Shown here: positions 1 through 64,000 of the stretch, piece after piece
Numbering within the stretch: the stretch's first letter is position 1
How the letters are laid out: every line of letters starts with the position of its first letter
Source: Anaerolineae bacterium
GTDB taxonomy: Bacteria > Chloroflexota > Anaerolineae > Aggregatilineales > UBA2796
Assembly (NCBI GenBank): GCA_020851855.1
Contig: JADZBY010000435.1
Location: 1,095 to 65,094, forward strand
DNA length: 64,000 bases
Reading direction: 5' to 3'
Notes under the pieces: generated by a model
Told to the model about the DNA's origin: nothing
What the model saw: the letters and a program-made list of their open reading frames with translations, nothing else
Database searches by the model: none
Made by a program: the position numbers and the translations under genes

Positions 1-1101
1 ATTATGTACTCGCTTTCGCGACTCTGGAAACAGGCCGGCCTTGTCTGCAAGTTCGCAGAACCAGAAAGGTGCTGTCAACTCCTGGGAGCTTTGGTAATTC
101 AGGGCCACGCAGAAACCAAAGCACGTGTCTCGCAACACACAATCTCCGCATACCCGGTTCAACCTTCGTGGCAAGTCCTCGCGTAGGCGCAGCAGGGTTG
201 GGTGGTGAACCCAGATTTCAGCAACGCTTTCATGCCCGATCTGCCCATACAGGAGTTCGGGCACCTGAACTCCTATACCACACATTGACACTTGACCGGT
301 ATGAAGGATTCCCAAGATGTTAAATATGCTACAGCTCGTGCACCCACTATTACTGGTTAGTTGCCCCAGGCGGTCGAATGCCGGCGGCCAGCTGTAGTAT
401 ATTGGGATGCTCACCTTGGGCTGCAATGCACCTGTTACCCAACGCCCAATCTCGATGAGCCGGGAGATGTCCGTTATTCGTGAGCCCATCTTGCTTCCGC
501 GCCCAGTAGTCTGGATGATATTCAGCTTCAGTGATGAGCAGCCCACCGAAGAAGCCCACTCAGCAAGTGATCTGATTTCGTCAAGGTTGCCTTCGTGGAT
601 GCTCATGATCACTTGTGGCGCGAAGCCTACATCTACGAGAAATTGTACTCCTCTTCTCGCTGATTCGAAGCTGCCTTGAACACCACGCATTGAATCATGT
701 GTCAAGCTCGTTGCCCCATCCAAGCTAACGGACAAGGCTCGCACGTTGGTTTCTTCGCGCATGAAGCGCGCGAACGAGGCTGTTATGAGTGTCCCATTGG
801 TTTCAATGGTAATGCCGAGTTCACGCTCAGTGACATATAAGAGCATCTTTTCCAAGTCTGGATGCACTAATGGCTCACCGCCGGTGAACTTTACGTGCGT
901 TAGTCCCAGTGGTTCGCCCTCGCGAATGGCCTGGACAAACAGGTCATATGGTAAAGAGCGTTCTCCAGAAGATCGCTTGGACTGGATGAATGCTGGAGTG
1001 ATCCAACAATGCCGACAGGCGAGATTGCATTCGCCCGTGACATACATGTAGTAGGTGCGTAAAGGGGGAACACCCTCAGGCAACCCTGACTCAGAAGGCA
1101 A
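1..1101 (-). CDS. radical SAM/SPASM-domain maturase-like protein, partial (C-terminus lies beyond window start)
   Basis: Absent from the ORF track because there is no stop inside the window. I reverse-translated the frame with codons at 1-3, 4-6 and so on, and it is open from the stop at 1117-1119 down to nt 1. It reads ...YYMYVTGECNLACRHCWITP (CxxxCxxC, nt 1006-1029), VKFTGGEPLVHP (nt 859-894), GCTSCSIF (nt 325-345) and CGDCVLRDTCFGFC (nt 109-150). Candidate start is TTG 1099-1101 after GGGGAGGA; the alternative is ATG 1045-1047. Confidence 0.8.
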   Translation of the reverse strand, partial: MPSESGLPEGVPPLRTYYMYVTGECNLACRHCWITPAFIQSKRSSGERSLPYDLFVQAIREGEPLGLTHVKFTGGEPLVHPDLEKMLLYVTERELGITIETNGTLITASFARFMREETNVRALSVSLDGATSLTHDSMRGVQGSFESARRGVQFLVDVGFAPQVIMSIHEGNLDEIRSLAEWASSVGCSSLKLNIIQTTGRGSKMGSRITDISRLIEIGRWVTGALQPKVSIPIYYSWPPAFDRLGQLTSNSGCTSCSIFNILGILHTGQVSMCGIGVQVPELLYGQIGHESVAEIWVHHPTLLRLREDLPRRLNRVCGDCVLRDTCFGFCVALNYQSSQELTAPFWFCELADKAGLFPESRKRVHN

Positions 1102-2197
1102 ATTCTGGATCCTCCCCTACGTAGGCACGGTAACAATCTCGCGGATTAGCGAGATTCACGTTTCCGGTTATGGCATAGGCAACACCAGGGCATCCCCCCG
1201 TGCAGTACGACTGGTACCGGCAGGCAACGCAGCGTGGGTCAGTATTTAGCGGGATAGTACGTCTTTTTCGCAACGCTACCAAATCTGGAGCTCCAAGCCA
1301 GACATCGCGGAATGGCCTTTGTCCGATTCGTCCAAGATGGAGGTGCGGCAGTTGGTGACACGGTACGTAGGTTCCATCGTGAAGCACGGCCAAACGCTGC
1401 CACATGATTCCGCAACCTGTCAGGCATCCATCTGCAGGGCCGTCCGTGTACTCGCCAGCAGCATGCGCGCTCTTAACGCGCTCAATCATCTCAGCTATGA
1501 TTAGCGGTCCTGACAGCGCGCCACGCGCAACGCCGGGATGATTCTTGTCAAACTCCTGCATGACTCGGAATGCCAGGCGGCGCTCCTCACGGGTCATCTC
1601 CAAGTTCACGTGATTGCAGTGGCCGGCACCCATCGGGTACGCTTCGTTAACACCGAATTGCACTAAACCGAGGTCACCATGGAGCAGGTTGAGTGTTGCC
1701 TCCAAGTCGTCCACGTTCAACTTGCTGACCGTCACACGTACTGTCCAAGGCAGCGATAGCTTCTTCAGGGCATCAATACCGCGCATCGTCCGCTCGAAAG
1801 CACCCTTGCCACGAAGCGCATCATGCGTCTCTGGCCGCGAACCGTCAACGGAGACCTGAATGCTATCCAGTCGTTTCCGGTATGTGGCCAATCTAGATGC
1901 CACATTTTCAGTGATCAAGGTAGCGTTGGTCAGAATCTGAAATCGCATCTTATTCGCGACAACGCCATCAAGAAGTGCCCAGATATCGCGGCGCGTGAAG
2001 ATCTCACCTCCCGTCAGAATGACGCGCATTATTCCCGCATCGCGCAATTCTTCGAAGAAACTGAGCCAGGCATCCGTGGGAAGATCTGCCCGTCCGGTCA
2101 TCTCATCTGCATAGTAGCAGTGCTGGCAACGGAGATTGCATTGTCCGGTGAGTGCAATATCCACAGATTCTGGCATGGGAAGGAGTGATCGTGACAT
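1091..2197 (-). CDS. radical SAM/SPASM-domain peptide-maturase-like protein
   Basis: ORF 1091..2263. Contains LTGQCNLRCQHCYY (CxxxCxxC), ILTGGEIF, and a C-terminal Cys cluster CVACRYQSYCTGGCPG typical of SPASM domains. The probable start is ATG 2197 (AGGAA about 10 nt upstream). The 3-prime end overlaps the start region of the next rSAM gene. Confidence 0.85.
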   Translation of the reverse strand: MSRSLLPMPESVDIALTGQCNLRCQHCYYADEMTGRADLPTDAWLSFFEELRDAGIMRVILTGGEIFTRRDIWALLDGVVANKMRFQILTNATLITENVASRLATYRKRLDSIQVSVDGSRPETHDALRGKGAFERTMRGIDALKKLSLPWTVRVTVSKLNVDDLEATLNLLHGDLGLVQFGVNEAYPMGAGHCNHVNLEMTREERRLAFRVMQEFDKNHPGVARGALSGPLIIAEMIERVKSAHAAGEYTDGPADGCLTGCGIMWQRLAVLHDGTYVPCHQLPHLHLGRIGQRPFRDVWLGAPDLVALRKRRTIPLNTDPRCVACRYQSYCTGGCPGVAYAITGNVNLANPRDCYRAYVGEDPEFAF

Positions 2198-2219
2198 GAG
2201 AATGTTTCCTGGGGTATGG

Positions 2220-2834
2220 TCACAGGGAGGTCGCTTCCACAATACCAATGAACCCACTATCAACCATCAGATCCAGAAACTCTTCAGTATCTGCGCGCAT
2301 TTCAGCTTCAGACGCACCTTCGAATTCCTCAATCATTGCTGCAATGATACAGTCAGCAGTTTGGCTGTTGCTGCACAGCTTCCAGATAAAGAGGCCTGTG
2401 GAGTTCAGAAGTTGGACGCGGTCCGTGTCGGGATTGTATAGCAAGGCACCGTCTTCGTCCTCTTCACGGAGATTCACATCTGGGTTCTGTACGTAGCGCG
2501 AATTCATTGTATCTACCCCCGCAAGAGAGCCTTTGAGGATCTGCAGAAATCCCTGTTTCAGCAGTTCGGTGCACCAGCCATGGAATACGTGATCTAGCTC
2601 TCCGATCGAAGTCTCATGGTCCGCCCCATAACTCAACAACACCTCCGAGTAAAGGGTTGGCTCGCGCAGAGCCCGAACCAACCACGCTCCAGTTTCGTCG
2701 AGTTGTACAGCACTCCGTGTACGCAGGTTCAGGAGGATAGCCCCATCGTCAAAGTACTCGACTGCCACATGTGGGCACAATCCTAGTACCGCTCTGTACT
2801 CATCCATACTTGACACCGTGAGACACTCGCCCAA
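2220..2834 (-). CDS. PqqD-family (RRE-like) peptide chaperone with two tandem PqqD-like halves
   Basis: 204-aa ORF. Both halves fit the PqqD pattern: FDDGAILLNLRTRSAVQLDETGAWLVRAL...FHGWCTELLKQGFL and EDGALLYNPDTDRVQLLNSTGLFIWKLC...TEEFLDLMVDSGFI. It sits directly upstream of the two rSAM genes, with overlapping ends. Confidence 0.75.
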   Translation of the reverse strand: MGECLTVSSMDEYRAVLGLCPHVAVEYFDDGAILLNLRTRSAVQLDETGAWLVRALREPTLYSEVLLSYGADHETSIGELDHVFHGWCTELLKQGFLQILKGSLAGVDTMNSRYVQNPDVNLREEDEDGALLYNPDTDRVQLLNSTGLFIWKLCSNSQTADCIIAAMIEEFEGASEAEMRADTEEFLDLMVDSGFIGIVEATSL

Positions 2835-2919
2835 TGCTCCAAAGAGACCACGGAACGTCGTTCTTGCCTAGTGACAAAAGTCCTTTACATATCGGCGAAT
2901 CGTCACGCCAGCCCGGTCC

Positions 2920-3561
2920 TTACCCCCGCCACTCCTCATCCACCATTGTCGGATCGTACTTCAGCGCCAGCTTATGTCGAGCCAGCGCCTTGATGCGCTC
3001 CCGAGTCGCCTGTGGCAGGTCACCCCAGCGATACAACCCCAGACGGATGTTCTTCTGGACGCTCTCCAGCTGGACTGGTTTCGTGATCTGAAGCTGTGCA
3101 ATGAGCTCGTTGGCCATTTCTCGTAGCGCCTCTGGAAATGCCAGATCAAGCCCCGCCAACGGATTTCCCGGTGCTTCCCGCATTCCATGGATAGATACTT
3201 TACGAAGAATTCCCTCACTCAGGGCCTCAAGGACGCCCATCACTGCATCCTGCTTTTCTGGCGACAGCTCATCAAAGGCATCGGCAAGGAATTCGGCACG
3301 CGCGGAGTTCACGTTGGCTTTCGGGGGAATGTAGCCCGCCAGCCGGAACAGGTAGAGGGCATTGACCTCGAGGGCGTCGGCCACACGGCGTAGTGTGCTG
3401 GGATCAGGGTCCCTGGCTCGCTTGTCTATTCCGTGCTTGAGTAGATTGCGAATCACGGACTCCGACGTACTTGCCGCAGTAGCAAGGGTGCTGTTGTTGT
3501 ACCCACGTACTTCCATCAGGTCGGCAATGAAGCGACCAAGAGTGTCTGCTGAAGAAGCCAT
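2920..3561 (-). CDS. XRE-family helix-turn-helix transcriptional regulator (repressor-like)
   Basis: 213-aa ORF with an N-terminal HTH (GYNNSTLATAASTSESVIRNLLKHG). It is transcribed divergently from the plasmid-like genes across a promoter/operator region. Confidence 0.8.
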   Translation of the reverse strand: MASSADTLGRFIADLMEVRGYNNSTLATAASTSESVIRNLLKHGIDKRARDPDPSTLRRVADALEVNALYLFRLAGYIPPKANVNSARAEFLADAFDELSPEKQDAVMGVLEALSEGILRKVSIHGMREAPGNPLAGLDLAFPEALREMANELIAQLQITKPVQLESVQKNIRLGLYRWGDLPQATRERIKALARHKLALKYDPTMVDEEWRG

Positions 3562-3608
3562 GATCTGCGTATCTCTCGGATAACATGCCCGCCCAGAAAC
3601 CCACTCTG

Positions 3609-3689
3609 ATTATACAGCGCGAGCACGATCCGCTTGACCCCGAACCCGATCTTCCTGTATAATATCTCAGTGCGCGCAACTCGCGCACT
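3609..3689. promoter_or_regulatory. back-to-back divergent promoters with operator-like palindrome
   Basis: Plus strand: -35 TTGACC at 3634-3639, an 18-nt spacer, then extended -10 TGTATAAT at 3656-3663. Minus strand: extended -10 TGTATAAT, the reverse complement of 3609-3616. The palindrome AGTGCGCG-caact-CGCGCACT at 3669-3689 sits at the predicted plus-strand transcription start. Confidence 0.55.
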
Positions 3690-3782
3690 TGCGCGAATGA
3701 CATCGAGATGCTCCACGGCGTCTCATTTCTTGGTCCCTCAGTCGCGCAGAAAAGCGTAATCCGAGCAAACGAGCGAGCGGCT

Positions 3783-3995
3783 ATGCCTAAACCCGAATCA
3801 CCTCCCAAACGCGCGATTCTCCTTCAAACCGGCAGCGATCCCGAGCTGTGGGAGTACGACAGCCTGCAGGACGCAATTGCGGCGAACGTAGGCCTCCTGG
3901 GCCAACTGATGCTCCCACCTGAAAAGCGCCGTCAGCTGCACAAGCCGCAACTCGAAGACAAACCCGACTCGCCGCCCGGAGAAGTTGCCGCGTGA
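3783..3995 (+). CDS. hypothetical small protein
   Basis: This is the ATG-initiated part of ORF 3708..3995, downstream of the plus-strand promoter. No recognisable domain. Confidence 0.35.
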   Translation: MPKPESPPKRAILLQTGSDPELWEYDSLQDAIAANVGLLGQLMLPPEKRRQLHKPQLEDKPDSPPGEVAA

Positions 3996-4052
3996 GCTTC
4001 TCTCTTTTTTTCGCCCGCTTGCCCGTAGCCAGCCCGTATCGCGGGAGGTCTC

Positions 4053-4253
4053 ATGATTAAGCGTATTGAGTTCACCCTGAACCTGGCCGACCCACGCGAC
4101 GAGGCTATTTACCGCGCCCTCGTGCCGTCGCTGCGTTACCGTCGCGCCGGGGCGCTCATCCGGCAGGCGCTGGGCGTATTCCTCAGCAGCAACGCGCGGC
4201 CACCGGTCCAGCCGCATAGCCCGCAGGAGCGCAAGCTTCATGAGCAGTCCTAA
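4053..4253 (+). CDS. small ribbon-helix-helix-like DNA-binding protein
   Basis: 66 aa, with GGGAGG 5-6 nt before the ATG. It shows a beta-strand/helix pattern (IEFTLNL...DEAIYRAL...AGALIRQALGVFL) resembling the protein encoded after parM. It overlaps the parM start. Confidence 0.55.
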   Translation: MIKRIEFTLNLADPRDEAIYRALVPSLRYRRAGALIRQALGVFLSSNARPPVQPHSPQERKLHEQS

Positions 4254-5271
4254 GCGTAACGGCGCGCTGACCATCGGCCTGGACATCGGCTACGGCGTGG
4301 TCAAGGCCGTGACCTCGGACCAGGTCGTGATGTTCCCGTCTGTCATGGGCCACGCCCGCGAGGTGAAGTTCCAGCAAGAGGACATGTCACGGCGCTACCC
4401 CGGCGACCAGATCCGCGACGACGAGGGCGACTGGTTCGTGGGCGATCTGGCGCTGGCGCAACTGCCCACCGGCGAGCTGCTACGGCTGCGCGGACGCACC
4501 GCAAACGAGTCGACGATGGGCAATGCCTTCCGGCTGCGGTTGGCCAAAGTGGCTATCGGCAAGCTTCTGCAGGATGCGCACAACCGCGATCTAGCCCACA
4601 TCCGCATCGCCACCGGCTTGCCCGTCGATCATATGCGCGACGCCGATGAGCTGAAAGAGACCTTGTGCGGCCAGCACCTCATCCAGACCGACACTGCCGA
4701 GGTGGTCGCCAACGTGACGGACGTGATGGTCATGCCGCAGCCCTACGGCACCATCTTTTCCGCCACGCTGACCGAGTCGGGCGAGATCAACCGCAGGCAC
4801 AACTTCCGGCTCACCGGCGTGTGCGACGTCGGCACGTACACGGTTGATCTGGCGCTCGACGACGAGGGGCAGTTCCTGGACTCGGAGAGTGGCAGCGTCG
4901 AGAGTGGCGTGTACACGGCCCAGGAGCGCATCGCGTCGGCTCTGGAGCGCGATTACCGCGAGAAGATGCCTTTCCGCATCGTGGAAGAAGTACTACGTAC
5001 CGGGCTATTCCACGCCAACGGTCAGGCAGTAGATTACCGCGCCATCGTCGAGCAGGCCCTCGCGCCGCTGCGCAGCGCGACGCTCAACCTCATGTCTGAG
5101 AAGTGGCAGCGCGGCACGATCATCGAAGTGATCTACCTGTCCGGTGGCGGCGCTGACCTCGTGGCAGATGTGGTGTGTGAAGCGTATCCGCAGGCGCAGA
5201 TCATCCCCGAGGCGCAACTTGCCAATGCGCGCGGCTACCTGAACTATGCATACTTCATGGCGCGTCCGTGA
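4240..5271 (+). CDS. parM: ParM/StbA-type actin-like plasmid segregation ATPase
   Basis: Carries actin-fold signatures: LTIGLDIGYGVVKAV (phosphate 1), VCDVGTYTVDLA (phosphate 2) and IYLSGGGADL (adenosine). Confidence 0.85.
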   Translation: MSSPKRNGALTIGLDIGYGVVKAVTSDQVVMFPSVMGHAREVKFQQEDMSRRYPGDQIRDDEGDWFVGDLALAQLPTGELLRLRGRTANESTMGNAFRLRLAKVAIGKLLQDAHNRDLAHIRIATGLPVDHMRDADELKETLCGQHLIQTDTAEVVANVTDVMVMPQPYGTIFSATLTESGEINRRHNFRLTGVCDVGTYTVDLALDDEGQFLDSESGSVESGVYTAQERIASALERDYREKMPFRIVEEVLRTGLFHANGQAVDYRAIVEQALAPLRSATLNLMSEKWQRGTIIEVIYLSGGGADLVADVVCEAYPQAQIIPEAQLANARGYLNYAYFMARP

Positions 5272-5345
5272 ACGCGGCGCGGCGGTTTGACAAGTTTGAC
5301 ACGCCGGTTTTATCGGTCAAACCAGGGTGGCGACGCGAGGCGGCG

Positions 5346-5702
5346 ATGAAGCAGCGGAAACACCGGATGATCGCCTTCAAGGCCTATACCGACACCGACG
5401 CCGACTTGCTGGCGTGGTGGCAAAGCATCCCGGTTGGGGCGCGCAGCGGCGCGATACGCGAGTTGCTGCGCCTGGCGCTTGGCTACCAGCTGGAAACGAC
5501 TGTTTCCGACGCGGATATGGCCGCACTGCGGGCCGATGTCGCCTGGATTCGCGGAGTACTGGTCGAATTGCCCCGCCAGGTGAGCGCGATGGCACAGCCC
5601 GCGCCTGCACCACAGGTGAATGGGAATGAAACCGCCGTACAGGAGATGGACGACCGCAGCGCTAAGCTACGTGAGCAGCGTCTGCGAAAGCCCAAATGGT
5701 GA
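5346..5702 (+). CDS. ParR-like / RHH-like small DNA-binding protein
   Basis: From ORF 5268..5702. ATG 5346 is preceded by GAGG; an alternative GTG 5268 overlaps the parM stop. MIAFKAYTDTDADLLAWWQSIPVGARSGAIRELLRLAL aligns with the 4053 protein. Confidence 0.5.
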   Translation: MKQRKHRMIAFKAYTDTDADLLAWWQSIPVGARSGAIRELLRLALGYQLETTVSDADMAALRADVAWIRGVLVELPRQVSAMAQPAPAPQVNGNETAVQEMDDRSAKLREQRLRKPKW

Positions 5703-5744
5703 GATGTATGCTCAAAGGCTGGCTTTCTCTGCGACATGCTCCCT

Positions 5745-5970
5745 GGCAAAGCGCCAAGCACTTTGCCGGACGATGCGTCGAGGCGCATCGTCCCTCTCTG
5801 ACCCCCTGCCAGTGTCGTGGTGGCACAAGCTGGTCGCAGGGGGTCAGAAGCCAGCTAAATCTTAGCTGGTTCCTCAAACGCCGGAAGGGCTGGTGCAGCA
5901 CGCACGGCGTGCCGCACCTGTGCGACGGTGTAACCACCTGTCGCACGTGTGGGCAGGACCGGTCCCGCCC
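5745..5970. promoter_or_regulatory. inverted-repeat-dense non-coding region (candidate oriT or centromere)
   Basis: Seven inverted repeats lie within 226 bp: GGCAAAG/CTTTGCC (5745-5767), GGACGATGCG/CGCATCGTCC (5768-5793), TCTGACCCCCTGC/GCAGGGGGTCAGA (5797-5848), CCAGCTAA/TTAGCTGG (5851-5869), GCACG-G-CGTGC (5902-5912), GTGCGAC/GTCGCAC (5920-5946) and GGGCAGGACCGGTCCCGCCC (5951-5970). Confidence 0.45.
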
Positions 5971-6036
5971 ACGCAACACACTAACGGCGATTCTGCTCCG
6001 CAAGTCGCACCAGTCGGACGCAAGAGGATTCCACCC

Positions 6037-6360
6037 ATGAATCACCGGCAAAGTGTGCAGGCCATTGCCCGGCGGTTGCCCCACCTTGAGCGTTACGACG
6101 TGGCCGAAGTTCTGGAAGTCGCCGCCGAAGTCTGGGCAAAGGAACTGGCCCGACCCGGCGGCGTGGTGAAGATCGGCAACCTGGGCAAGCTGCATGTGGA
6201 AGTGCAGCACATGCGCGCCGGGGGCGCGATCCGTCAGCGACTCGACGATAAGTGTGGGACGACTGCTCCGCCCACGCTGCGCCGCCTGTACTTCCGTTTT
6301 CGTCCGGCCCTCTGGCTGAGGGCGAGTGTGGAACATGCCCTTGAAGCGCAAGAAGAGTGA
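6037..6360 (+). CDS. HU/IHF-family DNA-binding protein
   Basis: This is the ATG 6037 part of ORF 5893..6360. It has an HU-like arm region: VVKIGNLGKLHVEVQHMRAGG...LRRLYFRFRPALWLRASV. Confidence 0.65.
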   Translation: MNHRQSVQAIARRLPHLERYDVAEVLEVAAEVWAKELARPGGVVKIGNLGKLHVEVQHMRAGGAIRQRLDDKCGTTAPPTLRRLYFRFRPALWLRASVEHALEAQEE

Positions 6361-6649
6361 GCTGTACACGGAGCGCCAGACCGTCAGCCTGACCCCGGAG
6401 CAGATGCGCCGCTTAAGAGAGCTGCGCTCCGTGCGGGCGCGCAAGGATGGCAGCCTGGTACACACCACCGACCTGATCCGCGACGCGGTCAACTACTACC
6501 TGGCTGCCCAGGAAGACCTGCCCGGCTCGCGGCGCGCCATCGCCAAGGGCATCGAGGCGAAGGTTGACGCGCTCGACGGCAAAGTGGATGCCGTCGCGCA
6601 GATGCTGGCAGTCTTCATCGAGCGTGTCACACGGCGGCGGGAGCAGTAA
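6335..6649 (+). CDS. ribbon-helix-helix (CopG/MetJ-like) protein, possible relaxosome accessory factor
   Basis: Contains RQTVSLTPEQMRRLRELR...TTDLIRDAVNYYL. It lies immediately upstream of the HUH-nuclease-like gene, 3 nt from it. Confidence 0.6.
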   Translation: MPLKRKKSELYTERQTVSLTPEQMRRLRELRSVRARKDGSLVHTTDLIRDAVNYYLAAQEDLPGSRRAIAKGIEAKVDALDGKVDAVAQMLAVFIERVTRRREQ

Positions 6650-6652
6650 GCC

Positions 6653-7687
6653 ATGGATCGTAAACAGATGTGCGTGGCCAACGTGCGCTACAAACGCCCA
6701 ACCGCCGACGAAGCGAAGCGCATGAAGAACCTGCTCGGCTACCTGACCTACCGCGACAGCCGCGACCAGGGCGCAAAGATGGTGGTCGGGCAGGATCGCT
6801 GGGTCGATCGCGGCCTGGGCAAGTCCGTCGCGGACATCGCGCACCGCTGTGACGATCTGCGAAGCAAGCATGTGCTGGCTTTTTCGCTGGTCATCAATCC
6901 CAACCCGCAGCTCACGGCCATGATCGCGGCCCACCGGCGCGAGCAGTTCGTGCGCGAATTGACCGAGAAGACGGTCGCCGATTTCTTCGAGGCGCGCGGG
7001 CTGGATACCGGCTGCGAGATGAGCTACGTGCTGCACCACCGCCTCAGCGACGACCCGCAAGCCCCCGGCCTGACCGACCCGCACACGCATGTCGTACTGC
7101 CCGGCACCGTCTTCAGCGAAGAGCACGGCGAGCGCGTGCCGCTCTACTTCTCGCAGAATAAGAAGGTCGACCACATCGCCATGCTGCACGCCGCCACGGA
7201 AAAGAACATGGCGCACCTGCTGGAGCGCTACATCGGGCCGGACTGGGAGCAGCGTTTCGACCACCTGGAAGCCGTGCGCGAGCAGCAGCGCCGGATTGTC
7301 GAGCAACCGCCACACGGAAAGATGCCCCACGAGAAAGATGCAGAGACCGAATGGAACGTGTGGTGCGGCGTGCGTCGGACCGACGAGCGCCACACGGCCC
7401 TCGGCTACTACCGCGGCTACTCCGTCCCGACCGAAGACGACCCGGACGCGGTACGCCTCGAATTCCGCCCGCTGGTCTCCGGTCTGCGCCATGACGAGGC
7501 GGATGTGCTGGCGCGTTACTTTGCGCGCACGATGAACGGGGACGCAAGGATGCTCCATGCACTGGCGGAGCAACTGAAGGCATTGCGCGCAGGCGAACGC
7601 GCGGGGCTGGTAGCCGAGTTGCGTGAGCACGGCTGGGATAGGCCGACAACCCGGTCGCCGGAAATCTCGTTCGATATCGACTTCTGA
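6653..7687 (+). CDS. HUH-endonuclease superfamily protein (relaxase/mobilization or Rep-like)
   Basis: 344 aa. It has a His-rich metal motif HHRLSDDPQAPGLTDPHTHVVLPG and N-terminal Tyr candidates (LGYLTYRDSR). Its context is an RHH gene upstream and a primase-helicase downstream. Confidence 0.65.
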   Translation: MDRKQMCVANVRYKRPTADEAKRMKNLLGYLTYRDSRDQGAKMVVGQDRWVDRGLGKSVADIAHRCDDLRSKHVLAFSLVINPNPQLTAMIAAHRREQFVRELTEKTVADFFEARGLDTGCEMSYVLHHRLSDDPQAPGLTDPHTHVVLPGTVFSEEHGERVPLYFSQNKKVDHIAMLHAATEKNMAHLLERYIGPDWEQRFDHLEAVREQQRRIVEQPPHGKMPHEKDAETEWNVWCGVRRTDERHTALGYYRGYSVPTEDDPDAVRLEFRPLVSGLRHDEADVLARYFARTMNGDARMLHALAEQLKALRAGERAGLVAELREHGWDRPTTRSPEISFDIDF

Positions 7688-7704
7688 GCCGAAAGCGCCT
7701 GTCG

Positions 7705-10620
7705 ATGACGGAAAGCCAGACCATCTCCGCAGTGAACAACCCCCAGCCGGATCGCAGCGCCGAGCGGCGCGCATTCTTGCGTGCGCTCTACGGGACCAGC
7801 CCGGACGACCTGTACCTTGAGCTGCGCTGCATCCACCCTGAAACCGGCGAGGTCCAGCGGCTGTGGGGGCGACTCGGCGACAAGCGCGGTCTGGCCTCGG
7901 CGCTGCGTCAGGCGGATCGCCTCAATCGGGAGGGCTTCGGTGTCTATTTCGCCCCGTGCCTGCGCCGATCAAAACAGGGCACCGCTGACTCTGCGGCGCT
8001 GGCAACGGCCCTGTGGATCGATATGGACAGCGACTCGGTCCAGCGCCCGCGTGACCTGGAACGGCTGCGCAGCTTCAATCCGCCGCCCTCGTTCATCGTC
8101 GACAGCGGCGGCGGATTGCACGGCTACTGGCTTCTGGACGCGCCGATACCGCTTGATGAGGACAAAAAGCGTGAGCACTTTGCCAGTTTGCTCAATGGCC
8201 TGTTCGCCGCACTCGGCGGAGATGCCCGGTATGTGAAATCCGCCGCTTCCGTGATGCGTCTGCCGGGCAGCGTGAACACCAAGCCCGGACGCGATCAAGC
8301 GCGCGTGCGCATCGTGGAGAGCCACCCCGACCGCCGTCACGCCGTCAGTGCCTTCGCGTGGCTGGAAAGTCCGCCGAGCGAACCCAGCAAAGGCCCAACT
8401 CGCACAAAATCCAGCGACTCGGAAGAACATCCCCTTCCGGCCCGCACCGAGCATTATCTCGAATCGGGCGCGCCCAACGGCAGCCGCAACGCGGAGTTGT
8501 TCGCCGCCGCATGCCAGCTTCGCGACGCCGGACTCAGCCTGACTCACGCCGAGCAGGAGTTGGTCGCGCGCTATCTGGCCGATGGAACCGGTCGCGAGAG
8601 TGCGACAGCCCGTGAGCGTGAAGCGCGGGCGACCATCGCCAGTGCTTTTCGTCAGCCGCCTCGTGCGCCTATCCCACATAGCGCGACCGCGCAGGAGCAG
8701 GTGGCGGCGCTCGTGGAGCACGCCCATGCGCGTCCCAACTCGGCACAAATCGTCGAGGCGGTGAAGGCCTGCGCGGCACTGAATCCGGTCGAGTGGGCCG
8801 AGGAGCGCCAGCGGCTGAAGGCGCTGTGCGGCGACGGACTGAAGGTCGGCGACCTGGACCGGCTGTACCGCGACGAGCGAAAGCGTCTGGCGCGGTCCGA
8901 GGCGCAGGCCTTCCGCGAGAAGGAGCACTATGTCGAGGTGGATGGCAAGCTCGTCTACCAGCGGCAGACGGCGCGCGGCGTGATGGAGAAGGTGGTGACC
9001 GACTGGACCGCGAAGGTGGTGGAGCGCGTCACTCGCATGGATGACGATGGGCAAGTCGAGCATGTGGCTGTCGTCGAGCTTCGCCGCGACCAAGTCCAGG
9101 CACACATTGACGTGCCGAGTGAGCTTTTCGGTGACGATGCGGCCCTACGCCGCTTCATCGCCGGGCGCGCCGGCGAAGCGTTCACCGTGCGGGCGGGCAT
9201 GGCGAAGCACCTGACGCCCGCGATACTCAGCCTGTCGGGCACGTATGCCTCCCGGGCCAGTTACCGCTTCATGGGCTGGACACAGATCGACGGTCACTGG
9301 GCCTATATCACGCCGAAGCTGTGCGTCACTGCCAAGAGCATCCTCAAGGAGGCGCACGAGGTCGAGCTGGAGTCGCGCCTGCGTGATTATCACCTCGCCG
9401 AGTCCGACTGGGAAGCCAGTCTGAAGGCGTTCGCGGCGATGGCAGCCGTTTTTCCGCCAGAGCTTGCCCCTACGCTCATCGCTTTTGCCTGTCTGCCGCT
9501 CTTCCAACGCTTCTTTCCCAGTGCCGCGCCCAAGCCCGCCCTGCATCTCGTCGGCACCACTGGCAGTGGCAAGAGCGAGATCGCCTCCCTGATGACCAGC
9601 CTGTACGGCGATTTCTCCCGTGACACGCCGCCCGCACAGTGGGGCGATACGGTGAACACCGTCGAGGCGCTCGGCTACGCGCTGGCCGATGCGCTCTACT
9701 GGGTGGACGACTTCAAGCACATCTATGCCGACGAACGGACGTTTACGCGCTTCCTGCAGAGCTATTCGCGTGGCATGGGGCGCGGTCGCCTCACGCGCGA
9801 GGCGAAAGTGCGGCAAGAGCGCCCGTGCCGAGGGCATCTACTGTCGACCGGCGAGACAACGCTGACCGGCGAGGCCTCGGTGCTTGCCCGCATGATTGCC
9901 CTCGAGGTGCCGCCCTGGGAACAGCGCGATCCAGTTGGCCTTGAGCTTGCCCGCGCAGTCAGACTGCGTGGTTACTTACCCGGATTCACCGCGCACCTTG
10001 CACAATGGGTAGCTGCACAGGCCGATCAGGGCATTTTGACGAAGGACATGATGCGGCGCTTCGAGGCTAGGGTGGACGACTACCGCAAGCGCCTCGCTGC
10101 CACTGGCCTGAAGGCAAACAATACGGGACGCATCGTCGGCAACTGGGCTGTGCTGGCGACCGTGTACCAGATGCTCGGCGACCTCCTGGCGTCCCGTGGA
10201 AAGGCCGATGTGCTTCCCGCCTGGTACGACCTAGCGACCGAGACTGCGCAATCGATGCAGGAAGAGCGCGCTGGCCACACCTTCCTGAACGTACTTGGCC
10301 AGCTCGTCGCCTCAGGCCAATGCCTCATAGAATCGTCGCTGCGCCCGCAATACGAGCCATCGCCCGGCAAGACCGTGGTTGGTTACCGTGACGACGGCTT
10401 TGTGTACCTTCTACCCGATGTTGCCCTCAAGGAAGTGAACTACATCCAGCCGCTGCGCTTTACGGGTCAGGCAGTCGGCGTGCAACTGCGCGAAGATGGG
10501 CTGCTTGTTCCAGGGACAACGAATCTAACCGTGCAACGCAGCGTGCGCGGCAGCGTGATTAGTCTCTGGCGATTGAGAGCAGAAGCACTAGTCGGTGAAG
10601 CAGAGGCATCTGAGGACTGA
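7705..10620 (+). CDS. plasmid/phage-type replicative primase-helicase (prim-pol-like N-terminus, PriCT-like segment, P-loop C-terminus)
   Basis: 971 aa. It contains GFGVYFAP...ALWIDMDSD...FIVDSGGGLHGYWLL (primase-polymerase-like), NGSRNAELFAAACQLRDAG (PriCT-like) and the Walker A motif LVGTTGSGKSEIASL. Confidence 0.8.
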   Translation: MTESQTISAVNNPQPDRSAERRAFLRALYGTSPDDLYLELRCIHPETGEVQRLWGRLGDKRGLASALRQADRLNREGFGVYFAPCLRRSKQGTADSAALATALWIDMDSDSVQRPRDLERLRSFNPPPSFIVDSGGGLHGYWLLDAPIPLDEDKKREHFASLLNGLFAALGGDARYVKSAASVMRLPGSVNTKPGRDQARVRIVESHPDRRHAVSAFAWLESPPSEPSKGPTRTKSSDSEEHPLPARTEHYLESGAPNGSRNAELFAAACQLRDAGLSLTHAEQELVARYLADGTGRESATAREREARATIASAFRQPPRAPIPHSATAQEQVAALVEHAHARPNSAQIVEAVKACAALNPVEWAEERQRLKALCGDGLKVGDLDRLYRDERKRLARSEAQAFREKEHYVEVDGKLVYQRQTARGVMEKVVTDWTAKVVERVTRMDDDGQVEHVAVVELRRDQVQAHIDVPSELFGDDAALRRFIAGRAGEAFTVRAGMAKHLTPAILSLSGTYASRASYRFMGWTQIDGHWAYITPKLCVTAKSILKEAHEVELESRLRDYHLAESDWEASLKAFAAMAAVFPPELAPTLIAFACLPLFQRFFPSAAPKPALHLVGTTGSGKSEIASLMTSLYGDFSRDTPPAQWGDTVNTVEALGYALADALYWVDDFKHIYADERTFTRFLQSYSRGMGRGRLTREAKVRQERPCRGHLLSTGETTLTGEASVLARMIALEVPPWEQRDPVGLELARAVRLRGYLPGFTAHLAQWVAAQADQGILTKDMMRRFEARVDDYRKRLAATGLKANNTGRIVGNWAVLATVYQMLGDLLASRGKADVLPAWYDLATETAQSMQEERAGHTFLNVLGQLVASGQCLIESSLRPQYEPSPGKTVVGYRDDGFVYLLPDVALKEVNYIQPLRFTGQAVGVQLREDGLLVPGTTNLTVQRSVRGSVISLWRLRAEALVGEAEASED

Positions 10621-10647
10621 CACCTTTAGCCGCATTTCGACTGAGGA

Positions 10648-10677
10648 AGAGCCTGTCTGAGCAGGCTCTTTTTGTTT
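10648..10677 (+). terminator. rho-independent terminator after the primase-helicase gene
   Basis: Stem AGAGCCTG (10648-10655) pairs with CAGGCTCT (10662-10669), with a 6-nt loop, followed by TTTTGTTT. Confidence 0.7.
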
Positions 10678-10693
10678 GCTGAAGACGACGTAT

Positions 10694-10890
10694 TTCACAA
10701 CCTTCACAGGGTTCACAGGCTGAAAACATCATCTTCTGTATAAACTGCGAAAAATCTTGTGGATGTCAAAATGCGATCAAAGTGCTCACGTCTGGGGTTG
10801 TGAAGGTTGTGAATGCTGTGAAGCGCGCGCTTTTGTGTGTCAAAGATGTCGAATGAGGGTTGTGAAGGTTGTGAAACCTGTGAAGGTGAA
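10694..10890. repeat. iteron-like 9-bp repeats (consensus GGTTGTGAA), three clusters of three
   Basis: TTCACA occurs at 10694, 10703 and 10712 (inverted orientation). TGTGAA occurs at 10799, 10808 and 10817, and again at 10861, 10870 and 10879, plus GGTGAA at 10885. The period inside each cluster is exactly 9 bp. Confidence 0.7.
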
Positions 10891-11245
10891 CAATCCAGCC
10901 GGACTGCGTTCGGTAAGCGCCGCATTCGTTAAAGCGTTGTATTTGCGCCGCGTTTTGCCGCGTGGTATGGTAGGCGTCGTCCGAGGCAAGACTCCTTTCA
11001 ATAGTGCTATTCTCCACATCCACCGCCACCAAACGTCATGCCCCAGAGTGTGTCGTAATGGCGGAGCACACTCGGAAACCACGTGCAAACGACTGAGATC
11101 AACGCTTTTGACGGCAACGATAAGGCCACACTATCGCCACTTCAGTCAGCACCGGCGGTTAGGACAGGCATTCTGTTGTCCATCAGAGAGTCCCAGACTG
11201 TGGCAGTTAGCCAGATGGGTGAGTTGGTGAACCCAGTGACGATCT

Positions 11246-12793
11246 ATGCCTTCTAGGTCGCGAACCTACAACTACGTTGCAGGCATTATCACTGGCTATG
11301 CTTCGTCAATAGCCACTATCGTAGTAGGTCTATGGCTCACTCCCTTTACGTTCCGTTATTTGGACCGTGAGGCCTACGGAATTGCCTCGCTCGGAAGTAG
11401 CGTGATTGTCTGGCTCAGTCTCTTCGATATAGGCATTACGGCTGGGTTGAACGTACACTTGGCGCAGAGCTCGTCGAACATGAATATGGATGAGATTAAC
11501 CGTCTCACGAGTTCCACTTTCTTTGCACAGCTTGTCATCGCACTTCTGGCGCTTATAGTTGGCATCGCGATTGCATTCGGTTTTCCAGCGTTCTTTGAAG
11601 TTAGTCCCAATTTGCAGCATGACTCTGTCGTGATGGTCTGTCTACTAGCCGTTGGGATGGCTATCAACCTCAGTACAAGGACATTCTCCGCACTGCTTGT
11701 TGCTATGCAGCAGATGCACGTTGACAACCTGTTGAGCCTAGCACTGATTTTCATCCGCACAATACTTACTGTAGCAATGCTAACCGCTGGATGGGGAATT
11801 CTGTCAATCACCCTCGCAAACCTCGTCGCCACAGTGATTACAAGTTCACTGGCGGTGCTTCGCGCGTTTCGCGCAGTACCTGGACTGAAGATTCTCGCGC
11901 GTCTTGTGTCCCTAGAAGACTTCAAGAAGGTAGCCCGGGTGGGAGTATGGTTCGCTCTAGGTGGGCTTGCTGGAATTGTGATCCTCAACGTAGATCAGAT
12001 TGTGATTGCCAAGATTGTTTCCTTAGAGGCCGTGACTACTTTCGCAATTACCGGTCGGTTGTACAACTTGTCCCAAGGGTTCCTCAATCGCATAACTGAG
12101 ACGGCGCGGCCTGCCTTGGGTCAGATGATGGGACAGGGTAACATGGACACGGCTGTTCGCACGTACCGGCAGCTGTTCGCGCTCTCAACGGGTCTTTCCG
12201 TTGCAGTTGCATTTGCGATATGGGCGGGCAACCGAGCCTTTGTTACAGCTTGGGTAGGCGAAGCCAACTACGGTGGAGGGACACTGGACCTAGCGTTTGC
12301 ACTGAATCTACTGGCAAACACGTGGATACTTCCCAATCGAGCGGCGCTGTCAGCAGGACTTGTTGTGCGTCAACAGACTTTGAGTCGTCTGCTGGAAGCA
12401 ACTATCAACTTAGGTCTCTCTATTCTCCTTACGATGAGATTCGGTATTGTTGGCGCAGCTATCTCCACAGCATTCGCTGCCTTTGTTACTTCGTTCTTCT
12501 ACCTTCCGCTTCTGACAGCGCGTATGTTTCAACGTTCCTTCAAGGAATTCCTACTTCGAGACTCTGTGCCTCCGTTGTTGGCAGCACTATGCATATTTCC
12601 CGTTGCCGCACTGGCTAGGATCGGCGCAACTGCCGTGGGGGGAGTTGTTGGCTCTGCAGCCGCAGCTTTATTGACGATTGTAGCTGGGATCGCAATCGTG
12701 TGGGGCTTGGTCCTTGGGAACGATCTCCGGAGACGGTTTCGTAGTGCTATTCTGCAGACAGTCAGATCCTCAAATGTCGGTCCTGGACGATGA
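11246..12793 (+). CDS. wzx: Wzx-type oligosaccharide flippase (MOP superfamily polysaccharide biosynthesis protein)
   Basis: A 515-aa polytopic membrane protein with the flippase-like N-terminus ...LWLTPFTFRYLDREAYGIASL. It is the first gene of the glycan cluster. Confidence 0.7.
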   Translation: MPSRSRTYNYVAGIITGYASSIATIVVGLWLTPFTFRYLDREAYGIASLGSSVIVWLSLFDIGITAGLNVHLAQSSSNMNMDEINRLTSSTFFAQLVIALLALIVGIAIAFGFPAFFEVSPNLQHDSVVMVCLLAVGMAINLSTRTFSALLVAMQQMHVDNLLSLALIFIRTILTVAMLTAGWGILSITLANLVATVITSSLAVLRAFRAVPGLKILARLVSLEDFKKVARVGVWFALGGLAGIVILNVDQIVIAKIVSLEAVTTFAITGRLYNLSQGFLNRITETARPALGQMMGQGNMDTAVRTYRQLFALSTGLSVAVAFAIWAGNRAFVTAWVGEANYGGGTLDLAFALNLLANTWILPNRAALSAGLVVRQQTLSRLLEATINLGLSILLTMRFGIVGAAISTAFAAFVTSFFYLPLLTARMFQRSFKEFLLRDSVPPLLAALCIFPVAALARIGATAVGGVVGSAAAALLTIVAGIAIVWGLVLGNDLRRRFRSAILQTVRSSNVGPGR

Positions 12794-12830
12794 CGTTCGC
12801 AGACCTGCATAATGCAACCCTGGGTGGTTC

Positions 12831-13844
12831 TTGAATATGCGCTCGACGGAAGGCAAGAGGCTTGGCAAGGGCACGTGGCTTGACGCACCTGTGCACCGCT
12901 CCTGCCCACTCTGTGGTGGCATGAAGCACCAACCACTATCCGGTACAATGCAGCATCGCTTGGACTTGGCGACGGTAATCTGCCAGGAATGTAGCTTGGT
13001 CTTCACGAACCCGATGCCAACCGAGGAAGTGTATAGCCGCTTTTACACCGATGCTTACTCACACTATTATGGGCACATCACCTCTTGGCCTACTCGAGCG
13101 ATGGAGCCTCAGCATGTGCGCCAGTGGCTGGATGCACTCGAAACGATACGTCCTTTGAATGACCTTCGTCTGCTGGAGGTAGGTCCCGGAAGAGGGCAAT
13201 TTCTCTACTGGGCAAGGCAGCGAGGTGCGCAGGTGGTTGGAATAGAACCCTCCAGGGATTTCGCGAATGCTCTGGCTAAGGAGGGGCTACCGTGCTTCAA
13301 TGACTCGCTCGAGCACATTGGTTCAGACAGACTTGGGAGATTTGATGTCATCGCCATGTTCCATGTCTTTGAGCATTTCTATGATCCCCAAATTGCGTTG
13401 GCGCGAATTCGGAGTTTGCTATCAGCACGTGGTCTATTGATAATCGAAGTTCCGAACATCCTAAAACCCTACCGTTCGCTCGATCACTATTTTCTGCGCT
13501 ACGTACACCCCACCAATTTTTCACGGCAAACGCTTTGCGGTATGCTTGCAAAATAGGGGTTTCGTATCCTGGAACTGAATGAGGGTGTAGAGGATTGGCG
13601 ACGACCTCAGAATTTGTTGGTGCTCGCCGCTAGAGACGCGGAACCGCAGAAAGAACTCAGAGAACTGGCTCAGTCTTCGGATGACGTGCTTGCGGTATTG
13701 ACACACTATAGAACAAGGTGGATGTTGCTGCAAAGACAGCAGTTTCACTTGTGGCTCTTGAAAACACGGGTGAGGCGGCGTCTGAATCGCTTTTTGCGTT
13801 CCCTCAAGCAGATGCTCAAAAGGAGCGTAGTCACTAATGGCTAG
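12831..13844 (+). pseudogene. class I SAM-dependent methyltransferase with N-terminal Cys4 ribbon, interrupted by an in-frame TAG
   Basis: ORFs 12831..13556 and 13614..13844 share one frame. The only interruption is TAG at 13554-13556. The translation reads ...LCGMLAK*GFRILELNEGVEDWRRPQNLLVLAARD, which is the normal C-terminal sheet of the methyltransferase fold. The SAM motif LLEVGPGRG is present. Confidence 0.7.
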
Positions 13845-14580
13845 CATCGCTATCATTCCCGCTCGCCTTGGTTCAACTCGACTCCCGCGCAAGGTCCTGG
13901 CTGACATTCACGGTCATCCCCTCATTTGGCACGTGTGGTCTCGGGCGAAGCAGGCACGGCGATTCAATGAGGTCTACGTCGCCACCGATGCCGACGAGGT
14001 GCGCACTGCCGTTGAGAGCTGGGGTGGCAAGGTGCTAATGACCAGCATGGAATGCCGCTCCGGCACGGAACGCCTCGCGGAATGCCTGGATAGGGTGAGC
14101 GCAGACCTGATTGTCAATGTCCAGGGAGATGAACCTCTGATCGACCACAAGATGCTCGATGCGCTTGTGACGAAGTGGGAAGCGCAACCGTCGGACCTGA
14201 TCACGCCTGTGTTTCGAATAACGTCTCAGGAAGAGCTCACCGCATCGACGGTGGTCAAAGTAGCTCGTGCGCGAAGTGGCGAAGCGCTCTATTTCTCACG
14301 AAGTACGATCCCATTCATGCGCGATTGGCCTCAATCGGAATGGCTAGGAAAGGCGGAATTCTGGGGACATATCGGCGTCTACGGATATCGACGGGATGTG
14401 CTAGCTGCCTATCCGAATCTGCCAGTCAGCCCGCTGGAAACGAGTGAACAGCTTGAGCAACTGCGCTTCCTTGATGCAGGATATCGGTTCCAAACACTGG
14501 AAACGGACTATCGATCGATAGCCGTGGATATCGATTCCGATCTCGACCGAGTACGCATCCTCATCAGCCCACAGGCATGA
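13837..14580 (+). CDS. kdsB: 3-deoxy-manno-octulosonate cytidylyltransferase (CMP-Kdo synthetase)
   Basis: Contains IAIIPARLGSTRLPRKVL, SGTERLAE, VNVQGDEPLI, ALYFSRSTIPF, HIGVYGYR and EQLEQLRFL. All of these match the E. coli KdsB motifs in order. Confidence 0.9.
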   Translation: MASIAIIPARLGSTRLPRKVLADIHGHPLIWHVWSRAKQARRFNEVYVATDADEVRTAVESWGGKVLMTSMECRSGTERLAECLDRVSADLIVNVQGDEPLIDHKMLDALVTKWEAQPSDLITPVFRITSQEELTASTVVKVARARSGEALYFSRSTIPFMRDWPQSEWLGKAEFWGHIGVYGYRRDVLAAYPNLPVSPLETSEQLEQLRFLDAGYRFQTLETDYRSIAVDIDSDLDRVRILISPQA

Positions 14581-15605
14581 TCCCGCAAATCGACCCGCAG
14601 GCAACACACCTGCAAATCGCCCGTACGGTTATGGAGTCGGAAGCAGATGCTGTGCGTGACGCGGCGGCTCGACTTGGCACCGAGCTAGGTAGAGCTGTCG
14701 AGGTAATCATCAATCACCCCGGCAAGGTGGTCATCACCGGCGTCGGCAAGTCTGGCCACATCGGGCACAAAATCGCAGCCACGCTATGTAGCACCGGTAC
14801 GCCAGCCGTCTTCCTGCACCCTACCGAAGCAACGCACGGCGATCTGGGCATATATACGCCAGGTGATCCCACCATCATTCTCTCCCGTAGTGGCAGTACG
14901 CAAGAATTGATGCGCCTGGTGCCTCTACTGCGGCAGTTCAACTCTCCATTAATCGGAATTCTGGGTAAGCGGGACTCGTGGTTGGCGCATAACATGGACG
15001 TGGTCCTCGATGCATGGGTCGCGCGGGAAGCTGATCCGCACAATCTTGCGCCGACGACAAGCGCGACAGTTGCACTCGTGCTCGGTGACGCTCTTGCCGT
15101 GGCACTGATGCAGGCGCGGAACTTCGCCCCTGCGGACTACGCGAGATTTCACCCAGGTGGCCAGCTTGGCCGCAACCTGCACCTGCAGGTAGGCGATGTA
15201 ATGCACTCTGGCAGCAGTGTGCCGTGGATCGCCACGGGTATGTCGTTAAAAGAAGTCGTGATCAGTATGACAGAACGACCACTGGGGGCGGCACCGGTAG
15301 TAGATGATCACTTTCATTTGCGTGGGCTTGTGACCGATGGGGACCTGCGACGCGCTTTGCTTGCCAACGACGATATTCGATCACTTCATGCTTCAGACGT
15401 GATGACCACCAATCCCGTAACGGTATCGGCCTCAGCATCTCTCAAGGAAGCATTGCAGTTAATGGAGGATCGTCCACGGCAGATTTCGGTACTTCCGGTC
15501 GTAAGTGAGGACCAGGTCTGCGTTGGCGTAATACGTGTTCACGATATTTACCTCTCAGGAGCAGCGCACATCAATGGCTCAGATGGTCTGCAGACTGACC
15601 GATGA
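14577..15605 (+). CDS. kdsD: arabinose-5-phosphate isomerase (SIS domain plus two CBS domains)
   Basis: Contains GKVVITGVGKSGHIGHKIAATLCSTGTPAVFLHPTEATHGDLG followed by a CBS pair. Its start overlaps the kdsB stop in an ATGA. Confidence 0.85.
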   Translation: MIPQIDPQATHLQIARTVMESEADAVRDAAARLGTELGRAVEVIINHPGKVVITGVGKSGHIGHKIAATLCSTGTPAVFLHPTEATHGDLGIYTPGDPTIILSRSGSTQELMRLVPLLRQFNSPLIGILGKRDSWLAHNMDVVLDAWVAREADPHNLAPTTSATVALVLGDALAVALMQARNFAPADYARFHPGGQLGRNLHLQVGDVMHSGSSVPWIATGMSLKEVVISMTERPLGAAPVVDDHFHLRGLVTDGDLRRALLANDDIRSLHASDVMTTNPVTVSASASLKEALQLMEDRPRQISVLPVVSEDQVCVGVIRVHDIYLSGAAHINGSDGLQTDR

Positions 15606-16416
15606 CATTGTGTTGGGTGGAGACAATCCGGTTCTGATCGCCGGACCATGCGTTGTTGAGTCGTATGAGACGACGCAATATATCGCCCGACGCCTGAAAG
15701 AAATCGCACAAGAAACAGGCTTGCCATTCGTCTTCAAGGCCTCCTTTGATAAGGCAAATAGAACATCCATTTCCTCGTTTCGGTCCCTCGGCTTTGAACT
15801 TTCGCTCGAAATTCTTCGTCGTGTGCGTGCCGAAGTCCAGGTGCCGGTCCTGACCGATGTACATGAAACGGCGCAAGTTGATACGGTCGCGGCTGCGGTC
15901 GATGTTCTACAAATCCCCGCGTTTCTCTGTCGGCAAACCGATCTGTTGGGAGCTACTGGACGGACTGGACTGCCTGTCAACATCAAACGCGGGCAGTTCA
16001 TGGCCCCCGAAGACATGCAGTACGCAGTGGAGAAGGTGACCTCAACCGGCAATACTCGTGTGTTCCTGACTGAACGCGGTTCATCCTTCGGTTATCATAA
16101 CCTTGTCGTCGATATGCGGGCACTCCCTACGATGCGTCAGTATGCCCCCGTCGTGTTTGACGTCACGCACAGTGTGCAGCAGCCAGGGGGCGCTGGCGGC
16201 GCTTCCGGTGGGCAACGGCAGTTTGGTCCGTACTTGGCGCGCGCAGCAGCAGCCGTTGGCGTGGATGGCTTCTTCATCGAAACGCACCCTAACCCTGCGC
16301 AAGCTTTGAGTGATGGACCGAACATGATCCCACTGGATGAGCTGCCGGATTTGCTCACATCCATCCTTGTGGTTTGGCGGACTGCTCGCCCGTTTTTCAA
16401 GCCCCTAGGTGCATGA
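15574..16416 (+). CDS. kdsA: 3-deoxy-8-phosphooctulonate synthase (Kdo-8-P synthase)
   Basis: Contains PFVFKASFDKANRTS, LTDVHE, LQIPAFLCRQTDLL, FGYHNLVVDMR, VFDVTHSVQ and FIETHPNP, collinear with E. coli KdsA. The start is ATG 15574 or 15583 within ORF 15535..16416. Confidence 0.9.
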   Translation: MAQMVCRLTDDIVLGGDNPVLIAGPCVVESYETTQYIARRLKEIAQETGLPFVFKASFDKANRTSISSFRSLGFELSLEILRRVRAEVQVPVLTDVHETAQVDTVAAAVDVLQIPAFLCRQTDLLGATGRTGLPVNIKRGQFMAPEDMQYAVEKVTSTGNTRVFLTERGSSFGYHNLVVDMRALPTMRQYAPVVFDVTHSVQQPGGAGGASGGQRQFGPYLARAAAAVGVDGFFIETHPNPAQALSDGPNMIPLDELPDLLTSILVVWRTARPFFKPLGA

Positions 16417-16910
16417 ATCTAGACAATGTGCAGAGGGCACGGAGTATTAGGTTACTGGCACTTGACTGTGACGGCGTGTTGACGGACGGTAGTACGTACA
16501 TTGTGGAAGATGGACGCGAGTTTCGCCGGTTCAATGTTCATGACGGTCTGGGACTCAAGTTAGCTATGGAAGACGGTATTCATGTTGCCATTATATCTGG
16601 TGCGGACGGCTCATCGGTACTTCATAGGGCGAGGCAGTTGGGTATCGAGCATGTCCTTACTGGGGTGAGCGACAAGTTGGTGGCACTGACCGAACTGTGC
16701 ACACAGCTAGGCATCAAGCTCGAACACGTTGCATATATGGGCGATGATCTCCCAGACCTGCCAGTGATGCAACGCGTGGGGCTCGCTTGCGCGCCAGCCA
16801 ATGCCGTTCGTGCTGTAAAAGATTGCGCTACGCTAATCACTGAGCATGAGGGAGGCCACGGCGCAGTGCGAGAAGTATGTGATATCCTGATCACATCGCG
16901 TAGCTCATGA
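16413..16910 (+). CDS. kdsC: Kdo-8-phosphate phosphatase (HAD superfamily, YrbI/KdsC type)
   Basis: Contains LLALDCDGVLTDG, FNVHDGLGLK, YMGDDLPDLPVM and GGHGAVREVCD. Its start overlaps the kdsA stop in an ATGA. Confidence 0.85.
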   Translation: MNLDNVQRARSIRLLALDCDGVLTDGSTYIVEDGREFRRFNVHDGLGLKLAMEDGIHVAIISGADGSSVLHRARQLGIEHVLTGVSDKLVALTELCTQLGIKLEHVAYMGDDLPDLPVMQRVGLACAPANAVRAVKDCATLITEHEGGHGAVREVCDILITSRSS

Positions 16911-18127
16911 CCCAGCAACCAATTCGCGTCCTGGCTCTTTCGCGAAAGCAGGACCATCACTTCGCGCCGTTACGTTCTTCTTTCGAAGTAGTGTCCACCG
17001 AGAACTGGTCAGTTGACGCAGTGTCTCTACACTCACCGGATGTGCTACTTACACTCTCTGACGATTGGTACGAGGCCTATGCGGTCATCAACGAAGCGAA
17101 ACGACTGAATATTCCATCTCTGCTTATGATGGACGGAATCATCGAGTGGCGGCATCAATGGGAGGATCCAAACCTGGGGGCTGGCGGAAATATCGCCTAC
17201 TACCAACCAGTTGTCACGGATAAGGTCGCTTGCCTCGGCTGGCTAAACGCACGCACTCTGGAGGCATGGGGCAATGCAGGAAAGTGCGAGATTGTCGGCG
17301 CGCCACGATTTGATCATTACCTCGAACAGCCCGTCGCGCCGCCCGCTGTCCATGATGGCCCCAAACACCTGCTCGTGATGACCGCCAACACGCCTGGATT
17401 TACTCCGGGGCAGATTGCACAGGTCGAGCAGGCCCTCTGCGATGTGCGTGATTTTCTCACCAATCAGCGCGAGTGGCAGCCGATCTGGCGTGTGACCAAG
17501 GGGCTTGATGCGCGACTAAGTCTACATGATGACTTTCCCCATCTGCGAGGCCGGCCCCTGCGAGAGGTGCTGGCCGCGGCCGACGGAGTGTTAGCCACGC
17601 CGTCCACGGTATTGCTGGAGTCGATGCTTGCACACCGCCCCACCGCCCTGCTAGACTACTCGAACAGCCCTCCTTACGTCAGTGCAGCGTGGAGCATCAC
17701 AGCGAAAGCTCATATCGCCCCTACGCTGGAGTCGCTGTATTCACAGGATGCAAAGCGACTGTCGTATCAGGATGAGTTCTTGCATAACTACCTTGAGTGC
17801 CGCACCACAGCAACGCCACGGCTAGTTGCGCTAGTTCGGCAAATGGCCGAGATCGGGCGTGAGGCTCGTGCAAAGGGGGGATCTCCGGTATTCCCAACGC
17901 GGATGCTGCCTCTAGCCCTCGGAGGACACGCAGTACCATCAACACATTTCGACTGGGCACGCCTCTATCCCGGACACCCAGTCTTTTCGCAAACTGATCT
18001 CCGTGCTTTGCAAGTAGAGTTGATACACGCCAAAACAGAGATCAAAGAACTCTCGCGATTGCTACGCAGAGCTTACCAGAGAACAATTCTCTATGCACTA
18101 GCCAGACGGCTGCTCGGTAGACGATGA
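16907..18127 (+). CDS. uncharacterised 406-aa protein, GT-B-like C-terminal half (candidate Kdo transferase; inference only)
   Basis: It is translationally coupled (ATGA overlaps) to kdsC upstream and to a GT2 gene downstream. The C-terminal pattern ...LREVLAAADGVLATPSTVLLESMLAHRPTALLDY resembles nucleotide-sugar-binding GT-B domains. Confidence 0.6.
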   Translation: MTQQPIRVLALSRKQDHHFAPLRSSFEVVSTENWSVDAVSLHSPDVLLTLSDDWYEAYAVINEAKRLNIPSLLMMDGIIEWRHQWEDPNLGAGGNIAYYQPVVTDKVACLGWLNARTLEAWGNAGKCEIVGAPRFDHYLEQPVAPPAVHDGPKHLLVMTANTPGFTPGQIAQVEQALCDVRDFLTNQREWQPIWRVTKGLDARLSLHDDFPHLRGRPLREVLAAADGVLATPSTVLLESMLAHRPTALLDYSNSPPYVSAAWSITAKAHIAPTLESLYSQDAKRLSYQDEFLHNYLECRTTATPRLVALVRQMAEIGREARAKGGSPVFPTRMLPLALGGHAVPSTHFDWARLYPGHPVFSQTDLRALQVELIHAKTEIKELSRLLRRAYQRTILYALARRLLGRR

Positions 18128-19098
18128 CGACCAAAGCGTATCCGCTCGTTAGCGTGATTGTCCCATCATACAACTATGCCCATCTTATTGAGCGGTGCAT
18201 TGACAGTGTACTCGAACAGACGTACACCAATTGGGAGCTCATCGTGTGCGATGACTGCTCGGACGACGGCTCAGTGTCTCTCCTTCACCAACGGTATGGC
18301 CATGATACACGGGTGAGAATCTATAGCAACGAATGTCGGCTCGGCATATTCGGTAATATAGCACGCGCTATTGGGTACTCCTCTGGGCCATTCCTTAAGA
18401 TCTTGATGGCAGATGACTGGCTGCACGTCGATTACTTAACCGCAACATTGGATCTGTTCGACGCACATCCTAGTATTGGGTTGTGCTCGGTCCGCACGAC
18501 CGTCTTCAGCGAAGCAAGTCAACTCGTCGAGACCCGGTTTGAGCCAGACCGGGGGCAGGATTTCTATCCAAGTGAGCGGATTCTGTGGTGGACCACTCGT
18601 GAAGTTAACCCCATTGGTAATCCCAGCCGCCTGATCTTCCGACGATTGGCATATGAGGAAGTCGGTGGATTTGATCTGGGTATCGAATACTGTACTGATC
18701 TCGATCTATGGATTCGAATGCTGGAACACTGGGATATTGGCTTCGTCTGCCGCATCCTCAGTCATGAATCACTCCACAGCAGTAATGCGACCCTAAGCTA
18801 CGTCCGCAGAGCTCAGCATCTTAGGACAGGTGAGCAGATGTTCCTGAAGCTTTTCCAGAGGCACCGATACTACCAAGGACATTGGTGGGTACAGAAGAGC
18901 GTCTGGATATTTGGTTGGAGAGAATATTGGATCACGGCCATCAGACACCTAGTAGCTGGTAGCCCGGTGGAGTTTGAGACCTTGATAGGCATTATGTCGA
19001 GGCGAGTGCCCTTCGTCTTGTGGGCACCAGTACTGCTCTGGCGGTTGGGAGGGGTCGTAATGCAAAAGGTTGTGAACCGACTGCATCATCGTCATTGA
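18124..19098 (+). CDS. family 2 glycosyltransferase
   Basis: Contains VSVIVPSYNYAHLIERCIDSVLEQTYTNWELIVCDDCSDDGS. Confidence 0.85.
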   Translation: MTTKAYPLVSVIVPSYNYAHLIERCIDSVLEQTYTNWELIVCDDCSDDGSVSLLHQRYGHDTRVRIYSNECRLGIFGNIARAIGYSSGPFLKILMADDWLHVDYLTATLDLFDAHPSIGLCSVRTTVFSEASQLVETRFEPDRGQDFYPSERILWWTTREVNPIGNPSRLIFRRLAYEEVGGFDLGIEYCTDLDLWIRMLEHWDIGFVCRILSHESLHSSNATLSYVRRAQHLRTGEQMFLKLFQRHRYYQGHWWVQKSVWIFGWREYWITAIRHLVAGSPVEFETLIGIMSRRVPFVLWAPVLLWRLGGVVMQKVVNRLHHRH

Positions 19099-19118
19099 TC
19101 ATGACAATCGAACCTTGA

Positions 19119-19721
19119 ATGACAGAAGATATGGAACTGGTCAACGAGCTAAGGCCCTATAGACAATGGATCAATGGCAAAACGCTGAATGCTGGCTGTG
19201 GCAAGCGCTTCGTGAACCTGGGAACAGAGACAATTCGGCTTGATCTGAATCCACGATTCGCCTCTTCGGTGGACGTGGTTGCGGACGTACACAGACTGCC
19301 CTTCGCAGACAACACATTCGATACCGTCCTAAGTATTGCAGTCCTTGAGCACACGCGTTTTGCATGGGAGGTAGCTCGCGAGTTTCATCGAGTGCTACGT
19401 AGTGGTGGTACGGCAATAGTAGCGATCCCGTTCATGCAACCGCAACACGGTGCTCCTAACGATTTCGTTCGCTTCACAGGGGAAGGTATCCGCGCGCTGA
19501 TGGAGTGGGCGCATTTCGAAGTCGTGCTCGTGCGTGGTTGCCATTCCGTGGGGTACGTAACTGAGTGGTTCTTCCGAGAACTGACTCGCGAGAATGTCCT
19601 CCTGCGACGACTGATGCTGCCAATTCGGCGCACAGTGTTCCCCCTTATGCGCCAGGGAAAGCTAATGTCACATACAATTGAGAACCTCACGAGCGCATAC
19701 TACGTGGTAGCTCGCAAATGA
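19119..19721 (+). CDS. class I SAM-dependent methyltransferase (type 11-like)
   Basis: Contains LNAGCGKRF...DVHRLPFADNTFDTVLSIAVLEH. Confidence 0.8.
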   Translation: MTEDMELVNELRPYRQWINGKTLNAGCGKRFVNLGTETIRLDLNPRFASSVDVVADVHRLPFADNTFDTVLSIAVLEHTRFAWEVAREFHRVLRSGGTAIVAIPFMQPQHGAPNDFVRFTGEGIRALMEWAHFEVVLVRGCHSVGYVTEWFFRELTRENVLLRRLMLPIRRTVFPLMRQGKLMSHTIENLTSAYYVVARK

Positions 19722-20713
19722 TGGTGCAGCCAGCCGTCGATCCCTGGCCTCTCGTGTCCGTGATCCTGCCTGTTTTCAACGGTGAGCCATATTTGCGGGA
19801 TGCGATCGACAGCGTACTAATGCAGGACTATCCCAATTTCGAGCTTATCATCATTGATGATGGTTCGCATGACAACTCGTGGGCAACTATATGTAGCATA
19901 GATGACGGCCGTGTCCGCAGCTATCGGCAGCCGAATGCGGGTCTGCCAACAACATTGAACAGGGGAATTGAGCTTTCCGGAGGAGAGTTAGTTGCTCGGA
20001 TGGATCAGGATGATCATTGCCATCCAGAGCGGTTGCGGCAACAGGCTCGATTCCTGAACGGACATCCTGAGATAGGTGTTGTTGGGTGTTCATATCGTGT
20101 GATTGACACGCATGGAAGGCTGCTCGGCACGCGCTACCAACTATGCTCACCTGTGCAGGTAAGGCGCCACCTCTATTCGGGTAATCCATTCTGTCATGGT
20201 TCCGTTACTTACCGGAAGTCCACTGTATTGGCGGCGGGAAGCTATGATCCCACAGCACTGATAGAAGACTATGACTTATGGACTCGTGCTGCGTGCCTTA
20301 CGCAGATGGCAAATCTCCCGGATGCTCTCTACGATTACCGCGTGAATGTATCCACAAGTATGGTTGCAGTCAATCAGTCAAGGTACGCCGTGGAGACCGA
20401 GAGTATACGTCAACAAATGTGGGAGAGAAACGATCCACCTTTTCTGCAAGGCTTGATTGCGGAGAAGCGCCTACTGCGTAGCGGTCCGCTTGTTAGGCAT
20501 GGAAGTCATAATCGAACACGAAGGCAACTTAACGTCATGGTAGGTCTCTCGATTGCGAGCGTGTTCTTCAAACGCAGCAATAGTCGTCGAGCATCGCAGG
20601 AGTGGATCGGGTTGGCACTAATGAACTTGGACCGACCTGCACAGGTTACACGAGTATTGCGGCATGCGGCCGGGTTGCTGAGCCGCCAGTATGCGGGCGA
20701 GAGAAGCGGTTGA
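19718..20713 (+). CDS. family 2 glycosyltransferase
   Basis: Contains VSVILPVFNGEPYLRDAIDSVLMQDYPNFELIIIDDGSHDNS, plus RMDQDD. Confidence 0.85.
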   Translation: MMVQPAVDPWPLVSVILPVFNGEPYLRDAIDSVLMQDYPNFELIIIDDGSHDNSWATICSIDDGRVRSYRQPNAGLPTTLNRGIELSGGELVARMDQDDHCHPERLRQQARFLNGHPEIGVVGCSYRVIDTHGRLLGTRYQLCSPVQVRRHLYSGNPFCHGSVTYRKSTVLAAGSYDPTALIEDYDLWTRAACLTQMANLPDALYDYRVNVSTSMVAVNQSRYAVETESIRQQMWERNDPPFLQGLIAEKRLLRSGPLVRHGSHNRTRRQLNVMVGLSIASVFFKRSNSRRASQEWIGLALMNLDRPAQVTRVLRHAAGLLSRQYAGERSG

Positions 20714-20722
20714 AGGCAGATC

Positions 20723-21697
20723 GTGCCTGACCTTCAAGGTGCTCGGGTGCTGGTCTTTGGAGGGCTAGGCTTCATTGGCCTGAACCTAGTCAGGAGATTA
20801 CGTGAGCAGAACGTAAGCGTAGTTGTTGTCACTCGAACGATGCCGAGACTGGCATTGCAGTGGCTGAGCAGCGGGGTACAGAACGGACTACCTGAGTTGG
20901 TCCAGGCGGATTTATGCGCGCCGGAAAGCTATCAGCATCTTGTTCAAGCCTGTGATCTGATCTACAACTTAGCCGGGCACTCCGGCGCAGCTCAGAGCCT
21001 GCTTGAAGCCCATACTGATATGCAATCGAATGTGGAAGGCAATCTTGCTTTGCTCGAGGTTGCCCGTCGATCGGGCAAGAAGCCACACATAGTCTTCGCT
21101 TCTAGCCGCCTTGTGTACGGGTACACAGGAAGCATGCCGGCAACCGAGGACGCGCCGCTGTTGCCGACCAGTATCTATGGCCTACACAAACTGACAGTCG
21201 AGCACTACTACCGACTGTACGGTATGCATTACGGAGTACCCTATACGATCGTGCGCTTGACCAATCCTTATGGGCCGTATCAACTACCCGATAGTCGAGG
21301 CTATGGTATTGTCAACTCCTTTATAATGCGCGCATTAGGTAACGAGACCCTGCAGGTCTTTGGGGATGGTAATCAGTTACGTGACTATGTCTACATTGAA
21401 GATGTGATCGAAGCGCTGTTATGCATTGGATATTCTGCGGTTGTGCGAGGACAGATTCTGAACATTGGTCTTGGCCGCTCGATACGTCTGGCAGAGATGG
21501 CAGAGATGGTCGTACGTCTCGCGGGTAATGGTTCCATCGAGCACGTTCCTTGGCCCTCTGTCGACCGAAAAGTGGAGACAGGTGATTTCATCTGCAGCAT
21601 TGCGCGAGCACGCAAGCTCCTCGGCTGGCAACCCCAGACGGATTGGGAGCGCGGACTACGCCACACAATCCACCTCTACCAGCAGTTACTACCATGA
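20723..21697 (+). CDS. NAD-dependent sugar-nucleotide epimerase/dehydratase (extended SDR)
   Basis: Contains VLVFGGLGFIGLNLVRRL (Rossmann fold) and YGLHK (YxxxK). Confidence 0.8.
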   Translation: MPDLQGARVLVFGGLGFIGLNLVRRLREQNVSVVVVTRTMPRLALQWLSSGVQNGLPELVQADLCAPESYQHLVQACDLIYNLAGHSGAAQSLLEAHTDMQSNVEGNLALLEVARRSGKKPHIVFASSRLVYGYTGSMPATEDAPLLPTSIYGLHKLTVEHYYRLYGMHYGVPYTIVRLTNPYGPYQLPDSRGYGIVNSFIMRALGNETLQVFGDGNQLRDYVYIEDVIEALLCIGYSAVVRGQILNIGLGRSIRLAEMAEMVVRLAGNGSIEHVPWPSVDRKVETGDFICSIARARKLLGWQPQTDWERGLRHTIHLYQQLLP

Positions 21698-22878
21698 GCC
21701 GCCGTCACGTGCTGTTCCTGTGCAGTGAGTATCCGCCGTCTCCAGGTGGCGGTATTGGGACCTTCTACCAGACTTTGGCACGGGCGCTCGCCAACTGTGG
21801 ATGGCAGGTGAGCGTAGGGGGGATATTCGGCGATGTACGTACCCTTGATGTGAGTGTTGACAACGGTGTTACGGTTTGGCGCATTCCGCCAAGCCGCAAC
21901 ACCAGAGGCCGCTATCGGATAAACATGTTTCTGGACCGGTGGCGGTTGGGACGTTGGGTACGCCAGATGGTGCGGCAACACAACGCTTGCCTTGTGGATG
22001 CGGCCGATTATCAGGGATGGATGTGGGGCGTTACCGAGCCCATTCCACGCGTTACACGCCTACATGGGGCTGATATCATGTTTCAACCACTCATGGGGCG
22101 CAAACCAGAGCGGGTCAAGGCCTACCTGGAACGCTCGAGCTTACAGCACTCAACGGGCATAATCAGTTCAAGTCACTTCATGAGCATGACCGTGCAGCCC
22201 CATCTGCGAAAAAACCAGCGCGTCGATGCGACAATCTACAATATGGTTGATGTGCAACGCTTTGCTCCTAGCCTTGCCATTAGGCGTAATCCACTACTGG
22301 TGGCAAGTGTTGCCACTTTGACTCCAAAGAAAGGTGTATATCAACTTCTCAACGCATGGGAAGCTGTACATAAGCATGAGCCTCACGCACGACTGAGGTT
22401 CTATGGACGCGATACGCCTGATGGGGATCATTCAACCGCGGAGGTACTTCGTCGGCGCTGTAACGAACTGAATATCGCGGATAGCGTCGAGATAGTTGGT
22501 CCTGTGCCGTATCATCTCGTATGTCGTGTCTTTCAAGAGTCGGGAATCCTTGTTTTTCCATCTTACGTTGAAGCTCACCCTCGCGCATGGCTGGAGGGAA
22601 TGGCAACGGGAGCACCGGTCATTGGTAGTAATCGTGGACCCGGTCCAGAAGTAATCGAACATGGACGCACAGGCCTAATAGTAGATCCAGATGATACTGA
22701 AGAGCTCTCCAATGCCATACTAGACTTGCTTCGCGCTCCTGACAAAGCAACCCAACTAGGCGTAGCCGCTCGATCGTCTATGATTGCCCGTTATTCGATT
22801 GATGCGATCTTGCAGCAGAATGTGGATTTCTACATAGACCACATTCTGGCTGCACGTGTCTCGAAGAGATACAGTTGA
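21694..22878 (+). CDS. family 4 (GT-B) glycosyltransferase
   Basis: ATG 21694 overlaps the upstream stop. Contains LFLCSEYPPSPGGGIGTF and the C-terminal motif VFPSYVEAHPRAWLEGMATGAPVIGS. Confidence 0.8.
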   Translation: MSRRHVLFLCSEYPPSPGGGIGTFYQTLARALANCGWQVSVGGIFGDVRTLDVSVDNGVTVWRIPPSRNTRGRYRINMFLDRWRLGRWVRQMVRQHNACLVDAADYQGWMWGVTEPIPRVTRLHGADIMFQPLMGRKPERVKAYLERSSLQHSTGIISSSHFMSMTVQPHLRKNQRVDATIYNMVDVQRFAPSLAIRRNPLLVASVATLTPKKGVYQLLNAWEAVHKHEPHARLRFYGRDTPDGDHSTAEVLRRRCNELNIADSVEIVGPVPYHLVCRVFQESGILVFPSYVEAHPRAWLEGMATGAPVIGSNRGPGPEVIEHGRTGLIVDPDDTEELSNAILDLLRAPDKATQLGVAARSSMIARYSIDAILQQNVDFYIDHILAARVSKRYS

Positions 22879-24050
22879 ATCGTCTACAAAAGCGCGTGCT
22901 TGTCCATCACCACGCAGTCGCGCACATAGATAAGGGTGGCATCATTTGGCTACCGTCGTTCATTGGGCGCTGGATTGATGCACTCGCCCCGCTAGTCGGC
23001 GAAATTGGCCTCCTGCTTCATCAAAGTACGATCCGAACACCACGGCAGGATGAGCAAGTTCGCGCGTCGAACGTGAGGCTCTGGAGTCTGGGAGAGCCTG
23101 GTGGTTCGTCCCTGTTGTGGCTTGAGCGTATTAAGCGAATGAGGAGAGTCTGTCGCGCGGCATCCAGTGCAGCGGATGTGCTCCTGATCCGTGGTGTGAC
23201 ACCGCACCAGCAAATCGTGTGGAACGCGACACAAGTCAATCGCAAAGCGTATTTACTAGTTGGAAGCCTAAAGGGAAACCGCTTATTGCCGCAACTTTCT
23301 CCGATGGGAATCTACGGGTGGGTGAGGACCAAGCTTCGCCCTCGTCAGATAAGGTACATGGCCAAGCGCGACACACTTATGCTAGCGAATTCGCCGGTGT
23401 TGGCAACGGAACTCCGCCAGCTCACTGGAGGGCCGGCCACTTTCGTGCCCACAAATAGCATTCGAGCATCCGAGTTTGCACCATTTGATTGCCGTCCAAT
23501 CGGCGCAAAACCACACTTACTATATTGCGGACGTGTAACAGCTGAGAAAGGAATTCGGGAGTTAATCGAAGCGCTCGCACTGCCCGCAGCGCAGAACTAC
23601 GAACTCGAAATTGTGGGACCTGCCATTTCCCAGGAGCAGGCCTCCTTTGTTGCGCTGGCACACCAGCTAGGCGTGAGCAGTCGTGTGACTTGGCATGGCC
23701 CTGTCTCCTACGGTCATGCGCTGTTCAGGTTCTTCCAGCGTGCTGATATCTTCGTGCTCCCCAGCTATCACGAGGGTTTTCCACACGTGATATGGGAGGC
23801 GGCTGCCAATTGTTGTCCAGTGATTGCAACTAGGGTAGGCGGTATTCCTGGACTCTGGACACATGACACTCACGGCATGCTGATCGCCCCTAGGTCCGCC
23901 GAGGAAATCGTGCGCGCGGTGAATCGCCTCCAGGCGGACAGTGATTTGCACGAGAAGATAGTGAAGAACGCCTATCTTCATGCTCAGGAGTATGATGTAG
24001 AAGCCTGTGCAGAACGTTTGGTCGAAGTGTTGATTGAGACCTGGAACTAG
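22875..24050 (+). CDS. family 4 (GT-B) glycosyltransferase
   Basis: Contains FVLPSYHEGFPHVIWEAAANCCPVIATRVGG. Its start overlaps the upstream stop. Confidence 0.8.
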   Translation: MNRLQKRVLVHHHAVAHIDKGGIIWLPSFIGRWIDALAPLVGEIGLLLHQSTIRTPRQDEQVRASNVRLWSLGEPGGSSLLWLERIKRMRRVCRAASSAADVLLIRGVTPHQQIVWNATQVNRKAYLLVGSLKGNRLLPQLSPMGIYGWVRTKLRPRQIRYMAKRDTLMLANSPVLATELRQLTGGPATFVPTNSIRASEFAPFDCRPIGAKPHLLYCGRVTAEKGIRELIEALALPAAQNYELEIVGPAISQEQASFVALAHQLGVSSRVTWHGPVSYGHALFRFFQRADIFVLPSYHEGFPHVIWEAAANCCPVIATRVGGIPGLWTHDTHGMLIAPRSAEEIVRAVNRLQADSDLHEKIVKNAYLHAQEYDVEACAERLVEVLIETWN

Positions 24051-25356
24051 CCCCGTGCTCAACACCAGATATCGGGACAGCCGACTGGAGCTATCCAAAC
24101 GCCAATTTCGTTGGCTTCCAGTGATCTTGGTAGCGCTATACTTCATCGACATCTGGCACCCTGCTGGATTCGTTGGGATAGAATGGCGATGGTACACTGT
24201 ACTTGGTCTCGCTGGAATCACCTTTTTATTGCAGGGATCCCCAATCGATAGCGCGACTTCGCGATTGTATCTCACAACAAACGGCTTGATAATCGCGGGC
24301 GCAATACTGAGTCTGCCACGAGCAAATGATGGCCCAGAGGCGATGTACAATGCTGTAGGCTTAACAATCAGTGTCTTTACCTTCTTCTTGTTTTCACAGG
24401 TTCTGTTAAGCCTTCAAAGCCGTCGTGTGATTCTTTGTGCAATGTTCTTGCCTGCTTCTCTATGGGCATGGGACATCTTAAGACTCACCTCCGAACGTGG
24501 GGAACTGGCTAGATTTCTGTTTGTGGGGGAGAACTGGGACAAAAACTACCACATGCTCCTTTTCTCTCTGGCAGTCACAGCACTGATAACTTTTGCGGTA
24601 TTCTGGAAACCACCGGAGCATTCCAGCCGGACAGTTTTGATACGGTTGATGTCCGTTGCCTTGGCACTGTTCTTTGCTTTCGCAGGTTCACTCATGTATT
24701 CCCGTTCCGGGATGCTGGCGTTGAGCATTGGAGCGCTTGGCGCTGTGATGATTGGGATTGCGCAACTGAGATCGAGGGGCAGGCTCACGATCATTGTTGG
24801 GGCCATCGGCTTTGCGGTATTGATTGGCTTCCTTTTGGAAGGTTACCTGGCGATGTTTCCGTTTTGGAACACGGCGATCGAGCGGGTGACTAACCCCGAG
24901 CTAGTCGAGGAATTCAACCAGGGCCGACTCGCAGGCCTAACCAAGTCACAATCCATCATTGCAGAGAATCCGATAATAGGAGTTGGACTCGGGCAGTTCA
25001 AGGAGCTATTTGTTGAAACCGGCACCAAGCACAACACAGGCCTTCTTGCCCACAACACCTACCTAGCCACGTGGGCAGAAACGGGCATAGTTGGGCTAAT
25101 GGGGATACTCTATTGGCTCTTCGCCGTTGGGCGGCTATTACGCCGCGGCTTTGGCAGCCTACCTCTTGTTGACAAGTGCTGGATCCTTATGGGTATCCCC
25201 TACTTTCTCATGCTGGCCATGCTAGACCTGGGAACCAATATGCAATTCATGTTGATCGTTCACTCTGCAATATGCGCCGATGCCAAGAGAATCGAGGCAC
25301 ATGCGGATGCACCTCGGCTTTCATTACCACATACCTATCTATCACGACGATCTTGA
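24034..25356 (+). CDS. O-antigen polymerase/ligase-like (Wzy-type) polytopic membrane protein
   Basis: 440 aa with at least 10 hydrophobic segments. A large loop precedes the motif GVGLGQF...HNTYLATWAETGIVG, which is typical of the O-antigen ligase/polymerase family. Confidence 0.7.
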   Translation: MRPGTSPVLNTRYRDSRLELSKRQFRWLPVILVALYFIDIWHPAGFVGIEWRWYTVLGLAGITFLLQGSPIDSATSRLYLTTNGLIIAGAILSLPRANDGPEAMYNAVGLTISVFTFFLFSQVLLSLQSRRVILCAMFLPASLWAWDILRLTSERGELARFLFVGENWDKNYHMLLFSLAVTALITFAVFWKPPEHSSRTVLIRLMSVALALFFAFAGSLMYSRSGMLALSIGALGAVMIGIAQLRSRGRLTIIVGAIGFAVLIGFLLEGYLAMFPFWNTAIERVTNPELVEEFNQGRLAGLTKSQSIIAENPIIGVGLGQFKELFVETGTKHNTGLLAHNTYLATWAETGIVGLMGILYWLFAVGRLLRRGFGSLPLVDKCWILMGIPYFLMLAMLDLGTNMQFMLIVHSAICADAKRIEAHADAPRLSLPHTYLSRRS

Positions 25357-26491
25357 TAGACCGCGAGTTCCCGGCTACTTGGGTCGATTTCTTGACGAGC
25401 TTGCCTTGCACTGCAAGACGCTGGTCTGTTTCGCTCACTCTCCGCGCCCCGACGAAATCACACGTATGGACTATGTACTGAGTGCAGCAAATATAGAGTG
25501 CGTGGACATTGGTCCACATGTGTCCATACCTCAACGCATTATCGGTGCCCGGCGATTCACTCAGCCCTTGCGTAATCAGCGGCATCAACTAGACGCCATA
25601 CTGATACGCGGTCCTTCACCATTGCTACCGGCGATGGCGCGCGCAGCCGGTGATCTGCCCACAGCGCTGCTGCTTGTGGGTGATTATGTCGCAGCCACCG
25701 ATGACCTACGGCAACCTCGTTGGCGAAAAGAAGCTATCCGCCTGTGGTCAAGATGGAATCAATGGCAGGAACGGCAGATCGCACACCACGCTCTAACTTT
25801 CGTGAACAGCCGCAAGCTCTACGAGCAACTGCGGTCAACGGTCCCTAACTTGGTGGAAACGCGAACAACGACGCTGACCGCAAGTGACTTCTTCGAGCGT
25901 GAGGATACCTGCATTGCGAGGCCGATCCGGCTGCTTTACACAGGGCGCCTCGACCGTGGAAAGGGATTATTGCTCATTGTGCAAGCCGTTTCGGAGCTTG
26001 TTGCGCAGGGTGACGATATAGTATTCGACCTCGTCGGATGGGCAGAAAAAGGTGATGACGTTGAGGCCGAGATTCGTCAGCTTGCCGACCGGCTCGGTAT
26101 CGGTGGGCGGGTGTTACTGCACGGATTCAAGCCAGTTGGGCCAACTCTCTTTGCACACTATCGTCAGGCTGATATTTATGTGATCGCGTCAACTGGTAGT
26201 GAAGGCTTTCCACGCACCATTTGGGAAGCTATGGCGCACAGCCTGCCGGTTGTGGCGACGCGAGTAGGGTCAATTCCGCTCTATTTGGAGGACAGGGAAA
26301 ACGTAATGCTCGTGCAACCAGGTGCATCGGGTTCACTTGCATTAGCAATCCGGAAGCTAGTTGCCGAACCTGATTTGCGACGACGACTGATTGCTTCGGG
26401 TATCAAGACAGCTCGTGAAAACACTGTTGAACGCAGGGTTGAGGAGATGGCTCACTCCCTGCAAGATTGGCTTCGGCCGTGTCAAAACTGA
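25301..26491 (+). CDS. family 4 (GT-B) glycosyltransferase
   Basis: From ORF 25280..26491. Contains VIASTGSEGFPRTIWEAMAHSLPVVATRVGS. Confidence 0.8.
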   Translation: MRMHLGFHYHIPIYHDDLDRPRVPGYLGRFLDELALHCKTLVCFAHSPRPDEITRMDYVLSAANIECVDIGPHVSIPQRIIGARRFTQPLRNQRHQLDAILIRGPSPLLPAMARAAGDLPTALLLVGDYVAATDDLRQPRWRKEAIRLWSRWNQWQERQIAHHALTFVNSRKLYEQLRSTVPNLVETRTTTLTASDFFEREDTCIARPIRLLYTGRLDRGKGLLLIVQAVSELVAQGDDIVFDLVGWAEKGDDVEAEIRQLADRLGIGGRVLLHGFKPVGPTLFAHYRQADIYVIASTGSEGFPRTIWEAMAHSLPVVATRVGSIPLYLEDRENVMLVQPGASGSLALAIRKLVAEPDLRRRLIASGIKTARENTVERRVEEMAHSLQDWLRPCQN

Positions 26492-27000
26492 TCCGACTTC
26501 TCCGCCACGACTGGCCGCTCCATTTCGTGTTGTTTCTTACAAACTGGCTACCTGATAACACTCTGTTCTTGCGACTAAGGGGAGCGCTCGCACGCCCCTT
26601 CTTTGGCTCCGGCGGACGAAATATAAGGCTGGGACGTAACCTGACGTTCTACAACCCCTCGCAAATTCATATAGGGTCAGATACCTACATCGCCTACGGT
26701 TGTTGGTTCATGGCTCTGGATCCCATCGTAGTTGGAGAGGAAGTCCTGTTTGGTCCCTATTGTGTTGTAGTATCTTCCAGGCATACTCGCCAGGATGGCT
26801 CATTCCGTCACGGTGCACGTGCTCCGGCACCAATTCACATCAGGGACGGAGCCTGGATTGCCAGTCATGTTACGGTAACAGCCGGGTCGCTCATTGGCTG
26901 CGGGAGCGCCATCGCTGCCAATGCAGTGGTCATCGGTGAGGTCCCAGCTAACGTGCTTGCAGGGGGGCAACCAGCTAGGGTGCTGAAAACATTTGATTGA
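26467..27000 (+). CDS. hexapeptide-repeat (LbH) O-acetyltransferase
   Basis: Left-handed beta-helix repeats: IGSDTYIAYGCWF...IRDGAWIASHVTVTAGSLIGCGSAIAANAVVIGEVPANVLAGGQPARV. Confidence 0.8.
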   Translation: MASAVSKLIRLLRHDWPLHFVLFLTNWLPDNTLFLRLRGALARPFFGSGGRNIRLGRNLTFYNPSQIHIGSDTYIAYGCWFMALDPIVVGEEVLFGPYCVVVSSRHTRQDGSFRHGARAPAPIHIRDGAWIASHVTVTAGSLIGCGSAIAANAVVIGEVPANVLAGGQPARVLKTFD

Positions 27001-28054
27001 AAACCGACCCGAGCCAGCTGGTGTCCTACTCGTTGGCAATTTCCTGTCCTCGTATTACGGCACCAAAACTCAGTCAGAACTTCTGTCGTCCAAACTCGAA
27101 GCGATGGGTTGGAAAGTCACAGTCACGTCTGCGAAGCCCAACCGCGTCCGTAGACTGGTGGATATGCTGGCTACCGCCTGGAATCGTCGTGATCAATATC
27201 AAGTGGCCCAGATCGCAGTTTTCAGTGGTAGGGCATTCGCGTGGGCCGAAGCAGCATGCGTGATGCTGCAATTTCTACAGAAGCCGTTTGTGATTACTCT
27301 ACACGGCGGCAAACTGCCATCGTATGCCAGACGCCATCCTTGGCGGGTTAAGCACCTATTGTCCTCCGCAAGCTGTGTGACCACACCTTCATACTACCTC
27401 CGCGAGTCTCTCCGCGCGTTCCGCCCAGACATCCAAGTTATCCAGAACGGAGTGGACTTGTCCCAGTACCAGCCCCGCGTGCGCACTCAGCCACAGGCTC
27501 GCCTCGCTTGGCTAAGAGCCTTTCACAGTATTTATAGCCCTGCCATGGCTGTGGATACACTGGCGCTTCTATGGACCGAGTTCTCAGATATCTGCCTAAT
27601 CATGTTTGGACCGGACAAAGGTGATGGCGCATACAAGCGGGCCATGCAGCTTGCAGAGCGACTTGGCGTGACCAAGAACCTGAGCACGCCCGGCGCGATT
27701 CCAAAAGAGACAGTACCCGAGCGCCTCGCTGAATTCGACATATTCCTGAATACAGCCACCGCCGAGAGCTTCGGCGTTAGTGTTGTCGAGGCAGGAGCGC
27801 TTGGCATGTGCATTGTAACTACGAATGTTGGCGAACTACCTTACATTTGGACACATGACCACGATGCTTTGCTTGTCCCGCCAAACGATCACGAGGCGAT
27901 GGCGGCCGCAGTCCGACGTATTCTCACAGAACCGGGCCTGGCTCAGCGACTATCGCGTAATGCGCGCACTACCGCCGAGCAGTTCGACTGGGCGAACATC
28001 CTGCCGAGGTGGGAGAAATTGCTCTTGGATGTGGCGGAACAAGGAAGACGTTGA
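26993..28054 (+). CDS. family 4 (GT-B) glycosyltransferase
   Basis: Contains FLNTATAESFGVSVVEAGALGMCIVTTNVGELP. Confidence 0.8.
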   Translation: MIENRPEPAGVLLVGNFLSSYYGTKTQSELLSSKLEAMGWKVTVTSAKPNRVRRLVDMLATAWNRRDQYQVAQIAVFSGRAFAWAEAACVMLQFLQKPFVITLHGGKLPSYARRHPWRVKHLLSSASCVTTPSYYLRESLRAFRPDIQVIQNGVDLSQYQPRVRTQPQARLAWLRAFHSIYSPAMAVDTLALLWTEFSDICLIMFGPDKGDGAYKRAMQLAERLGVTKNLSTPGAIPKETVPERLAEFDIFLNTATAESFGVSVVEAGALGMCIVTTNVGELPYIWTHDHDALLVPPNDHEAMAAAVRRILTEPGLAQRLSRNARTTAEQFDWANILPRWEKLLLDVAEQGRR

Positions 28055-29478
28055 TGGCTCGCCTGGCTGATCAGGTCTACCGGCGGGTGCCGGTTCCAAT
28101 CCAAACCCTCATGGTATCGGCATATGGGTTTTGGTGGAAAAGGCTTCGCTTTGGTGGTGCGTTTGCAGAAGAATGCGTTGCCTTCCGAAGCCGAGAGCGC
28201 TTCACAACAGAGCAGTGGATGACCTACCAAGATGAACACCTGCGCGCCCTTCTCATCAGTGCCTTCGATCATGTTCCTTATTACAGCGCACTTTGGACGA
28301 GATTGGGTGTATCCCGCGCAGACCTCGACCGGCTCAGCACTGCCGAACTGAAAGCCCTGCCCCCGCTTGAAAAGAGCATTGCCCGAGACGCTCCCGAATC
28401 ACTCCTAAATGACGGGCACGCCACACGTTCTCATCTCGTATTTCACACAAGCGGGTCCACAGGCACGCCAGTTCGCACCTTTTGGCTGCCGCATGAAATC
28501 CAGCGTTCTTTGGCCATACGTGAGTCGCGCTCATGTGGCTTCGCAGGGGTGAGCTTCTCGATGCCCAGGGCCACCTTTAGTGGGCGAATTGTCGAACCAG
28601 ATCCAGAGAGCCACGGACCTTACTATCGCTTCAATCTCGCTGAACGACAAGTCTACTTCTCTGCATTCCATCTTCGTCCCGCAACAGCAGCAGCATACCT
28701 TCACGCGCTTAGGCGGCACCACGTGGAGTGGATCACGGGATATAGCAACTCAATTTTCCAGCTTGCATTGATGGTGCTGGACCAGAACTTGAAGGCTCCG
28801 TCGCTGAAAGCGGTAATCACGACGAGCGAGAAAGTCATACCCGAAATGCGAGAGGTGATTGAGAAAGCCTTCTCGACCCGGGTCTTCGAAGAATACGCCA
28901 CCGTTGAAGATCTGTTCTACGTGTGCGAATGCGAAGCCGGGCGCAAGCATGTCAATCCTGACGCTGGAATTCTCGAAGTCGTAGACGCCGACTTCCGTCC
29001 CGTACCACCTGGTACGCTGGGGGAAGTGCTCGCTACAGGATTCATTCGACCCGGTCAACCCATGATTCGTTATCGTGTGGGCGATCTCGCTGTACTGGAT
29101 GATCAGCCCTGTCCATGCGGTCGGGCGATGCCAGTGCTGAAGGAGGTTCTTGGGCGCGTCGAGGATACTGTTTATGGGCCTGACGGGAGGCGAATGCTTC
29201 GCTTCCACGGAATATTCGTGGGCCAGGCTCATGTGCAGGAAGGGCAGATCGTCCAGAAACGGCTCGATCATCTCGTGGTGCGGGTTGTTCCGAAGGTGGG
29301 TTTTGGTCCGGCGGACAAGGCGGATATCATTCAGCGTGTCCAGCAACGGTTGACGCAGAAGGTTAACGTCACGGTAGAGGCAGTCGAGCAGATCTCTCGT
29401 ACGAAGGCCGGGAAATTCCCGGCCGTGATTTGCGATTTGCCTCACGATGTACTGGAACGCGTGCGTGGAGTCCACTGA
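28054..29478 (+). CDS. CapK-like adenylate-forming enzyme (phenylacetate-CoA ligase / F390 synthetase-related family)
   Basis: From ORF 28009..29478, with ATG 28054 overlapping the upstream TGA. It has the AMP-binding motif FHTSGSTGTPVR and its length and order are typical of capsule CapK proteins. Confidence 0.7.
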   Translation: MARLADQVYRRVPVPIQTLMVSAYGFWWKRLRFGGAFAEECVAFRSRERFTTEQWMTYQDEHLRALLISAFDHVPYYSALWTRLGVSRADLDRLSTAELKALPPLEKSIARDAPESLLNDGHATRSHLVFHTSGSTGTPVRTFWLPHEIQRSLAIRESRSCGFAGVSFSMPRATFSGRIVEPDPESHGPYYRFNLAERQVYFSAFHLRPATAAAYLHALRRHHVEWITGYSNSIFQLALMVLDQNLKAPSLKAVITTSEKVIPEMREVIEKAFSTRVFEEYATVEDLFYVCECEAGRKHVNPDAGILEVVDADFRPVPPGTLGEVLATGFIRPGQPMIRYRVGDLAVLDDQPCPCGRAMPVLKEVLGRVEDTVYGPDGRRMLRFHGIFVGQAHVQEGQIVQKRLDHLVVRVVPKVGFGPADKADIIQRVQQRLTQKVNVTVEAVEQISRTKAGKFPAVICDLPHDVLERVRGVH

Positions 29479-30490
29479 TCTGCCTTTCGTTTCCGTCATC
29501 ATGCCTGTTCGTAACGAGGCGGCTTTCATCGCGCAGAGTCTCGGCGCGGTTCTTGCTCAAGACTATCCACACGACCAGTTAGAAGTCTTCATCGCGGATG
29601 GTATGTCCACAGACGCGACGCGAGTCGTTATTGCCGAGACGGCTGCACGGCACGAGACGATATCTGTGAAGGTCATTGACAACCCGCAACAAATAGTACC
29701 CACAGGGATGAATCTTGCCCTTGCCGAAGCACATGGTGAGGTGATTATTCGGGTCGATGGGCACACCATCATCGCTCCAGATTACGTGCAGCAGTGTGTT
29801 ATGGCGCTGCATCGGACGGGTGCCGACAACGTAGGCGGTCGAATGGATGCGAGAAGCACAACACCATTGGGGGAGGCTGCCGCTCTGGCGACTGGTTCTC
29901 CTTTTGGCGTTGGCGGCGCACGTTTTCACTACTCTCACCGGGAAGAATACGTCGATACCGTCTATATGGGGGCGTGGCGCAGGAGTATCTTTGCCAATGT
30001 TGGTCTATTTGATGAAGAACTAGTACGGAACCAGGATGACGAGTTCAACTATCGATTACGAGGTGCAGGCGGGAAGATTCTCTTGTTGCCTAATATCCGA
30101 TCCGAGTATTTTCCCCGCACGACTTGGAAAGGACTTTGGCGTCAGTACTTCCAGTACGGCTTCTACAAGGTGCGCGTGCTGCAGAAGCATCCGGCACAAA
30201 TGCAATTGCGCCAATTCGTGCCACCCGTATTCGTCTCTTTCTTGGTGGGCGGGGCCATACTCGGCCTAGGATCGCGATTGGTACGCAGACTGTGGGCGTT
30301 CATGGTACTCAGCTACGCGCTCGTCAATTTCATCGTATCCTGGCGTCTTGCTGCACAGCATGGCCTTCGTCACCTGAGGTTGCTACCCACCGTCTTCGCA
30401 TCTCTGCATCTCAGCTACGGTCTAGGCTTTCTTGCCGGACTGGTGAGATTCGCCAATCGCTGGCGCGACTCGGGAAACAATGCACACTGA
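29447..30490 (+). CDS. family 2 glycosyltransferase with C-terminal membrane segments
   Basis: Contains VSVIMPVRNEAAFIAQSLGAVLAQDYPHDQLEVFIADGMSTD and QDDEFNYR, with a hydrophobic C-terminus. Confidence 0.8.
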   Translation: MYWNACVESTDLPFVSVIMPVRNEAAFIAQSLGAVLAQDYPHDQLEVFIADGMSTDATRVVIAETAARHETISVKVIDNPQQIVPTGMNLALAEAHGEVIIRVDGHTIIAPDYVQQCVMALHRTGADNVGGRMDARSTTPLGEAAALATGSPFGVGGARFHYSHREEYVDTVYMGAWRRSIFANVGLFDEELVRNQDDEFNYRLRGAGGKILLLPNIRSEYFPRTTWKGLWRQYFQYGFYKVRVLQKHPAQMQLRQFVPPVFVSFLVGGAILGLGSRLVRRLWAFMVLSYALVNFIVSWRLAAQHGLRHLRLLPTVFASLHLSYGLGFLAGLVRFANRWRDSGNNAH

Positions 30491-31175
30491 TCTCGACCGT
30501 CTCCGCACCGAGTACGCCCGAAGACGCCAGAGCGAGAGCGACAAGGCGCTCTACTCCACCTTCAATCCCGCGTACCTGTTTGCTCTCCAGCAACGTCAGC
30601 GGGCGACTATACAGATGTTGCGCCGACGAGGGCTGGGCTCCCTCGCAGGCAAGCATATCTTGGAGATTGGTTGCGGCAGTGGCGGCGTGTTGTTGGAATA
30701 TCTGGGTTATGGGACGACTGCCGCGTCCCTTGCTGGAATTGACCTGTTACCCGCTCGGCTGATCGATGGCCACCACCGTCTGCCCGGTCTTGCTCTGGCA
30801 TGTGCTGATGGACAGAAGCTCCCGTTTCCATCGGGGCATTTCGACCTCGTGCTTCAGTACACGGCGTTTTCCTCAGTGCTCGACCTGCAGATCAAGGCAA
30901 ATATGGCTGCGGAGATGGTGCGTGTCGTGCGCAAGCCTGACGGCCTCATCCTATGGTATGACTTCTGGCTCAACCCCAACAATCCTCACACGAAGGGTAT
31001 CTGTCCCGAAGAAATAAAGCAGCTATTCTCGAGCTGCAACATCCACCTACGGCGAACGACACTAGCACCGCCAATCACCCGACGGCTGGTGCGAGTATCC
31101 TGGATTCTCTGTGAACTACTCGAGAATCTCCGTCTTCTAAACTCCCATTACCTCGCCATCATCCGTCCAAACTGA
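30480..31175 (+). CDS. class I SAM-dependent methyltransferase
   Basis: Contains ILEIGCGSGGVLLEYL...DGQKLPFPSGHFDLVLQYTAF. It is the last gene of the cluster. Confidence 0.8.
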   Translation: MHTDLDRLRTEYARRRQSESDKALYSTFNPAYLFALQQRQRATIQMLRRRGLGSLAGKHILEIGCGSGGVLLEYLGYGTTAASLAGIDLLPARLIDGHHRLPGLALACADGQKLPFPSGHFDLVLQYTAFSSVLDLQIKANMAAEMVRVVRKPDGLILWYDFWLNPNNPHTKGICPEEIKQLFSSCNIHLRRTTLAPPITRRLVRVSWILCELLENLRLLNSHYLAIIRPN

Positions 31176-31227
31176 CCTCGCACCGTCCTACCTGCCTCTC
31201 ATCACCCCCCTCTCCCCGCCCCTCCCT

Positions 31228-31262
31228 CCTCATGCTACAATCTCCCTGACCACTACATGAGG
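31228..31262 (+). promoter_or_regulatory. candidate recombinase promoter flanked by a 7-bp inverted repeat
   Basis: An extended -10-like TGCTACAAT lies at 31233-31241. CCTCATG (31228-31234) pairs with CATGAGG (31256-31262). GAGGA at 31259-31263 lies 7 nt before ATG 31271. Confidence 0.4.
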
Positions 31263-31270
31263 ACTCCCCC

Positions 31271-33226
31271 ATGTCTGACTCCCGCTACCTCCACCTGATC
31301 CGGCAGGATTGTCAGCTCCCGCCTGGAACGCACGTCGTGGCGTACTGCCGGGACAGCGGCGGAGAGGAGCAGGAACGCTCCACCCTGCAGCAGGTCGACG
31401 TCATCCGCGAGTACTGCGCCCACCACAACCTCATCCTCGACCAGTTCTACGTCGACGACGCGAAAGAGGCGGGCAGTACCGAGCACCGCACCCAGCTCCA
31501 GCAGATGCTCACCACCCTGCGCACCCAGTTCCGCCAGATCAACGACCGCACCAAACGCCGCAAACACAGCCAGAACGCGCCCTTCGGCGTCATCTTCTGG
31601 AAATCGAACCGCCTGGGTCGCGACAGCATCGAAACGCGCTTCATCAAGGCCGACCTTCGCCTGCGCACCATCACGATCATCGATCTGAACCGGACCAGCA
31701 CCGGCGACACCGGGGCGGATGCGGTGCTGGAGGCTTTCCACGAGTGGCAGGACGAGACGTTCCTCGACGACGCCGGCGAGAATGCCAGTCGCGGCCTGGC
31801 ATCCATCGTCGGTATGCGCGATAACGATGCCGAGTTTCGCCGCCACAACCCGGAGTGGCCGACCAACGACGGGCGCTACCTGGGCATCCGGCCCGGAATA
31901 CCGCCAAAGGGCTTTCACGGCGAGAGCATCAAGATCGGGATACGCGAGCGCAAGCGGCGGCGCGGCGTCGAATCCGAGGCGCACATTGTCCAGCGCATCG
32001 TGCCGGACAAAGAGAGCGGCCTGTGGGCGCGCTGCCGGCTGGCCTGGGAAATGCGTCGCGAGGGCAAAGGCATCGCCGAAATCATGAAGGTGACCCGCCT
32101 CTACGGCACGGCAACCGCGTTCACGGCGTTCTTCGGCAACCGCATCTACACCGGCGATTTCGCCTATGGCGGCAAGGTGTACGAGAACTTCGTCGAGCCG
32201 CTCATCCCGCGCGAGTGGTGGGAAGACGAGCAGAAGAAGATGACCGCGCGCAGCGAAAAACAGAGGCAGCAGAGGTTAAACCCCAAGCTTGAGCCGCGCC
32301 GTATTGCCAGCCGCCATCTGCTGACCGGTCTCGTGTTCTGCAACCATGTCGATGGCGAAGAGCACCCAATGCTGGGCGACACCATCACTGAGAACGACGT
32401 GCGCAAGCGCTGGGACTTCTACATCTGCTCGGTCAAGAAGAACTCGCGCGGCAAAAAATGCGACTCCAAGCGCATCAGTACCCAGGCGCTCAACAAGGCG
32501 GTCGTGGACAAGCTGATGAGCGAGGTCCTGACCCACGCTAATCTGCGCCCGCTGGCGGATAATCTGGCGCAGGCGATGGTCGAGCGCAATCTGGATGCCG
32601 AGGCGCGCATCACCGCGGCCCGGAGTCGTCTGGACGAGGTGCGCGCGTCCATTGCCCGCCTGATGGACGCCATTGAGAAGTCGGGCCATTCATTCAGCAT
32701 CCAGCAGCGCCTGGAAACACGCGAAGCCGAGCAACGCGAACTTCTGGCAGAAATCACGCGCATGAACAAGCTCATCGTCAAGCCGAGCGACATCCCGAAG
32801 ATCAGCGACGAGCAGCTCACAGCCTTTATCGACAACATGCGGGAGACGCTGATGAGTGATGACGTGATGCTCGCGCGGGCAGCGATTGCCCGATTCGTGG
32901 CCAAAGTCGTGGTAAACGGCAAAACGGGAACGTTGTATTATACGTTCCCGTTTCATGATATTACTAGGAATGAGACTTTGCCCCTATGGGGCTTACGCCG
33001 TCACCGAGTATACAGCCTTGAAAAGTGCGCGAAGAAGGTCATTCGTTGGCTCAGTGACACGCTTCCTGCGGCAACAGCTGACTATTACGGGCCTCATCCG
33101 AAAGCGCAACGCAACGAGCTGATCCGCCAACGTTACGCAAACGGCGAGAATATCCCCAAGCTGGCAATTGCCTTTGACCTCTCGCGTGCGCGCATCCACC
33201 AGATTTTACACGGGCAACGAAAATGA
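31271..33226 (+). CDS. large serine recombinase (resolvase catalytic domain, recombinase domain, Zn-ribbon, coiled coil) with extra C-terminal sigma-70-region-4-like HTH
   Basis: Catalytic region VVAYCRDSGGEEQERSTLQQQ... and SNRLGRD. Zn-ribbon-like segment FCNHVDGEEHP...FYICSVKKNSRGKKC. Coiled coil ...RSRLDEVRASIARLMDAIEK.... The canonical end is ...VVVNGKTGTLYYTFPF, which is followed by about 91 further residues ending in NIPKLAIAFDLSRARIHQILHGQRK. Confidence 0.85.
   Translation: MSDSRYLHLIRQDCQLPPGTHVVAYCRDSGGEEQERSTLQQVDVIREYCAHHNLILDQFYVDDAKEAGSTEHRTQLQQMLTTLRTQFRQINDRTKRRKHSQNAPFGVIFWKSNRLGRDSIETRFIKADLRLRTITIIDLNRTSTGDTGADAVLEAFHEWQDETFLDDAGENASRGLASIVGMRDNDAEFRRHNPEWPTNDGRYLGIRPGIPPKGFHGESIKIGIRERKRRRGVESEAHIVQRIVPDKESGLWARCRLAWEMRREGKGIAEIMKVTRLYGTATAFTAFFGNRIYTGDFAYGGKVYENFVEPLIPREWWEDEQKKMTARSEKQRQQRLNPKLEPRRIASRHLLTGLVFCNHVDGEEHPMLGDTITENDVRKRWDFYICSVKKNSRGKKCDSKRISTQALNKAVVDKLMSEVLTHANLRPLADNLAQAMVERNLDAEARITAARSRLDEVRASIARLMDAIEKSGHSFSIQQRLETREAEQRELLAEITRMNKLIVKPSDIPKISDEQLTAFIDNMRETLMSDDVMLARAAIARFVAKVVVNGKTGTLYYTFPFHDITRNETLPLWGLRRHRVYSLEKCAKKVIRWLSDTLPAATADYYGPHPKAQRNELIRQRYANGENIPKLAIAFDLSRARIHQILHGQRK
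32922..32953. repeat. perfect 12-bp inverted repeat with 8-bp spacer inside the recombinase ORF
   Basis: AAACGGGAACGT (32922-32933), spacer tgtattat, ACGTTCCCGTTT (32942-32953). It lies exactly where canonical large serine recombinases end. Confidence 0.8.
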
Positions 33227-33265
33227 GCCAATAGCCGTCCGCTCGAACCCCACAGCATCGAGTAC

Positions 33266-33307
33266 ACGCGCCGCGCCACCGTTATGGTGACGTGGCGCGT
33301 TCGTTTT
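33266..33307 (+). terminator. rho-independent terminator after the recombinase gene
   Basis: An imperfect GC-rich stem, ACGCGCCGCGCCAC (33266-33279) pairing with GTGACGTGGCGCGT (33287-33300), is followed by TCGTTTT. Confidence 0.55.
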
Positions 33308-33551
33308 CAGTTGTATGGCGCGGAAATCACATCCATGGCGAGATGTAGCGCTGCATGCCCTTCCTGCTGAGAAGCGGGGTAGAATGATCGTGGTTTCCGT
33401 CTCGCTACCAGGGTTAGTATGTTCTACACATTCCTTCCCCCTTCTCGTTCTGCTCACGATCCGAAGTGATACTAGTGGAAATCGTCGTCTGTCAGATTGG
33501 GAGTCCGCTGCCTTGAGAGACACATGGTCCCCGAAGGGTGAAGGTGTCTGC

Positions 33552-34496
33552 TCAGGGGATATCCCATCGCGAGATGAGGAATCCGGGTGTTCCTACGCCG
33601 TAGCGACGCCGAAAATCATCCACAGTGGCAGCGTTCGTCAGAGGCTTGACCATCAGCGTACCCCCGCCGCGAGGCTCGGTCAAGAAGCCTGCACGAGCGA
33701 AGACGGCGACATCCGTGCGGTGGTCTACCCTGACCTGAACGTAAGGGGCGTCCACTTCATGGGCGATTGCAGCCACCGAGCCGACAGGGTCGACTCCATC
33801 CAGCAAGAGCAGATTCGTGATCTTCAGGAAGGTATCAGAGGCAGAAACGACCGCGTAACCAACCGCAGAATCTCCTCCGCTCAGCAGCCACACATCCGGC
33901 ACACTCTGGGCTCCACATTGTGCGAGGAATGGAAAGAATGGGGAGTGCCGCCGCGCGAATCCCAGGTGACCCTTGGCGATTCGCTCAAACACCTGATCGG
34001 CAAGCGCGAGGCGTTCACCGTCGGCACGCTCGGCTATCAGCGCGACCGGATGAGGCAGTGCATTCTTTGCAGTGAAAACGCTGGCGCTGGAGTGAACGTC
34101 TTCATAGCCGAGTCTCTTGTAGAGCGCGTGTGCCACACGATGCACATCGGCGCTCACAGTCGAATAACGAAGGCCCGCTGCGCGCAGTTGCGTGTGGGCT
34201 TCTGCGATCAGCCGTGATGCGACTCCCCGGCGGGCGAAGGCCGGGTGCGTACATATGGCCCACAAGCCCCCGACCTCTTCGGCACCCTGCGTTGAGACCA
34301 CCGGCAGCCTCAATACGCCCACCTGCCCGGCGATGGCCTCACCCTCTTGAGCGTACAGGGCGAGGAAAGGGAAAGGGCGCGGATCCTGCTGGCGGATCAG
34401 GGTTACCCGTTCGGGGGTGAGCGCGACGTCGAGGCACATCAGGTTCAGGTGCAATACGGCAAGCGGATCGACTGCATCGTACTCATGGATCTGCAT
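33552..34496 (-). CDS. GNAT-family N-acetyltransferase (Eis-like two-domain architecture possible)
   Basis: From ORF 33552..34589; the probable start is ATG 34496. It has the acetyl-CoA motif ICTHPAFARRGVASRLIAEA. Confidence 0.7.
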   Translation of the reverse strand: MQIHEYDAVDPLAVLHLNLMCLDVALTPERVTLIRQQDPRPFPFLALYAQEGEAIAGQVGVLRLPVVSTQGAEEVGGLWAICTHPAFARRGVASRLIAEAHTQLRAAGLRYSTVSADVHRVAHALYKRLGYEDVHSSASVFTAKNALPHPVALIAERADGERLALADQVFERIAKGHLGFARRHSPFFPFLAQCGAQSVPDVWLLSGGDSAVGYAVVSASDTFLKITNLLLLDGVDPVGSVAAIAHEVDAPYVQVRVDHRTDVAVFARAGFLTEPRGGGTLMVKPLTNAATVDDFRRRYGVGTPGFLISRWDIP

Positions 34497-34613
34497 TTCG
34501 AGTAGTCCTGTTGGTGCAGCTAGAATCCGCGAGAACGTGTGATTCACTGCGAGGCGTTTTCCCCGCACCACTTCTTTTTCGGCCTTCACATCCTCGTCAG
34601 CTCCGCTGCCCGA

Positions 34614-35147
34614 TCAGGGCGGCCCGCTGGACACGAGCGGCGTGACGACTATTCTGCCTTCCATGCCTGCCTGGCGGTGACCGGCGACGGTGCAGAAGTA
34701 GCTGTGAGTCCCGACGTGGGCCACCTCGACGAGAAACCTCGCCTCAGACGTCGCGCCCGCGCCGCTGATCATCGGAAGCTGCACGCCCAGGTCAGGAACA
34801 GCCAGATCGTGAGGCATGCCATCCCCATTGATGACTGTCAGGTGCACGACACTGCCCGGCGGTACAACGAGATCGGGATTGACCACACCATCGATGGCTC
34901 CGCCAACACCCACAAAGGCCATGCGCCCGTCGACAATGCCGGTCTCAAGGCTGAACTCGACCAGGGTCACAGCGCGCGTGGTTACCGGCCCGGGCATGGG
35001 CGATACTGCCGCCAGCGATCTGCCTGTAGACATCGTGGACCCGTCCGTGGGCGTCGCCACAACATGGTTATCGTGGGGCGAGCCGCAGGCCGTCAATCCG
35101 AGGGTTAGCCCGATCAGAAGGACGAAGAAAGCTGTACCTTGTCTCAT
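34614..35147 (-). CDS. cupredoxin (blue copper) lipoprotein
   Basis: From ORF 34614..35246. The start at ATG 35147 follows GGGAGA. It has a lipobox (LGLTACGS). The type-1 Cu ligands are present: GMPHDLAV ... YFCTVAGHRQAGMEG (Cys, His, Met). Confidence 0.8.
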   Translation of the reverse strand: MRQGTAFFVLLIGLTLGLTACGSPHDNHVVATPTDGSTMSTGRSLAAVSPMPGPVTTRAVTLVEFSLETGIVDGRMAFVGVGGAIDGVVNPDLVVPPGSVVHLTVINGDGMPHDLAVPDLGVQLPMISGAGATSEARFLVEVAHVGTHSYFCTVAGHRQAGMEGRIVVTPLVSSGPP

Positions 35148-35242
35148 CACATGGTCTCCCTGGCCGGGGCCGGGAAAAAGGGCTTGCGCCCCCTTTCCGC
35201 CCCTTGTGTACACGACACGAAACCCGATTCGGACCTCTACGT

Positions 35243-35764
35243 TCACATACCCCAGTACCGTGCTGTGGCCATCGTCAGCAGCGAGACAATCATCAGGACC
35301 AGTTCCACACGTTCCAGAGCCATGATCTCATCGTCCAACACGTGCATTTCGGCTGCCAGCGTCGCAGGCGGAGGCCCACCCGCCATGGCGATCTCCTTGC
35401 CCAACTGACCCAATCGTTGGCCACGGGGTCGGATCAGGATGAAACCGAGCAGGTAGGCCAGGATGGCGGCCACCGAGCCGATGGTGAATCCAATGCCCGT
35501 CGGCGTCTGAATCCAGGCGGTTTGCAGCCCACCAGAGCTGTTCCAGTAGAGCAGAGCGCCGGCAAGGATGGTCACGGCGCTCGAGATGTTCATGAACATC
35601 GGATAACGCCGCCGCTCGATGAACCCCTGCAGGAACTGCGGCCTGGCGGGACCCAGGCCCTTCACGGAAGGGGCAACAAAGTAGAAGTACAGGATGGCGC
35701 TGCCCACCCAGAACACACCGCCGACGACATGCAGGATACGCAGAAGGAGAATGACCGTGTTCAC
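35243..35764 (-). CDS. integral membrane protein (four predicted TM helices), function unknown
   Basis: 173 aa and hydrophobic. Its stop region overlaps the maximal ORF of the cupredoxin gene. Confidence 0.65.
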   Translation of the reverse strand: MNTVILLLRILHVVGGVFWVGSAILYFYFVAPSVKGLGPARPQFLQGFIERRRYPMFMNISSAVTILAGALLYWNSSGGLQTAWIQTPTGIGFTIGSVAAILAYLLGFILIRPRGQRLGQLGKEIAMAGGPPPATLAAEMHVLDDEIMALERVELVLMIVSLLTMATARYWGM

Positions 35765-36084
35765 GTTGAGCCTCCTCGGTTGGATGTTGCCGATAAACCC
35801 ATCGGCCGTACCGATTGCAACATTGAACCTTCGATCCGGCCCGGTGTGGGGTGATTACTCACCCAGGAACTGACCCAAAATGTGCTACAATGCCGGTACC
35901 ACTGCTGGCGGAATGCCGAATCGGATGATCGCGACCCACGTCACAGCCACGGACAACGAAGGCGTTTCCGCGAGCGCGCGCATTGGTCGTTCCATCTGAT
36001 CCGGGGCCGCCGGAGCACATGGCTTCGTGACTGTCTATCCCCGGATGTCGCGTCGACCTTGAGTCTCTTTGACAGCGGCTGCCC

Positions 36085-38667
36085 ATGATGGACGAACCGG
36101 GCTGTCCTGACTTCTTCGGTGATTGGCTCAAGCAGCGGCGCAAAGCCCTGGACCTGACCCAGGCAGAGCTGGCGCAGCGCGCGGGATGCAGCGTATTTGC
36201 CTTGCGCAAGATCGAATCGGGGGAGCGCCGACCGTCCAAACAGCTCGCCCAACTTCTGGCTGCATCGCTCGGCGTGCCGCCTGAAGACCGGGATACTTTC
36301 GTTAGGGTGGCGCGCGGTGAAGCCGCATCCGATCGGTTGCAGCGCTTTTCGGTTGTCTCAAGCGCGCCGCTCAGGCCCCTTCCCCCGTCCGTTGTTGGCC
36401 TTCATTCCGGTCTCCCGCTGATGCTCACTCCGTTCATCGGGCGCGAGCCGGAGCTGGCCGCCCTTCAGCGCTTGCTGGATGATCCGCTGTGCCGCCTCAT
36501 CACGCTGATCGGCGCCGGCGGCATCGGGAAAACACGCCTGGCCATGGAAGTTGCCTCCCGCGAGCAGGCGCACTTCTCCGATGGCGTCTTCTTCGTTCCT
36601 CTCGCGTCGCTCGGCTCGTCGGCGTACCTCGTCCCGGCCATTGCCGACGCCCTGGATTTCGCATTTCAGGGCCAGACCGAGCCGCGCATTCAGCTTCTCA
36701 ACCACCTTTGTCACAAGCGATTGTTGCTTGTACTGGACAACGCCGAACATCTGCTGGACAGTGTGAGGCTGTTCGCGGAGGTCCTGCAACATGCACCCGG
36801 CGTGAAACTCCTGGTTACGTCTCGCGAGCGGCTGAATCTGCAGAGCGAGTGGGTGTACGTGGTCCAGGGTCTGGCCGTTCCGCCCACAAATCAGGCACAA
36901 GGTGCAGGAGAATACACGGCCATTCAGTTGTTCGTACAGAGTGCACGCAGGACCGATGCGGGCTTTGAGCTGACAGAAGACGAACGCTCTGCCGTCGTCC
37001 GCATTTGCCAGCTCGTGGAGGGAATGCCGCTGGGCATCGAGCTGGCAGCCACGTGGGTCTCAGCACTGAGCTGCCGTGAGATCGCGAAGCAGATCGCGCA
37101 AGGGCTGGATTTTCTGGCAACGTCGATGCGCGACGTGCCCGCTCGGCAGCGCAGCCTGCGGGCGGTTTTTGACCATTCCTGGAGCCTGCTCAGCGCCGAT
37201 GAGCAGAGCGTTTTGAGTCGGCTGGCGGTCTTTCGGGGCGGCTTCGCCAGGGACGCGGCAGAACAGGTAGCTGGCGCTTCGCTGACCACGCTCCTGGCGC
37301 TGCAATCCAAGTCCTTGTTGCGGCGCAAAGGGCCTGACCACCTCGAGCTGCATGAGGTGGTGCGCCAGTACGCTCTGTCGCATCTCGAACGCAGCTCGGA
37401 CCACGAGGCAACGTGTCAGAAGCAGTGCCAATTCTACCTGACTCTGCTCCGTGATCAGGAGATGCGACTCCAGGGCACGGCCCAGCTTGAGACGGTGCGT
37501 AGACTCAAGGCAGAGATCGAGAACATCCATGTGGCCTGGGGTTGGGCCGTCCGGCACGGTGAGTTCTCGCTCATCGATGGGGCATTGCGGAGCCTGGGCT
37601 GGCTATGCCATATCGGTGTGTTATATCAAGAGGGGATCGATGAGATCGAGCTGGTGGTGCAGACACTGCCCCGCAGTTCAGAAGACCAGATGCACCGGAA
37701 GATACTCGGCAAGGCCCTGACTCAGCAGGGTATGTTGTACTTCCGCCAGGGCAACTTCCACCGTGCGATCCCTATGCTTGAGGAGAGCATCACGATCCTG
37801 CGCCCGCTCGGCATGGCGGCGTTGATGCCAGATCCTCTGGTCCTTTCCGGGGTCATCATGCACCTGAATGGTGACTTCGAGCGTGCACAGCGCTTGATGG
37901 AAGAAGCCTATGACAAGGCTCAGGAAGTGGGGGATCAATTCTACGCCGCGTATGCTCTGTTCAATCTTGGCTTCATTGCCGGCTTGCGGGGACAGTGCGC
38001 GGAGGGCTATGAACAGATGCTTGCCGGCCTGGAGTTGTGGCGCCAACTTGGCGATTCGAGTTCTCTTGCGATGGGGCTGAATTTCCTCGGCCTGACAGCC
38101 GTCCGCATGGGCCGTCTGGAAGAGGCGCAGGCTTTTTTGCAGGAGAGCCTGGCCGTGCTAACGCCGCTGGGGGATCGTTGGGGCCTGGGCAATGCCTATC
38201 GATTTCTCGGCCTGGCAGCGTTGAGGCAAGGCTTTGTCGACGACGCCATTTTGTTAATCCGCCGGTCCCTGGATTTGTTCGAAGGCACCATCACAGGCTG
38301 GGATGTGGCCTGTTCTCTGATCTATCTGGGCGAGGCAATCGGCGCGGCTGGACAGCTGACAGAAGCCGAGGGATTGTTGCGCCATGGTCTACGTATGGCA
38401 ATCGACATACCGGCATTGCCGCTCGTGCAGGATGCGCTTGCGGGGCTGGCGCACCTCTCTCTGGAGGCGGGCGAGGTCGCAACTGCCTGGGAAATATCCG
38501 CGATAGTAGAAGCGCATCCTGCGGTCGTGCACTGGACGAAGCAGCGCACCCGCCGCATCCGTGCTGAAGTGGAGGCCATGGTAGTTGCAGACCCGACTCA
38601 CCCATTCAAGTTGCCTGCCGAGCCATGCTCACTTGGCGCGCTGATCGAGAAGATAATCGGCTGGTGA
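36085..38667 (+). CDS. STAND-type regulator: XRE HTH, NB-ARC-like P-loop ATPase, TPR repeats
   Basis: N-terminal HTH LTQAELAQRAGCSVFALRKIESGERRPS. P-loop DPLCRLITLIGAGGIGKTRLA. LLLVLDNAEHL (Walker B). VEGMPLGIELAA. The C-terminal part is TPR-like. Confidence 0.85.
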   Translation: MMDEPGCPDFFGDWLKQRRKALDLTQAELAQRAGCSVFALRKIESGERRPSKQLAQLLAASLGVPPEDRDTFVRVARGEAASDRLQRFSVVSSAPLRPLPPSVVGLHSGLPLMLTPFIGREPELAALQRLLDDPLCRLITLIGAGGIGKTRLAMEVASREQAHFSDGVFFVPLASLGSSAYLVPAIADALDFAFQGQTEPRIQLLNHLCHKRLLLVLDNAEHLLDSVRLFAEVLQHAPGVKLLVTSRERLNLQSEWVYVVQGLAVPPTNQAQGAGEYTAIQLFVQSARRTDAGFELTEDERSAVVRICQLVEGMPLGIELAATWVSALSCREIAKQIAQGLDFLATSMRDVPARQRSLRAVFDHSWSLLSADEQSVLSRLAVFRGGFARDAAEQVAGASLTTLLALQSKSLLRRKGPDHLELHEVVRQYALSHLERSSDHEATCQKQCQFYLTLLRDQEMRLQGTAQLETVRRLKAEIENIHVAWGWAVRHGEFSLIDGALRSLGWLCHIGVLYQEGIDEIELVVQTLPRSSEDQMHRKILGKALTQQGMLYFRQGNFHRAIPMLEESITILRPLGMAALMPDPLVLSGVIMHLNGDFERAQRLMEEAYDKAQEVGDQFYAAYALFNLGFIAGLRGQCAEGYEQMLAGLELWRQLGDSSSLAMGLNFLGLTAVRMGRLEEAQAFLQESLAVLTPLGDRWGLGNAYRFLGLAALRQGFVDDAILLIRRSLDLFEGTITGWDVACSLIYLGEAIGAAGQLTEAEGLLRHGLRMAIDIPALPLVQDALAGLAHLSLEAGEVATAWEISAIVEAHPAVVHWTKQRTRRIRAEVEAMVVADPTHPFKLPAEPCSLGALIEKIIGW

Positions 38668-38825
38668 GGCCTCTGGTGGGGCCGTATCAGAGGCCGGCAA
38701 CCGAGTGGGCGCCCGCAACAGGCCTGGTCGACAGAAAGCGCGAAATCGAACAGATCGGCACGTTGCTGAGGCAGCCATCAGTGCGCTTGCAAGCCGTGTG
38801 TAGCCCGCACCTCAACTTCTGTTAG
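38625..38825 (+). pseudogene. short fragment resembling the N-terminus of another NB-ARC regulator
   Basis: ...LVDRKREIEQIGTLLRQPSVRL... mimics the FIGREPELAALQRLLDDPLCRL segment of the paralogs and then breaks off. Confidence 0.3.
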
Positions 38826-39560
38826 TCTCTTTGCCCTTGCGCGCTGCCGGTTCTCCCGGTCTCAAACGGCTGGTCTGATCCTTACCCAGATGAAGCGCTA
38901 CGGTTTCAGTCAGGAGGGAACAGTGCAGCTTCTGAACAAGCTTAGTGGGGGACTGCCTGCCCAGGCATTCGCCGCGGGCACCGAGCACGGCTAGGCGCTG
39001 GAAACGATGGAGTGGCTAGAGCCAGCGATGGAATAGTGCTACGTTTCAATGCTGACGGCGTTGTGCTGGTTACTCACATCGTCCCCGATAAGTGCCGTTC
39101 TCATCGTGCCGGTTTGACGGCACTCGCAACGTCATAGAGGTGCTCATATAGGGACCTCTTCTGGACAGAACTCGGCACGATGTCAATGTTGGTTTCCATG
39201 ACCAATCATAGTAAACAGCACAATACAGCCGTGGTCAGGACCTCAGAATCTTGGGGGCATGGGTTCACACGTCCGCTCAGCCCGAGTGAGAAACCGGTCT
39301 GCTGGACAAGGGAGAGAGAATCCGCACGGACAGGGTCAATGAGAGGTACAATGGAATCAGCGATGCGGACGATGGCAGACATCGCCGTCTGCCAGGTTAG
39401 GCGTCGGTCGCCACAAGTGGTATATGGTACCAGAGGCGGCGAAGGCGAGCTGTCTTCGAGGGAATGTACGCACCCAGTCGGCTATGTAAGAGTATGCATG
39501 ACCACAGAGGTAGCTTGCGTTATGCACCCAATTAAGTATACTGTTTTGCCTCTATGGGGT

Positions 39561-40990
39561 TACTCCTACAGCCGCACATAGGGTGAGCTAGAATGGAAGA
39601 AAGCACACCCGGTGTGGAGTAGCCAGGCATGAGAGCGGGGCAGACGGTTCGGGAATGGGAAGAGGGGCTGCGAGAGCTGCACACGCGAATCGGCAGATGC
39701 TTCAAGCGAGCGGAGCCGCGTGAGCGCGCGTATCGTTACATCCAGGGCCTGCTGAGCAACGTGCCGCGCAAGAACGGATGGCAGATGGCCGAGGCAAGTG
39801 GGGAATATGGGCCGGATGGCATGCAGCGCCTGCTGAACCGAGCGGTGTGGGATGTGGATGGGGTGCGCAACGAGGTACAGGCGTATGTAGCGGAGCACTT
39901 GGGGATGCCGACAGGCGTGCTGGTCATAGACGAGACGGGCTTTTTGAAGAAGGGCAAGCACTCGGTCGGGGTAAAACGCCAGTACAGCGGGACAGCAGGC
40001 GGAATCGAGAATTGCCAGATTGGGGTCTTCCTGGCCTATGCCAGCGAACGCGGTTACGCCCTGGTGGACAGAGCGCTGTACTTGTCGAAAGAATGGGTGG
40101 AAGACCAAACACGCCGCCAAGAAACGCATATTCCTGAAGCGGTCGGCTTCGCCACCAAACCGCAACTGGCCCGAATGCTGCTAGAACGTGCCCTGGCAGC
40201 AGGTATTCCGCATCAGTGGGTCACGGGGGATTGCATCTACGGCGATGACTGGCGGTTGCGGACCTGGCTGGAGAGGCAACGCCAATGGTATGTGGTTGGG
40301 GTGACACGCGACCATCTGCTCTACTAGGATGGCGCTCGACAGCGCTACGATGACATCGCCGCCACGTTGCCGCCCCAAGCCTGGCAACAACTGAGTTGCG
40401 GCAGTGGGAGCAAAGGGGAGCGGCTCTATGAGTGGGCGCTGGTCCCGTGGCGAAACGTGGACTATCCGGACGACGAATTGCACGCGTTCCTCGTTCGACG
40501 CCACCCGACGGACCCCACGGAGGAGGCCTATTTCCGCGTCTTTGCGCCAGCGGGCACACCTCTCCACACGCTTGTGCAGGTCGCTGGACGGCGCTGGACG
40601 ATTGAAGAATGCTTCGAGTTGGGCAAAGGGGAGGTTGGTCTGGACGACTATGAGGTGCGCCACTGGCTGGCCTGGTATCGCCATATCACCCTGGGCATGC
40701 TCGCTCTGGCCTTTCTGGCTGTGATGCGTTATGAAACCAACTCACGGCTGACAAAAAAAGGCCACACGCCAGCCAGCCAGCACTCATCGCTTTGACCGTA
40801 CCCGAGCTGCGCCGTCTGCTCCACGCGCTACTCTGGCTCGTCCGACCGGCGGTTCATCACGTGCTTGCCTGGTCTCGTTGGCGCCGTCAACACCAGTATC
40901 GCGCCCAGCATGCTCATCGCCGTCGTCAACAGCGCTTCTTCGAACAGATGGCCGGATTGCCGTAACCAGCTATGTGCGGCTGTAGGACTA
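39561..40990 (+). mobile_element. IS701-family insertion sequence (1430 bp)
   Basis: It has 21-bp terminal inverted repeats with one mismatch: TACTCCTACAGCCGCACATAG (39561-39581) versus the reverse complement of CTATGTGCGGCTGTAGGACTA (40970-40990). Confidence 0.75.
39629..40965 (+). pseudogene. IS701-family DDE transposase, disrupted (in-frame TAG plus a frame change near the 3-prime end)
   Basis: ORFs 39629..40327 and 40367..40795 share one frame and are separated by TAG at 40325-40327. The conserved C-terminus LTVPELRRLLHALLW...LAWSRWRRQHQYRAQHAHRRR continues in another frame to TAA 40963-40965. The frame change lies near the A7 run at 40753-40759. Confidence 0.75.
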
Positions 40991-41002
40991 GTGCTGCGTT
41001 CC

Positions 41003-42168
41003 TCAAATACGATAAACAAAATGACGTCGGTACTGACGAGGTGGCGGCGTGGGCCGTTGCCAGATCCAGGGTTTGGCTCGCTGATTGAGTTGTCGCGTAG
41101 CACTGCGGATAGCGTGTTCAATTTCGAAATGGTCGGCAAAGGTTTGACCGGCAAGGGCATCGCGACGCAAGAGCCGCCACCAGCCTTCCTGCAAGTTGAG
41201 CCAACACGCCCGTTTGGGAATGGGTACCTGATGCACACGCGGATGGTCGTCGAGCCAGGCGCGAACGGGCGCGCTGGTGTGGCTGGACAGATTATCCATG
41301 ATGACATACAGATCGCCTTCCGGATTGGCCTGGTCAACAGCGTTTAGCAGGTGCAGATAGCCCTGCGTATTGCGAGCGGGGGCGGTCAGCGTCAGTTCCT
41401 GTCCGTCCCTGACCCGCAGCGCACCGTACACCCACACTTTATCGTCGCCTCGACTGTATTCCAGAGGGGCCTTAAGCCGATGGCCGTCACGCGACCAGCC
41501 CGGCGCGGGTGGAAAGGTCCGTGGGCTGATTGGGCCTAACTCATCCACACACACCACGCTGCTCTTCAGCGGGGGTGGGGTGTAGAGCGTGACGACCGCC
41601 GTCCTTTTGGGACGAAGTCGGGATCCGTGCTATCTGCCCAGGAATGGGCGCGTCGCCAAGGGATGCCTTCCTTGAGAAAGATCCGACGGATCTGGCTGCG
41701 TTTGACGCGAATACCACGTTCCTGTGCTACCCGAGCCAACGCATTCAGTGTCCAGTGTGCCTCACCGTGCTCCTCCTCGACATGCAGTTCCCCATCGCTT
41801 TCACGAACCAGTTGACCAGGCGGCGCTTGCCCGATGAGGCTGACAATGGTGCTGCGCTCCTGTTCGGTCAGCCGCGCTTTTCGTCCTCGTCCAGGAGCAT
41901 CCTGTAAGCCATCGAGGCCCAGCTCATTGAAGCGGCTGACACGCTCCCGAACCGTCTGGGGATGGCAAGCCAGGTCGCGCGCGATGACCTGCGTCGTTTT
42001 GCCCTCCCAACTGGCAACCACCATTTGTGCACGTCGAATCACATCCGCAGGCCCATGGCGGCTGCCTGCCAATTTGCGTACGCCTCGTTCTTCTCCTGCG
42101 TCTGCGGCTGCCCATGCATGGATGTATTTCGGCATGTCTGCCTCATCCTCCTCACCTACGCTGCTCAT
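41003..42168 (-). CDS. IS630-family transposase (orfA HTH part 41566..42168, orfB DDE part 41003..41557, joined by a -1 frameshift)
   Basis: The orfA frame ends ...STDPDFVPKGRRSSR*. The -1 frame continues ...PKRTAVVTLYTPPPLKSSVVCVDELGPIS into the DDE domain (VIMDNLSSHTS..., CWLNLQEGWW). Confidence 0.8.
41605..41611 (-). other. canonical -1 slippery heptamer C_CCA_AAA at the orfA/orfB junction of the IS630 transposase
   Basis: The plus strand reads TTTTGGG at 41605-41611, so the minus strand reads CCCAAAA, which fits the X_XXY_YYZ pattern. Slipping there gives the fused reading ...FVPKRTAVV.... Confidence 0.5.
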
Positions 42169-42198
42169 ATCTTACCGTATTTGAGGAACGCAGCATTA

Positions 42199-42432
42199 CG
42201 GGGGCGTGAAACGGTGCAAACGCTACCCAGCGTGGAAGACACTGTTCGCGGCCTCGTCCAGCGGCTCCACAGCACCTTCCTCAGTTCTCCCCCGTGCAGA
42301 CGTTCAACCGCCGAACGCGATGATGTCATCCGAGACAAGTACACTGGCGGCCTGAGCATCCCCAAGCTAGCGAGAGAGTATCGCCTCTCGCGGGCGCGTA
42401 TTCACCAGATTCTGCACCGACGACATCGATAG
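42199..42432 (+). pseudogene. 3-prime part of a small sigma-70-region-4-like HTH gene split by the IS701/IS630 pair (5-prime part at 39522-39560)
   Basis: Deleting 39561-42198 joins ATG 39522 ...MHPIKYTVLPLWG in frame to RGRETVQTLPSVEDTV...GGLSIPKLAREYRLSRARIHQILHRRHR. The restored ORF is 91 aa and aligns without gaps to residues HDITRNETLPLWGLRRHRV...IPKLAIAFDLSRARIHQILHGQRK of the recombinase. Confidence 0.6.
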
Positions 42433-42833
42433 GTAGAGTACCGAAGCCAAGAAGGCCGTCGCACATCCGTCTCGGTCGTACCGACTGACCGAACTCCTTC
42501 GTGAGAAGGCTCGCGACTCCCCACACGGCGCAGGCAGATTCAATGTTTGTCTGCGCCGATGATTCTGGCGTCAAGTGATGATTCCCGGGCAAGTTCTCCC
42601 GATCCCAACGTCAGACCTCAGGCACCCTTCTTCTGCGCAACGATCCGGTTACGCTCGCATCACACTCCGGGGGGAAATCTCCAAGCCAGCAGTGACTTCT
42701 GTCACATCTAGCCTGCACGTACTGACCTACACTGCATCAATGCCGTTTCGGAAGAGATGGTGTGGGTAAGGCTTGTCTCTCACACGACCAGGAGCCATGG
42801 CTACAGCCTGTTCGTTTTAAGGAGGTTATTCCG

Positions 42834-43232
42834 ATGGCCAAGACGTTCCAGGCAATGGCATCAGAAGCGCTTGCGCAGGTTCCGGTGATCAGCGCGGCAG
42901 AGGCAAAGCGACTCCTTGAACTAGATCCGAACACGCTCGTGATCGATGTTCGCGATGCAGAAGATGTACGGCAGACGGGGAGTATTCCAGGCGCAATGAA
43001 CATCTCGTATGGCAGCCTGACCTATAAGGCCGACAACGAGGTGCCTGAGGCCTGGCGGGAGCCACGGCTCAGCGACCGCACGCAGCCGATAATCACTACG
43101 TGCATTCTTGGCCCGCTAGGAGCACTCGCGGGGAAGCTGCTCAGCGACATGGGCTTCAGCGATGTCAGCATTCTGGAGGGTGGAGTCCAGGCTTGGGCAG
43201 ATGCGGGCTTCCCGGTCGAGGCGCCAAGATAG
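42834..43232 (+). CDS. single-domain rhodanese-like protein
   Basis: ATG 42834 follows AAGGAGG. It has a rhodanese fold pattern ...[23 protein letters not shown] ... [11 protein letters not shown] ... LEGGVQAW. The active-site loop is atypical, with no Arg after the Cys. Confidence 0.7.
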
Positions 43233-43260
43233 GAGGCGTGCTCGGGGTCACTCTCTCCGG

Positions 43261-43295
43261 CAAACCGGACACGGATGAGTCCGGTTTGTCCTATT
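43261..43295 (+). terminator. rho-independent terminator after the rhodanese gene
   Basis: A perfect 10-bp stem, CAAACCGGAC (43261-43270) pairing with GTCCGGTTTG (43279-43288), is followed by the T-rich tail TCCTATTCT. Confidence 0.6.
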
Positions 43296-43398
43296 CTGCG
43301 CCCAGTGGATTGCGAAGCCTATCCCATCACGGTAACGCCGGATCTCCTCGCACCGCTGTGTTTACGCTGCGAAGGCGGCGAGGTTATGGAGAGCCAGG

Positions 43399-44811
43399 AT
43401 GCGTATTCTGCTCGTCAATCCGCCCAGCGGTGAGCTGACCGTCGGCCTGAAACACCTGGCGAAGGTGGAGCCGCTCGGGCTGGAGATCATCGGTGGCGCC
43501 GTGCGAGACCATCAGGTCGAGCTGCTCGACATGGAGATCGATACCGATCTCGCCGCGACACTTCGGCGCTTCCAACCCGACATCGTCGGTGCGAGCGCGC
43601 AGGTGGTTCAGACCTATCAGGCTCATCGGGTATTCAAGGCGGCCAAGGAGTTTGATCCGAGCATATTGACCGTCGTGGGCGGCCACCATGCCTCACTATG
43701 CCCTCACGAGTTCAGTTCGCCACTTATTGACGTGGTGGTTATCGGTGAGGGCGTGCCCGCCTTTCGGGAGATCGTCGCGCGCTGGGAGAAACAACGGTCC
43801 GTCGATTTCGAGGACATACCGGGACTAGGGCTGTACGGAGACGGCAACTTTCACCTGACAGCGCCGCGTCCCTTTCCAGCCACGCTGGACCACCTGCCTC
43901 ATCCTGACCGCTCCCTGACGGCCCGGTATCGCTCGCGCTACTTCTACCTATTCGAGAATTCCGTCGCTTCCATCCAGACCTCATTGGGGTGCACGTTCCC
44001 CTGCAACTTCTGCTCTTGCCAACATTTCACAGGTCGGCGTTTCATCACGCGCTCACCGGAGCGCGTCGTGGAAGACCTGAAAACCATCAAGGAGGAGTTC
44101 GTCATGTTCTGTGATGACCATACCTTCATTGATGTGAAGCGCATGGAGCGTCTCCATGATCTCATCGTGGAGGCAGGGATTCGGAAACGCTACTTTGCAT
44201 ACACCCGCACGGACTGTGTGGTCAAGAACCCCGACGTCTTCGCAATGTGGGCAAAAATCGGCTTGGTACTGGTGATGACGGGCCTGGAGGCCATTGACGA
44301 CTCGCGTATCGTAGAAGTCAACAAGAAGACCAGCATCGAGATCAACGAAAGGGCCATCGAGATTCTGTCCCAAAATGGCATTGCCTTAAGCGCTGGTTTT
44401 CTGGTCATGCCCGATTACACCGAAGAGGACTTCAAACGCATCGACGCCTATATCCGGCAACACCCGAACATCGCCCTGGCCGAGCTGACGCCGCTCACGC
44501 CGCTTCCCGGGACCGGTTTTCACCAGGAGATGAAAGCGAAAGTCACCACGCACCATCGAGAGGTGTACGACCTGGCGCATTTCGTCGTCCCAACCGTGAA
44601 ATTGTCCGAAGCGGACATGTACCGCCTCATTCAGAAGTACTACACCAGGGTAGTGTTCCGGGCGATACGGCGGCTCAAGCTGTACCGCCCACGCTACATC
44701 CTGAAGCGCCACATGCCCAGGCTTATCGTCGGTACACTGCGCAACAGCCGCCTCATCGGGCACATGCATGTCAGCACGTCCATTCCAGCGCCAATGGAGG
44801 TGCCGCGGTGA
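43399..44811 (+). CDS. B12-binding-domain radical SAM protein (class B rSAM, methyltransferase-like)
   Basis: N-terminal MRILLVNPP...LGLEIIGGA...VGASAQV...TVVGGHHAS (cobalamin-binding-like Rossmann fold), followed by SLGCTFPCNFCSC (CxxxCxxC). Confidence 0.8.
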   Translation: MRILLVNPPSGELTVGLKHLAKVEPLGLEIIGGAVRDHQVELLDMEIDTDLAATLRRFQPDIVGASAQVVQTYQAHRVFKAAKEFDPSILTVVGGHHASLCPHEFSSPLIDVVVIGEGVPAFREIVARWEKQRSVDFEDIPGLGLYGDGNFHLTAPRPFPATLDHLPHPDRSLTARYRSRYFYLFENSVASIQTSLGCTFPCNFCSCQHFTGRRFITRSPERVVEDLKTIKEEFVMFCDDHTFIDVKRMERLHDLIVEAGIRKRYFAYTRTDCVVKNPDVFAMWAKIGLVLVMTGLEAIDDSRIVEVNKKTSIEINERAIEILSQNGIALSAGFLVMPDYTEEDFKRIDAYIRQHPNIALAELTPLTPLPGTGFHQEMKAKVTTHHREVYDLAHFVVPTVKLSEADMYRLIQKYYTRVVFRAIRRLKLYRPRYILKRHMPRLIVGTLRNSRLIGHMHVSTSIPAPMEVPR

Positions 44812-45620
44812 AAGTGAAATACTACAACTGGTCAGGTATCACCCTCGCGCATGGCGACACGCTGGTCGGCTTTGACCTGTTCGGCGACGCGGTGACATGG
44901 GAAACGCTCAAAGGCTATCAGACGATTATTCTGTGTCTGACTCACGGGCACCCTGAGCATGCCGGGTCGTTGCGCAGCTTGCTGGAATCGCCTGAGGCGC
45001 AGGGCTACCGCGAGCGCATTCACCTGGTCTCGTCACCAGCGGTGACGAAGCACGTCAACCGATCCGCATACGTGCCGACGCAAAATGTCCACAGCGTGCA
45101 AGACCGAGAATGCGTCACCGTAGCAGGCGCCACTATCACTGCGTTCACCTGGGTGCATATGCCACTTCTGCCGCCAGGCCTGCGGCCAAAGGTCTCCTAC
45201 GTCTTGCAGTTGTTGGCTCACCCGGTTAACCTCGCAAAAATCGCCGTGCAGGGTCTGCGCTTGCCGATGAATGCACCGCAGTTGGGCTTTCACATTGCCT
45301 TTCCCGACGGCGCGACGGCGTTGAACTACTCCGAGGGCGTTCACCGCCTGACGAAGGCAGCCGAGGTGGCCCGGGTTGCCAGGGATCTGCCAGCCGGTGC
45401 TCTCTTCTTTGCCGTCGAGCCGGATGATGTGGGGGCCATCCCACGCTGGGTAGAGACTCTTGGACCAAAGAGTGTGTATCTCTACGAGGCCCATCGACCG
45501 TGGCGCGACCTGTTTCACCTGCCGTTTGTGGATCTCACATCGTATGCCTGCGAGCTGGCAGAGCGCTTTCCCGACATCACCTTTACCGCGCTGACAGAGA
45601 TCGGCCAGGTGGCAGAGTAA
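44808..45620 (+). CDS. MBL-fold metallo-hydrolase
   Basis: Contains LCLTHGHPEHAGS (an HxHxxH-type motif). Its start overlaps the rSAM stop. Confidence 0.7.
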   Translation: MKVKYYNWSGITLAHGDTLVGFDLFGDAVTWETLKGYQTIILCLTHGHPEHAGSLRSLLESPEAQGYRERIHLVSSPAVTKHVNRSAYVPTQNVHSVQDRECVTVAGATITAFTWVHMPLLPPGLRPKVSYVLQLLAHPVNLAKIAVQGLRLPMNAPQLGFHIAFPDGATALNYSEGVHRLTKAAEVARVARDLPAGALFFAVEPDDVGAIPRWVETLGPKSVYLYEAHRPWRDLFHLPFVDLTSYACELAERFPDITFTALTEIGQVAE

Positions 45621-45717
45621 GCCAGGCACGGCCCTTGCTGTACACACCGTATGAGGACTTTCTACATTCCGTATCTTCGTTAGCGCCCGGGAGACCATGT
45701 AACAAGAGGGCGGCAGA

Positions 45718-47373
45718 ATGAAACATCCAACTCGCGCTATTTGTTGTGTGGCGCTAGCGCTGCTCCTGGCCGAGCCAGCTCTCTCGGCCCAGACGACAGA
45801 GCCTTCTGTCTACTTCGTGCGTCCTGATGGTGGTAGCGCCGAGCAATGTGCTGGACTGGCGGACGCAGCCTACCCGGGTGAGGGCACTGAGCAGCCCTGC
45901 GCCTGGAATCATCCCTTCGTTGCGCTGCCGCCGGGCGGCGCCCCTCGTATCGCAGGGGGCGATACGCTGCTCATCGCTAACGGCGACTACAAGATGGGCT
46001 ATGGCGCTCCCGGGACAGAGGCTTGTGACGAGGCGGGCTCCTTTGACTGTGTGATGCCGCCTATTCCGAGCGGCCCACGTCCTGATCAGCCGACACGCAT
46101 CCTTGGTTCTGGCTGGGACATTGGTTGCGCCGTGCCGCCCGAGTTGTGGGGGACCGGCCGCCCCTGGTTCATCCTTAACCTGACCGATTCATCGAACGTC
46201 GAGCTTGCCTGCCTGGAAATCACCGACCACTCTGAATGCGTAGAGAACCATAGCGGCGGGCTGGCCTGCGAGCGCGACACCCTGCCTTACGGCGACTGGG
46301 CCTCCTACGGCCTCTATGCAGAAGACTCGTCGAACGTGCACCTGTGGAACCTCAACATCCACGGCCTAGCTGCCGGCGGTGTGCACGCCGGGCGATTGTC
46401 AGATTGGACCGTTGAGGACGTGCGCATTGCGGGTAACGGCTCAGTCGGCTGGGATGGTGATCTCTGGGACGAGAGTGGGGATGCGAATACCGGCCAACTC
46501 ATCTTCCGGCACTGGATTGTCGAGTGGAACGGCTGCGGCGAGACCTACCCGGGCGGCGAGCCGGTTGGCTGCTGGGGTCAGGAAGCGGGCGGTTATGGCG
46601 ATGGTGTGGGCACCGGCGAGACCGGCGGCGATTGGATCATCGAGGATTCGGCTTTCCTCCACAACACCTCGGACGGCCTTGACCTCCTGTACCATTCGTT
46701 GGGAGGGACTATCAGGCTTGACCGGGTGCATGCCGAAGGCAACGCCGGAAATCAGGTCAAGGTGACAGGTCAGACGACCATCACCAACAGCCTTATGGTC
46801 GGCAACTGCGCCTTCTTCGAAGATCAGCCATTCACCTACTTGGTCGATCACTGCCGAGCACTCGGCAGCACGCTGCTGATGGCCTATACGGGTAGCGAGC
46901 AGATGACCATACTGAGCTCAACCTTCTACGGTCAAGGGGATGGCCTGATCGGCGCCGTCGCGCGTGAAGGCTTTCAGTGTAATGGCAGCGAAACCCTCCG
47001 CGCTCGCAACAGCATCTTCCTGGGTGATGCGGACTATTTTGATGCCTCCGACATCACCTTCTTCTTCTACCAGGAGGGCTGCGGGCAACTTAAGCTGGAC
47101 TCTGATTACAACATCGCTTCGGGCGTCAAGAACGTCGAGTGCTCAACCGACGGGGACTATACGCTGTCCGGCAGCCACGACCTGTGCCAGGACCCGTACT
47201 TCACCGGTCCGCTCTCCGGCTCGGCCTACGGGATGACCCTGGCGCCAGGTAGCCCTGGCATCGATTCCGCTGACGATAGGATTTGTCCGCCACTGGACCT
47301 GCTCGGCGATCCTCGCCCGGCAGACGGAGACGCTGACGGGGTTGTCGGCTGCGACCGAGGTGCATACGAGTGA
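45718..47373 (+). CDS. secreted right-handed parallel beta-helix repeat protein
   Basis: It has a signal peptide (AICCVALALLLAEPALSAQT). Repeated ...NV.L.N..I.G... beta-helix rungs follow. The C-terminus reads DGDADGVVGCDRGAYE. Confidence 0.75.
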   Translation: MKHPTRAICCVALALLLAEPALSAQTTEPSVYFVRPDGGSAEQCAGLADAAYPGEGTEQPCAWNHPFVALPPGGAPRIAGGDTLLIANGDYKMGYGAPGTEACDEAGSFDCVMPPIPSGPRPDQPTRILGSGWDIGCAVPPELWGTGRPWFILNLTDSSNVELACLEITDHSECVENHSGGLACERDTLPYGDWASYGLYAEDSSNVHLWNLNIHGLAAGGVHAGRLSDWTVEDVRIAGNGSVGWDGDLWDESGDANTGQLIFRHWIVEWNGCGETYPGGEPVGCWGQEAGGYGDGVGTGETGGDWIIEDSAFLHNTSDGLDLLYHSLGGTIRLDRVHAEGNAGNQVKVTGQTTITNSLMVGNCAFFEDQPFTYLVDHCRALGSTLLMAYTGSEQMTILSSTFYGQGDGLIGAVAREGFQCNGSETLRARNSIFLGDADYFDASDITFFFYQEGCGQLKLDSDYNIASGVKNVECSTDGDYTLSGSHDLCQDPYFTGPLSGSAYGMTLAPGSPGIDSADDRICPPLDLLGDPRPADGDADGVVGCDRGAYE

Positions 47374-47636
47374 CGTACAAGCGACCGAACATCAGGGCGG
47401 CGCCGGGCTAAGGTCCGAAGCCGGAGTCGTGAGTACGTCCAGGCGGACGAGTAGGTCGGAAGCGCAGCTCCTTTTGCTAGACTTGGCGGTTTGCTAAGCT
47501 TAGCCAAATCGGTGCAGGACTGCCAGACGCTTCGTTATCCGAAGGGCGCTCCGGATCGTGGCTAGATGAGACCGTATCTGTAAGCTAGTGCGGCTAAAAT
47601 CGGCCAGATGCCGTGAGATAAATAAGGCATAGCCTC

Positions 47637-50162
47637 ATGGTAGCTTATCCTGCGGCACAAACAACATGTTTCGTTGGCAGAAGCACTGAGCTAGACGATC
47701 TTGCTGGATTGATGAAGAATCCGCTCTGCCGCTTGCTCACGGTACTTGGCCCCGGCGGGATCGGCAAGACGCGAATTGTGCAGGAGTTCGCCGCTAAGCA
47801 TCATGCGCTGTTTTCGGATGGCGTATACATCGCCTATTTTCAGGCGGTGGCTTCCCCGGATTCCATTGTGCCAACTATCGCGGAAGCGCTCGATCTGCGA
47901 TTTCAGCCAGGCGAGGATCTGCAAGTGCAACTTGTTAGTTATCTCCGCGGCAGATCTTTACTACTGGTGCTCGACAATTTCGAACATTTGCTGGATGGCG
48001 TGTCGATTGTCGGCGACATCTTGGCGTCGACATGCGCGGTTAGGCTGCTGATAACCTCCCGCGAACGACTGAACTTGCGAGAAGAATGGGTCTATGAGAT
48101 ACACGGCTTGGATTATCCGATAAACGACACCGTCTCAGACATCGAACGCTTTGCCGCGGTGCAGCTATTCGTCCATAGTGCCCGTCGCATATATCCCGGT
48201 TTTCGCCTGACACAGCCTCATAAGTCGCCCATCGCGCGCATTTGTCGCATAGTGGGCGGGATACCTTTGGGGATTGAATTAGCCTCGGCTTGGACACGGA
48301 CGCTGCCCTGTGACGAGATCGCTCGTGAAATTGAACGCAGCCTCGACATCCTGGAATCATCGGCCCGCAATGTGCTGCCCCGCCACCGAAATATGCGTGC
48401 AGCATTTGAACCCACGTGGAATCGCCTGTCGGAAGATGAGCGCAGCGTGTTCACGAAACTGTCAGTATTTCGTGGTGGTTGTACTCGTGAGGCTGCCGAA
48501 TACGTAGCTGGGGCGACACTGCGCACCCTGTCGACGCTGGTAGATAAATCCCTGCTGCGGTTGGATGCAAATGGGCAACGTTATAGCATCCACGAACTGC
48601 TGCGGCAGTACGGCGAGGAGAGACTCTGTTCAGCCTCCAATGCCCAGAACGAGACGCTCGACCGACATTGCGCCTATTATATGCGCCTTCTTGGCGAACA
48701 AGAGAACCATATCATTTTTCTGGGACGGCAGAAAGAAGCCATCGAAAAGATCGACAACGATCTGGAAAACGTGCGTGTCGCCTGGCGGCGGGCAGTCACG
48801 CAGGGCCGCCTTGAGGAGATCTCCCAGGCCGCCGAGGGGCTGTGGAGTTTCTATTGAATGCGAGGGCTGCACCAGGAGGGTGTAGATTTTTTCCACTGGT
48901 CAGTGGAGTGCCTTCGCAAAAACGCTCCTGGAACCGAGGAAGATCGCCAGCGAGTCGTGGCCATATGCCTGGTGGCGCAGGGGCAGTGCTTGCTGTCTCT
49001 GTCTAGAAAGCGCGCACGCGTTCTCGCCGACGAAAGCCTCGCCATGCTACGTCCCCTACCGGCCGAGAGAGCAACCATCATAGCTCTCAAGCTGGCAGAG
49101 GCCTTTGCCACCGATGATTCGGAACGGATGCGGCTCGCGCGGGAAGCACTTGACATCGCTAGAACGAGTGAGTCCGGGTGGTGGCTTCCGAAGTGCCTCA
49201 TGGATCTGGGGTATCTGGCGATGGACCGCGGCGACTACGTCGACGTGAAGAACCTGGTGTGCGAGGCCCGCTCCCTCTATCAGACAACAGGCAACCCTGG
49301 GCTGGATGTACAGGCCCTGCTGATGCTGAGTGAGGCGGCGATGTTTCAAGGCAGCTACGATGAGGCGCGGCAAGTCGCGCAAGAGTGCCTGGCGGTCGCC
49401 CAAGACTTGGGTTATAGCGCCGCCGTATGGTGGTCGCACGAGCGGGCCGGCCACGCAGCGCTGCTACAGGGAGATTACCTTGCCGCGCAGACACATTATC
49501 AGACGGCACTGACTGTATGTGAAGATCTGGGTGACCAACAGGGCGTTGCCTTTCAACACAGCGGCCTGGGTTTCGCGGCCTGTGGCTTAAGGAATGACGC
49601 GGAGGCTCGTTCCCATTTCTTCGAAGCGCTCCAACTTGCCCAAAGGTTCGAAAACGTCGACCTGATTGCGGATATCATTGGTGGGATGGGTTGGCTTGTG
49701 GCAAACGTCGGCGACATGGAAGGCGCCCTGCGACACGCTGCCTTCGCGCTAAATCACCCTGCCAGCAATCGGTTCGCACGAATTCGTTTGACCAGTGTAT
49801 TCCAGATGGCAGAAAAGGCGCTTCCACCAGAAGCATTTGAAGCAGCAGTGGAACAGGGCAAAGCGTTTGATTTTGATCACGCAGTTCAGACGTTGCTCGC
49901 CGAATTGAGTCGACCATTGCTACATAACGCCGTCTCTGTCGCCGCCACCCATGCACCCCAGAACTTGTTTGACCCACTCACTGAACGCGAGTTGGAGGTG
50001 TTACGGCTGATTGCCGATGGGCTATCCAATTACGACGTCGCCATACAGCTCTTTGTCGGCATGAGCACAGTAAAGACGCATGTGAACCGAATCTTTAGCA
50101 AACTGAGTGTGAAGAACCGGACGCATGCCGTTGCACGCGCACGGGAATTGCGCTTGCTGTAA
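47637..50162 (+). pseudogene. NB-ARC/TPR regulator with C-terminal LuxR-type HTH, interrupted by a single in-frame TGA
   Basis: ORFs 47637..48857 and 48858..50162 share one frame and are separated only by TGA at 48855-48857. The junction AAEGLWSFY*MRGLHQEGVDFF aligns with ALRSLGWLCHIGVLYQEGIDEI of the 36085 paralog. It has the P-loop DPLCRLLTVLGPGGIGKTRI and the C-terminal HTH LTERELEVLRLIADGLSNYDVAIQLFVGMSTVKTHVNRIFSKL. Confidence 0.75.
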
Positions 50163-50197
50163 TCGCCTTGGGAGCAGCATTCGGCATCGTACAGCTG

Positions 50198-50221
50198 GGG
50201 GAGCATCGTCAGATGCTCCCC
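50198..50221. terminator. hairpin between convergent genes (possible bidirectional terminator)
   Basis: A perfect 10-bp stem, GGGGAGCATC (50198-50207) pairing with GATGCTCCCC (50212-50221), with a 4-nt loop. There is no clear T-run. Confidence 0.4.
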
Positions 50222-50246
50222 ACCTCGGTGTATCGTAGGGTGAGGA

Positions 50247-50573
50247 TCAGGCGCGGGTTCCTTCCCGAATGGGTCCGCGTGTTACGAGCGTAAGGGCTTC
50301 GATGGTATCGAACACCTTTACACTGACATCGGTCAAAGCCGGGTTGCTTCCTACCGAAGCCACGATTGGACCATCCAGAAACGCCTGCAATGATGCTTCG
50401 TCGTCGAAGAGATATACTCCGCCAGCTTCGTGCGCGGCTCCGTTCATGAGCCAGATTTTCCAGCGGAGGCCAGGCGTATCCGCAATGGGTTGAGCCGCAG
50501 GCGCGAATGCCTGTTCAAGCTCGGTCTGAGGTACATTGAACTTGAAATTGATCTGCAGGATTTTCAGGGACAT
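50247..50573 (-). CDS. YdhR-like dimeric alpha-beta-barrel (putative monooxygenase) protein
   Basis: ATG 50573 is preceded by AAGGAG. Contains MSLKILQINFKFNV...GLRWKIWLMN...GGVYLFDDEASLQAFLDGPI. Confidence 0.65.
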   Translation of the reverse strand: MSLKILQINFKFNVPQTELEQAFAPAAQPIADTPGLRWKIWLMNGAAHEAGGVYLFDDEASLQAFLDGPIVASVGSNPALTDVSVKVFDTIEALTLVTRGPIREGTRA

Positions 50574-50718
50574 GGTGGATTCTCCTTTCATCGGTTTGTG
50601 AGTGTCAGTGTAAGTAGGGATCGTCCCAAAAACGTTCCAAATGGTGTCTCGCGATTATCCTGCGCACTGTACATGGTCAGAGAATCCGGGCGTGCAGTTC
50701 TTTCGACGGTAGGAAACG

Positions 50719-53700
50719 TTGTCCCATCTCGAGCTGTTTGTACTTGGAACGCCCTATATTCAGCGCGACGGCCTTCCTGTGAAGTTCGAGCGCCGACACG
50801 CCATGGCGTTGTTCGTGTATCTGGCGGTTACAGGTACTCGGCACGGGCGCGATACGCTAGCCGCGCTGTTCTGGCCTGAAGATGATGAAGCACACGCCCG
50901 CGCCGCGCTACGGCGGATGGTGAGCTCCATCAATAAGTCCATTCCCAACGTGGTCAGCGCCAACCGGGAGACAATCGGTCTGGGTCGTGATGGCGATTCG
51001 ACGCTCTGGGTGGATGCCCATCACTTCCATAATTCCCTGGAAGCGTCTCGAAAACATGATCACCGCGAAACCGAAGTCTGTGCAGCCTGCCTGAAAACAC
51101 TGACTGAGACTATCGCGCTGTATCGGAGCGACTTCCTGGCTGGTTTTACGCTGCGTAATACGCCCACCTTCGACGAATGGCAACTCTTCCAAACAGAAAC
51201 GTTACGGCATGGGTTGGTCGGCGCGTTGGAGCGGTTGGTGCGTGGTCACAGCGACCGGCATGAGTTTGAACCGGCCATCAGTTATGCCCGTCGCTGGCTG
51301 GCGGTAGATCCACTCGATGAAGCAGCCCATCGCTCTCTGATAGCCTTGTACGCCGGGGTAGGCCAGCGTCAAGCGGCGCTGCGCCAGTATGCCGAATGCG
51401 TGCGACTCCTGGAACGTGAACTGGACATTCCTCCACAGCCAGCGACAATGCAACTTTTCGAGGACATTAAAGAAAACAAACACATGGTGCTGAGAGCACC
51501 AATTGGCCTTCCTTCACGGCCTGGCACAGATAGGCGAGAGTGGTCTCCCACCGGCACGATGGGTCCCACAGGAATGACGCATGCTGTCCTACCATTCGCA
51601 CTCCTTGACCGGATTATGCGCGGTCAACTCGTAGGCCGCGAACAAGAGGCAGCCGAGATAAACGTGCTCTGGGACCGTGCCGTCTCCGGCGCAGGACAGG
51701 TACTGCTCATCAGCGGTGAGGCGGGAATCGGCAAAACGCGGCTGGTTCGCGAAGTGGCGTCTCTGGCAGAAACTACACGCGCCCGAGTCCTGATCGGCCG
51801 GTGTGATCCTGAGGGAAGCGCCCCTTATGCTCCCATCTCTCAGGTGATTCGGGCTGACTTTGACCAAGGTGTTGATGGTGCACAGCTGCCGCCGGACTAC
51901 ATCCTGGCTGACCTTATCGCCTTTGCGCCCCAACTAGACCAACGCTTCCCGGAGATTCCGCCCAATCCACCGCTTGATCCGCATGTCGAGCGTGAGCGCA
52001 TGTTCGACAACTTCGTTTCCTGGTGCGAGTGGGCGACGGCGCATATACCAATGTTGTTAGTCATTGAGGATCTGCATTGGGCCGATGCCAGCACGTTATC
52101 GTTGTTACGCTACCTTGCTCGTCACGTGCATAACGTCAAGCTGCTCCTGGTCATGACGTATCGTGATACAGAGATCGAACTGATAGAGGCCCATCACCTG
52201 AAGAACGCTGTACTCGATCTTAACCGCGATCGGCTTGCCACGTTCATGAGCTTGCCGTGCCTTAGCCGAGAACAGACCCATGACCTGCTGGCGACCCTGT
52301 TAGGAACAGAAGTGGGTGTAACAATGGAATTGCTCGACCGCATCTATCATGAAACGGAGGGCAATCCATTCTTCACGGAGGAAGTCTGCAAATCCCTGAT
52401 TGAAGAGGGCAAGCTCTATTTTACGGGCGGTTATTGGCGACGATCTGACATCGAAGACATAGTGATTCCGCAAAGTGTCAGAGCAGCGATCCTATCTCGT
52501 GTGGAGAAACTACCCGCTGCTGTTCAGGATGTGCTGCGAATGGCAGCGATCCTTGGACGAGAGTTCGATTTTGCGACCTTACAGGCGATGAGCGAATGCG
52601 ACGAGGAGACGCTAACCGCGACACTTGAGCATGCTGAACGAGTGCAACTCCTTACTGAGACTCAGCAGGCGGGCCGTATCCAGCTTGTATTCGCTCATGG
52701 CCTGATCCCATTTGCCTTGCGGGAAAGCCTGAGCGGGCTTCGCCGCCAGCGCTTGCACCGGCGAGCTGCAATCGTCATTGAGCGTCAGCGCCCCGATGAT
52801 CTGGAAGTATTGGCCCATCACTTCTTGACAGCCGGCGAACGTGATAAAGCATTGGAATACTCCTACCGAGCCGCGCGGCGGGCTGAAGCCATCTACGCCT
52901 ATCAGGAAGCGCTATTCCATTTTCAGAATGCGCTGCGGCTGGTAGAAGATGGCATACGAGGCGGTCTGCCACGAGAAATCCTTGAGCGTTTGGGTGATGT
53001 ATATGCGCTGATGGGCGAGCATGTACAGGCAATTCCCATCTATCAGAAGGCGATGGAAGAAGGGGAAAGACCGGACGAGGCAGACCCGATGGCGCTTGTG
53101 CGACTGCATCGTAAGCTCATACAGACGTTTGCCGGGCTCAGAGACTACGCTGATGTACAGCGTAACAGGGCAGCGCGACAGTCCAGCGTGGATACCGGTT
53201 TGCAGCTCATCCAGAACACACCCCACCCGCAATCCGTGCTGTTCTTAGCGACATTGGCTCGCGAAGGCCGCTTCGCCGAGTCCGAACCGAACTGGCAAGC
53301 TATCGAGCACTACGCCCAAACCGCTATCACCATGGCAGAGAAACTGGATTCATCCACCATTCTGGCATCTGCGCTGGGGGCGCTCATGGATGTCTATCGT
53401 GAACGCGGCTTGTGGCGAGAGCGAGTAACGGTTGCACACCGTCGCCTGGCCCTGGTTGATGATCCGCGTTTCGACAACTTACGTGATCGCGCGGACATTC
53501 TGAATGAGACTGGTGAGGCGCTCTTGCGAGTCGGGGAGGCTGTTCAAGCCATATCTTTCTTGCTTGAGGCTGAGAGAATTGGCGAGCAAATTCGTTCTGT
53601 TCATCCCCAGTTCTACTCGTTGCAGCTCCAAGGAGAATGTTTCTTCGAGCTCGATCGTTGGGATGAGATGCTTCAGATCGAGGCAAGATGGGAAGCGCTT

Positions 53701-54387
53701 CAACAGCGCTATCCGCACCAGCAGATCGGCAGAATCTGTTTCTACTGTGGTGTAAGCAGTAGTGTTCATTCATTGCGCGGTGAGGTAGAGAAGGCAAGGG
53801 CGAAACGGGATGAAGCTGTGAACATGATGACTAGAGCCTCGGGAAAACCTGTCGAAGAATGGACCGCCGCACCCTACTACTACTGACTGAGCAAGATGCT
53901 GCAAGCAGAGGGCGAGTTCGCCCTTGTGACCCAATACATGGAGAAGGCTCTTCATTCTCCACTGTGGTTTTGGGGAAAGTTCAACCTCTATGCCTTACTG
54001 ATCGACACAGCCGCGCAGCAGCGCGACCTATTAGCGCTGCGCCAGTATATGGTGCCAGCAGAAGAAAGCGCGCTGCAAAACGATCACCACTTGTATATCG
54101 GCGTTGCCTACCGCGCCAAGGGCGTCATGTATCGGCTGATGAGCGACTATCGAGAGGCCGAATTGTGGCTGACGAAGGCACTCGAAGTCTTTGAGAAGTT
54201 GCAGACGCGCTGGCAAATTGGGCGCACTTTCTACGAGCTCGGCGAACTGGCTCATCTGCAGGACAATACACTTGCCGCATACGGTCACTATTCCAGGGCG
54301 CTGGCGAGTTTTGAGGCTCTTGGCGCAGTGCCAGACGCAAAGCGAACTCGAATCGCATTAGGCACGCTGAACATCACTGCTCAATGA
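50719..54387 (+). pseudogene. SARP/AfsR-type regulator (winged-helix DNA-binding domain + BTAD + AAA ATPase + TPR) interrupted by a single in-frame TGA
   Basis: ORFs 50719..53886 and 53896..54387 share one frame. The only stop is TGA at 53884-53886, giving ...EEWTAAPYYY*LSKMLQAEGEF.... The downstream part continues the TPR-like repeats. The BTAD region reads LYRSDFLAGF...DEAAHRSLIALYAGVGQRQAALRQY and the Walker A motif is ISGEAGIGKTRL. Confidence 0.75.
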
Positions 54388-54631
54388 TCAGGCGGTTCTC
54401 GACGCCGCTCGCCATAGATCGCAACCCCAACCTCCACCTCACCTCCACCCAAACATCAATCGAAAGTTTGACGACTGAGACTCAGTGTGTCTGTACTCTG
54501 AACAAGTAAGCTCTGCCGCACCTACCAAAACGGCATACGACCACAATGCTCCTTGGAACGATTATGGGACGGTCTTTTCCTAGACTGAATCTGCAGGGAG
54601 GCCTTTGTTCCCATATAGAAAGGACACAAAA

Positions 54632-55207
54632 GTGCTGTTGACTAGAGCCTCCAAGATCGTACTCATCTTAGTCGCCGTCGGCCTGGCAGTGCCGATTGTC
54701 ACTGCACAGGATGATCCGGCGACTCGAGCGAAGATTGAGAATGCCATGAGCGCGGCCCCTGCGGCTATCGCTCAAGACGCAACCATCCTGGATTGGGACT
54801 TCAACGACGATGGGAAATTCGTCGTCCTGCGCGAAGGCACGAATGGCTGGGCCTGCCTGCCGGATGATCCAGCCACACCGATCAACAACCCAATCTGCCT
54901 CGACGTGGTGTTCATGGAGTGGCTCTATGCGTTCCTTGGCGGAGTTGAGCCGAATGTGACTGCCCCAGGATTTGTCTATACGCTCCAGGGGGAACAAGTC
55001 TTCAGCAACAGTGATCCCTATGCAGCGGAGCCAGCGGCGGATCAATGGATGACTTCGGCCCCTTACATGTCGATTGTGCTGCCCGCAATGGTGGATCTGA
55101 GCGGCATCACGACGGACGAACACTCTGATGGCCCCTTCGTCATGTGGGCAGGTACACCATATCAGCACCTCATGGTGCCGGTGGGGGACGCGGAGGAAGA
55201 CCAATAA
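54632..55207 (+). CDS. secreted hypothetical protein
   Basis: From ORF 54605..55207. GTG 54632 follows AAAGGA. It has a signal peptide (LLTRASKIVLILVAVGLAVPIVTAQ). No recognisable domain. Confidence 0.6.
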   Translation: MLLTRASKIVLILVAVGLAVPIVTAQDDPATRAKIENAMSAAPAAIAQDATILDWDFNDDGKFVVLREGTNGWACLPDDPATPINNPICLDVVFMEWLYAFLGGVEPNVTAPGFVYTLQGEQVFSNSDPYAAEPAADQWMTSAPYMSIVLPAMVDLSGITTDEHSDGPFVMWAGTPYQHLMVPVGDAEEDQ

Positions 55208-55297
55208 GATACGCCAGAATGGCTCTGACACATAACTAACAGCCTAAGGCACCGGCAATGAGATGGGCAACAGGTAGATGAAACATAGGAGGTAACC

Positions 55298-56167
55298 ATG
55301 TCAGGCTACGCGCATCCCGAAATGCTTGTAAGTACACAGTGGGCTGCTGACCATCTGAACGACCCGAAGGTGCGCTTTGTCGAGGTCGGATTTAGCTCCG
55401 CCGCCTACGACTCCGGGCATATACCGGGGGCAGTGTATTGGGCCTGGAATGGGAACGTCTTGCAGGTAGGCAGCCGCGATATCCTGGATTCGGCAGGTCT
55501 GGAAACACAGCTTTCACGTGCTGGAATCGCTCAGAATACAGCAGTCGTATTGTACGATGGCTTCAGCAATCTGCTGGCGGCAATGGGATTGTGGATGCTC
55601 AAAATATACGGTCATCCAGACGTGCGCCTGTTGGATGGCGAACGAACCAAATGGGCAGACGAAGGTCGTCCGCTGACGGCGGATCTGCCAGCCGTTAGGC
55701 TAGTCGAATACAAAGCCAAAAAGCCGGACTGGACACTGCGAGCGCACCGTGACCTTGTTCTGGAGGGAATTGGTGACCCAAAGCGGGTGCTGGTGGATGC
55801 GCGCACTGCGGCGATGTACAGCGGCGAAGACTCGATGGGTGGAAGCGTTGGCGGTCATATCCCTGGCGCGATCAATGTGCCAGCGGTGATGGAAACGGAT
55901 AATGGTCAGTTTCGGCGCTGGGTTACGCCCACCACGAATGACGATGGGACTTTCAAGCCTGTCGACGAACTGCGTGCCTTATTTAGCGGCAAAGGCATTA
56001 CCCCCGACAAAGAAGTGCTCACTTACTGCGTGCGGGGTGGACTGTCCACTCATATGTGGTTCGTGCTGAAATTCCTGCTTGGCTATCCCATAGTGCGTGA
56101 ATATGATGGTTCCTGGTGCGAATGGGGAAATCTCATTGGTGTACCAGTCGAGCGAGTCGAAGTCTAG
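55298..56167 (+). CDS. two-domain rhodanese sulfurtransferase (thiosulfate/3-mercaptopyruvate sulfurtransferase-like)
   Basis: GGAGG precedes the ATG. The N-terminal inactive domain contains HIPGAVYW. The C-terminal catalytic loop reads YCVRGGLSTHMWF, followed by YDGSWCEWG. Confidence 0.8.
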   Translation: MSGYAHPEMLVSTQWAADHLNDPKVRFVEVGFSSAAYDSGHIPGAVYWAWNGNVLQVGSRDILDSAGLETQLSRAGIAQNTAVVLYDGFSNLLAAMGLWMLKIYGHPDVRLLDGERTKWADEGRPLTADLPAVRLVEYKAKKPDWTLRAHRDLVLEGIGDPKRVLVDARTAAMYSGEDSMGGSVGGHIPGAINVPAVMETDNGQFRRWVTPTTNDDGTFKPVDELRALFSGKGITPDKEVLTYCVRGGLSTHMWFVLKFLLGYPIVREYDGSWCEWGNLIGVPVERVEV

Positions 56168-56352
56168 TGCGTATGTGAGGGTTTGGCAGCAAGATAGTTG
56201 AGCAGACGGCGGATGTGGCCCAGGTAGACCAGCGCCACACTGCTGCCGTGCAGCGTACGATCACCCGGGGCGAGGCAGGAGCTGGAAGCGCGCGTCAGCA
56301 ATAAGGCCGACGCTCTCCCAGCCAACTCAAACTCTGCTCACACGGCACCTGG

Positions 56353-56562
56353 AATGAGCGCATGCTCGTTGAGACTGCCCTGTCCCTGGCCACCATGGTC
56401 TGTCACCTCAAGAAGGTCTTTCATTGCACCCATGCTCATGTTGAAGTGCGTCTAGCCTATCTGGCCGCCATGTTCAACATCCGGCTGGGACTCAACCGTG
56501 CGCTTCAGCCCGATGCTGCCCCCCACGTCCACCTTCTTCATCTCGCTCAATACGTCCTTTGA
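56353..56562 (+). pseudogene. C-terminal remnant of a DDE transposase (family uncertain)
   Basis: ...ERMLVETALSLATMVCHLKKVFHCTHAHVEVRLAYLAAMFNI... resembles the conserved tail of IS4/IS982-like transposases. No upstream catalytic part is present. Confidence 0.35.
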
Positions 56563-56934
56563 ACTAGCACCAATGGTTATATAGCGAAGACCTCCTAGGC
56601 AAGCCCTTGCTGTGCGACTCCGCTGGATTCTCCCTTCAACCAAGCTACTGAAAACGGTGTAACCAAGGGGGTGGGAAAAAGTACGGAAAGCCCACCTACC
56701 GCCGCGAAACGCCTGTATGATGCGATCACACAGCGGGCCACATCGCAGATGAAAAGCGTTCGACAGGTGCACCTGCTTCGGATGTGCAGCCGATATCTCG
56801 ATTTTACGGTAGGACCAGAATGCGCAACGCGCGAGAGGGTCTGCATATGTCGACTACTGGAGCGAAACCCAGCGCCGAATCCGCGGCTGCTCACTTGATC
56901 AGTAGCGTACACTAGTGAACACAGGAAATGTGCG

Positions 56935-58098
56935 ATGAAACGTATAACGATAGGCTCAAGCCTGCTATGTGGGGTGGCCCTGCTCCTCATCGCGCTGAAC
57001 GCTTCTTCATCTGCTGCAGTTGCAGCCTCATCAGATCCGACTCTGAACCTGGAGATCGTCTGGAAAGCTGAAACAGCCACTCACCCGATAGTGGGCGGCG
57101 GCAGCATCGCCGTCGATGGACAGGGCAATCTGTACGTCACGGACTATGGGGCGGACGGGTATACCTTTCAGATCGTCAAGTTTGATGTGGAAGGCAGATT
57201 TGTCACGGCGTGGGGCCAAACAGGCACCGCACCGGGCGAGTTCAACTGGCGTCCCGGAAACTCGGAGAACCCTCCCGATGCCGAAGGCGGTCCAGATGCT
57301 GGATTCATCGCTGCTGATGCGGACGGAAATCTATACGTCGCCGACGGCTATAACTTCCGGGTGCAGAAGTTCGACGCGATGGGCAGTTACGTCCTGGAGT
57401 GGGGCGGTCCAATCGAGGACCGTGGCCAGGAGCGGAGCTGTCGGTTGCGCTCACTCGGCCTATGCCTGGAGTGGGAGAGCGCCGGTGATGACTATGGCCA
57501 GAGGCGCCCGTGCCGGTTGCGGTCACTCGGCCTGTGCCTGGAGTGGGCGACTGCGGGTAAAAGTGATGGGCAGTTTGGCTTTCCCGGAGCAGGCCCAATC
57601 TCTATCGACTCACTCGGCAATGTGTATGTCTCCGACTTCGCCCATGTGCAAAGGTTCAACAAGGAGGGATTACTTCTCAGCGAGTTCGGCATCGCTGGAA
57701 CCGGAGATGGCGAGTTCAATGGGGCGGCACAGGTCGGGTGGGATAGCCAGGGTAACTTGTATGTCCCTGACCTGCTCAATGGTCGCTTCCAAAAGTTCGA
57801 TGCGGAGGGGAATTTCCTGCTTGCCGTCGGCAGTGCGGGCGATGCGGACGGCGAATTCGGCTTTCCGCTTCAGGTTGTGGTCGATAGCCAGGACCGCGTC
57901 TTCGTCACCGACAACACCAACCGCCTGCAGATGTTCGATACGTACGGCAATTTCCTCGCCAAGTGGACCGATCCAGGCAACGGAGAAGGTCCCTATGCAG
58001 TTCTGGGGGCCGTAGCTGTCGATGCGGAAGACAACCTATACATCGCCTACTACCGTGAGGAGGATGGAATCACGATCTACAAGTTCCGGCAGGAGTAG
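56935..58098 (+). CDS. secreted NHL-repeat beta-propeller protein with an internal tandem insertion
   Basis: It has a signal peptide. Repeated units of the form G.GDG.F..P..v..D..GN.YV.D..N.R.QKF recur, for example GTAPGEFNW, GKSDGQFGFP, GTGDGEFNGA and GDADGEFGFP. Confidence 0.8.
   Translation: MKRITIGSSLLCGVALLLIALNASSSAAVAASSDPTLNLEIVWKAETATHPIVGGGSIAVDGQGNLYVTDYGADGYTFQIVKFDVEGRFVTAWGQTGTAPGEFNWRPGNSENPPDAEGGPDAGFIAADADGNLYVADGYNFRVQKFDAMGSYVLEWGGPIEDRGQERSCRLRSLGLCLEWESAGDDYGQRRPCRLRSLGLCLEWATAGKSDGQFGFPGAGPISIDSLGNVYVSDFAHVQRFNKEGLLLSEFGIAGTGDGEFNGAAQVGWDSQGNLYVPDLLNGRFQKFDAEGNFLLAVGSAGDADGEFGFPLQVVVDSQDRVFVTDNTNRLQMFDTYGNFLAKWTDPGNGEGPYAVLGAVAVDAEDNLYIAYYREEDGITIYKFRQE
57424..57567 (+). 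repeat. two tandem 72-nt (24-codon) repeats inside the NHL gene
   Basis: Unit A is 57424-57495 and unit B is 57496-57567. They share the core CGGTTGCG(C/G)TCACTCGGCCT(A/G)TGCCTGGAGTGGG. They encode GQERSCRLRSLGLCLEWESAGDDY and GQRRPCRLRSLGLCLEWATAGKSD. Confidence 0.85.
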
Positions 58099-58197
58099 AT
58101 TGTAATCGAGGCATCGGCTGCGTGCGGTTGTCCTATCTCCAGACTCGAGTCTCTGCACGCAGCCCCTTCCGATAGTTATTAGGCGGAGGGCTCGGCC

Positions 58198-61100
58198 GTG
58201 GACGCCACTAATCAGGTTAGTGTGAAAGGATATGAGCTGAAAGAGCGCCTCGGTGAAGGCGGCTTCAGCGTGGTCTATCGAGCGACCCAGAAGGCAGTAG
58301 GCCGCGAGGTGGCAATCAAAATCATCCTGCCTGGGCTCGCCAACCAATCCGAGTTCATCCGCAGTTTTGATGGCGAAGCGCAGATCGTGGCGCGGCTTGA
58401 ACATCCCCACATCACACCGCTTTACGACTACTGGCGTGACCCGCAAGGTGCCCACCTCGTGATGCGCTGGCTGCGAGGAGGCAGTCTGCGCGACACGCTG
58501 AAGAAAGGGCGCTTTGAGCTCCGTGCCGCCGCGTTGCTGCTCGATCAGGTCGCAGGTGCCTTATCTCTTGCTCACCGCAATGGGGTGATTCACCGCGACG
58601 TCAAGCCTGGGAACATCCTGCTCGACGAGGATGGTAACGCCTATCTGACGGATTTTGGGATTGCGAAAGACGTGACGGTGGCTGGAATGGACGCGGCCAC
58701 CAGCGCCGTTGTCGGCTCACCAGACTACATTGCGCCGGAGCAAGCGCGGGGCGAACCGGTCACGCCGCGCACGGATATATATAGCCTCGGTGTAACCATG
58801 TATGAAGTCCTCACCGGCCAACATCCTTTCCAGGCTGTCTCGTCGGTGGAACGCCTGTACAAGCACATCAACGACCCATTGCCAGCGATCGATTTTCTCG
58901 AAGCCGGAGTGGCACCGGAGGTTAACCGCGTTATCCAAAAGGCGACATCGAAGAATCCGGAATACCGATACCCGGATGCGTTGGCCTTCGCTGCCGAATT
59001 CCGCGATGCGGTCGGATTCAACCGCACACCAACCGGTGTGTCGGAATTGCTGACGCCGCGCGAACACGAGATTCTTCATTTGATCATTGATGGGCTATCC
59101 AACAAGGAAATCGCGCAGCGGCTGACGGTGGCGCTCAGTACCGTAAAATGGTACGTCAACCAGATTTACGGCAAGCTGGGCGTTCGTAGCCGAGTGCAAG
59201 CTATAGTCCGGGGGCGCGAGCTGGCACTAATCGTGAGGCCTGGCCAGGTAACTACCCAAGCACCCGTCCCTACGGAGGATTTTTGCCCCAAGAACCCCTA
59301 CAAGGGCTTGCACGCCTTCCAATCTGCCGATCATCAGGACTTCTTCGGCAGAGAAAAGGTTACAGCGAAGCTGGTCAAGCGCCTGGCCGAAGGCGGCGAG
59401 TACAGCCGTTTCTTGGCCGTCGTCGGGCCTAGCGGCAGCGGCAAGTCGAGCCTGGTGAAGGCTGGGCTCATTCCAGCGCTCTGGCGGGGCGATTTACCGG
59501 GCTCGGAGAAGTGGTTCATCGTGGAGATGCTGCCGGGTGCGCGGCCGCTGGATGAGCTGGAAGTGGCCCTCAGCAGAGTCGCAGCCAACCAGGCCGGAAA
59601 TCTGCGAGAGCATCTGCAACGCGATAAATATGGACTACTGCGTGCCGCGAACCTGATATTGCCACATGATGGCAGCGATCTGCTGCTGGTCATCGACCAG
59701 TTTGAGGAAGTCTTCACGCAAGTTCAATTGGGGACGCATCGTGCCTTCTTTCTCGACCTGCTTTACGCGGCTGTCACCGCGTCGCGCAGCCGCGTTCGGG
59801 TGCTCGTGACGCTGCGGGCCGACTTCTATGATCAGCCGCTCCTTTACTCGCGTTTCGGGGAACTGGTGCGCAGCCGTCTGGAGACCATCATGCCTCTCTC
59901 CGCCGACGAACTGGAACGCGCCATTGCCAAGCCGACACAGGGCGTCGGGGTGGCATTTGAGCCTGGGCTAGTATCTTCCATCGTGGCGGACGTCAACTAT
60001 CAGCCTGGTGCTCTACCACTCCTCCAGTACGCGCTAACCGAGCTTTTCGAGCGGCGGGAAGGTCACCTGTTGACGCGCGAGGCATACCAGAGCATCGGCG
60101 GTACCGTCGGCGCATTGGCTCAGCGGGCCGATAAGTTCTACTCTAGCCTGAACGCTGCCGAACGGGATACGGTGAAGCAGATGTTCATGCGCCTGGTAAC
60201 GCTCGGCGAAGGGACAGAGGACACACGACGACGTACATCGCGCTCCGAGCTTCTGGCGATTGCTTCTGATCCCGACATGATGGATGAGATAATTGACAGC
60301 TACACGGCGTCGCGGCTGCTGTCCCTCGACACCGATGCGGCCACGCGTATCCCGATAGTTGAGATGGCTCACGAGGCGCTGCTCCGCGAATGGGAGCGGC
60401 TGCGGGCATGGCTGAACGAAGGCCGTGATGAGATCAGACTACAGCGACAGCTCGCAGCAATGGCCACGGACTGGCACAAAACGCAGGGCGATGCAAGTTA
60501 TCTGGCCCGCGGAGCTCGTCTCGAGCAGTTCGAAAAATGGGTCGAGGCGACCACGCTTTCTCTGTCGTTGGAGGAGCGGACTTATCTTGAGGCGAGCCTG
60601 GCCGAACGGAAACGGCAGAGCGAAGCCGAGAGCCAACGACAAGCGCGCGAAAGACTACTGGAACGCCGCTCGGTTCGTTTCTTGCGCGCGCTGGTCTTCG
60701 TCCTACTGCTCGCCATAGTCGGGGCGCTGGGCCTGACAGGCGCTGCTCTCAACGAGCGCAACAATGCCCAACGCAGCGCTGCAGAGTCGCAATTCGTAGC
60801 GCTTACCGCCGGCTCGCAGGCGGCGCTCGCCACTGGCAACACAGATCTGGCGATCGCCCTTGCCCTGGAGGCAGTCCGCCTTGATCCAGGATCAGCAGTA
60901 GCACAGGTCACGTTGAGTGAGGCAGCTTACGCCCCTGGAACGATTCGCCGCTTTGTCGGACATGACGGTGCCGTGCCAGCGTTCGCAATCAGCCCGGACG
61001 GCCTCACCGTGATGTCAGCGTCAGACGACACGACCATGATTCTGTGGGATATTCAGTCTGGGCAAATGCTGCGGCGCTTTGAAGGTCATACTGACAAGGT

Positions 61101-62919
61101 GATGAGTGTGGCGTTTAGCCCTGATGGCCGCACTGTCCTCTCTGGCTCTAACAACCGAGCCGGCTCAAAAGACACGACTGTGATCCTGTGGGATGTGCAG
61201 GCAGGCCACATCATTCGCCGCTATGAAGGCCACACTGGTGGTGTCTGGGCGGTCGCATTCACCCCGGACGGCAGGAGGGCCCTTTCTGCGGGCTCGGATG
61301 CGATACCGATACTTTGGGACGTGGAGACAGGCCGAATTCTCCACCGTCTCGGCGCAAACGGTGAAGGTCACACCGACCAGATCGAAAGCCTGGCGATCAG
61401 TCCGGATGGACGCACTGCACTCACCGGTTCCTGGGATAGCACACTCATCCTCTGGGACCTCGAGAGTGGCAACATAATCCGGCGTTACGGCGCTGATGGC
61501 GAGGGTCATCCTGCTCCTGTCCTGAAAGTCGCCTTTAGTCCAGATGGACGTTCAGCATTGTCTGGAGCGCAAGAGTCGATGTTCATCCTGTGGGATGTGG
61601 CTACAGGGGAAGTGATTCGTCGTTTCAGTGATGGCCAGTTCTGGGTCTTTGGCTTGGCGTTCAGCCCGGACGGGCGGCGAGCCCTTTCTGCCGGTGTGAT
61701 GGGGCCGATCACGTTGTGGAATGTCAATACTGGGGAGATCATCCATCGTCTCCGTGGGCATACCGGTCCTGTGGTGAGTGTGGCATTCATGCCCGATGGT
61801 CACACTGCCCTGTCCAGCGCAGGCGGCGATGACCCAACTCTGCGGCTGTGGGATCTCGAGGGCGGGCAGATCATCCGCCAGCTCGTCGGCCACAGCAAAT
61901 ACGTGGGGGGCGTTGTCAGCAGCCCTGATGGCCGTTACGTTTTTTCCACTGCCGATGACGGCCTGGGCATCCTTTGGGATACACAGACCTGGCAAGAGAT
62001 TCGACGGTTCGAGGTCGGAATTTGGGGGGTGGATTTTTCACCTGATGGCAAGACAGTTCTGCTCTCGACGGTGTCCGTCCCGTCAGGCGCGAAGGGAGAG
62101 CTTATCCTGGTCGACATCGAGACCGGGCGTGAACGACGCCGTTGGGACTCCACCAGCGGCGGCGCGTCGGTAGCCTTCAGCCCGGATGGTCGTACGGCCG
62201 TGTCCGGCGGGATGGGGCGCATCATCATCCTGTGGGATGTGGCAACGGGACAGGCCATTCGGCGCTTTTCGGGCTATGAAAACGGCATTCTTGATCAGTC
62301 ATCGGAGGGGGCGTTCAAGGCCGCCTTCAGCCCCGATGGCAGCCAGGTCTGGGCCACGTTCATCGACGGCACCATTGCCGTGTGGAACACTGCGACAGGA
62401 GAACGAGTGCGCGAACTGCCGGGAACCGGCGGTATCACCGGAACCTTTTCCGCCAACAACTTCGGTTTCCGCGGTAAGGAGGCGCTGGTGGGATTGGAGG
62501 ACGGCACAGCAGTCCTTTGGGACGTGGACACAGGCGTTGTCTTGCGCCAACTGACGAACCACAATATGCCCCTCATACTCGCACAGATCAGCCCGGACGG
62601 GCGCCACGGCATCCTCAGCTCAATAGACGAGACGACAACTCTCAACGACTTGCAGACCGGCGACGTGATCCGCCGCTGGAGCGGGGCGGGTCTGGGCCTG
62701 AGTACGCTTGCCTTCAATCCCGATGGACGGAACGCGGTGCTCGGTTTCCCAGACGGACGATTGGAGCTTTGGCGAATCGATGCCACCCTTGACGAGCTAA
62801 TCGCCTGGACGCGGGCTAACCGCTACGTGCCGGAGCTCACTTGTGAGCAGCGGGAATTCTATAGACTCGAGCCACTATGCCCCGCTACGACCCCCGGTAT
62901 TGGTGCGAATCATGGATGA
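58198..62919 (+). CDS. multidomain Ser/Thr protein kinase - LuxR HTH - P-loop NTPase - TM helix - WD40 repeat protein
   Basis: 1573 aa. Kinase motifs: GEGGFSVVY, VAIKII, HRDVKPGNILL, DFG, SPDYIAPE. LuxR HTH: LTPREHEILHLIIDGLSNKEIAQRLTVALSTVKWYVNQIYGKL. Walker A: VVGPSGSGKSSLV. TM helix: FLRALVFVLLLAIVGALGLTGAAL. At least 12 WD40-like units follow (...SPDGR...S.S.D.T..LWD...). Confidence 0.9.
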   Translation: MDATNQVSVKGYELKERLGEGGFSVVYRATQKAVGREVAIKIILPGLANQSEFIRSFDGEAQIVARLEHPHITPLYDYWRDPQGAHLVMRWLRGGSLRDTLKKGRFELRAAALLLDQVAGALSLAHRNGVIHRDVKPGNILLDEDGNAYLTDFGIAKDVTVAGMDAATSAVVGSPDYIAPEQARGEPVTPRTDIYSLGVTMYEVLTGQHPFQAVSSVERLYKHINDPLPAIDFLEAGVAPEVNRVIQKATSKNPEYRYPDALAFAAEFRDAVGFNRTPTGVSELLTPREHEILHLIIDGLSNKEIAQRLTVALSTVKWYVNQIYGKLGVRSRVQAIVRGRELALIVRPGQVTTQAPVPTEDFCPKNPYKGLHAFQSADHQDFFGREKVTAKLVKRLAEGGEYSRFLAVVGPSGSGKSSLVKAGLIPALWRGDLPGSEKWFIVEMLPGARPLDELEVALSRVAANQAGNLREHLQRDKYGLLRAANLILPHDGSDLLLVIDQFEEVFTQVQLGTHRAFFLDLLYAAVTASRSRVRVLVTLRADFYDQPLLYSRFGELVRSRLETIMPLSADELERAIAKPTQGVGVAFEPGLVSSIVADVNYQPGALPLLQYALTELFERREGHLLTREAYQSIGGTVGALAQRADKFYSSLNAAERDTVKQMFMRLVTLGEGTEDTRRRTSRSELLAIASDPDMMDEIIDSYTASRLLSLDTDAATRIPIVEMAHEALLREWERLRAWLNEGRDEIRLQRQLAAMATDWHKTQGDASYLARGARLEQFEKWVEATTLSLSLEERTYLEASLAERKRQSEAESQRQARERLLERRSVRFLRALVFVLLLAIVGALGLTGAALNERNNAQRSAAESQFVALTAGSQAALATGNTDLAIALALEAVRLDPGSAVAQVTLSEAAYAPGTIRRFVGHDGAVPAFAISPDGLTVMSASDDTTMILWDIQSGQMLRRFEGHTDKVMSVAFSPDGRTVLSGSNNRAGSKDTTVILWDVQAGHIIRRYEGHTGGVWAVAFTPDGRRALSAGSDAIPILWDVETGRILHRLGANGEGHTDQIESLAISPDGRTALTGSWDSTLILWDLESGNIIRRYGADGEGHPAPVLKVAFSPDGRSALSGAQESMFILWDVATGEVIRRFSDGQFWVFGLAFSPDGRRALSAGVMGPITLWNVNTGEIIHRLRGHTGPVVSVAFMPDGHTALSSAGGDDPTLRLWDLEGGQIIRQLVGHSKYVGGVVSSPDGRYVFSTADDGLGILWDTQTWQEIRRFEVGIWGVDFSPDGKTVLLSTVSVPSGAKGELILVDIETGRERRRWDSTSGGASVAFSPDGRTAVSGGMGRIIILWDVATGQAIRRFSGYENGILDQSSEGAFKAAFSPDGSQVWATFIDGTIAVWNTATGERVRELPGTGGITGTFSANNFGFRGKEALVGLEDGTAVLWDVDTGVVLRQLTNHNMPLILAQISPDGRHGILSSIDETTTLNDLQTGDVIRRWSGAGLGLSTLAFNPDGRNAVLGFPDGRLELWRIDATLDELIAWTRANRYVPELTCEQREFYRLEPLCPATTPGIGANHG

Positions 62920-62960
62920 TGACCCTGCGCGGCAGATAGTGCGAGTTGTAGGACCCGACA

Positions 62961-63785
62961 ATGGACGCCTATGGCCTTCTAGCTTTTGCCACGCCGTTTA
63001 TCGGCAGAACGGAGGAGTTGCGTCAGATTGAGGCGCTGCTCAGCGACCCATTGTGCCGCCTTCTCACATTGGTCGGCCCAGGCGGGATCGGGAAAACCCG
63101 CCTGGACGTCGAGGTGGCACGTCGCAAGTGGATGACGCCTAGTTGGGGATGCCTGGCGGTGCATCCGGGCAACCGCCAGTGTTTCCGACGGCGTCTGCTT
63201 CGTTCCTCTGCAACCGCTGACCGCACCCGATGTTGTCACCCCTGCCATCGCCGACGCGCTCCACCTCACGTTCTATGGCGAACAAGACCGCATACAGTAG
63301 CTTCTGGGTTACTTGCAGGGCAAACACCTGCTGCTCGTTTTGGACAATTTCGAGCACCTGACGGAGGGCGCAGATCTGCTGCCCGAGATGCTGCAAATCG
63401 CGCCCGATCCCAACTGGTAGTCACGTCGCGGGAGCGGCTGCATGAAGAATGCTTGATCGACGTAGGCGGGCTTACCTTCCCTGTGAGTCCCCACAAGTCG
63501 GGACAGGAAGACTTGGGCGCCGTGCAGCTTATCGTGCACAGCGCCCGCCGGGTCGGATATACACCCTTGGACGTCGACATCGTGGCAATTGTATATCAGC
63601 GATTCTCGATCGGGATGATCCCATAACGGGAACGTTACCGTCTTTGTCCCTCTCGTAATGCGGCGAAATCACGTTCGTAGCCGCAATAGTAGATCAACCA
63701 TCCTGTCAACCGCTGTATCTGTCAGGTCGTTGAAGGGATTCCGCTGGCGGTCGAACTCGCCTCCGCCTGGGTGCGGGTCATGCCC
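62961..63785 (+). pseudogene. decayed NB-ARC/TPR regulator paralog (frameshifts, in-frame TAG, about 114-bp insertion, truncated)
   Basis: It starts normally (FIGRTEELRQIEALLSDPLCRLLTLVGPGGIGKTRL). Homology then hops frames: FSDGVCFVPL...GEQDRIQ*LLGYLQGKHLLLVLDNFEHL with TAG at 63298-63300, then ...LVVTSRERL..., then CQVVEGIPLAVELASAWVRV at about 63721-63780. Confidence 0.7.
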
Positions 63786-64000
63786 TCATTTCGTTCCAGC
63801 CTGATCTACTCACGGTTCGAAAGAAGGCTCAGGGTGAACAGGACCTGGAAATCCTTGTGCTGCGCATTCTCCACACCTACTACCGTGAGGTCGCCTTGAC
63901 CCTGTACGCTCTGGATGGTCGAAAAACGTGCGGTTCACCTCAGACTCGTTCGCTGGAGCAGGTATCGTTATGTCCTCCCGTATGCTGTCATCAAGCTGCC

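Follow-up and report, generated by a model that had tools for sequence, protein, structure and literature searches.

The first 2,834 nucleotides of the window (that is, of the whole 64-kb stretch of DNA that was analyzed) encode a PqqD-like protein and two tandem radical SAM/SPASM enzymes on the minus strand, an arrangement that raises the question of which peptide, if any, these enzymes modify, and to which family of biosynthetic systems they belong. A sequence-only reading of the window had described the three genes as an orphan RiPP-type cassette, and had considered its family identity not to be established. The first of those descriptions was half correct: the cassette is of the RiPP type, with a PqqD/RRE protein serving two maturases, but it is not an orphan, as a precursor gene is located a little beyond the edge of the window. 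The locus is very probably a divergent copy of the SynChlorMet (SCM) RiPP operon, complete with a precursor peptide that would be modified by the route proposed below.

SynChlorMet has been present in family databases for over a decade, where it was defined by computation, and the cassette described here, as a divergent copy of that database-defined system, is only moderately new. Searches of the full-text literature for SynChlorMet and its TIGR accessions returned nothing relevant, and no SCM product has been characterized; a search for papers that link radical SAM/SPASM enzymes with PqqD and HPr kinase found none, and neither did one of the literature from 2024 onward that brought together RiPPs, PqqD proteins, HPr kinase, leader peptides and phosphorylation.

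Organization of the locus

Read along the minus strand of contig C438, the operon consists of scmD, scmE and scmF (the three genes within the window), followed by the gene for a 73-residue precursor and an scmC-like gene for an HprK-type P-loop protein (Table 1). All five genes are co-directional, and are separated by spacers of at most 38 nt or joined by short overlaps. The same D-E-F-A-C order, made up of the same parts, is found in the canonical SynChlorMet copy (locus L011), and the order recurs in loci L003, L012 and L016 and in many metagenome loci. At the level of the whole system, the locus holds what SynChlorMet comprises: a PqqD homologue, two tandem radical SAM/SPASM enzymes, a small precursor and an ScmC protein, all encoded in one direction.

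Table 1. Features of the cassette and their positions (window coordinates, except where contig C438 is named)
Feature	Position	Strand	Matches and remarks
ScmD-like RiPP recognition protein, two fused PqqD domains, 204 aa	2220..2834	-	PF05402, TIGR04248
N-terminal half of ScmD-like protein	about 2520-2834	-	weak second PqqD domain
C-terminal half of ScmD-like protein	2220-2519	-	PqqD domain
ScmE-like radical SAM/SPASM enzyme, 368 aa from ATG 2197	1091..2197	-	TIGR04250, PF04055, PF13186
ScmF-like radical SAM/SPASM enzyme, in-window part	1..1101	-	TIGR04251; full gene 376 aa, C438 1065-2195
Precursor gene, 73 aa	C438 805-1026 (68-289 nt left of window nt 1, outside window)	-	38 nt after ScmF stop
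scmC-like HprK-type P-loop gene, cut by contig end	C438 2-766	-	ScmC/HprK-related models (weak)
Spacer, 85 bp	2835..2919	.	between scmD and XRE-type regulator gene of neighboring island

The three minus-strand reading frames that had been described earlier (2220-2834, 1091-2263 and 1-1101, the last open at the window edge) are present as stated. The longest frame for scmE (1091-2263, 390 aa) opens with a TTG at position 2263, but homologues and an AGGA box 9 nt before ATG 2197 favor the latter as the start codon, which leaves a spacer of 22 nt between scmD and scmE. Of the gene overlaps that had been reported, the one between scmE and scmF (11 nt) stands, while the one between scmD and scmE requires the TTG start and is given up. 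The scmF gene starts at TTG 1101, with a GGAGG sequence 10 nt before it, and an ATG at position 2807 offers an alternative start for scmD. The expectation that the operon would run out of the window on its left side was borne out, as nine codons and the stop codon of scmF (contig positions 1065-1067, or 28-30 nt left of nt 1) are located there.

The spacer upstream of scmD is presumed to be the promoter region of the operon. As the sequence-only reading had claimed, it is free of a precursor gene: the listing of open reading frames contains no minus-strand ORF of at least 30 aa at 2835-2919. A scan for promoters and terminators gave no enrichment over shuffled sequence, and the sole sigma-70-like match nearby, a weak one at window positions 2953-2980, falls inside the regulator gene.

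The product of scmD appears as a fusion of two PqqD domains. Its C-terminal domain matches the Pfam PqqD family at residues 131-196 (E 7e-19); the N-terminal half alone matches the same family at E 0.0036, and the two halves match each other at E 0.008. The homologous proteins of L002 (196 aa) and L003 (224 aa) likewise produce two PqqD matches each, whereas the ScmD proteins of canonical SynChlorMet copies are only 96-98 aa in length. Among the PqqD subfamily models of NCBIfam, the ScmD model TIGR04248 scores best, at 49.4 bits, which is under its cut-off of 100.

The precursor peptide

The substrate gene, which had been guessed to lie beyond nt 1, was found there in the form of a Cys-repeat ORF that closely follows scmF and is preceded by an AAGGA sequence 7 nt before its ATG. 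Its product (MAKRKYVKPRSSLLDRTLAVSIGG followed by CNQGNTPGACGSGWYAGTCSMGNDQGQGTACATEGFGANPGCATGTRAN) combines a basic leader containing a YxxP motif (YxxP-x4-L; the leader reads KRKYVKPRSSLLDRTLAVSIGG) with five Cys residues spaced 9-12 residues apart, four of which form CxxG units. When 12,348 six-frame segments were searched with a peptide HMM that had been trained without this peptide and its three closest relatives, the peptide was recovered at E 6.3e-6, while the best segment inside the 64-kb window reached only E 2.5, so that the window yielded no precursor candidate. When the full peptide HMM was run on the 5.1-Mb genome, the same peptide was the sole match better than E 0.1 (E 1.3e-8, with the next at E 0.18).

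Comparable peptides accompany the homologous cassettes. Among 42 homologous loci with at least 400 bp of sequence downstream of ScmF, 28 contain a same-strand peptide match within 1.5 kb downstream of that gene; the sequence-only reading had turned in part on whether related cassettes ever carry a conserved small ORF, and they do. Across 32 such peptides, 119 of 142 Cys residues are followed by Gly at +3, successive Cys residues are for the most part 9-15 residues apart, the first core Cys comes 16-25 residues after the leader Tyr (18-19 in most cases), and Gly occupies position -2 in 22 peptides. The homologous cores contain 2-8 CxxG repeats, and the peptides are often encoded in two or more copies per locus. 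A search of protein databases with a profile of three peptides returned a single match of 78 aa, and it therefore appears that small precursor ORFs of this kind have mostly not been called as genes.

The YxxP leader and the CxxG repeats are common to the local peptide and to the SynChlorMet precursor, although the two differ in detail: the local subfamily displays the leader form Y-x-K-P-x-[A/S]-x-x-L-D in place of the consensus YEKPxLxxLG, and the local precursor, with its 73 residues and five Cys, is longer than the 49 positions of the ScmA model. That model (TIGR04252, with a cut-off of 35 bits) matches 6 of 31 homologous peptides, at best with E 3.4e-5, and does not match the local peptide at E <=10.

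Accessory genes and genomic setting

The protein encoded by the last gene of the operon is 38% identical to its counterpart in L002 (E 4.8e-46) and matches HprK-related models weakly. Against the ScmC model TIGR04249 (cut-off 125 bits) this contig-cut copy, which is short of its final 50 codons or thereabouts, scores 20.7 bits, with 44 bits for the relative in L002, 52 bits for that in L003 and 143.5 bits for the canonical copy in L011. The fold is of the kinase type: a structural model of the L002 protein (pLDDT 80) matches the structures of PEPCK and HprK/P in a Foldseek search, with TM-scores that are low (0.2-0.5).

In complete relatives, the cassette is joined by genes for an ABC exporter, an NTP transferase and a signal peptidase of the archaeal type, and in relatives the signal-peptidase and exporter genes stand next in line. 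Three loci (L002, L003 and L016) hold all five accessory genes of the linear polyphosphorylated peptide (LPP) pathway of Bacillota, whose components are LppA, K, B, S, D and N (Popov et al. 2026, Nat Commun 17:6633, PMC13381572). In the assembly studied here (90% complete, with an estimated contamination of 5.7%), a genome search found no S26 signal peptidase, NTP_transf_5 gave a weak match only, on contig C526, and the many generic ABC transporter genes included none that could be linked to the cassette. Loci L002, L003, L016 and L017 contain an NTP_transf_5 gene at the position that corresponds to the upstream spacer; because the regulator gene of a mobile island stands here instead, the local copy of the cassette may be incomplete.

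That mobile island begins directly upstream of the cassette, and the GC content of the cassette is 53.8% as against 65.3% for the genome, which places it within the lowest 0.7% of 4-kb windows, and the step from 54% to 65% GC falls at about 2.9-4.0 kb of the window; the cassette was probably acquired horizontally. It might be argued from the same features that the local copy is non-functional or was incompletely captured, being either a remnant of horizontally acquired DNA from which the peptidase, exporter and NTP-transferase genes have been lost, or the mis-binned or chimeric end of a contig. The low GC content, the adjoining island, the contamination estimate, the end of the contig inside scmC, and an assembly with no S26 peptidase and with only a weak NTP_transf_5 match on another contig are all compatible with such an origin. 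Against it stand four complete and intact ORFs that retain every catalytic Cys, have plausible ribosome-binding sites and are compactly spaced; moreover, the truncation of scmC corresponds to an assembly boundary and not to a mutation, and the closest relative of ScmF comes from an Anaerolineae MAG. On balance, a remnant or chimera is judged unlikely. The value of the SynChlorMet copy for this particular genome is modest, as it is cut by the contig end and was probably acquired horizontally.

Assignment of the radical SAM/SPASM enzymes

Each of the two enzymes carries its own CxxxCxxC motif, GQCNLRCQHC in ScmE and GECNLACRHC in ScmF, matches both the Radical_SAM (PF04055) and SPASM (PF13186) families, and contains the full seven-Cys SPASM pattern (C...GX4C, CX2CX5CX3C, C). 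In ScmF, the CNLACRHC motif and all seven SPASM Cys residues are invariant in six aligned homologues; Pfam matches, translations and alignment thus agree with what had been read from the sequence (in ScmE, CNLRCQHC and seven Cys). The closest relative of ScmF, from the Anaerolineae MAG, is 61% identical to it, and a copy from a Desulfococcaceae genome is 53% identical.

ScmE scores 356.2 bits against TIGR04250 (E 1.7e-106, profile positions 2-353 of 358) and ScmF 364.3 bits against TIGR04251 (E 7.7e-109, profile positions 2-352 of 353), each a little below a curated cut-off of 400, while a canonical ScmF of the same phylum, from L011, reaches 507 bits. With 49 of 100 bits for ScmD, 21 of 125 for ScmC and no match for ScmA, none of the five SCM models of NCBIfam reaches its curated cut-off. 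The family of the cassette can be named all the same, because the ScmE and ScmF models are the best for their respective proteins, at 356 and 364 bits, as against about 141 bits for the next. The runner-up for ScmE is AhbD (141 bits), the second-tier match of ScmF is again AhbD (128 bits), and for both proteins the Scm model leads by more than 200 bits. The earlier statement that the family was not established is superseded by these scores, and the best matches of both enzymes are to SCM rather than to non-RiPP families.

ScmF is present in every locus that was examined, and ScmE is absent from some: in L002, L023 and L033, ScmD is followed directly by ScmF. Two of these loci (L002 and L023) retain a CxxG-repeat peptide despite the missing ScmE, and in the third the contig ends 25 bp after ScmF. 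Judged from this gene content, ScmF most likely has the core function, with ScmE in an accessory role.

An assignment of both enzymes to cofactor or protein maturation, such as the AhbD/NirJ steps of haem synthesis, PQQ, mycofactocin or the anaerobic sulfatase maturases, and not to a RiPP pathway, would draw on the second-tier matches (AhbD, as above, NirJ, MftC at about 100 bits and PqqE at about 60-100 bits), and on the presence of PqqE (6c8v) among the solved structures closest to ScmE, which also include SkfB (6efn), SuiB (5v1q) and CteB (5wgg). Those models, however, trail the Scm models by at least 200 bits and fall far short of their own cut-offs, partner genes for haem, PQQ or mycofactocin are missing from the immediate surroundings, a conserved leader-bearing Cys-repeat peptide of variable length lies beside ScmF in most loci, and relatives encode a leader peptidase and an exporter. 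The peptide, the peptidase and the exporter therefore indicate a secreted RiPP and not a cofactor, and a role in cofactor maturation is considered very improbable. Individual members of this group were also set aside: mycofactocin (TIGR03962 at 101-106 bits with a cut-off of 265, and a precursor unlike MftA), PQQ (TIGR02109 at 60-99 bits with a cut-off of 381, and a precursor unlike PqqA), and, through the ranking of scores, sulfatase maturase and AhbD/NirJ.

The suggestion, made in the sequence-only reading, of a three-gene system of the GeoRSP type (PqqD with a pair of radical SAM/SPASM enzymes whose substrate is not known) recalls a similar list of parts, namely one PqqD gene and two SPASM enzymes, and weak matches to TIGR04302 (27.9 bits, cut-off 100) and TIGR04303 (88.7 bits with ScmE, 87.5 with ScmF, cut-off 400), but it can be practically dismissed, with scores far under those cut-offs and far under the values for the ScmE and ScmF models, and with a gene order, an ScmC-like gene and an ScmA-like peptide that fit SCM instead.

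Proposed maturation route and relation to characterized pathways

In the route that is proposed for this SynChlorMet-type operon, the PqqD/RRE protein would bind the precursor by its basic-YxxP-x4-L leader and would present the core to ScmE and ScmF, two radical SAM/SPASM enzymes without an RRE of their own. The most likely outcome of their action would be a single cross-link at each Cys repeat, for which a thioether like that of sactipeptides or ranthipeptides is favored; the chemistry of the link is only an analogy, because no SCM product has been characterized. ScmC would probably phosphorylate a Ser or Thr residue of the peptide, and cleavage of the leader and then export, steps for which the assembly yielded no signal-peptidase gene and no transporter linked to the cassette, would be expected to follow.

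A broader and more tentative proposal is that SCM-type cassettes, including the sub-threshold branch with a fused double RRE, constitute a structurally new class of RiPP. Its members would receive an undescribed radical-SAM cross-link at each CxxG repeat of about 10 residues, followed by LPP-type phosphorylation, signal-peptidase action and export, and labor would be split between the two PqqD domains: leader delivery to the radical SAM enzymes would fall to one of them, and delivery to the kinase and peptidase to its partner. This is regarded as possible, though doubtful. The locus and its relatives pin down the SCM substrate family, its likely core enzyme and its accessory genes, which match the experimentally characterized phosphorylation and leader-cleavage module of the LPP pathway; as a result, nearly every SCM gene gains a concrete and testable role.

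The leader of LPP precursors opens with YxxP, as does that of the local precursor, but in the LPP leader YxxPxVLxHQxIxFETxxS only this motif is common to both (PMC13381572). LPP precursors differ further in being devoid of Cys repeats, and the published description of LPP clusters mentions no radical SAM enzyme, in contrast to the two found here (PMC13381572). In this genome, only the RRE protein and the truncated kinase-like gene of the LPP set were assembled, and with no peptidase found, a weak NTP_transf_5 match elsewhere and additional radical SAM enzymes, the locus is not counted as a member of the LPP pathway.

The maturases of sactipeptides and ranthipeptides (SkfB, AlbA, CteB and PapB) are SPASM radical SAM enzymes that act on leader-bearing peptides with multiple Cys residues, as is proposed here for ScmE and ScmF. 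Models of StsB, PapB and AlbA match the local enzymes, at 60-112 bits against cut-offs of 340-850, and the solved structures nearest to them include SkfB and CteB, though at low identity. The substrate of PapB (freyrasin) is reportedly a string of short Cys-containing repeats, like the local peptide. These maturases usually possess an N-terminal RRE of their own, whereas ScmE and ScmF open directly with the radical SAM motif and rely on PqqD as a protein of its own; in addition, the local repeat is a CxxG unit without a conserved acidic acceptor, and a thioether at this position is put forward by analogy.

Lasso peptide clusters of the paeninodin type, which contain a B1 RRE, an HprK-like kinase and an NTP transferase, have HprK-like and NTP_transf_5 tailoring genes in common with SCM. 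The local system contains neither a lasso cyclase nor a B2 protease, and radical SAM enzymes are the class-defining components instead. The YxxPx[L/V] motif of SCM peptides resembles the lasso leader motif, and the lasso B1 model NF033530 matches the ScmD-like protein at 40 bits.

Identity of the cassette

The sequence-only reading had described three co-directional minus-strand genes at window positions 1-2834 as a PqqD-like protein and two radical SAM enzymes, each enzyme with its own Cys motif and a SPASM-type Cys cluster, and that description was borne out: both enzymes match the Radical_SAM and SPASM domains and keep the seven-Cys SPASM pattern. The start of enzyme 1 is placed at ATG 2197 (backed by homologues, with AGGA 9 nucleotides upstream) and that of enzyme 2 at TTG 1101 (GGAGG 10 nucleotides upstream, with an 11-nucleotide overlap with enzyme 1). 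The PqqD protein carries a second, weak PqqD-like domain: its N-terminal half alone gives E 0.0036, its two halves align at equivalent positions (E 0.008), and its orthologues in L002 (an Anaerolineae MAG, the closest relative) and L003 (a Desulfococcaceae genome) each give two PqqD-model matches.

The best NCBIfam models were those of SynChlorMet (SCM), a cassette of a PqqD/RRE (RiPP recognition element) protein (ScmD), two radical SAM/SPASM enzymes (ScmE and ScmF), a precursor (ScmA) and ScmC: ScmE (TIGR04250) for enzyme 1 at 356 bits against a cut-off of 400, ScmF (TIGR04251) for enzyme 2 at 364 bits against 400, covering profile positions 2-352 of 353, and ScmD (TIGR04248) for the PqqD protein at 49 bits against 100. 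The runner-up family for the two enzymes, haem b synthase AhbD, reached only 141 and 128 bits, and the GeoRSP, mycofactocin, PQQ, sactipeptide and ranthipeptide models 60-112 bits. Because the SCM models stand so far ahead, the family is SCM as judged by profile scores, even though each score lies under its curated cut-off; the parallel previously drawn to three-gene GeoRSP systems was dropped on this ranking. The nearest solved structures, all distant, are PqqE, SkfB, SuiB and CteB for ScmE, and cytosylglucuronate decarboxylase, SkfB and PqqE for ScmF.

The cassette shares with SCM its parts, their order and the build of the substrate, but misses all five NCBIfam equivalog cut-offs and differs in a fused double RRE, a leader variant and a longer precursor. 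It is a divergent variant of SCM, itself a purely computationally defined kind; literature searches found no publication describing SCM.

Features of the cassette, its surroundings and related loci
Feature	Position	Strand	Remarks
Precursor ORF, 73 aa	C438 (contig carrying the window) 805-1026; 68-289 nt left of window nt 1	-	38-nt spacer after ScmF
Radical SAM/SPASM enzyme 2 (ScmF-like)	window 1-1101, open at window edge	-	motif GECNLACRHC
Radical SAM/SPASM enzyme 1 (ScmE-like)	window ORF 1091-2263	-	motif GQCNLRCQHC
PqqD/RRE protein (ScmD-like), 204 aa	window 2220-2834	-	PF05402 at residues 131-196, E 7e-19
XRE-like HTH (N-terminal) protein, 213 aa	window 2920-3561	-	directly upstream of cassette
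ParM-like actin-fold protein	window 4240-5271	+	island module
Relaxase/HUH-like ORF, 344 aa	window 6653-7687	+	island module
Primase-helicase-like ORF, 971 aa	window 7705-10620	+	island module
SCM loci with two or more precursor genes	L011:8681-9205; L020:925-1669; L025:1679-2201; L028:3426-4075; L038:5144-8087; L040:1626-5016; L062:5116-8583		

The precursor peptide and its family

As had been reported, the 85-bp gap at 2835-2919 holds no small minus-strand ORF. The suggestion that the substrate gene might lie beyond the left edge proved correct: window nucleotide 1 is base 1095 of contig C438, and the 1,094 further bases to its left contain the ScmF stop (1065-1067) followed by a Cys-repeat ORF, MAKRKYVKPRSSLLDRTLAVSIGG-CNQGNTPGACGSGWYAGTCSMGNDQGQGTACATEGFGANPGCATGTRAN, whose ATG is preceded by AAGGA 7 nucleotides upstream. 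Another 38 nucleotides on, a gene cut by the contig end encodes a P-loop protein (GPSGAGKST) with a weak match to ScmC and HprK-related kinases; with the ScmC-like protein of L002 it shares 38% identity (E 4.8e-46). A model of the latter protein (pLDDT 80) matches ATP-dependent PEP carboxykinases and HprK/P, with low TM-scores; these enzymes have one common P-loop kinase fold.

A hidden Markov model from whose training the peptide and its three nearest relatives were kept out recovered it from 12,348 six-frame segments with E 6.3e-6 (next best in the window, E 2.5), and with the full model it was the only match in the whole genome better than E 0.1 (E 1.3e-8; next, E 0.18). In L002 and L003, whose ScmF proteins are 61% and 53% identical to that of the cassette, ScmF is immediately followed by a similar peptide, and this by ScmC and a signal-peptidase-like gene. 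Of 400 other genomes sampled from the phylum, only three contain ScmF-like genes, among them a canonical copy (L011; ScmF 507 bits) ordered as single-domain ScmD, ScmE, ScmF, two tandem peptides, ScmC (143 bits) and a peptidase gene. A metagenome scan added about 47 loci (ScmF identity at least 34%). A profile of 32 peptides gave matches almost all on the ScmF strand, lying within 1.5 kb downstream of ScmF in 28 of the 42 loci with enough flank; 32 of those 42 showed a match of some kind. The peptide itself does not match the NCBIfam ScmA model (TIGR04252); six of 31 peptides do, which joins the family without a break to the SCM precursor already in the catalogue. Many SCM loci hold more than one precursor gene, tandem or scattered, with CxxG repeat number differing between copies. 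Precursor-like ORFs upstream of ScmF (L024:3-308 and L014:2653-2994) indicate that the SCM gene order is not universal.

The leader comprises basic residues, Y-x-x-P, four residues and Leu, with 16-25 residues (mostly 18-19) from its Tyr to the first core Cys and Gly at -2 to that Cys in 22 of 32 peptides. Repeats of about 10-11 residues, 2-8 in number, make up the core; they start with CxxG (119 of 142 Cys), and Gly, Ala, Ser, Thr and Asn abound in them. The peptide, those of L002 and L003, and the database protein P0001 form a subfamily in which the leader reads Y-x-K-P-x-[A/S]-x-x-L-D as against the consensus YEKPxLxxLG, a variant that co-occurs with the fused double PqqD in the three readable loci (P0001 is a protein sequence only). 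P0001, of 78 residues, was the single match in a peptide-profile search of 5.8 billion clustered proteins, whereas six-frame searches found dozens of such peptides beside ScmF; gene callers therefore largely miss these ORFs.

A proposed mechanism

In relatives, the core set of genes (in the order D-E-F-A-C) is accompanied by an NTP_transf_5 gene (PF14907, E 2e-48) and an ABC exporter gene. In the linear polyphosphorylated peptide (LPP) pathway of Bacillota, experiments showed that a kinase polyphosphorylates a core Ser, and that a signal-peptidase homologue cleaves a YxxP-type leader only with the RRE present (Popov et al. 2026, PMC13381572); radical SAM enzymes go unmentioned in that paper, whereas SCM-type cassettes have them. 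Since the accessory set is as in LPP, SCM cassettes may be read as an LPP-like leader-guided chassis joined to cross-linking enzymes of the radical SAM/SPASM type. ScmE and ScmF, in which the radical SAM motif begins at residues 20-25 and which for that reason lack an RRE domain of their own, would have to rely on ScmD. Judging from sacti- and ranthipeptide enzymes, the modification would be one cross-link per Cys repeat, probably a thioether.

In three loci (L002, L023 and L033) ScmD is directly followed by ScmF, without ScmE; L002 and L023 keep a CxxG-repeat peptide, and the L033 contig stops too soon after ScmF to show one. These arrangements suggest that the core enzyme is ScmF. L002:5379-8838 (CAYPON010000036.1), with fused double PqqD, ScmF, peptide, ScmC and signal peptidase, is a natural single-enzyme form of the cassette. 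The product of these widespread cassettes is an attractive question that is now directly testable.

Genomic context and completeness

The contig ends within scmC, and the assembly, which is 90% complete, yielded no signal peptidase; perhaps, then, the copy lacks some of its parts, or perhaps it is simply not fully assembled. The position upstream of ScmD, occupied by NTP_transf_5 in relatives, is here taken by the XRE-type regulator gene and a mobile island, a plasmid- or island-like module (window 4240-10620, plus strand) adjoining the cassette region beyond that gene. The XRE-like protein has no Pfam or NCBIfam match at E 0.01 or better and no counterpart in the ORF lists of L002 and L003, and its gene probably belongs to the island, not to the cassette.

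The contig end may also be chimeric or mis-binned. The GC content of the cassette is 53.8% against 65.3% for the genome (among the 0.7% of 4-kb windows with the least GC), and that of contig C438 overall only 57.6%; a sharp step from about 54-57% across the cassette and XRE gene (window 1-3500) to about 63-66% in the adjoining island (4000-10000) suggests either that the DNA was acquired horizontally or that the contig is mosaic or mis-binned.

Elsewhere in the assembly, the sole candidate counterpart of the transferase gene that precedes ScmD in relatives is a weak NTP_transf_5-like match (C526:4635-5438, minus strand; E 5e-7, 26% identity with the L002 gene). Contigs C578 (about 1298-3061, two back to back) and C427 (about 2695-3612) carry further radical SAM/SPASM-like genes, which share 27-35% identity with ScmE and ScmF and may belong to other loci for peptide maturation.

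Follow-up and report, generated by a model that had tools for sequence, protein, structure and literature searches.

A GC-rich plasmid-like backbone beside a glycan cluster in Anaerolineae: a probable rearranged member of an undescribed family of integrative elements

Introduction

The arrangement of a primase-helicase with adjacent iterons has its match in the SaPI and SCC elements (PMC7581432). SaPI Rep fires the iterons adjacent to it, and we propose the same role for the primase-helicase of the element family described here, for whose action on adjacent iterons SCC Cch likewise provides a model. The window, i.e., the whole stretch of 64 kb that was analysed, derives from a single 66-kb MAG contig. 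The original prediction had seen in it a plasmid-like module and a serine recombinase as two GC-rich ends bracketing a low-GC glycan cluster. The window backbone defines a family, not described before, of integrative plasmid-like elements in Anaerolineae/Aggregatilineales that would replicate themselves. Our preferred reading, with a probability of roughly 0.55, is that the window contains a rearranged copy of such an element, with the glycan cluster as its probable cargo (Table 1).

Table 1. Features of the window, with coordinates, strand and basis
Feature	Position	Strand	Basis or remark
Radical-SAM/SPASM maturase	1091-2263	-	Pfam Radical_SAM 3e-25, SPASM 4e-7; GC3 0.56-0.57
PqqD-domain protein	2220-2834	-	Pfam PqqD 7e-19; GC3 0.56-0.57
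Putative left breakpoint	2835..2919	.	85 bp, rep stop to PqqD; in relatives recombinase, or short insert then recombinase
Repressor-like protein (rep), 213 aa	2920..3561	-	First gene of rep-to-recombinase cassette, divergent from core operon
Divergent regulatory region	3562..4239	+	Small conserved ORF(s), e.g., 3708-3995
ParM/Alp-type actin-like partition ATPase	4240..5271	+	Pfam ALP_N 1.7e-21, MreB-like_C 6e-12
Conserved core protein, 144 aa	5268..5702	+	Homologs in 63 loci
HU/IHF-like DNA-binding protein	5893..6360	+	Pfam Bac_DNA_binding 3.5e-4, just below cutoff
Conserved core protein, 107 aa	6326..6649	+	Homologs in 73 loci, 38-84% identity
Conserved core protein, 344 aa	6653..7687	+	Conserved motifs across 35-73 homologs
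Primase-helicase, replication initiator, 971 aa	7705..10620	+	N-terminal AEP-like primase, C-terminal DUF927 P-loop helicase
Iteron-type ori	10693..10885	.	Three clusters of 9-bp-periodic TGTGAA repeats around AT-rich spacer
Wzx/Wzy-type glycan cluster, 20 co-directional genes	11246..31175	+	Pfam; occupies post-ori slot
Wzx	11246	+	Pfam; first glycan gene
KdsB-KdsD-KdsA-KdsC	13837-16910	+	Pfam
Wzy	24034	+	Pfam
Putative right breakpoint	31176..31270	.	95-bp pyrimidine-rich spacer, last glycan gene to recombinase start; relatives have rep there
Large serine recombinase, 651 aa	31271..33226	+	Pfam Resolvase 2e-9, Zn_ribbon_recom 6e-5, HTH_7 3e-4
Rhodanese / B12-radical-SAM / MBL-fold / STAND-TPR-LuxR / double-rhodanese module	42762..56167	+	Pfam

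Results

Homologs of the primase-helicase numbered 353 at E <= 0.001, the best 120 of them at 54-63% identity, and 192 family loci were located in species-representative genomes of Anaerolineae/Aggregatilineales, several genomes holding at least three copies; the family was not found in the plasmid (PLSDB), phage and IMG/VR collections. L001, L003, L004 and 60-80 further loci have a colinear core. Homologs of rep (18 loci, 43-64% identical) lie directly upstream of the recombinase, and the two genes co-occur, adjacent and on the same strand, at 15 of 16 loci, as well as at L085 and L086. The canonical order is tRNA 3' end, attL, recombinase (-), rep (-), divergent switch region, ParM, small proteins, HU-like protein, 344-aa protein, primase-helicase (+), iteron ori, variable cargo and attR, with tRNA-Ala(CGC) or tRNA-Glu(TTC) abutting the recombinase stop. 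Since the relatives sit beside tRNA genes on contigs of 0.15-6.2 Mb, they are integrated. The original prediction joined the plasmid-like module and the recombinase in one element; that they come from a single family is upheld by the co-occurrence of their homologs, by their similar divergence (the window recombinase is 48-58% identical to family recombinases, and 48-55% to those of relatives with a rep homolog, the same divergence as in core genes) and by the correlation of recombinase GC3 with core GC3 across relatives (r = 0.90). They do not mark opposite ends of an element: in all 15 canonical relatives and in L085/L086 the recombinase is directly downstream of rep on the same strand, with the core between recombinase and cargo.

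The predicted gene calls for ParM, the primase-helicase, the large serine recombinase and the 20-gene glycan cluster agree with Pfam. ParM matches the PHROG partition protein (2.6e-46) and is 69-82% identical to its relatives; the 144-aa protein that follows it found no family match in Pfam or PHROGs, and its position would fit a possible ParR-like adaptor. The HU-like protein has homologs in 70 loci, of which that in L003 carries precomputed HU hits. The primase-helicase is matched by Pfam DUF927 (4e-5, above cutoff), RepB_primase (1.4e-4) and PHROG DNA primases, and keeps the invariant motifs DxD, SGGGxH and GTxGxGKS. For the 344-aa protein, which had been called an HUH nuclease, the conserved motifs stand (Y13, Y30, H128, H129, H144, H146 and LPGT invariant among the 35-73 homologs, Y33 nearly so), but Pfam, PHROGs and PDB gave no match, even by profile search, and the AF2 single-sequence model reached a pLDDT of only 40 and was not usable; it is possibly an HUH-type nuclease or relaxase, judging from these motifs. 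Likewise, the supposed XRE repressor retains weak PHROG transcriptional-repressor matches (E 4e-4 to 2e-3, i.e., ~1e-3) but has no match in Pfam. Small ORFs of 66-69 aa occupy the same place between rep and ParM in L001 and L003, with a 46% tblastn match to L001. The recombinase, a PHROG integrase (6e-34) of the family's long-form subfamily with a C-terminal HTH, is apparently intact, also in its catalytic parts, R27-D28-S29 and WKSNRLGRD being invariant.

The predicted iterons are well supported: TGTGAA-N3-TGTGAA has six matches, all in 10694-10884, versus 0.23 expected, and at least six were reached in none of 100 shuffles. The clusters lie at 10693-10720 (minus strand), 10795-10823 and 10857-10885 (both plus strand), with a hairpin upstream at 10650-10675, and an ORF at 10757-11230 that overlaps the ori is probably spurious. 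In relatives, iterons immediately follow the primase-helicase at the same place, and their repeat words are specific to each lineage.

We further analyzed base composition. Binomial change-point segmentation gave 1-3830 (54.3% GC), 3831-10400 (64.7%), 10401-30240 (54.1%) and 30241-64000 (58.9%), with change points at ~3.8, 10.4 and 30.2 kb. The predicted mosaic is therefore real, with step changes near the 10.9 and 31.2 kb named beforehand, and the contrast is clearer still in GC3: 0.83 for ParM and the 344-aa protein, 0.76 for the primase-helicase and 0.80 for the recombinase, versus 0.50-0.65 for all glycan genes. The repressor-like gene (GC only 57%, GC3 0.63) lies ~0.2 below the core in GC3, likewise in relatives, so that the window values agree with the family pattern. 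The six 60-nt hand counts behind the prediction (41, 38, 28, 26, 22 and 34 of 60) are exact; the glycan lines among them (37-47%) belong to the low tail of a cluster that averages 54.2% GC (60-nt lines: sd 5.6 points, range 38-75%), and the real drop is therefore ~10.6 points rather than 20-30. The left step falls inside the divergent regulatory region, and the recombinase (60.9% GC) passes into the next 14 kb (60.2%) with no step at its right end.

The core exceeds the post-ori DNA in GC in 43 of 45 family loci (mean +7.3 points) and in GC3 in 41 of 42 (0.67 versus 0.525), and does so even inside the att sites of one relative (L011), where the cargo has 43% GC against 56% in the backbone. The compositional outlier is thus the mobile backbone, not the glycan cluster. 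The mosaic arises because a GC3-rich backbone signature, maintained across hosts, meets lower, host-like GC in the post-ori slot, and is no evidence for the "clearly different origin" that had been assigned to the cluster; a backbone richer in GC than the post-ori DNA is the rule throughout the family. The two halves of the cluster are alike in tetranucleotide usage (r = 0.84). Its composition equals that of the left flank (1-2.9 kb: GC 53.4%, GC3 0.56-0.57), which would also fit host DNA, and resembles that of 47-57 kb.

The post-ori position is a genuine cargo slot of the family. In L011, attL and attR enclose 7.8 kb of post-ori cargo, a 15-nt tRNA-end repeat recurring 7.8 kb past the primase; the reconstructed attP has the inverted arms TAGTTAAGGAAAC / GTTTCCATAACTA, the cargo consists of an RT-TIR protein and an IS, and the gene past attR is unrelated. 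Att-defined cargo is known from this one relative, at 7.8 kb versus 20 kb in the window. The L084 att arm is the same as in L011 and that of L055 is related; for both, the 10 kb searched contained no partner arm, so that the long post-ori regions are likely internal. In L055 the slot contains an unrelated glycan cluster (NusG/Wzm-Wzt/NeuB) that starts right after the ori, and slot content varies greatly across the family, with 200 Pfam families represented among 132 proteins. Copies that occupy different sites usually cease to be homologous in DNA 200-300 bp past the primase; for most copy pairs, this point just past the ori might as well mark where the element itself ends.

The window glycan cluster encodes seven glycosyltransferases (three GT2, four GT4), three methyltransferases, an epimerase, a hexapeptide acetyltransferase, an AMP-binding-like protein and a 406-aa protein of unassigned family. 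Because the Pfam annotation lacks an initiating phosphoglycosyl transferase as well as any gene for chain length or export, the cluster is not the self-sufficient, complete glycan serotype that had been proposed. Its closest relative is in L087 (KdsB 85%, KdsD 76%, KdsA 78%), with different glycosyltransferases. On balance, we regard it as probable cargo, or as probable cargo when the element was last mobile. This part of the original prediction keeps its footing in the slot itself (L011, L055); for the window, where neither att sites nor an empty site were found, cargo status is only probable.

The window is the only locus in which the recombinase runs parallel to the core and is parted from rep; compared with all relatives, its position is shifted and its orientation reversed. 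Reversing 2.9-31.2 kb restores the rep-to-recombinase cassette and puts the glycan cluster beside the PqqD and radical-SAM genes with the same strand and GC3. The core then runs opposite to both the recombinase and the rhodanese module, which is the orientation at every other locus. That module recurs beside the family core elsewhere, antiparallel to it: the double rhodanese is 84-85% identical (L036, L044) or 69% (L007), the rhodanese 70-72%, the MBL-fold protein 63% and the B12-radical-SAM protein 74% over its last 61 aa, while STAND (60%) and LuxR (44%) are together the equivalent of one 844-aa gene in L036. For this reason 33.3 kb, taken earlier as the right boundary, is not a demonstrated one. 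The left flank genes have no homologs in any family locus. No repeat of at least 9 nt is common to the left breakpoint and 31090-31330, no att-like direct or inverted repeats were found linking post-recombinase DNA to the candidate junctions, the 64 kb contain no tRNA, and no sister genome close enough for an empty-site comparison was found.

Discussion

We propose that integration and excision are the task of the recombinase, that the primase-helicase would fire the adjacent iterons so that the excised circle replicates, that ParM would segregate this circle, and that the 344-aa protein may serve in transfer by nicking the DNA, all as judged from homology. If the 28 kb from 2.9 to 31.2 kb, with rep, core, ori and glycan cluster, were inverted in a single event, this would have broken the rep-to-recombinase cassette and carried the recombinase from beside rep to past the glycan cluster, flipped relative to the core; before that event, the left flank would have adjoined the last glycan genes and run in the same direction. 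We put this as the simplest history of the window order at about even odds. Lacking a recognisable att pair, the window element is probably not mobile as a 2.9-33.3 kb block.

An alternative that we consider unlikely, but weigh seriously, is that the glycan cluster is simply part of the host's own DNA, that the element comprises only ~8-10 kb (recombinase, rep, core and ori) and ends after the iterons, and that a chromosomal inversion from the rep-recombinase spacer to beyond the glycan cluster trapped a host glycan locus. The usual end of homology shortly past the primase, the match of the cluster to the left flank in GC and GC3 and the missing attR are in line with this, as are a Kds-type cluster whose surrounding 10 kb are free of family genes (L172), KdsD-KdsA placed among housekeeping genes (L171), and Anaerolineae among the nearest named relatives of KdsA. 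However, the L011 element reaches 7.8 kb past its ori within att sites and with low-GC cargo, the unpartnered arms of L084 and L055 point to long internal post-ori regions, L055 independently has a glycan cluster right after its ori, and Pfam reveals no housekeeping gene within the 64 kb.

It is quite improbable that two tail-to-tail family elements lost, by deletion, the left recombinase and the right core and rep. A single contig sometimes bears two copies spaced by ~10-12 kb (L026/L083, L033/L061), and some copies have decayed: L001 retains 207 aa of a recombinase, L086 has the rep-recombinase cassette but no core, and L012 has rep but no recombinase. The recombinase and rhodanese module of the window keep their canonical mutual orientation. 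Against the one inversion that we favour, however, this requires at least two deletions ending exactly in short intergenic spacers; there is no second core, ori or rep remnant beside the recombinase, and the sole adjacent pair in opposite orientation (L033/L061) is head to head.

Very improbable is a reading of the whole 66-kb contig as an extrachromosomal plasmid or large composite island, with the recombinase as multimer resolvase or invertase. ParM, primase-helicase and iterons do form a complete replication and partition set, the recombinase ends in an HTH_7-like domain as in small resolvases and invertases, the window is full of accessory genes in place of housekeeping genes (besides the glycan cluster, RiPP maturases, STAND NTPases and IS fragments), and the 42.7-56.2 kb genes accompany the family core in other genomes too; but the relatives are integrated, PLSDB holds no family member, and GC changes blockwise along the whole window. 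An assembly chimera joined at repeated element sequences has a negligible chance: the family is multi-copy within genomes and common to co-occurring Anaerolineae, a classic cause of misjoins, and the source is a MAG, yet both odd junctions lie in unique intergenic DNA with no repeats common to the two, and neither the core genes nor the recombinase gene are truncated or frameshifted.

A putative replicon core conserved across Anaerolineae

By Pfam, the core of the window encodes a ParM/Alp ATPase, a DUF927/RepB-primase protein of 971 aa (the primase-helicase) and a protein with a weak match to HU. Both domains of ParM scored above the Pfam cutoff (ALP_N, 1.7e-21; MreB-like_C, 6.4e-12), and the protein matched the PHROG_691 partition protein at 2.6e-46. 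The primase-helicase matched DUF927 at 4.3e-5 (23.8 bits, cutoff 22.6) and has an invariant Walker A motif, GTxGxGKS, at residues 617-624; its N-terminus matched RepB_primase at 1.4e-4 (22.2 bits, under the cutoff of 24.3), residues D106-x-D108 and S134-G-G-G-x-H139 are invariant, and matches to PHROG DNA primases ranged from 9e-10 to 5e-12. The predicted primase domain is 26-33% identical to phage and P4-family primases, and the protein is best described as a putative AEP-like domain fused to a helicase. The ParM and helicase calls of the original prediction were borne out, and its primase call is probable. Directly after ParM lies a conserved 144-aa protein with no family match in Pfam or PHROGs, and neither library revealed packaging or morphogenesis genes among the core proteins.

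The 344-aa core protein had been called an HUH nuclease. Its invariant residues (Y13, Y30, H128-H129 and H144-x-H146, with Y33 nearly so) do include the tyrosines and HxH motif of that call, but no relaxase or HUH profile and no PDB entry was matched significantly (best, TrwC at E 0.098 in 1 of 35 members), and the assignment is a conjecture. Neither this protein nor the 213-aa repressor-like protein (rep) was identified by sequence and profile searches of Pfam, PHROGs and PDB, and AF2 single-sequence models of the two were unusable (pLDDT 40-41). In the relative locus L044, the 344-aa gene is broken by an insertion of ~2.3 kb with a 637-aa ORF, so this copy is decayed.

The stop codon of the primase-helicase is followed by a hairpin and then by three 9-bp-periodic clusters of TGTGAA repeats, inverted about an AT-rich spacer. 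The predicted iterons were confirmed: all six TGTGAA-N3-TGTGAA matches of the window (0.23 expected) fall directly downstream of the primase-helicase, and the 157-aa ORF that overlies them is probably spurious.

More than 350 homologs of the primase-helicase were found, nearly all in Chloroflexota metagenome bins, the best 120 being 54-63% identical. A scan of one genome per species gave 192 loci, almost all from Anaerolineae/Aggregatilineales, and several genomes held 3-4 copies or more. Many of these loci lie on contigs of 0.15-6.2 Mb, which indicates that the elements are integrated. Comparison of the sequences gives the family a common layout: the ParM-to-primase-helicase core is colinear with that of the window in 60-80 fetched loci, and iteron-like repeats stand at the same post-gene position in each relative, in lineage-specific words (TGTGAA, TGTGAC, TGAGAC, TGAAAC, GGTGAC and others). 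Initiator-iteron pairs diverge by word changes of this kind. Iterons that follow the initiator gene are the known arrangement of SaPI Rep and SCC Cch2 (PMC7581432). PLSDB, GenBank phages and IMG/VR contain no member of the family, the sole similarity being 25-33% identity over the primase domain, and a literature search found no description of it.

Two contigs carry a pair of family members each, L026 and L083 lying ~11.6 kb apart on JACKCH010000011.1, and L033 and L061 ~10.7 kb apart in opposite orientation on CAKQCB010000003.1, where L061 also has a third primase-like fragment. Such clustering suggests integration hot spots or element accretion. A distant cousin in L085 has homologs of rep (43%), of the 344-aa protein (33%) and of the 107-aa core protein (32%), together with a ParM-like gene by Pfam and a different replication protein (964 aa, AAA_25). 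A GNAT gene lies between its rep and recombinase, with an IS3 element and a DISARM-like system just outside; the GNAT beside the window recombinase was considered as its counterpart and rejected, the two not being homologous.

Coordinates of features in the window and in numbered relative loci
Feature	Locus	Position (strand)	Basis or remark
RiPP-type maturase pair	Window	1-2834	
Small ORFs upstream of the maturases	Window	407-679; 746-1051	
rep, 213 aa	Window	2920-3561 (-)	
Core, ParM to primase-helicase	Window	4240-10620 (+)	
144-aa protein	Window	5268-5702	
344-aa protein	Window	6653-7687 (+)	
TGTGAA-N3-TGTGAA iterons	Window	10694-10884	
Glycan cluster	Window	11246-31175 (+)	
Wzx	Window	11246-12793	
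KdsB-KdsD-KdsA-KdsC set	Window	13837-16910	Pfam
Wzy	Window	24034-25356	
Large serine recombinase	Window	31271-33226 (+)	
Truncated DDE_5 transposase	Window	39629-40327	
IS630-like element	Window	41003-42168 (-)	
HTH ORF of the IS630-like element	Window	41566-42168	
DDE_3 ORF of the IS630-like element	Window	41003-41557	
Rhodanese / B12-radical-SAM / MBL / STAND-TPR-LuxR / double-rhodanese module	Window	42762-56167	
Same module	L036	5405-14887	
Same module	L044	13407-22889	
Same module	L007	4115-5387	
Rhodanese	Window	42762-43232	
STAND NTPase ORF	Window	47637-48857	
TPR-LuxR ORF	Window	48858-50162	
Double rhodanese	Window	55298-56167	
Kinase-nSTAND1-WD40 protein	Window	58198-62919	
tRNA and overlapping recombinase	L003	3324-3397 and 3359-5107	
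Further tRNA-overlapping recombinases	L006, L011, L016, L023, L038, L040, L049, L050, L055, L074, L084		
attL and attR	L011	3360-3374 and 20698-20712	15-nt core TCCCCTCGGGTCCAA
Interrupted 344-aa gene	L044	6452-9855	
637-aa ORF of the insertion	L044	7332-9245	
Glycan cluster after ori	L055	13273-22814	
Third primase-like fragment	L061	3036-3563	
Distant cousin	L085	1944-9475	
645-aa recombinase	L089	9500-11938	

A rep-recombinase cassette aimed at tRNA genes

The 651-aa recombinase has the Pfam architecture Resolvase, Zn ribbon and C-terminal HTH. Its Resolvase domain (2e-9, residues 22-177) contains the catalytic motifs R27-D28-S29 and W110-K-S-N-R-L-G-R-D118, which are invariant among eight family recombinases; Zn_ribbon_recom was matched at 5.9e-5 (23.8 bits, slightly under the cutoff of 25.3), cysteines C357, C386 and C397 are conserved, and residues 290-564 match the PHROG_95 integrase at 5.9e-34. 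Homologs of rep are present in 16 of 84 loci. In 15 of these 16, a recombinase of the window type lies directly downstream on the same strand, separated by 65-200 bp or by an insert of 0.6-2.4 kb such as a VapBC pair; the 3.7-kb left flank of the remaining locus, L012, contains no recombinase. The recombinases of the relatives are 48-55% identical to that of the window, the one in L001 being a remnant, and the long-form recombinases P0122 and P0132, which share the C-terminal HTH of the window protein, likewise follow a rep homolog (L085 and L086). This adjacency gives the family rule: recombinase (-), rep (-) and the core operon (+), in that order. In the window alone, rep and recombinase stand 27.7 kb apart on opposite strands and the recombinase lies past the post-ori region. 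The claim that both GC-rich parts belong to one element is therefore upheld in that the recombinase belongs to the family, but its position is displaced relative to every relative.

A 645-aa recombinase with 54% identity occurs in L089 behind a 107-aa XRE protein, not the 213-aa gene, in a phage-like context (Gp3-like, DUF5131, IstB-like, methylases, P63C); this recombinase lineage is thus common to different kinds of mobile element.

In canonical relatives the stop codon of the recombinase lies against or within the 3' end of tRNA-Ala(CGC) or tRNA-Glu(TTC). The last ~12 codons of the recombinase (e.g., ...GFEPLTSTVRL) come from the tRNA antisense strand, and because of this overlap they would change on excision. 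To our knowledge, serine integrases seldom target tRNA genes. For L011 a full set of attachment sites was recovered: the terminal 15 nt of the tRNA, TCCCCTCGGGTCCAA, are repeated once on the same strand, 7.8 kb past the primase-helicase, and attP, reconstructed by joining the element-side halves, has near-perfect inverted arms, TAGTTAAGGAAAC and GTTTCCATAACTA, around this core. The element so delimited measures 17.3 kb, its post-ori cargo consists of a 1821-aa reverse-transcriptase-TIR protein and an IS transposase, and the first gene outside it encodes an unrelated VWA protein. In the other 12 of 13 tRNA-adjacent loci, searches for a partial-tRNA repeat or inverted arms gave no att partner within the 10 kb fetched, including L084 (JAFLCG010000004.1), which has an arm identical to that of L011. 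In the window, where the whole 64 kb contained zero tRNA genes and zero Rfam matches, comparison of the DNA after the recombinase with four candidate junction zones for att-like repeats, direct or inverted, gave no more than one chance-level 12-mer, in the rSAM gene.

Copies inserted at different sites usually lose DNA homology 200-300 bp past the primase-helicase. The proteins encoded beyond this point are highly diverse (200 Pfam families among 132 proteins) and include AbiEii-like ATPases, UvrD helicases, N6-methylases, ABC transporters and two-component systems. One tRNA-Ala-integrated member from another genome, L055 (JAUQWZ010000046.1), has a different, non-homologous glycan cluster right after its ori, with genes for a NusG paralog, a Wzm/Wzt ABC exporter, a CMP-sugar synthetase-HAD phosphatase fusion, NeuB, GT2, a methyl/pyruvyl transferase, an acetyltransferase and a TagF-like protein; this cluster runs past the fetched DNA. 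For the window, look-ups of the exact recombinase and primase-helicase proteins gave no record, a cluster look-up returned no relatives at least 90% identical on useful contigs, and no empty site was found.

The GC contrast is a trait of the family

The GC contrast of the original prediction had been counted in single 60-nt lines, and all six counts were exact on recount. The step changes that it claimed are present in both the sliding GC profile and a binomial change-point segmentation, which gave 54.3% GC for 1-3830, 64.7% for 3831-10400, 54.1% for 10401-30240 and 58.9% for 30241-64000. The amplitude was overstated, however: the glycan lines quoted (37-47%) are the low tail of a cluster whose mean is 54.2% and whose 60-nt lines span 38-75%. 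GC3 separated the classes more cleanly than total GC, with values of 0.83 for ParM, 0.83 for the 344-aa protein, 0.76 for the primase-helicase and 0.80 for the recombinase, as against 0.63 for rep, 0.50-0.65 for every glycan gene and 0.56-0.57 for the rSAM and PqqD genes of the left flank. Genes at 36-47 kb have GC3 of 0.71-0.74 and those at 47-54 kb 0.59-0.63; the recombinase is not distinct in composition from the next 14 kb. For the left flank (2.8 kb) and the recombinase (2 kb), tetranucleotide usage correlated with candidate partner segments at r 0.55-0.75, and neither could be paired with confidence.

The same contrast recurs across the family. Core GC (ParM to primase-helicase) exceeds post-ori GC in 43 of 45 loci (58.1% vs 50.8%; mean difference 7.3 points, maximum 14.9), and core GC3 exceeds that of post-ori ORFs in 41 of 42 (0.67 vs 0.525). 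Recombinase GC3 tracks core GC3 (r = 0.90), with rep ~0.2 lower, and the GC and GC3 values of the window match this pattern exactly. The contrast is a family trait, and the backbone is the compositional outlier. Since the core is GC-richer family-wide, the step at ~10.4-10.9 kb is evidence of neither an element end nor a foreign origin of the glycan genes. The assertion that the glycan cluster is of clearly different origin was not sustained, because the cluster has the same composition as the left flank and the backbone stands out throughout the family. That a GC drop after ori marks the element end, as a general rule, was rejected on L011, whose att-enclosed post-ori DNA shows the same drop (43% GC, core 56%). 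For genome scanning, a GC step beside a mobile backbone need not be an element boundary or mark the lower-GC side as foreign; within att sites, cargo of this family has host-like or lower GC.

A Kdo-type glycan cluster in the post-ori slot

Pfam searches agreed with the prediction of a unidirectional 20-gene Kdo-type glycan cluster. The 20 co-directional genes encode Wzx (Polysacc_synt, 2.6e-14), Wzy (Wzy_C, 4.8e-14), a KdsB-KdsD-KdsA-KdsC set, three GT2 and four GT4 proteins, three methyltransferases, an epimerase, a hexapeptide acetyltransferase and an AMP-binding-like protein. It is not a complete glycan serotype as had been proposed: no Bac_transf, Glycos_transf_4, Wzz or Poly_export match was found in any window ORF scanned, and the cluster is without an initiating phosphoglycosyl transferase and chain-length and export genes, which may lie at another place in the genome, as is the case for many O-antigen loci.

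The Kds assignments rest on CTP_transf_3 for KdsB (2.3e-52), SIS and CBS for KdsD (9e-22 and 2e-23), DAHP_synth_1 for KdsA (1.4e-71), whose homologs carry the name 3-deoxy-8-phosphooctulonate synthase, and Hydrolase_3 for KdsC (1.4e-11). The predicted product is Kdo or a related ulosonic acid. Because Chloroflexi are reported to be without LPS (PMC8871954), a Kdo-type sugar would presumably go into a capsule, an EPS or a polymer of the wall.

The nearest KdsA (80%) is part of a syntenic MT-KdsB-KdsD-KdsA-KdsC block in L087 (identities: KdsB 85%, KdsD 76%, KdsA 78%, KdsC 56%, MT 52%), which continues with different GTs and a different Wzy on a contig that ends before the upstream neighbour. A conserved block with different GTs and Wzy is the usual pattern of serotype loci. 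A 72% relative in L172 lies in a large Wzy-type cluster with zero family genes within 10 kb, and another relative, in L171, lies amid housekeeping genes; the order of the Kds genes is constant wherever their context was seen (L087 and L172). KdsA homologs at 70-80% identity are common in metagenomes and present in other Anaerolineae bins, and both Anaerolineae and Bacteroidota are among the named relatives at 64-71%. When metagenomes were scanned with the KdsA alignment, the matches listed were only distant LPS-type loci (at most 66%), none with family genes; a separate metagenome scan for the 406-aa glycan protein gave no relatives.

Probable cargo in a rearranged element

The order of genes in the window is unique among the loci compared, and the best reading, which we hold at even odds, is a single inversion of 2.9-31.2 kb that would have taken in rep, the core, ori and the glycan cluster. 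Undoing it would restore the rep-recombinase cassette, would turn the core antiparallel to the recombinase and to all that lies on the right of it, the arrangement of every relative, and would bring the end of the glycan cluster beside the PqqD and rSAM genes, on the same strand and with the same GC3. Between the two proposed breakpoints, 8-mers at chance level were the longest shared repeats; with no breakpoint repeats and no att partner, the inversion is put forward as an inference. A tail-to-tail pair of elements followed by deletions would yield the same orientations, but needs more events than one inversion and is improbable. Circular permutation of a canonical element was rejected, since any single cut leaves the recombinase antiparallel to the core, unlike in the window.

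As for the glycan cluster, we favour cargo of the element, with a probability of roughly 0.55, because it lies in the post-ori position and is co-oriented with the core, because L011 and L055 offer precedents, and because a Pfam scan found no housekeeping genes within the 64-kb window. The host-like composition of the cluster and the Kds-type cluster of L172, with no family genes within 10 kb, speak instead for the less likely alternative, host DNA caught by the inversion. Overall, the mobile-element interpretation is partly supported: the family and the position of the cluster speak for it, whereas the layout is rearranged and no att pair was found for the window.

How the element would move is suggested by homology. 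The recombinase, as a relative of serine integrases, would excise and integrate the element; the primase-helicase would replicate the circle from the iterons, as in SaPI and SCC replicons; and ParM would segregate it, as in ParM systems.

Comparison with known islands

The element is a putative replicative integrative island, nearest in concept to SCC and SaPI/PICI replicons and distinguished from them by a tRNA-aimed serine integrase, ParM partition and a GC-rich backbone. Like SCC/SCCmec, it combines one or more large serine recombinases that integrate the island with a conserved replication operon and variable cargo, and it shares a DUF927-type self-loading helicase (Cch) or primase-helicase pair with iterons just 3' of the helicase gene; replication after excision has been proposed for SCC (PMC7581432). 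SCC, however, uses CcrAB or CcrC at the 3' end of rlmH (orfX), a gene not found in the window, whereas the relatives use tRNA-Ala or tRNA-Glu. SCC is also without ParM, the HU-like protein, the rep-recombinase cassette and the 344-aa protein, and the fusion of a putative AEP-like primase to the helicase is a further difference; its hosts are staphylococci, of another phylum, and sequence similarity is seen only at the level of Pfam domains. The resemblance is architectural only.

With SaPI/PICI the family shares a conserved chromosomal site beside the island and a divergent repressor/regulator switch. As PMC7581432 summarises from Ubeda 2007, their primase and helicase initiator is likewise followed directly by an iteron origin of lineage-specific sequence, with two repeat sets about an AT-rich spacer. 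PICIs differ in their tyrosine integrases, capsid-remodelling or terS packaging genes and helper-phage derepression, while ParM and HU-like genes are features of the family and not of PICIs; no terS-, cpm- or ppi-type genes were detected by PHROG or Pfam among the core proteins. Tycheposons and other tRNA-targeting integrative elements reportedly insert at the 3' ends of tRNA genes with a primase/helicase module, bring variable cargo into islands and occur several per genome. As far as is known, tycheposons use tyrosine recombinases, in contrast to the large serine recombinase of the family, and also differ in partition system and host phylum.

Polysaccharide loci are carried on mobile replicons in the Shigella sonnei pINV form I O-antigen and in Lactococcus EPS plasmids, and E. 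coli group 2 capsule islands sit at tRNA genes. These share with the window a multi-gene surface-polysaccharide locus on or beside a mobile replicon, by which a glycan type could move in one event, but they are free plasmids or tyrosine-integrase islands of Proteobacteria or Firmicutes, whereas the vehicle here would be an integrative replicon with a serine recombinase, in a phylum reported to be without LPS.

Anaerolineae are filamentous, abundant in activated sludge/wastewater, anaerobic digesters and sediments, and almost uncultured, and we know of essentially no mobile elements described from them. A concrete, searchable family is now defined by its backbone, tRNA-Ala/tRNA-Glu targets, one reconstructed attP/attB pair, iteron origin and cargo slot, and its serine integrases with natural tRNA targets are possible tools. 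A more speculative possibility, less likely than not, is that the family is a main vehicle by which Anaerolineae exchange defence systems and whole surface-glycan loci. If so, the glycan clusters of the window and L055, unrelated to each other, would have been captured in the same slot after ori, and a complete glycan type could be gained by one site-specific integration at a tRNA gene. Should the glycan clusters be true cargo, surface-polysaccharide types would be swappable by site-specific integration, with a bearing on phage susceptibility, floc formation and bulking.

Flanking regions of the window

The right boundary had been placed at 33.3 kb. Genes to the right of it also adjoin the family core elsewhere, so no right boundary is demonstrated there. 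The double rhodanese is 84-85% identical to homologs in L036 and L044, 69% to that in L007 and 52-72% across two segments to L042; homologs adjoining the core in other loci were likewise found for the rhodanese (70-72%), the MBL-fold protein (63%), the C-terminus of the B12-rSAM protein (74%) and the STAND (60%) and LuxR-TPR (44%) proteins, the last two forming a single 844-aa gene in L036. This module lies just after ori in L036 and L044 and just left of ParM in L007 and L042. These four loci represent two lineages, and each has the module antiparallel to the core; the window has it parallel. The L036 copy contains, in addition, a UbiE-type methyltransferase, a flavin reductase, a saccharopine-dehydrogenase-like protein and a Kelch protein. 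The module may be a recurrent cargo; alternatively, the elements may prefer this neighbourhood.

In the window, the STAND NTPase and TPR-LuxR ORFs share a frame with one stop codon between them, and may be a pseudogene, a gene expressed by read-through, or the result of a sequencing error. The left flank encodes a RiPP-type maturase pair, a radical-SAM/SPASM protein and a PqqD-domain protein with an N-terminal extension of ~130 aa, which has no homologs in any family locus; two small ORFs upstream could be precursors. To the right of the recombinase lies IS debris: an IS630-like element split into HTH and DDE_3 ORFs, and a DDE_5 transposase truncated to 232 aa (profile positions 4-215 of 272). 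Near the right end, a 1573-aa protein joins a Ser/Thr kinase, nSTAND1 and WD40 repeats, and homologs with 36-40% identity occur after ori in L033, L058, L083 and L084; the window has four further STAND/AAA_16 proteins, which with this one suggest a region rich in conflict systems.

Follow-up and report, generated by a model that had tools for sequence, protein, structure and literature searches.

The window, a 64,000-nucleotide stretch of a contig from an Anaerolineae bacterium (Chloroflexota, Aggregatilineales), carries a large serine recombinase gene, and the features at and beyond its 3′ end are collected in Table 1. PF00239 (Resolvase) matched residues 22–177 of the protein with 38.1 bits (cut-off 23.3), and phrog_95 ('integrase') matched at 5.9e-34. 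PF13408 (Zn_ribbon_recom; 23.8 bits, cut-off 25.3) and PF07508 (Recombinase; 16.3 bits, cut-off 21.1) stayed below their cut-offs; PF13408 matches were precomputed for homologs of the protein. The conserved body reaches to about residue 561, and residues 562–651 form a tail that depends on the junction in which the gene lies. Among 40 homologs the last near-invariant residues are Y557, F559, and P560, with divergent tails thereafter. An earlier, sequence-only reading had placed the end of a canonical recombinase at a palindrome within the gene and had called everything beyond it an add-on. Both statements were borne out, the add-on being junction-dependent and different between homologs.

The palindrome lies inside the recombinase ORF and is made up of AAACGGGAACGT (32922–32933), tgtattat (32934–32941), and ACGTTCCCGTTT (32942–32953). 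It codes for K-T-G-T-L-Y-Y-T-F-P-F, and the peptide at this place (KTGT...TFPF) is highly conserved. Its perfect 12/8/12 symmetry, described in the same reading, was confirmed and is unique of its kind: with arms of 12 nt and loops of 3–10 nt, it is the sole perfect hairpin in the window, and none with 12-nt arms appeared in 30 block shuffles of the window. With 10-nt arms, five perfect hairpins are present in the window compared to a mean of 0.5 in the shuffles. On the minus strand the hairpin comprises 12 pairs (−17.6 kcal/mol). A simple terminator scan of the window did not flag it, and no tRNA or Rfam matches were found within the window. One 12-mer, AACGGGAACGTT, had been noticed a second time at 63625–63636. 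The repeat exists, but it does not appear to be a second site. The 11-mer AACGGGAACGT has five copies in the 5.1-Mb genome (four for the reversed control), the flanks of the copies have nothing in common, and no recombinase homology was found around 63625; on these three grounds we take the recurrence as chance.

Table 1. Features of the recombinase locus and related sites, in window coordinates.
Feature	Position	Strand	Remarks
Large serine recombinase ORF, 'long form', 651 aa	31271..33226	+	Resolvase match; phrog_95 integrase
T-rich hairpin tail, UUUUGCCGUUUACC	32910..32924	-	First three U paired with the A-tract
12/8/12 palindrome	32922..32953	-	RNA hairpin of about −17.6 kcal/mol; stem-loop of an intrinsic-terminator-like signal
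Inferred P-arm half of att site	32954..32991	+	Distal motif ACTAGG at 32963–32968
13-nt copy of tRNA-Glu(ttc) 3′ end	32979..32991	-	Antisense as TGCCCCTATGGGG
Repeated core-plus-HTH module, ~330 bp	32979..33308	+	Small resolvase-type HTH protein, fused in frame to the recombinase
Inferred P′-arm half-site	32992..33022	+	Ends with CCTTGA (33016–33021), mirror of ACTAGG
Second tRNA-Glu-3′-end core	39547..39559	+	One mismatch; 'U' repeat before it
Second copy of 12-mer AACGGGAACGTT	63625..63636	+	Judged chance, outside the system

The same dyad is found in about 50 homologous recombinase genes (45–58% protein identity) of Anaerolineae/Aggregatilineales genomes. The related loci were retrieved by an alignment query (a single-protein query returned none); the dyad is retained in 47–52 distinct homolog sequences, and 56 loci entered the survey of tRNA neighbours. 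Plus-strand pairing reaches 80.7% of cells, against 75.7 ± 0.6 in shuffles, and slid controls gave 26–47%. Six pairs are altered on both sides among the homologs. The covariation score is 0.178 versus 0.099 in shuffles, and 0 of 500 shuffles reached 0.178, although, the homologs being related, the shuffle counts and the codon p-values exaggerate independence. Pairing joins third codon positions of one arm to second positions in the opposite arm. Where an amino acid changes in one arm, the other follows with a synonymous change (AGT/ACC, ATG/ACA, AGG/CCC, AAA..TTT versus GGA..TTC). Codon choice within the dyad departs from the background of the same genes, given in brackets: GGA 43/49 (0.14), ACG 33/35 (0.32), CCG 44/49 (0.47), and TTC 49/49 (0.67). 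The dyad is kept through compensatory changes and strongly skewed synonymous codons, so that it is under selection as nucleic acid.

The two strands of the dyad differ. Pairing is better on the minus strand (89.1% of cells, compared to the 80.7% given above), because A·C mismatches of the plus strand turn into G·U there, and the mean hairpin energy across the family is −16.8 kcal/mol on the minus strand versus −14.0 kcal/mol on the plus strand. At least five T in the 8-nt tail were counted at 36/52 loci on the minus strand and at 0/52 on the plus strand. By the fairer measure, both subclades have 6.1 T per 10 nt in the minus-strand tail. The codons upstream of the dyad build this T-tract, with AAA at 28/30 (background 0.42) and ATA at 13/26 (0.08). 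In the window, 6 T follow in the 10 nt past the last G–C pair, close to the family mean, and the tail is interrupted (UUUUGCCGUUU) and weaker.

At 41 of the 56 loci the end of the recombinase ORF overlaps an antisense tRNA gene (34 Ala-cgc, six Glu-ttc, and one Arg-tcg), and the hairpin follows the tRNA 3′ end at a distance of 24–47 nt, on the tRNA strand. At one locus (L050) the tRNA is lined up on the minus strand with a promoter-like site (11/12 matches) and a flagged terminator of 14 pairs. In the window, the partner of the hairpin is the HTH gene, and the only genes upstream on the minus strand are those at 33552–35764. Two other recombinase lineages stand beside tRNA-Glu, type B in genome G006 and type C on contig C746 of the same genome as the window. 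Their C-terminal peptides are unrelated, and a textbook hairpin with a U-tract lies in their last codons on the tRNA strand. At a further locus (L046) the canonical dyad is absent, and a different 11–12-bp hairpin followed by UUUU is found at the same place. The case at G006 C12:1408358 was left out of the count because its location inside an ORF could not be shown. A hairpin in the recombinase end is an arrangement that arose more than once. A search for an empty tRNA site with a native terminator found none; a hairpin at C746 108–133, considered as the native host terminator, was withdrawn because it sits inside another recombinase ORF.

The palindrome itself had been put forward as the crossover site, a pair of att half-sites, and this did not survive. 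At all junction types, in relatives as well as in the window's own genome, the homology break-points fall 40–60 bp downstream of the dyad, at the tRNA-derived core, which in the window is the tRNA-Glu 3′-end copy. We infer a crossover near 32991–32994, ~55 bp beyond the palindrome and at or just past the end of the 13-nt copy, the exact dinucleotide being putative. The tRNA-Glu on C746 ends ...CCCCATAGGGGCA, and TT at 32993–32994 is common to the att region and the tRNA. The CTAG of the P-arm motif is kept in relatives (..TCTAGG.. or ..CCTAGT..) 21–27 nt before the break-points. A 44-bp block (32979–33022) is 100% identical in three copies, the remainder of which are only 82–84% identical.

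HTH_7 (PF02796) scored 21.3 bits on the tail of the long ORF, below its cut-off of 23.8, and 24.8 bits, above it, on a stand-alone copy (contig C362). The HTH gene of the second core is split by nested IS elements and resumes at ~42199–42432. The 'U' repeat precedes four core-plus-HTH copies; 40 relatives lack a homolog of it, and it shows no similarity to recombinases. Short-form recombinases end in tRNA-antisense codons; long forms end in HTH at P–P′ joints, including joints internal to the arrays of G006. The HTH 'add-on' is the other att arm, fused in frame when the partner is no tRNA. Long recombinases with an HTH tail in Anaerolineae/Aggregatilineales genomes are likely junction products and no separate protein architecture. 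With an ORF that spans att, the product differs between the integrated and joined states, and the conserved body is intact in both. A split gene with HTH within 10 kb upstream of the short-form recombinases was also considered, and no matches in the flanks held up. In genome G002 the far end was found 65 kb away by a whole-genome pattern search, and its HTH frame differs from that of the recombinase. Contig C438 was rejected as a closed circle, as its ends do not overlap.

We think it probable, if well short of certain, that the rebuilt tRNA receives an intrinsic terminator from the element, encoded antisense within the final conserved codons of the recombinase. The palindrome would be the DNA image of an RNA hairpin, a Rho-independent terminator on the minus strand, and would form part of the 'P arm' in the attachment region of integrative, plasmid-like elements of Anaerolineae/Aggregatilineales. 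The recombinase gene would lie at the extreme end of such an element, reading outward over the att site, and the site of insertion would be the 3′ part of a tRNA gene for Glu, Ala, or Arg, antisense to the recombinase. Because the element brings its own copy of the last 8–16 nt of the tRNA, the tRNA would be rebuilt and would at the same time be separated from its former downstream sequence. The hairpin and T-tract would then end tRNA transcription and prevent an antisense run through the recombinase gene. Transcription termination at the hairpin itself we infer from sequence. In the window, the partner is a P′ arm coding for a resolvase-type HTH and not a tRNA, so the recombinase ORF continues in frame as the long form; such a joint would be expected inside a tandem array or an excised circle, with the terminator carried along.

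The sequence-only reading had alternatively suggested an attenuator, and a role in transcription does come close to the terminator proposed here; the family-wide T-tract and the G·U tolerance, however, lie on the opposite (tRNA) strand. A plus-strand or bidirectional attenuator would stop or pause transcription or translation of the recombinase before the junction-dependent tail, and would either lessen read-through into the antisense tRNA or set the balance between short and HTH-extended protein. The hairpin's polarity is ambiguous in the window's Glu/long subclade, the only one in which the plus-strand tail is T-rich too (TTTCATGATA; mean of 5.25 T per 10 nt, n = 12), and it may act in both directions there. 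The plus-strand fold is also stable (z = −2.9), and convergent genes, like the recombinase and tRNA here, are the usual setting of bidirectional terminators. However, the plus-strand tail of the 40 Ala/other sequences has 2.35 T per 10 nt, yet the hairpin is retained. No locus reaches five T in 8 nt on this strand, pairing is poorer than on the other, and a stop within the ORF would give an mRNA without a stop codon. We regard an attenuator as unlikely. That the dyad is a mere by-product of the conserved peptide, with no nucleic-acid role, is very improbable; the motif is indeed highly conserved, but the dyad rests on third codon positions far off their background (GGA among them), and amino-acid changes are offset by synonymous changes in the opposite arm.

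Two further proposals give the palindrome a function as DNA. It could be an accessory protein-binding site beside attP, like resolvase res sites II and III, where the recombinase, its resolvase-type HTH tail, or the free 82-aa HTH protein would bind and help set directionality. The dyad is perfectly symmetric with 12-bp arms, it lies 8–10 bp from the ACTAGG motif of the inferred attP, and the tail and stand-alone copies match HTH_7, the resolvase DNA-binding domain. A symmetric binding site would likewise give 'compensatory' changes in its two arms. We find this distinctly unlikely, since the dyad is kept, with no HTH partner nearby, in most of the family (short forms and ParA-type joints), unrelated recombinase lineages carry unrelated hairpin sequences at the same place, and protein binding leaves the one-sided T-tract and the one-strand G·U tolerance unexplained. 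As the crossover itself, with inverted half-sites around a central dinucleotide, the palindrome has the right shape, symmetric with an AT-rich centre. This reading is in effect already refuted: both arms remain with the recombinase at tRNA, HTH, ParA-type, and other junctions, homology to the partner sequence starts 26 bp past the dyad, and the sequence repeated in the G006 arrays and in the 65-kb element of G002 is the tRNA-derived core and not the dyad. A broader proposal, which we consider rather unlikely, is that att lies in the ORF by design. The HTH would be gained in frame when the element is excised or joined to a neighbour and lost at the tRNA, this swap would set directionality, and the dyad would be both a tRNA terminator as RNA and a docking site for the HTH as DNA. 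At the tRNA, the HTH, if made, would be a separate small protein starting at (A/T)TG beside the tRNA remnant, and the system would parallel the 'suicidal' integrases of archaea, with a serine recombinase and in bacteria.

If the palindrome is a terminator for the rebuilt tRNA, as we favour, it shares with known intrinsic terminators a G+C-containing stem-loop directly followed by a U-tract, tens of nucleotides past a short RNA gene of the same strand. The A-tract on its 5′ side gives it, in the window's subclade, the two-way look of bidirectional terminators. It differs by lying antisense in a protein-coding gene, within the last conserved codons, which places it under two constraints at once, and by being part of a mobile element while acting for a host tRNA; its activity is predicted. 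P4, L5, and pSAM2 are elements or phages with tyrosine integrases that insert at the 3′ end of a tRNA gene and restore the tRNA from attP. Like these, the present elements target the 3′ part of a tRNA, bring a copy of its end, have the integrase gene adjoining attP, and accrete in tandem at one tRNA. Unlike them, they use a large serine recombinase, an ORF that crosses att, and a replaced terminator inside that ORF. Large serine recombinases need no long sequence identity. The inferred attP of ~59 bp (32963–33021), with inverted ACTAGG/CCTTGA around a centre at ~32992 and a conserved P′-arm part of ~31 bp, resembles the att sites of phiC31, Bxb1, and A118, but the palindrome is not part of it and sits 55 bp away from the centre. 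With its inverted 12-bp arms, short spacer, and place beside the crossover site, in a system that has an HTH_7-type domain, the dyad recalls the res accessory sites of Tn3 and gamma-delta resolvase. It differs from them by its one-sided T-tract and G·U tolerance, both pointing to RNA, and by being kept in family members that lack an HTH partner. In SSV-type 'suicidal' integrases, described in a review as exclusive to archaea, att lies in a tyrosine recombinase gene that is split into two inactive parts (PMC8371274). There too, recombination within the ORF alters the gene product, whereas the bacterial serine recombinase described here keeps its conserved body whole and exchanges only the C-terminal tail, which is either a tRNA-antisense peptide or an HTH domain. 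Our literature search returned no description of this recombinase family, and none of a terminator that lies within an integrase ORF, though such descriptions may exist.

These elements appear tightly fitted to their target, rebuilding the tRNA 3′ end and apparently supplying its terminator too. The dyad offers a clean natural case of one DNA stretch under selection for protein and RNA structure simultaneously, and it belongs to a large and previously undescribed group of large serine recombinases from Chloroflexota that target tRNA genes. The att site of this family is unusually readable from sequence and would thus be useful for finding new site-specific integrases. Moreover, recombination gives the ORFs a different C-terminus, which opens to direct test what may be a new mode of directionality control.

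The palindrome at 32922-32953 was confirmed as a perfect 12/8/12 inverted repeat (AAACGGGAACGT / tgtattat / ACGTTCCCGTTT), encoding KTGTLYYTFPF within ORF 31271..33226 (+, 651 aa). No other perfect hairpin with arms of 12 nt occurs in the window, and none appeared across 30 block shuffles. The ORF is a large serine recombinase, with a Resolvase domain above cut-off, zinc-ribbon and Recombinase domains just below cut-off, a PHROG match to the ‘integrase’ family phrog_95 (5.9e-34), and a weak HTH_7 match at residues 610-648. The 12-mer AACGGGAACGTT, which does recur at 63625, was rejected as a second site and is treated as chance: an 11-mer of the palindrome arm occurs five times in the 5.1-Mb genome (four for the reversed control), the five contexts share nothing except the word itself, and no recombinase-like coding sequence was found near 63625.

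A database search identified 126 homologs of the recombinase at 45-58% identity, and a profile scan yielded 80 genomic loci; every one of these comes from an Anaerolineae or Aggregatilineales MAG. Most homologs are ~585 aa long and end in ...RGFEPLTSTVRL or ...TGLEPVSSP, peptides that are the antisense reading of tRNA genes. ARAGORN placed an opposite-strand tRNA over the end of the recombinase ORF in 41 of 56 loci (34 tRNA-Ala(cgc), 6 tRNA-Glu(ttc), and 1 tRNA-Arg(tcg)), with 24-47 nt between the tRNA 3' end and the dyad. Upstream neighbours are plasmid-like, e.g. AAA_25 or DnaB-like helicases and actin-like ALP_N. Given this overlap and these neighbours, the family is the end-of-element integrase of integrative, plasmid-like elements, whose target is the 3' part of tRNA genes. 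In L026 (~2170-2260) and L058 (~12010-12100), a ParA-type ATPase gene (MTRVFVFTNHKGGV(G/A)KST...) lies no more than ~330 nt past the recombinase joint, which suggests the attP of a plasmid-like circular form.

Loci with non-tRNA tails part sharply from tRNA-joined loci after ...TGGACCTGA(GG) in the Ala clade and after ...CCCAACGGGACT in the Glu clade, i.e. 8-16 nt into the tRNA, counted from its 3' end. In the window, residues 562-651 belong to a ~330-bp module with copies at C438:65741 (same contig, just beyond the window end; 84% identity) and on another contig at C362:9575 (82%). Module homology begins at 32979, and over the first 44 bp the three copies do not differ at all. This block (32979-33022; identity is otherwise 82-84%) covers the tRNA-derived core together with 31 bp of P' arm and fits a strongly constrained recombinase half-site or gene conversion. 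Its first 13 nt, TGCCCCTATGGGG, are the antisense 3' end of the genome's own tRNA-Glu(ttc) on contig C746. Beyond this core the tRNA reads on ATTCGAACCCC and the module CTTACGCC, from which we infer a crossover at ~32991-32994; the TT at 32993-32994 is common to both. ACTAGG (32963-68) and CCTTGA (33016-21), the two distal motifs, mirror each other about a centre at ~32992 and, in our own reading of the sequence, bound an attP-like site of ~59 bp.

We read the HTH tail of the recombinase as the att region's other arm (P'). In G002, the genome of locus L063 (labelled Candidatus Flexifilum breve), a recombinase-tRNA-Glu junction lies at C1:880677. On the same strand, 65 kb upstream, is a second tRNA-3'-end copy with a homologous HTH ORF after it; junction and copy mark the two ends of one inserted stretch. 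G006, the genome of the closest long-form homolog (P0002, 651 aa), has four cores within 73 kb of contig C4, the last joined to tRNA-Glu and the three inner ones to HTH-type arms. Its inner joints comprise one decayed copy and ‘long’ recombinases whose open frames measure 671 and 677 aa. This makes it a tandem array, with the long forms as array-internal joints. At least three or four elements (L112-L115, 211935-285247) lie there in tandem at a single tRNA-Glu, with alternation between two recombinase lineages and in-frame recombinase-HTH fusions at the inner joints. Some other loci have a ParA gene after the joint in place of the HTH. Taken together, the ends in G002, the joints of the G006 array, and the ParA joints argue that the window's recombinase-core-HTH joint is a P-P' joint. 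Further core-plus-HTH copies suggest an array here as well, in a fragmented assembly, and its tRNA end may be contig C746. We rejected contig C438 as a closed circle, since its ends do not overlap. A stand-alone HTH copy scores 24.8 bits, above the HTH_7 cut-off.

Four core-plus-HTH junctions have a genome-specific repeat, ‘U’ (110-300 bp, GTCGGYTATGTAA...TTAAGTATACCGTTA), immediately before the tRNA-Glu-3'-end core, where a tandem array would put the recombinase 3' end; the small HTH ORF takes its ATG from this repeat. ‘U’ does not resemble a recombinase and has no match among 40 relatives. At C133:2900-3300, a P arm near-identical to that of C746 is joined to a decayed HTH arm. Downstream of the HTH module, 54 bp (33478-33531) are 80% identical to positions 2355-2408 of locus L003, just upstream of ‘U’ at the contig's end, a possible trace of an older arrangement of modules, tandem or cyclic. 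A terminator-like hairpin (33280-33297, +; tail CGTTCGTTTT) stands ~55 nt past the stop of the recombinase-HTH ORF, in a region conserved too in the other two module copies. At two far-end junctions (L104, G002 C1:815804; L106, G004 C77:16960), the tRNA remnant has an ATG immediately before it in the frame of the recombinase, but the HTH ORF uses another frame; decay, assembly indels, or a separate start could explain this.

Coordinates of cores, module copies, repeats, and neighbouring genes
Feature	Location	Remark
Cores, G006 contig C4	211935, 231526, 265149, 285235	
Further core-plus-HTH copy	39547 (window)	HTH split by nested IS elements
Further core-plus-HTH copy	end of contig C438	
‘U’ repeat copies	window 39240-39546; C438:65420-65740; C362:9450-9574; C498:572-680(-); C423:5600-5830(-); C595:4515-5019	
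ALP_N gene	window 4240-5271	
Glycan-cluster cargo	window 11-31 kb	

A search for the palindrome in related genomes found the dyad at the same codons in most of the 80 loci. Across 47 distinct homolog sequences, plus-strand pairing held in 80.7% of cells (75.7 +/- 0.6 in 500 shuffles), six dyad pairs had changed on both sides, and the covariation score was reached by 0/500 shuffles; with slid partners as a control, pairing fell to 26-47%. Left-arm changes T>S (AGT), T>M (ATG), and T>R (AGG) are matched in the right arm by synonymous ACC, ACA, and CCC, respectively, and a K/G alternation in the left arm (AAA..TTT vs GGA..TTC) also pairs synonymously with the right. Arm codons are skewed against the background of the same genes: GGA 43/49 (0.14), ACG 33/35 (0.32), CCG 44/49 (0.47), and TTC 49/49 (0.67). 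The p-values for codon choice are inflated because the sequences are related, but the effect sizes are large. Since the arms are shifted against the reading frame by one base, third codon positions pair with second positions of the opposite arm, which makes a by-product of coding very improbable; peptide conservation alone cannot account for the dyad, which is conserved as nucleic acid.

On balance, we favour placing the dyad in the P arm of a tRNA-targeting serine-recombinase element, where its RNA hairpin on the minus strand, which is the tRNA strand, would act as an intrinsic terminator. Read on the minus strand, pairing in the alignment rises to 89.1% because the commonest plus-strand mismatches (A.C) turn into G.U; 31 sequences have U.G as the innermost pair. 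Hairpins average -16.8 kcal/mol, against -14.0 on the plus strand. The 8 nt past the stem contain five or more T in 36/52 loci when read on the minus strand, and in 0/52 when read on the plus strand; counted from the last G-C pair, minus-strand tails of both subclades average 6.1 T per 10 nt. This T-tract comes from codons before the dyad whose usage is skewed (AAA 28/30, ATA 13/26). The position is also consistent: on the minus strand of L050 a promoter-like site (TTGACA-18-TACAAT) comes first, tRNA-Ala next, and last a flagged terminator of 14 pairs. The window's hairpin has a tail (UUUUGCCGUUU) weaker than the family norm, was not flagged by a simple terminator scan, and has no tRNA adjacent; no truly empty tRNA site was found.

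The sequence-only reading had suggested that the dyad could be a recombinase binding or crossover site, or an attenuator, and is supported in part. As the crossover itself it is scarcely credible: breakpoints fall at the tRNA-derived core, the palindrome's centre is 55 bp left of that of the attP-like site and outside it, and both arms always remain with the recombinase. A plus-strand or bidirectional attenuator is unlikely across the family, whose 8-nt plus-strand tails never hold five or more T, but the idea stays alive in the window's Glu/long subclade, where the plus-strand tail is T-rich too (5.25 T per 10 nt) and the hairpin could therefore act both ways. Changes in both arms would likewise be expected of a symmetric site bound by an accessory protein; this explanation, which we also doubt, leaves unexplained that the T-tract is one-sided, that G.U is tolerated, and that other lineages have unrelated hairpins.

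Those hairpins, which also favour a terminator, come from two further recombinase lineages, one in G006 (C-terminus ...AENKNAPHRKGMEQA) and one on contig C746 of the source genome (ORF 49..1875, ...NRQQNASAENDAGSSEEYTP). Their C-terminal peptides are unrelated, and both have a textbook hairpin and U-tract on the tRNA strand within the last codons. On C746 (locus L122), this different 608-aa large serine recombinase (...EEYTPLPLWGFEPQFQP) overlaps tRNA-Glu(ttc) (14-86) antisense and contains the hairpin at 108-133; we dropped the latter as a native host terminator since it sits within this recombinase's ORF. In L046, the canonical dyad is lost and a different 11-12-bp hairpin followed by UUUU occupies its place.

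Intrinsic terminators are well known, as are integrative elements that target tRNA genes, and tRNA targeting is classically a tyrosine-integrase trait. Our literature search found no description of a tail-swapping serine recombinase with an embedded antisense tRNA terminator. A review confines att sites within the integrase gene to the SSV-type tyrosine integrases of archaea (PMC8371274). Here, in contrast, a bacterial serine recombinase retains its body and exchanges the tail alone and, unlike in known tRNA-targeting elements, the predicted terminator of the target tRNA is embedded antisense in the recombinase ORF, an arrangement with more than one origin.
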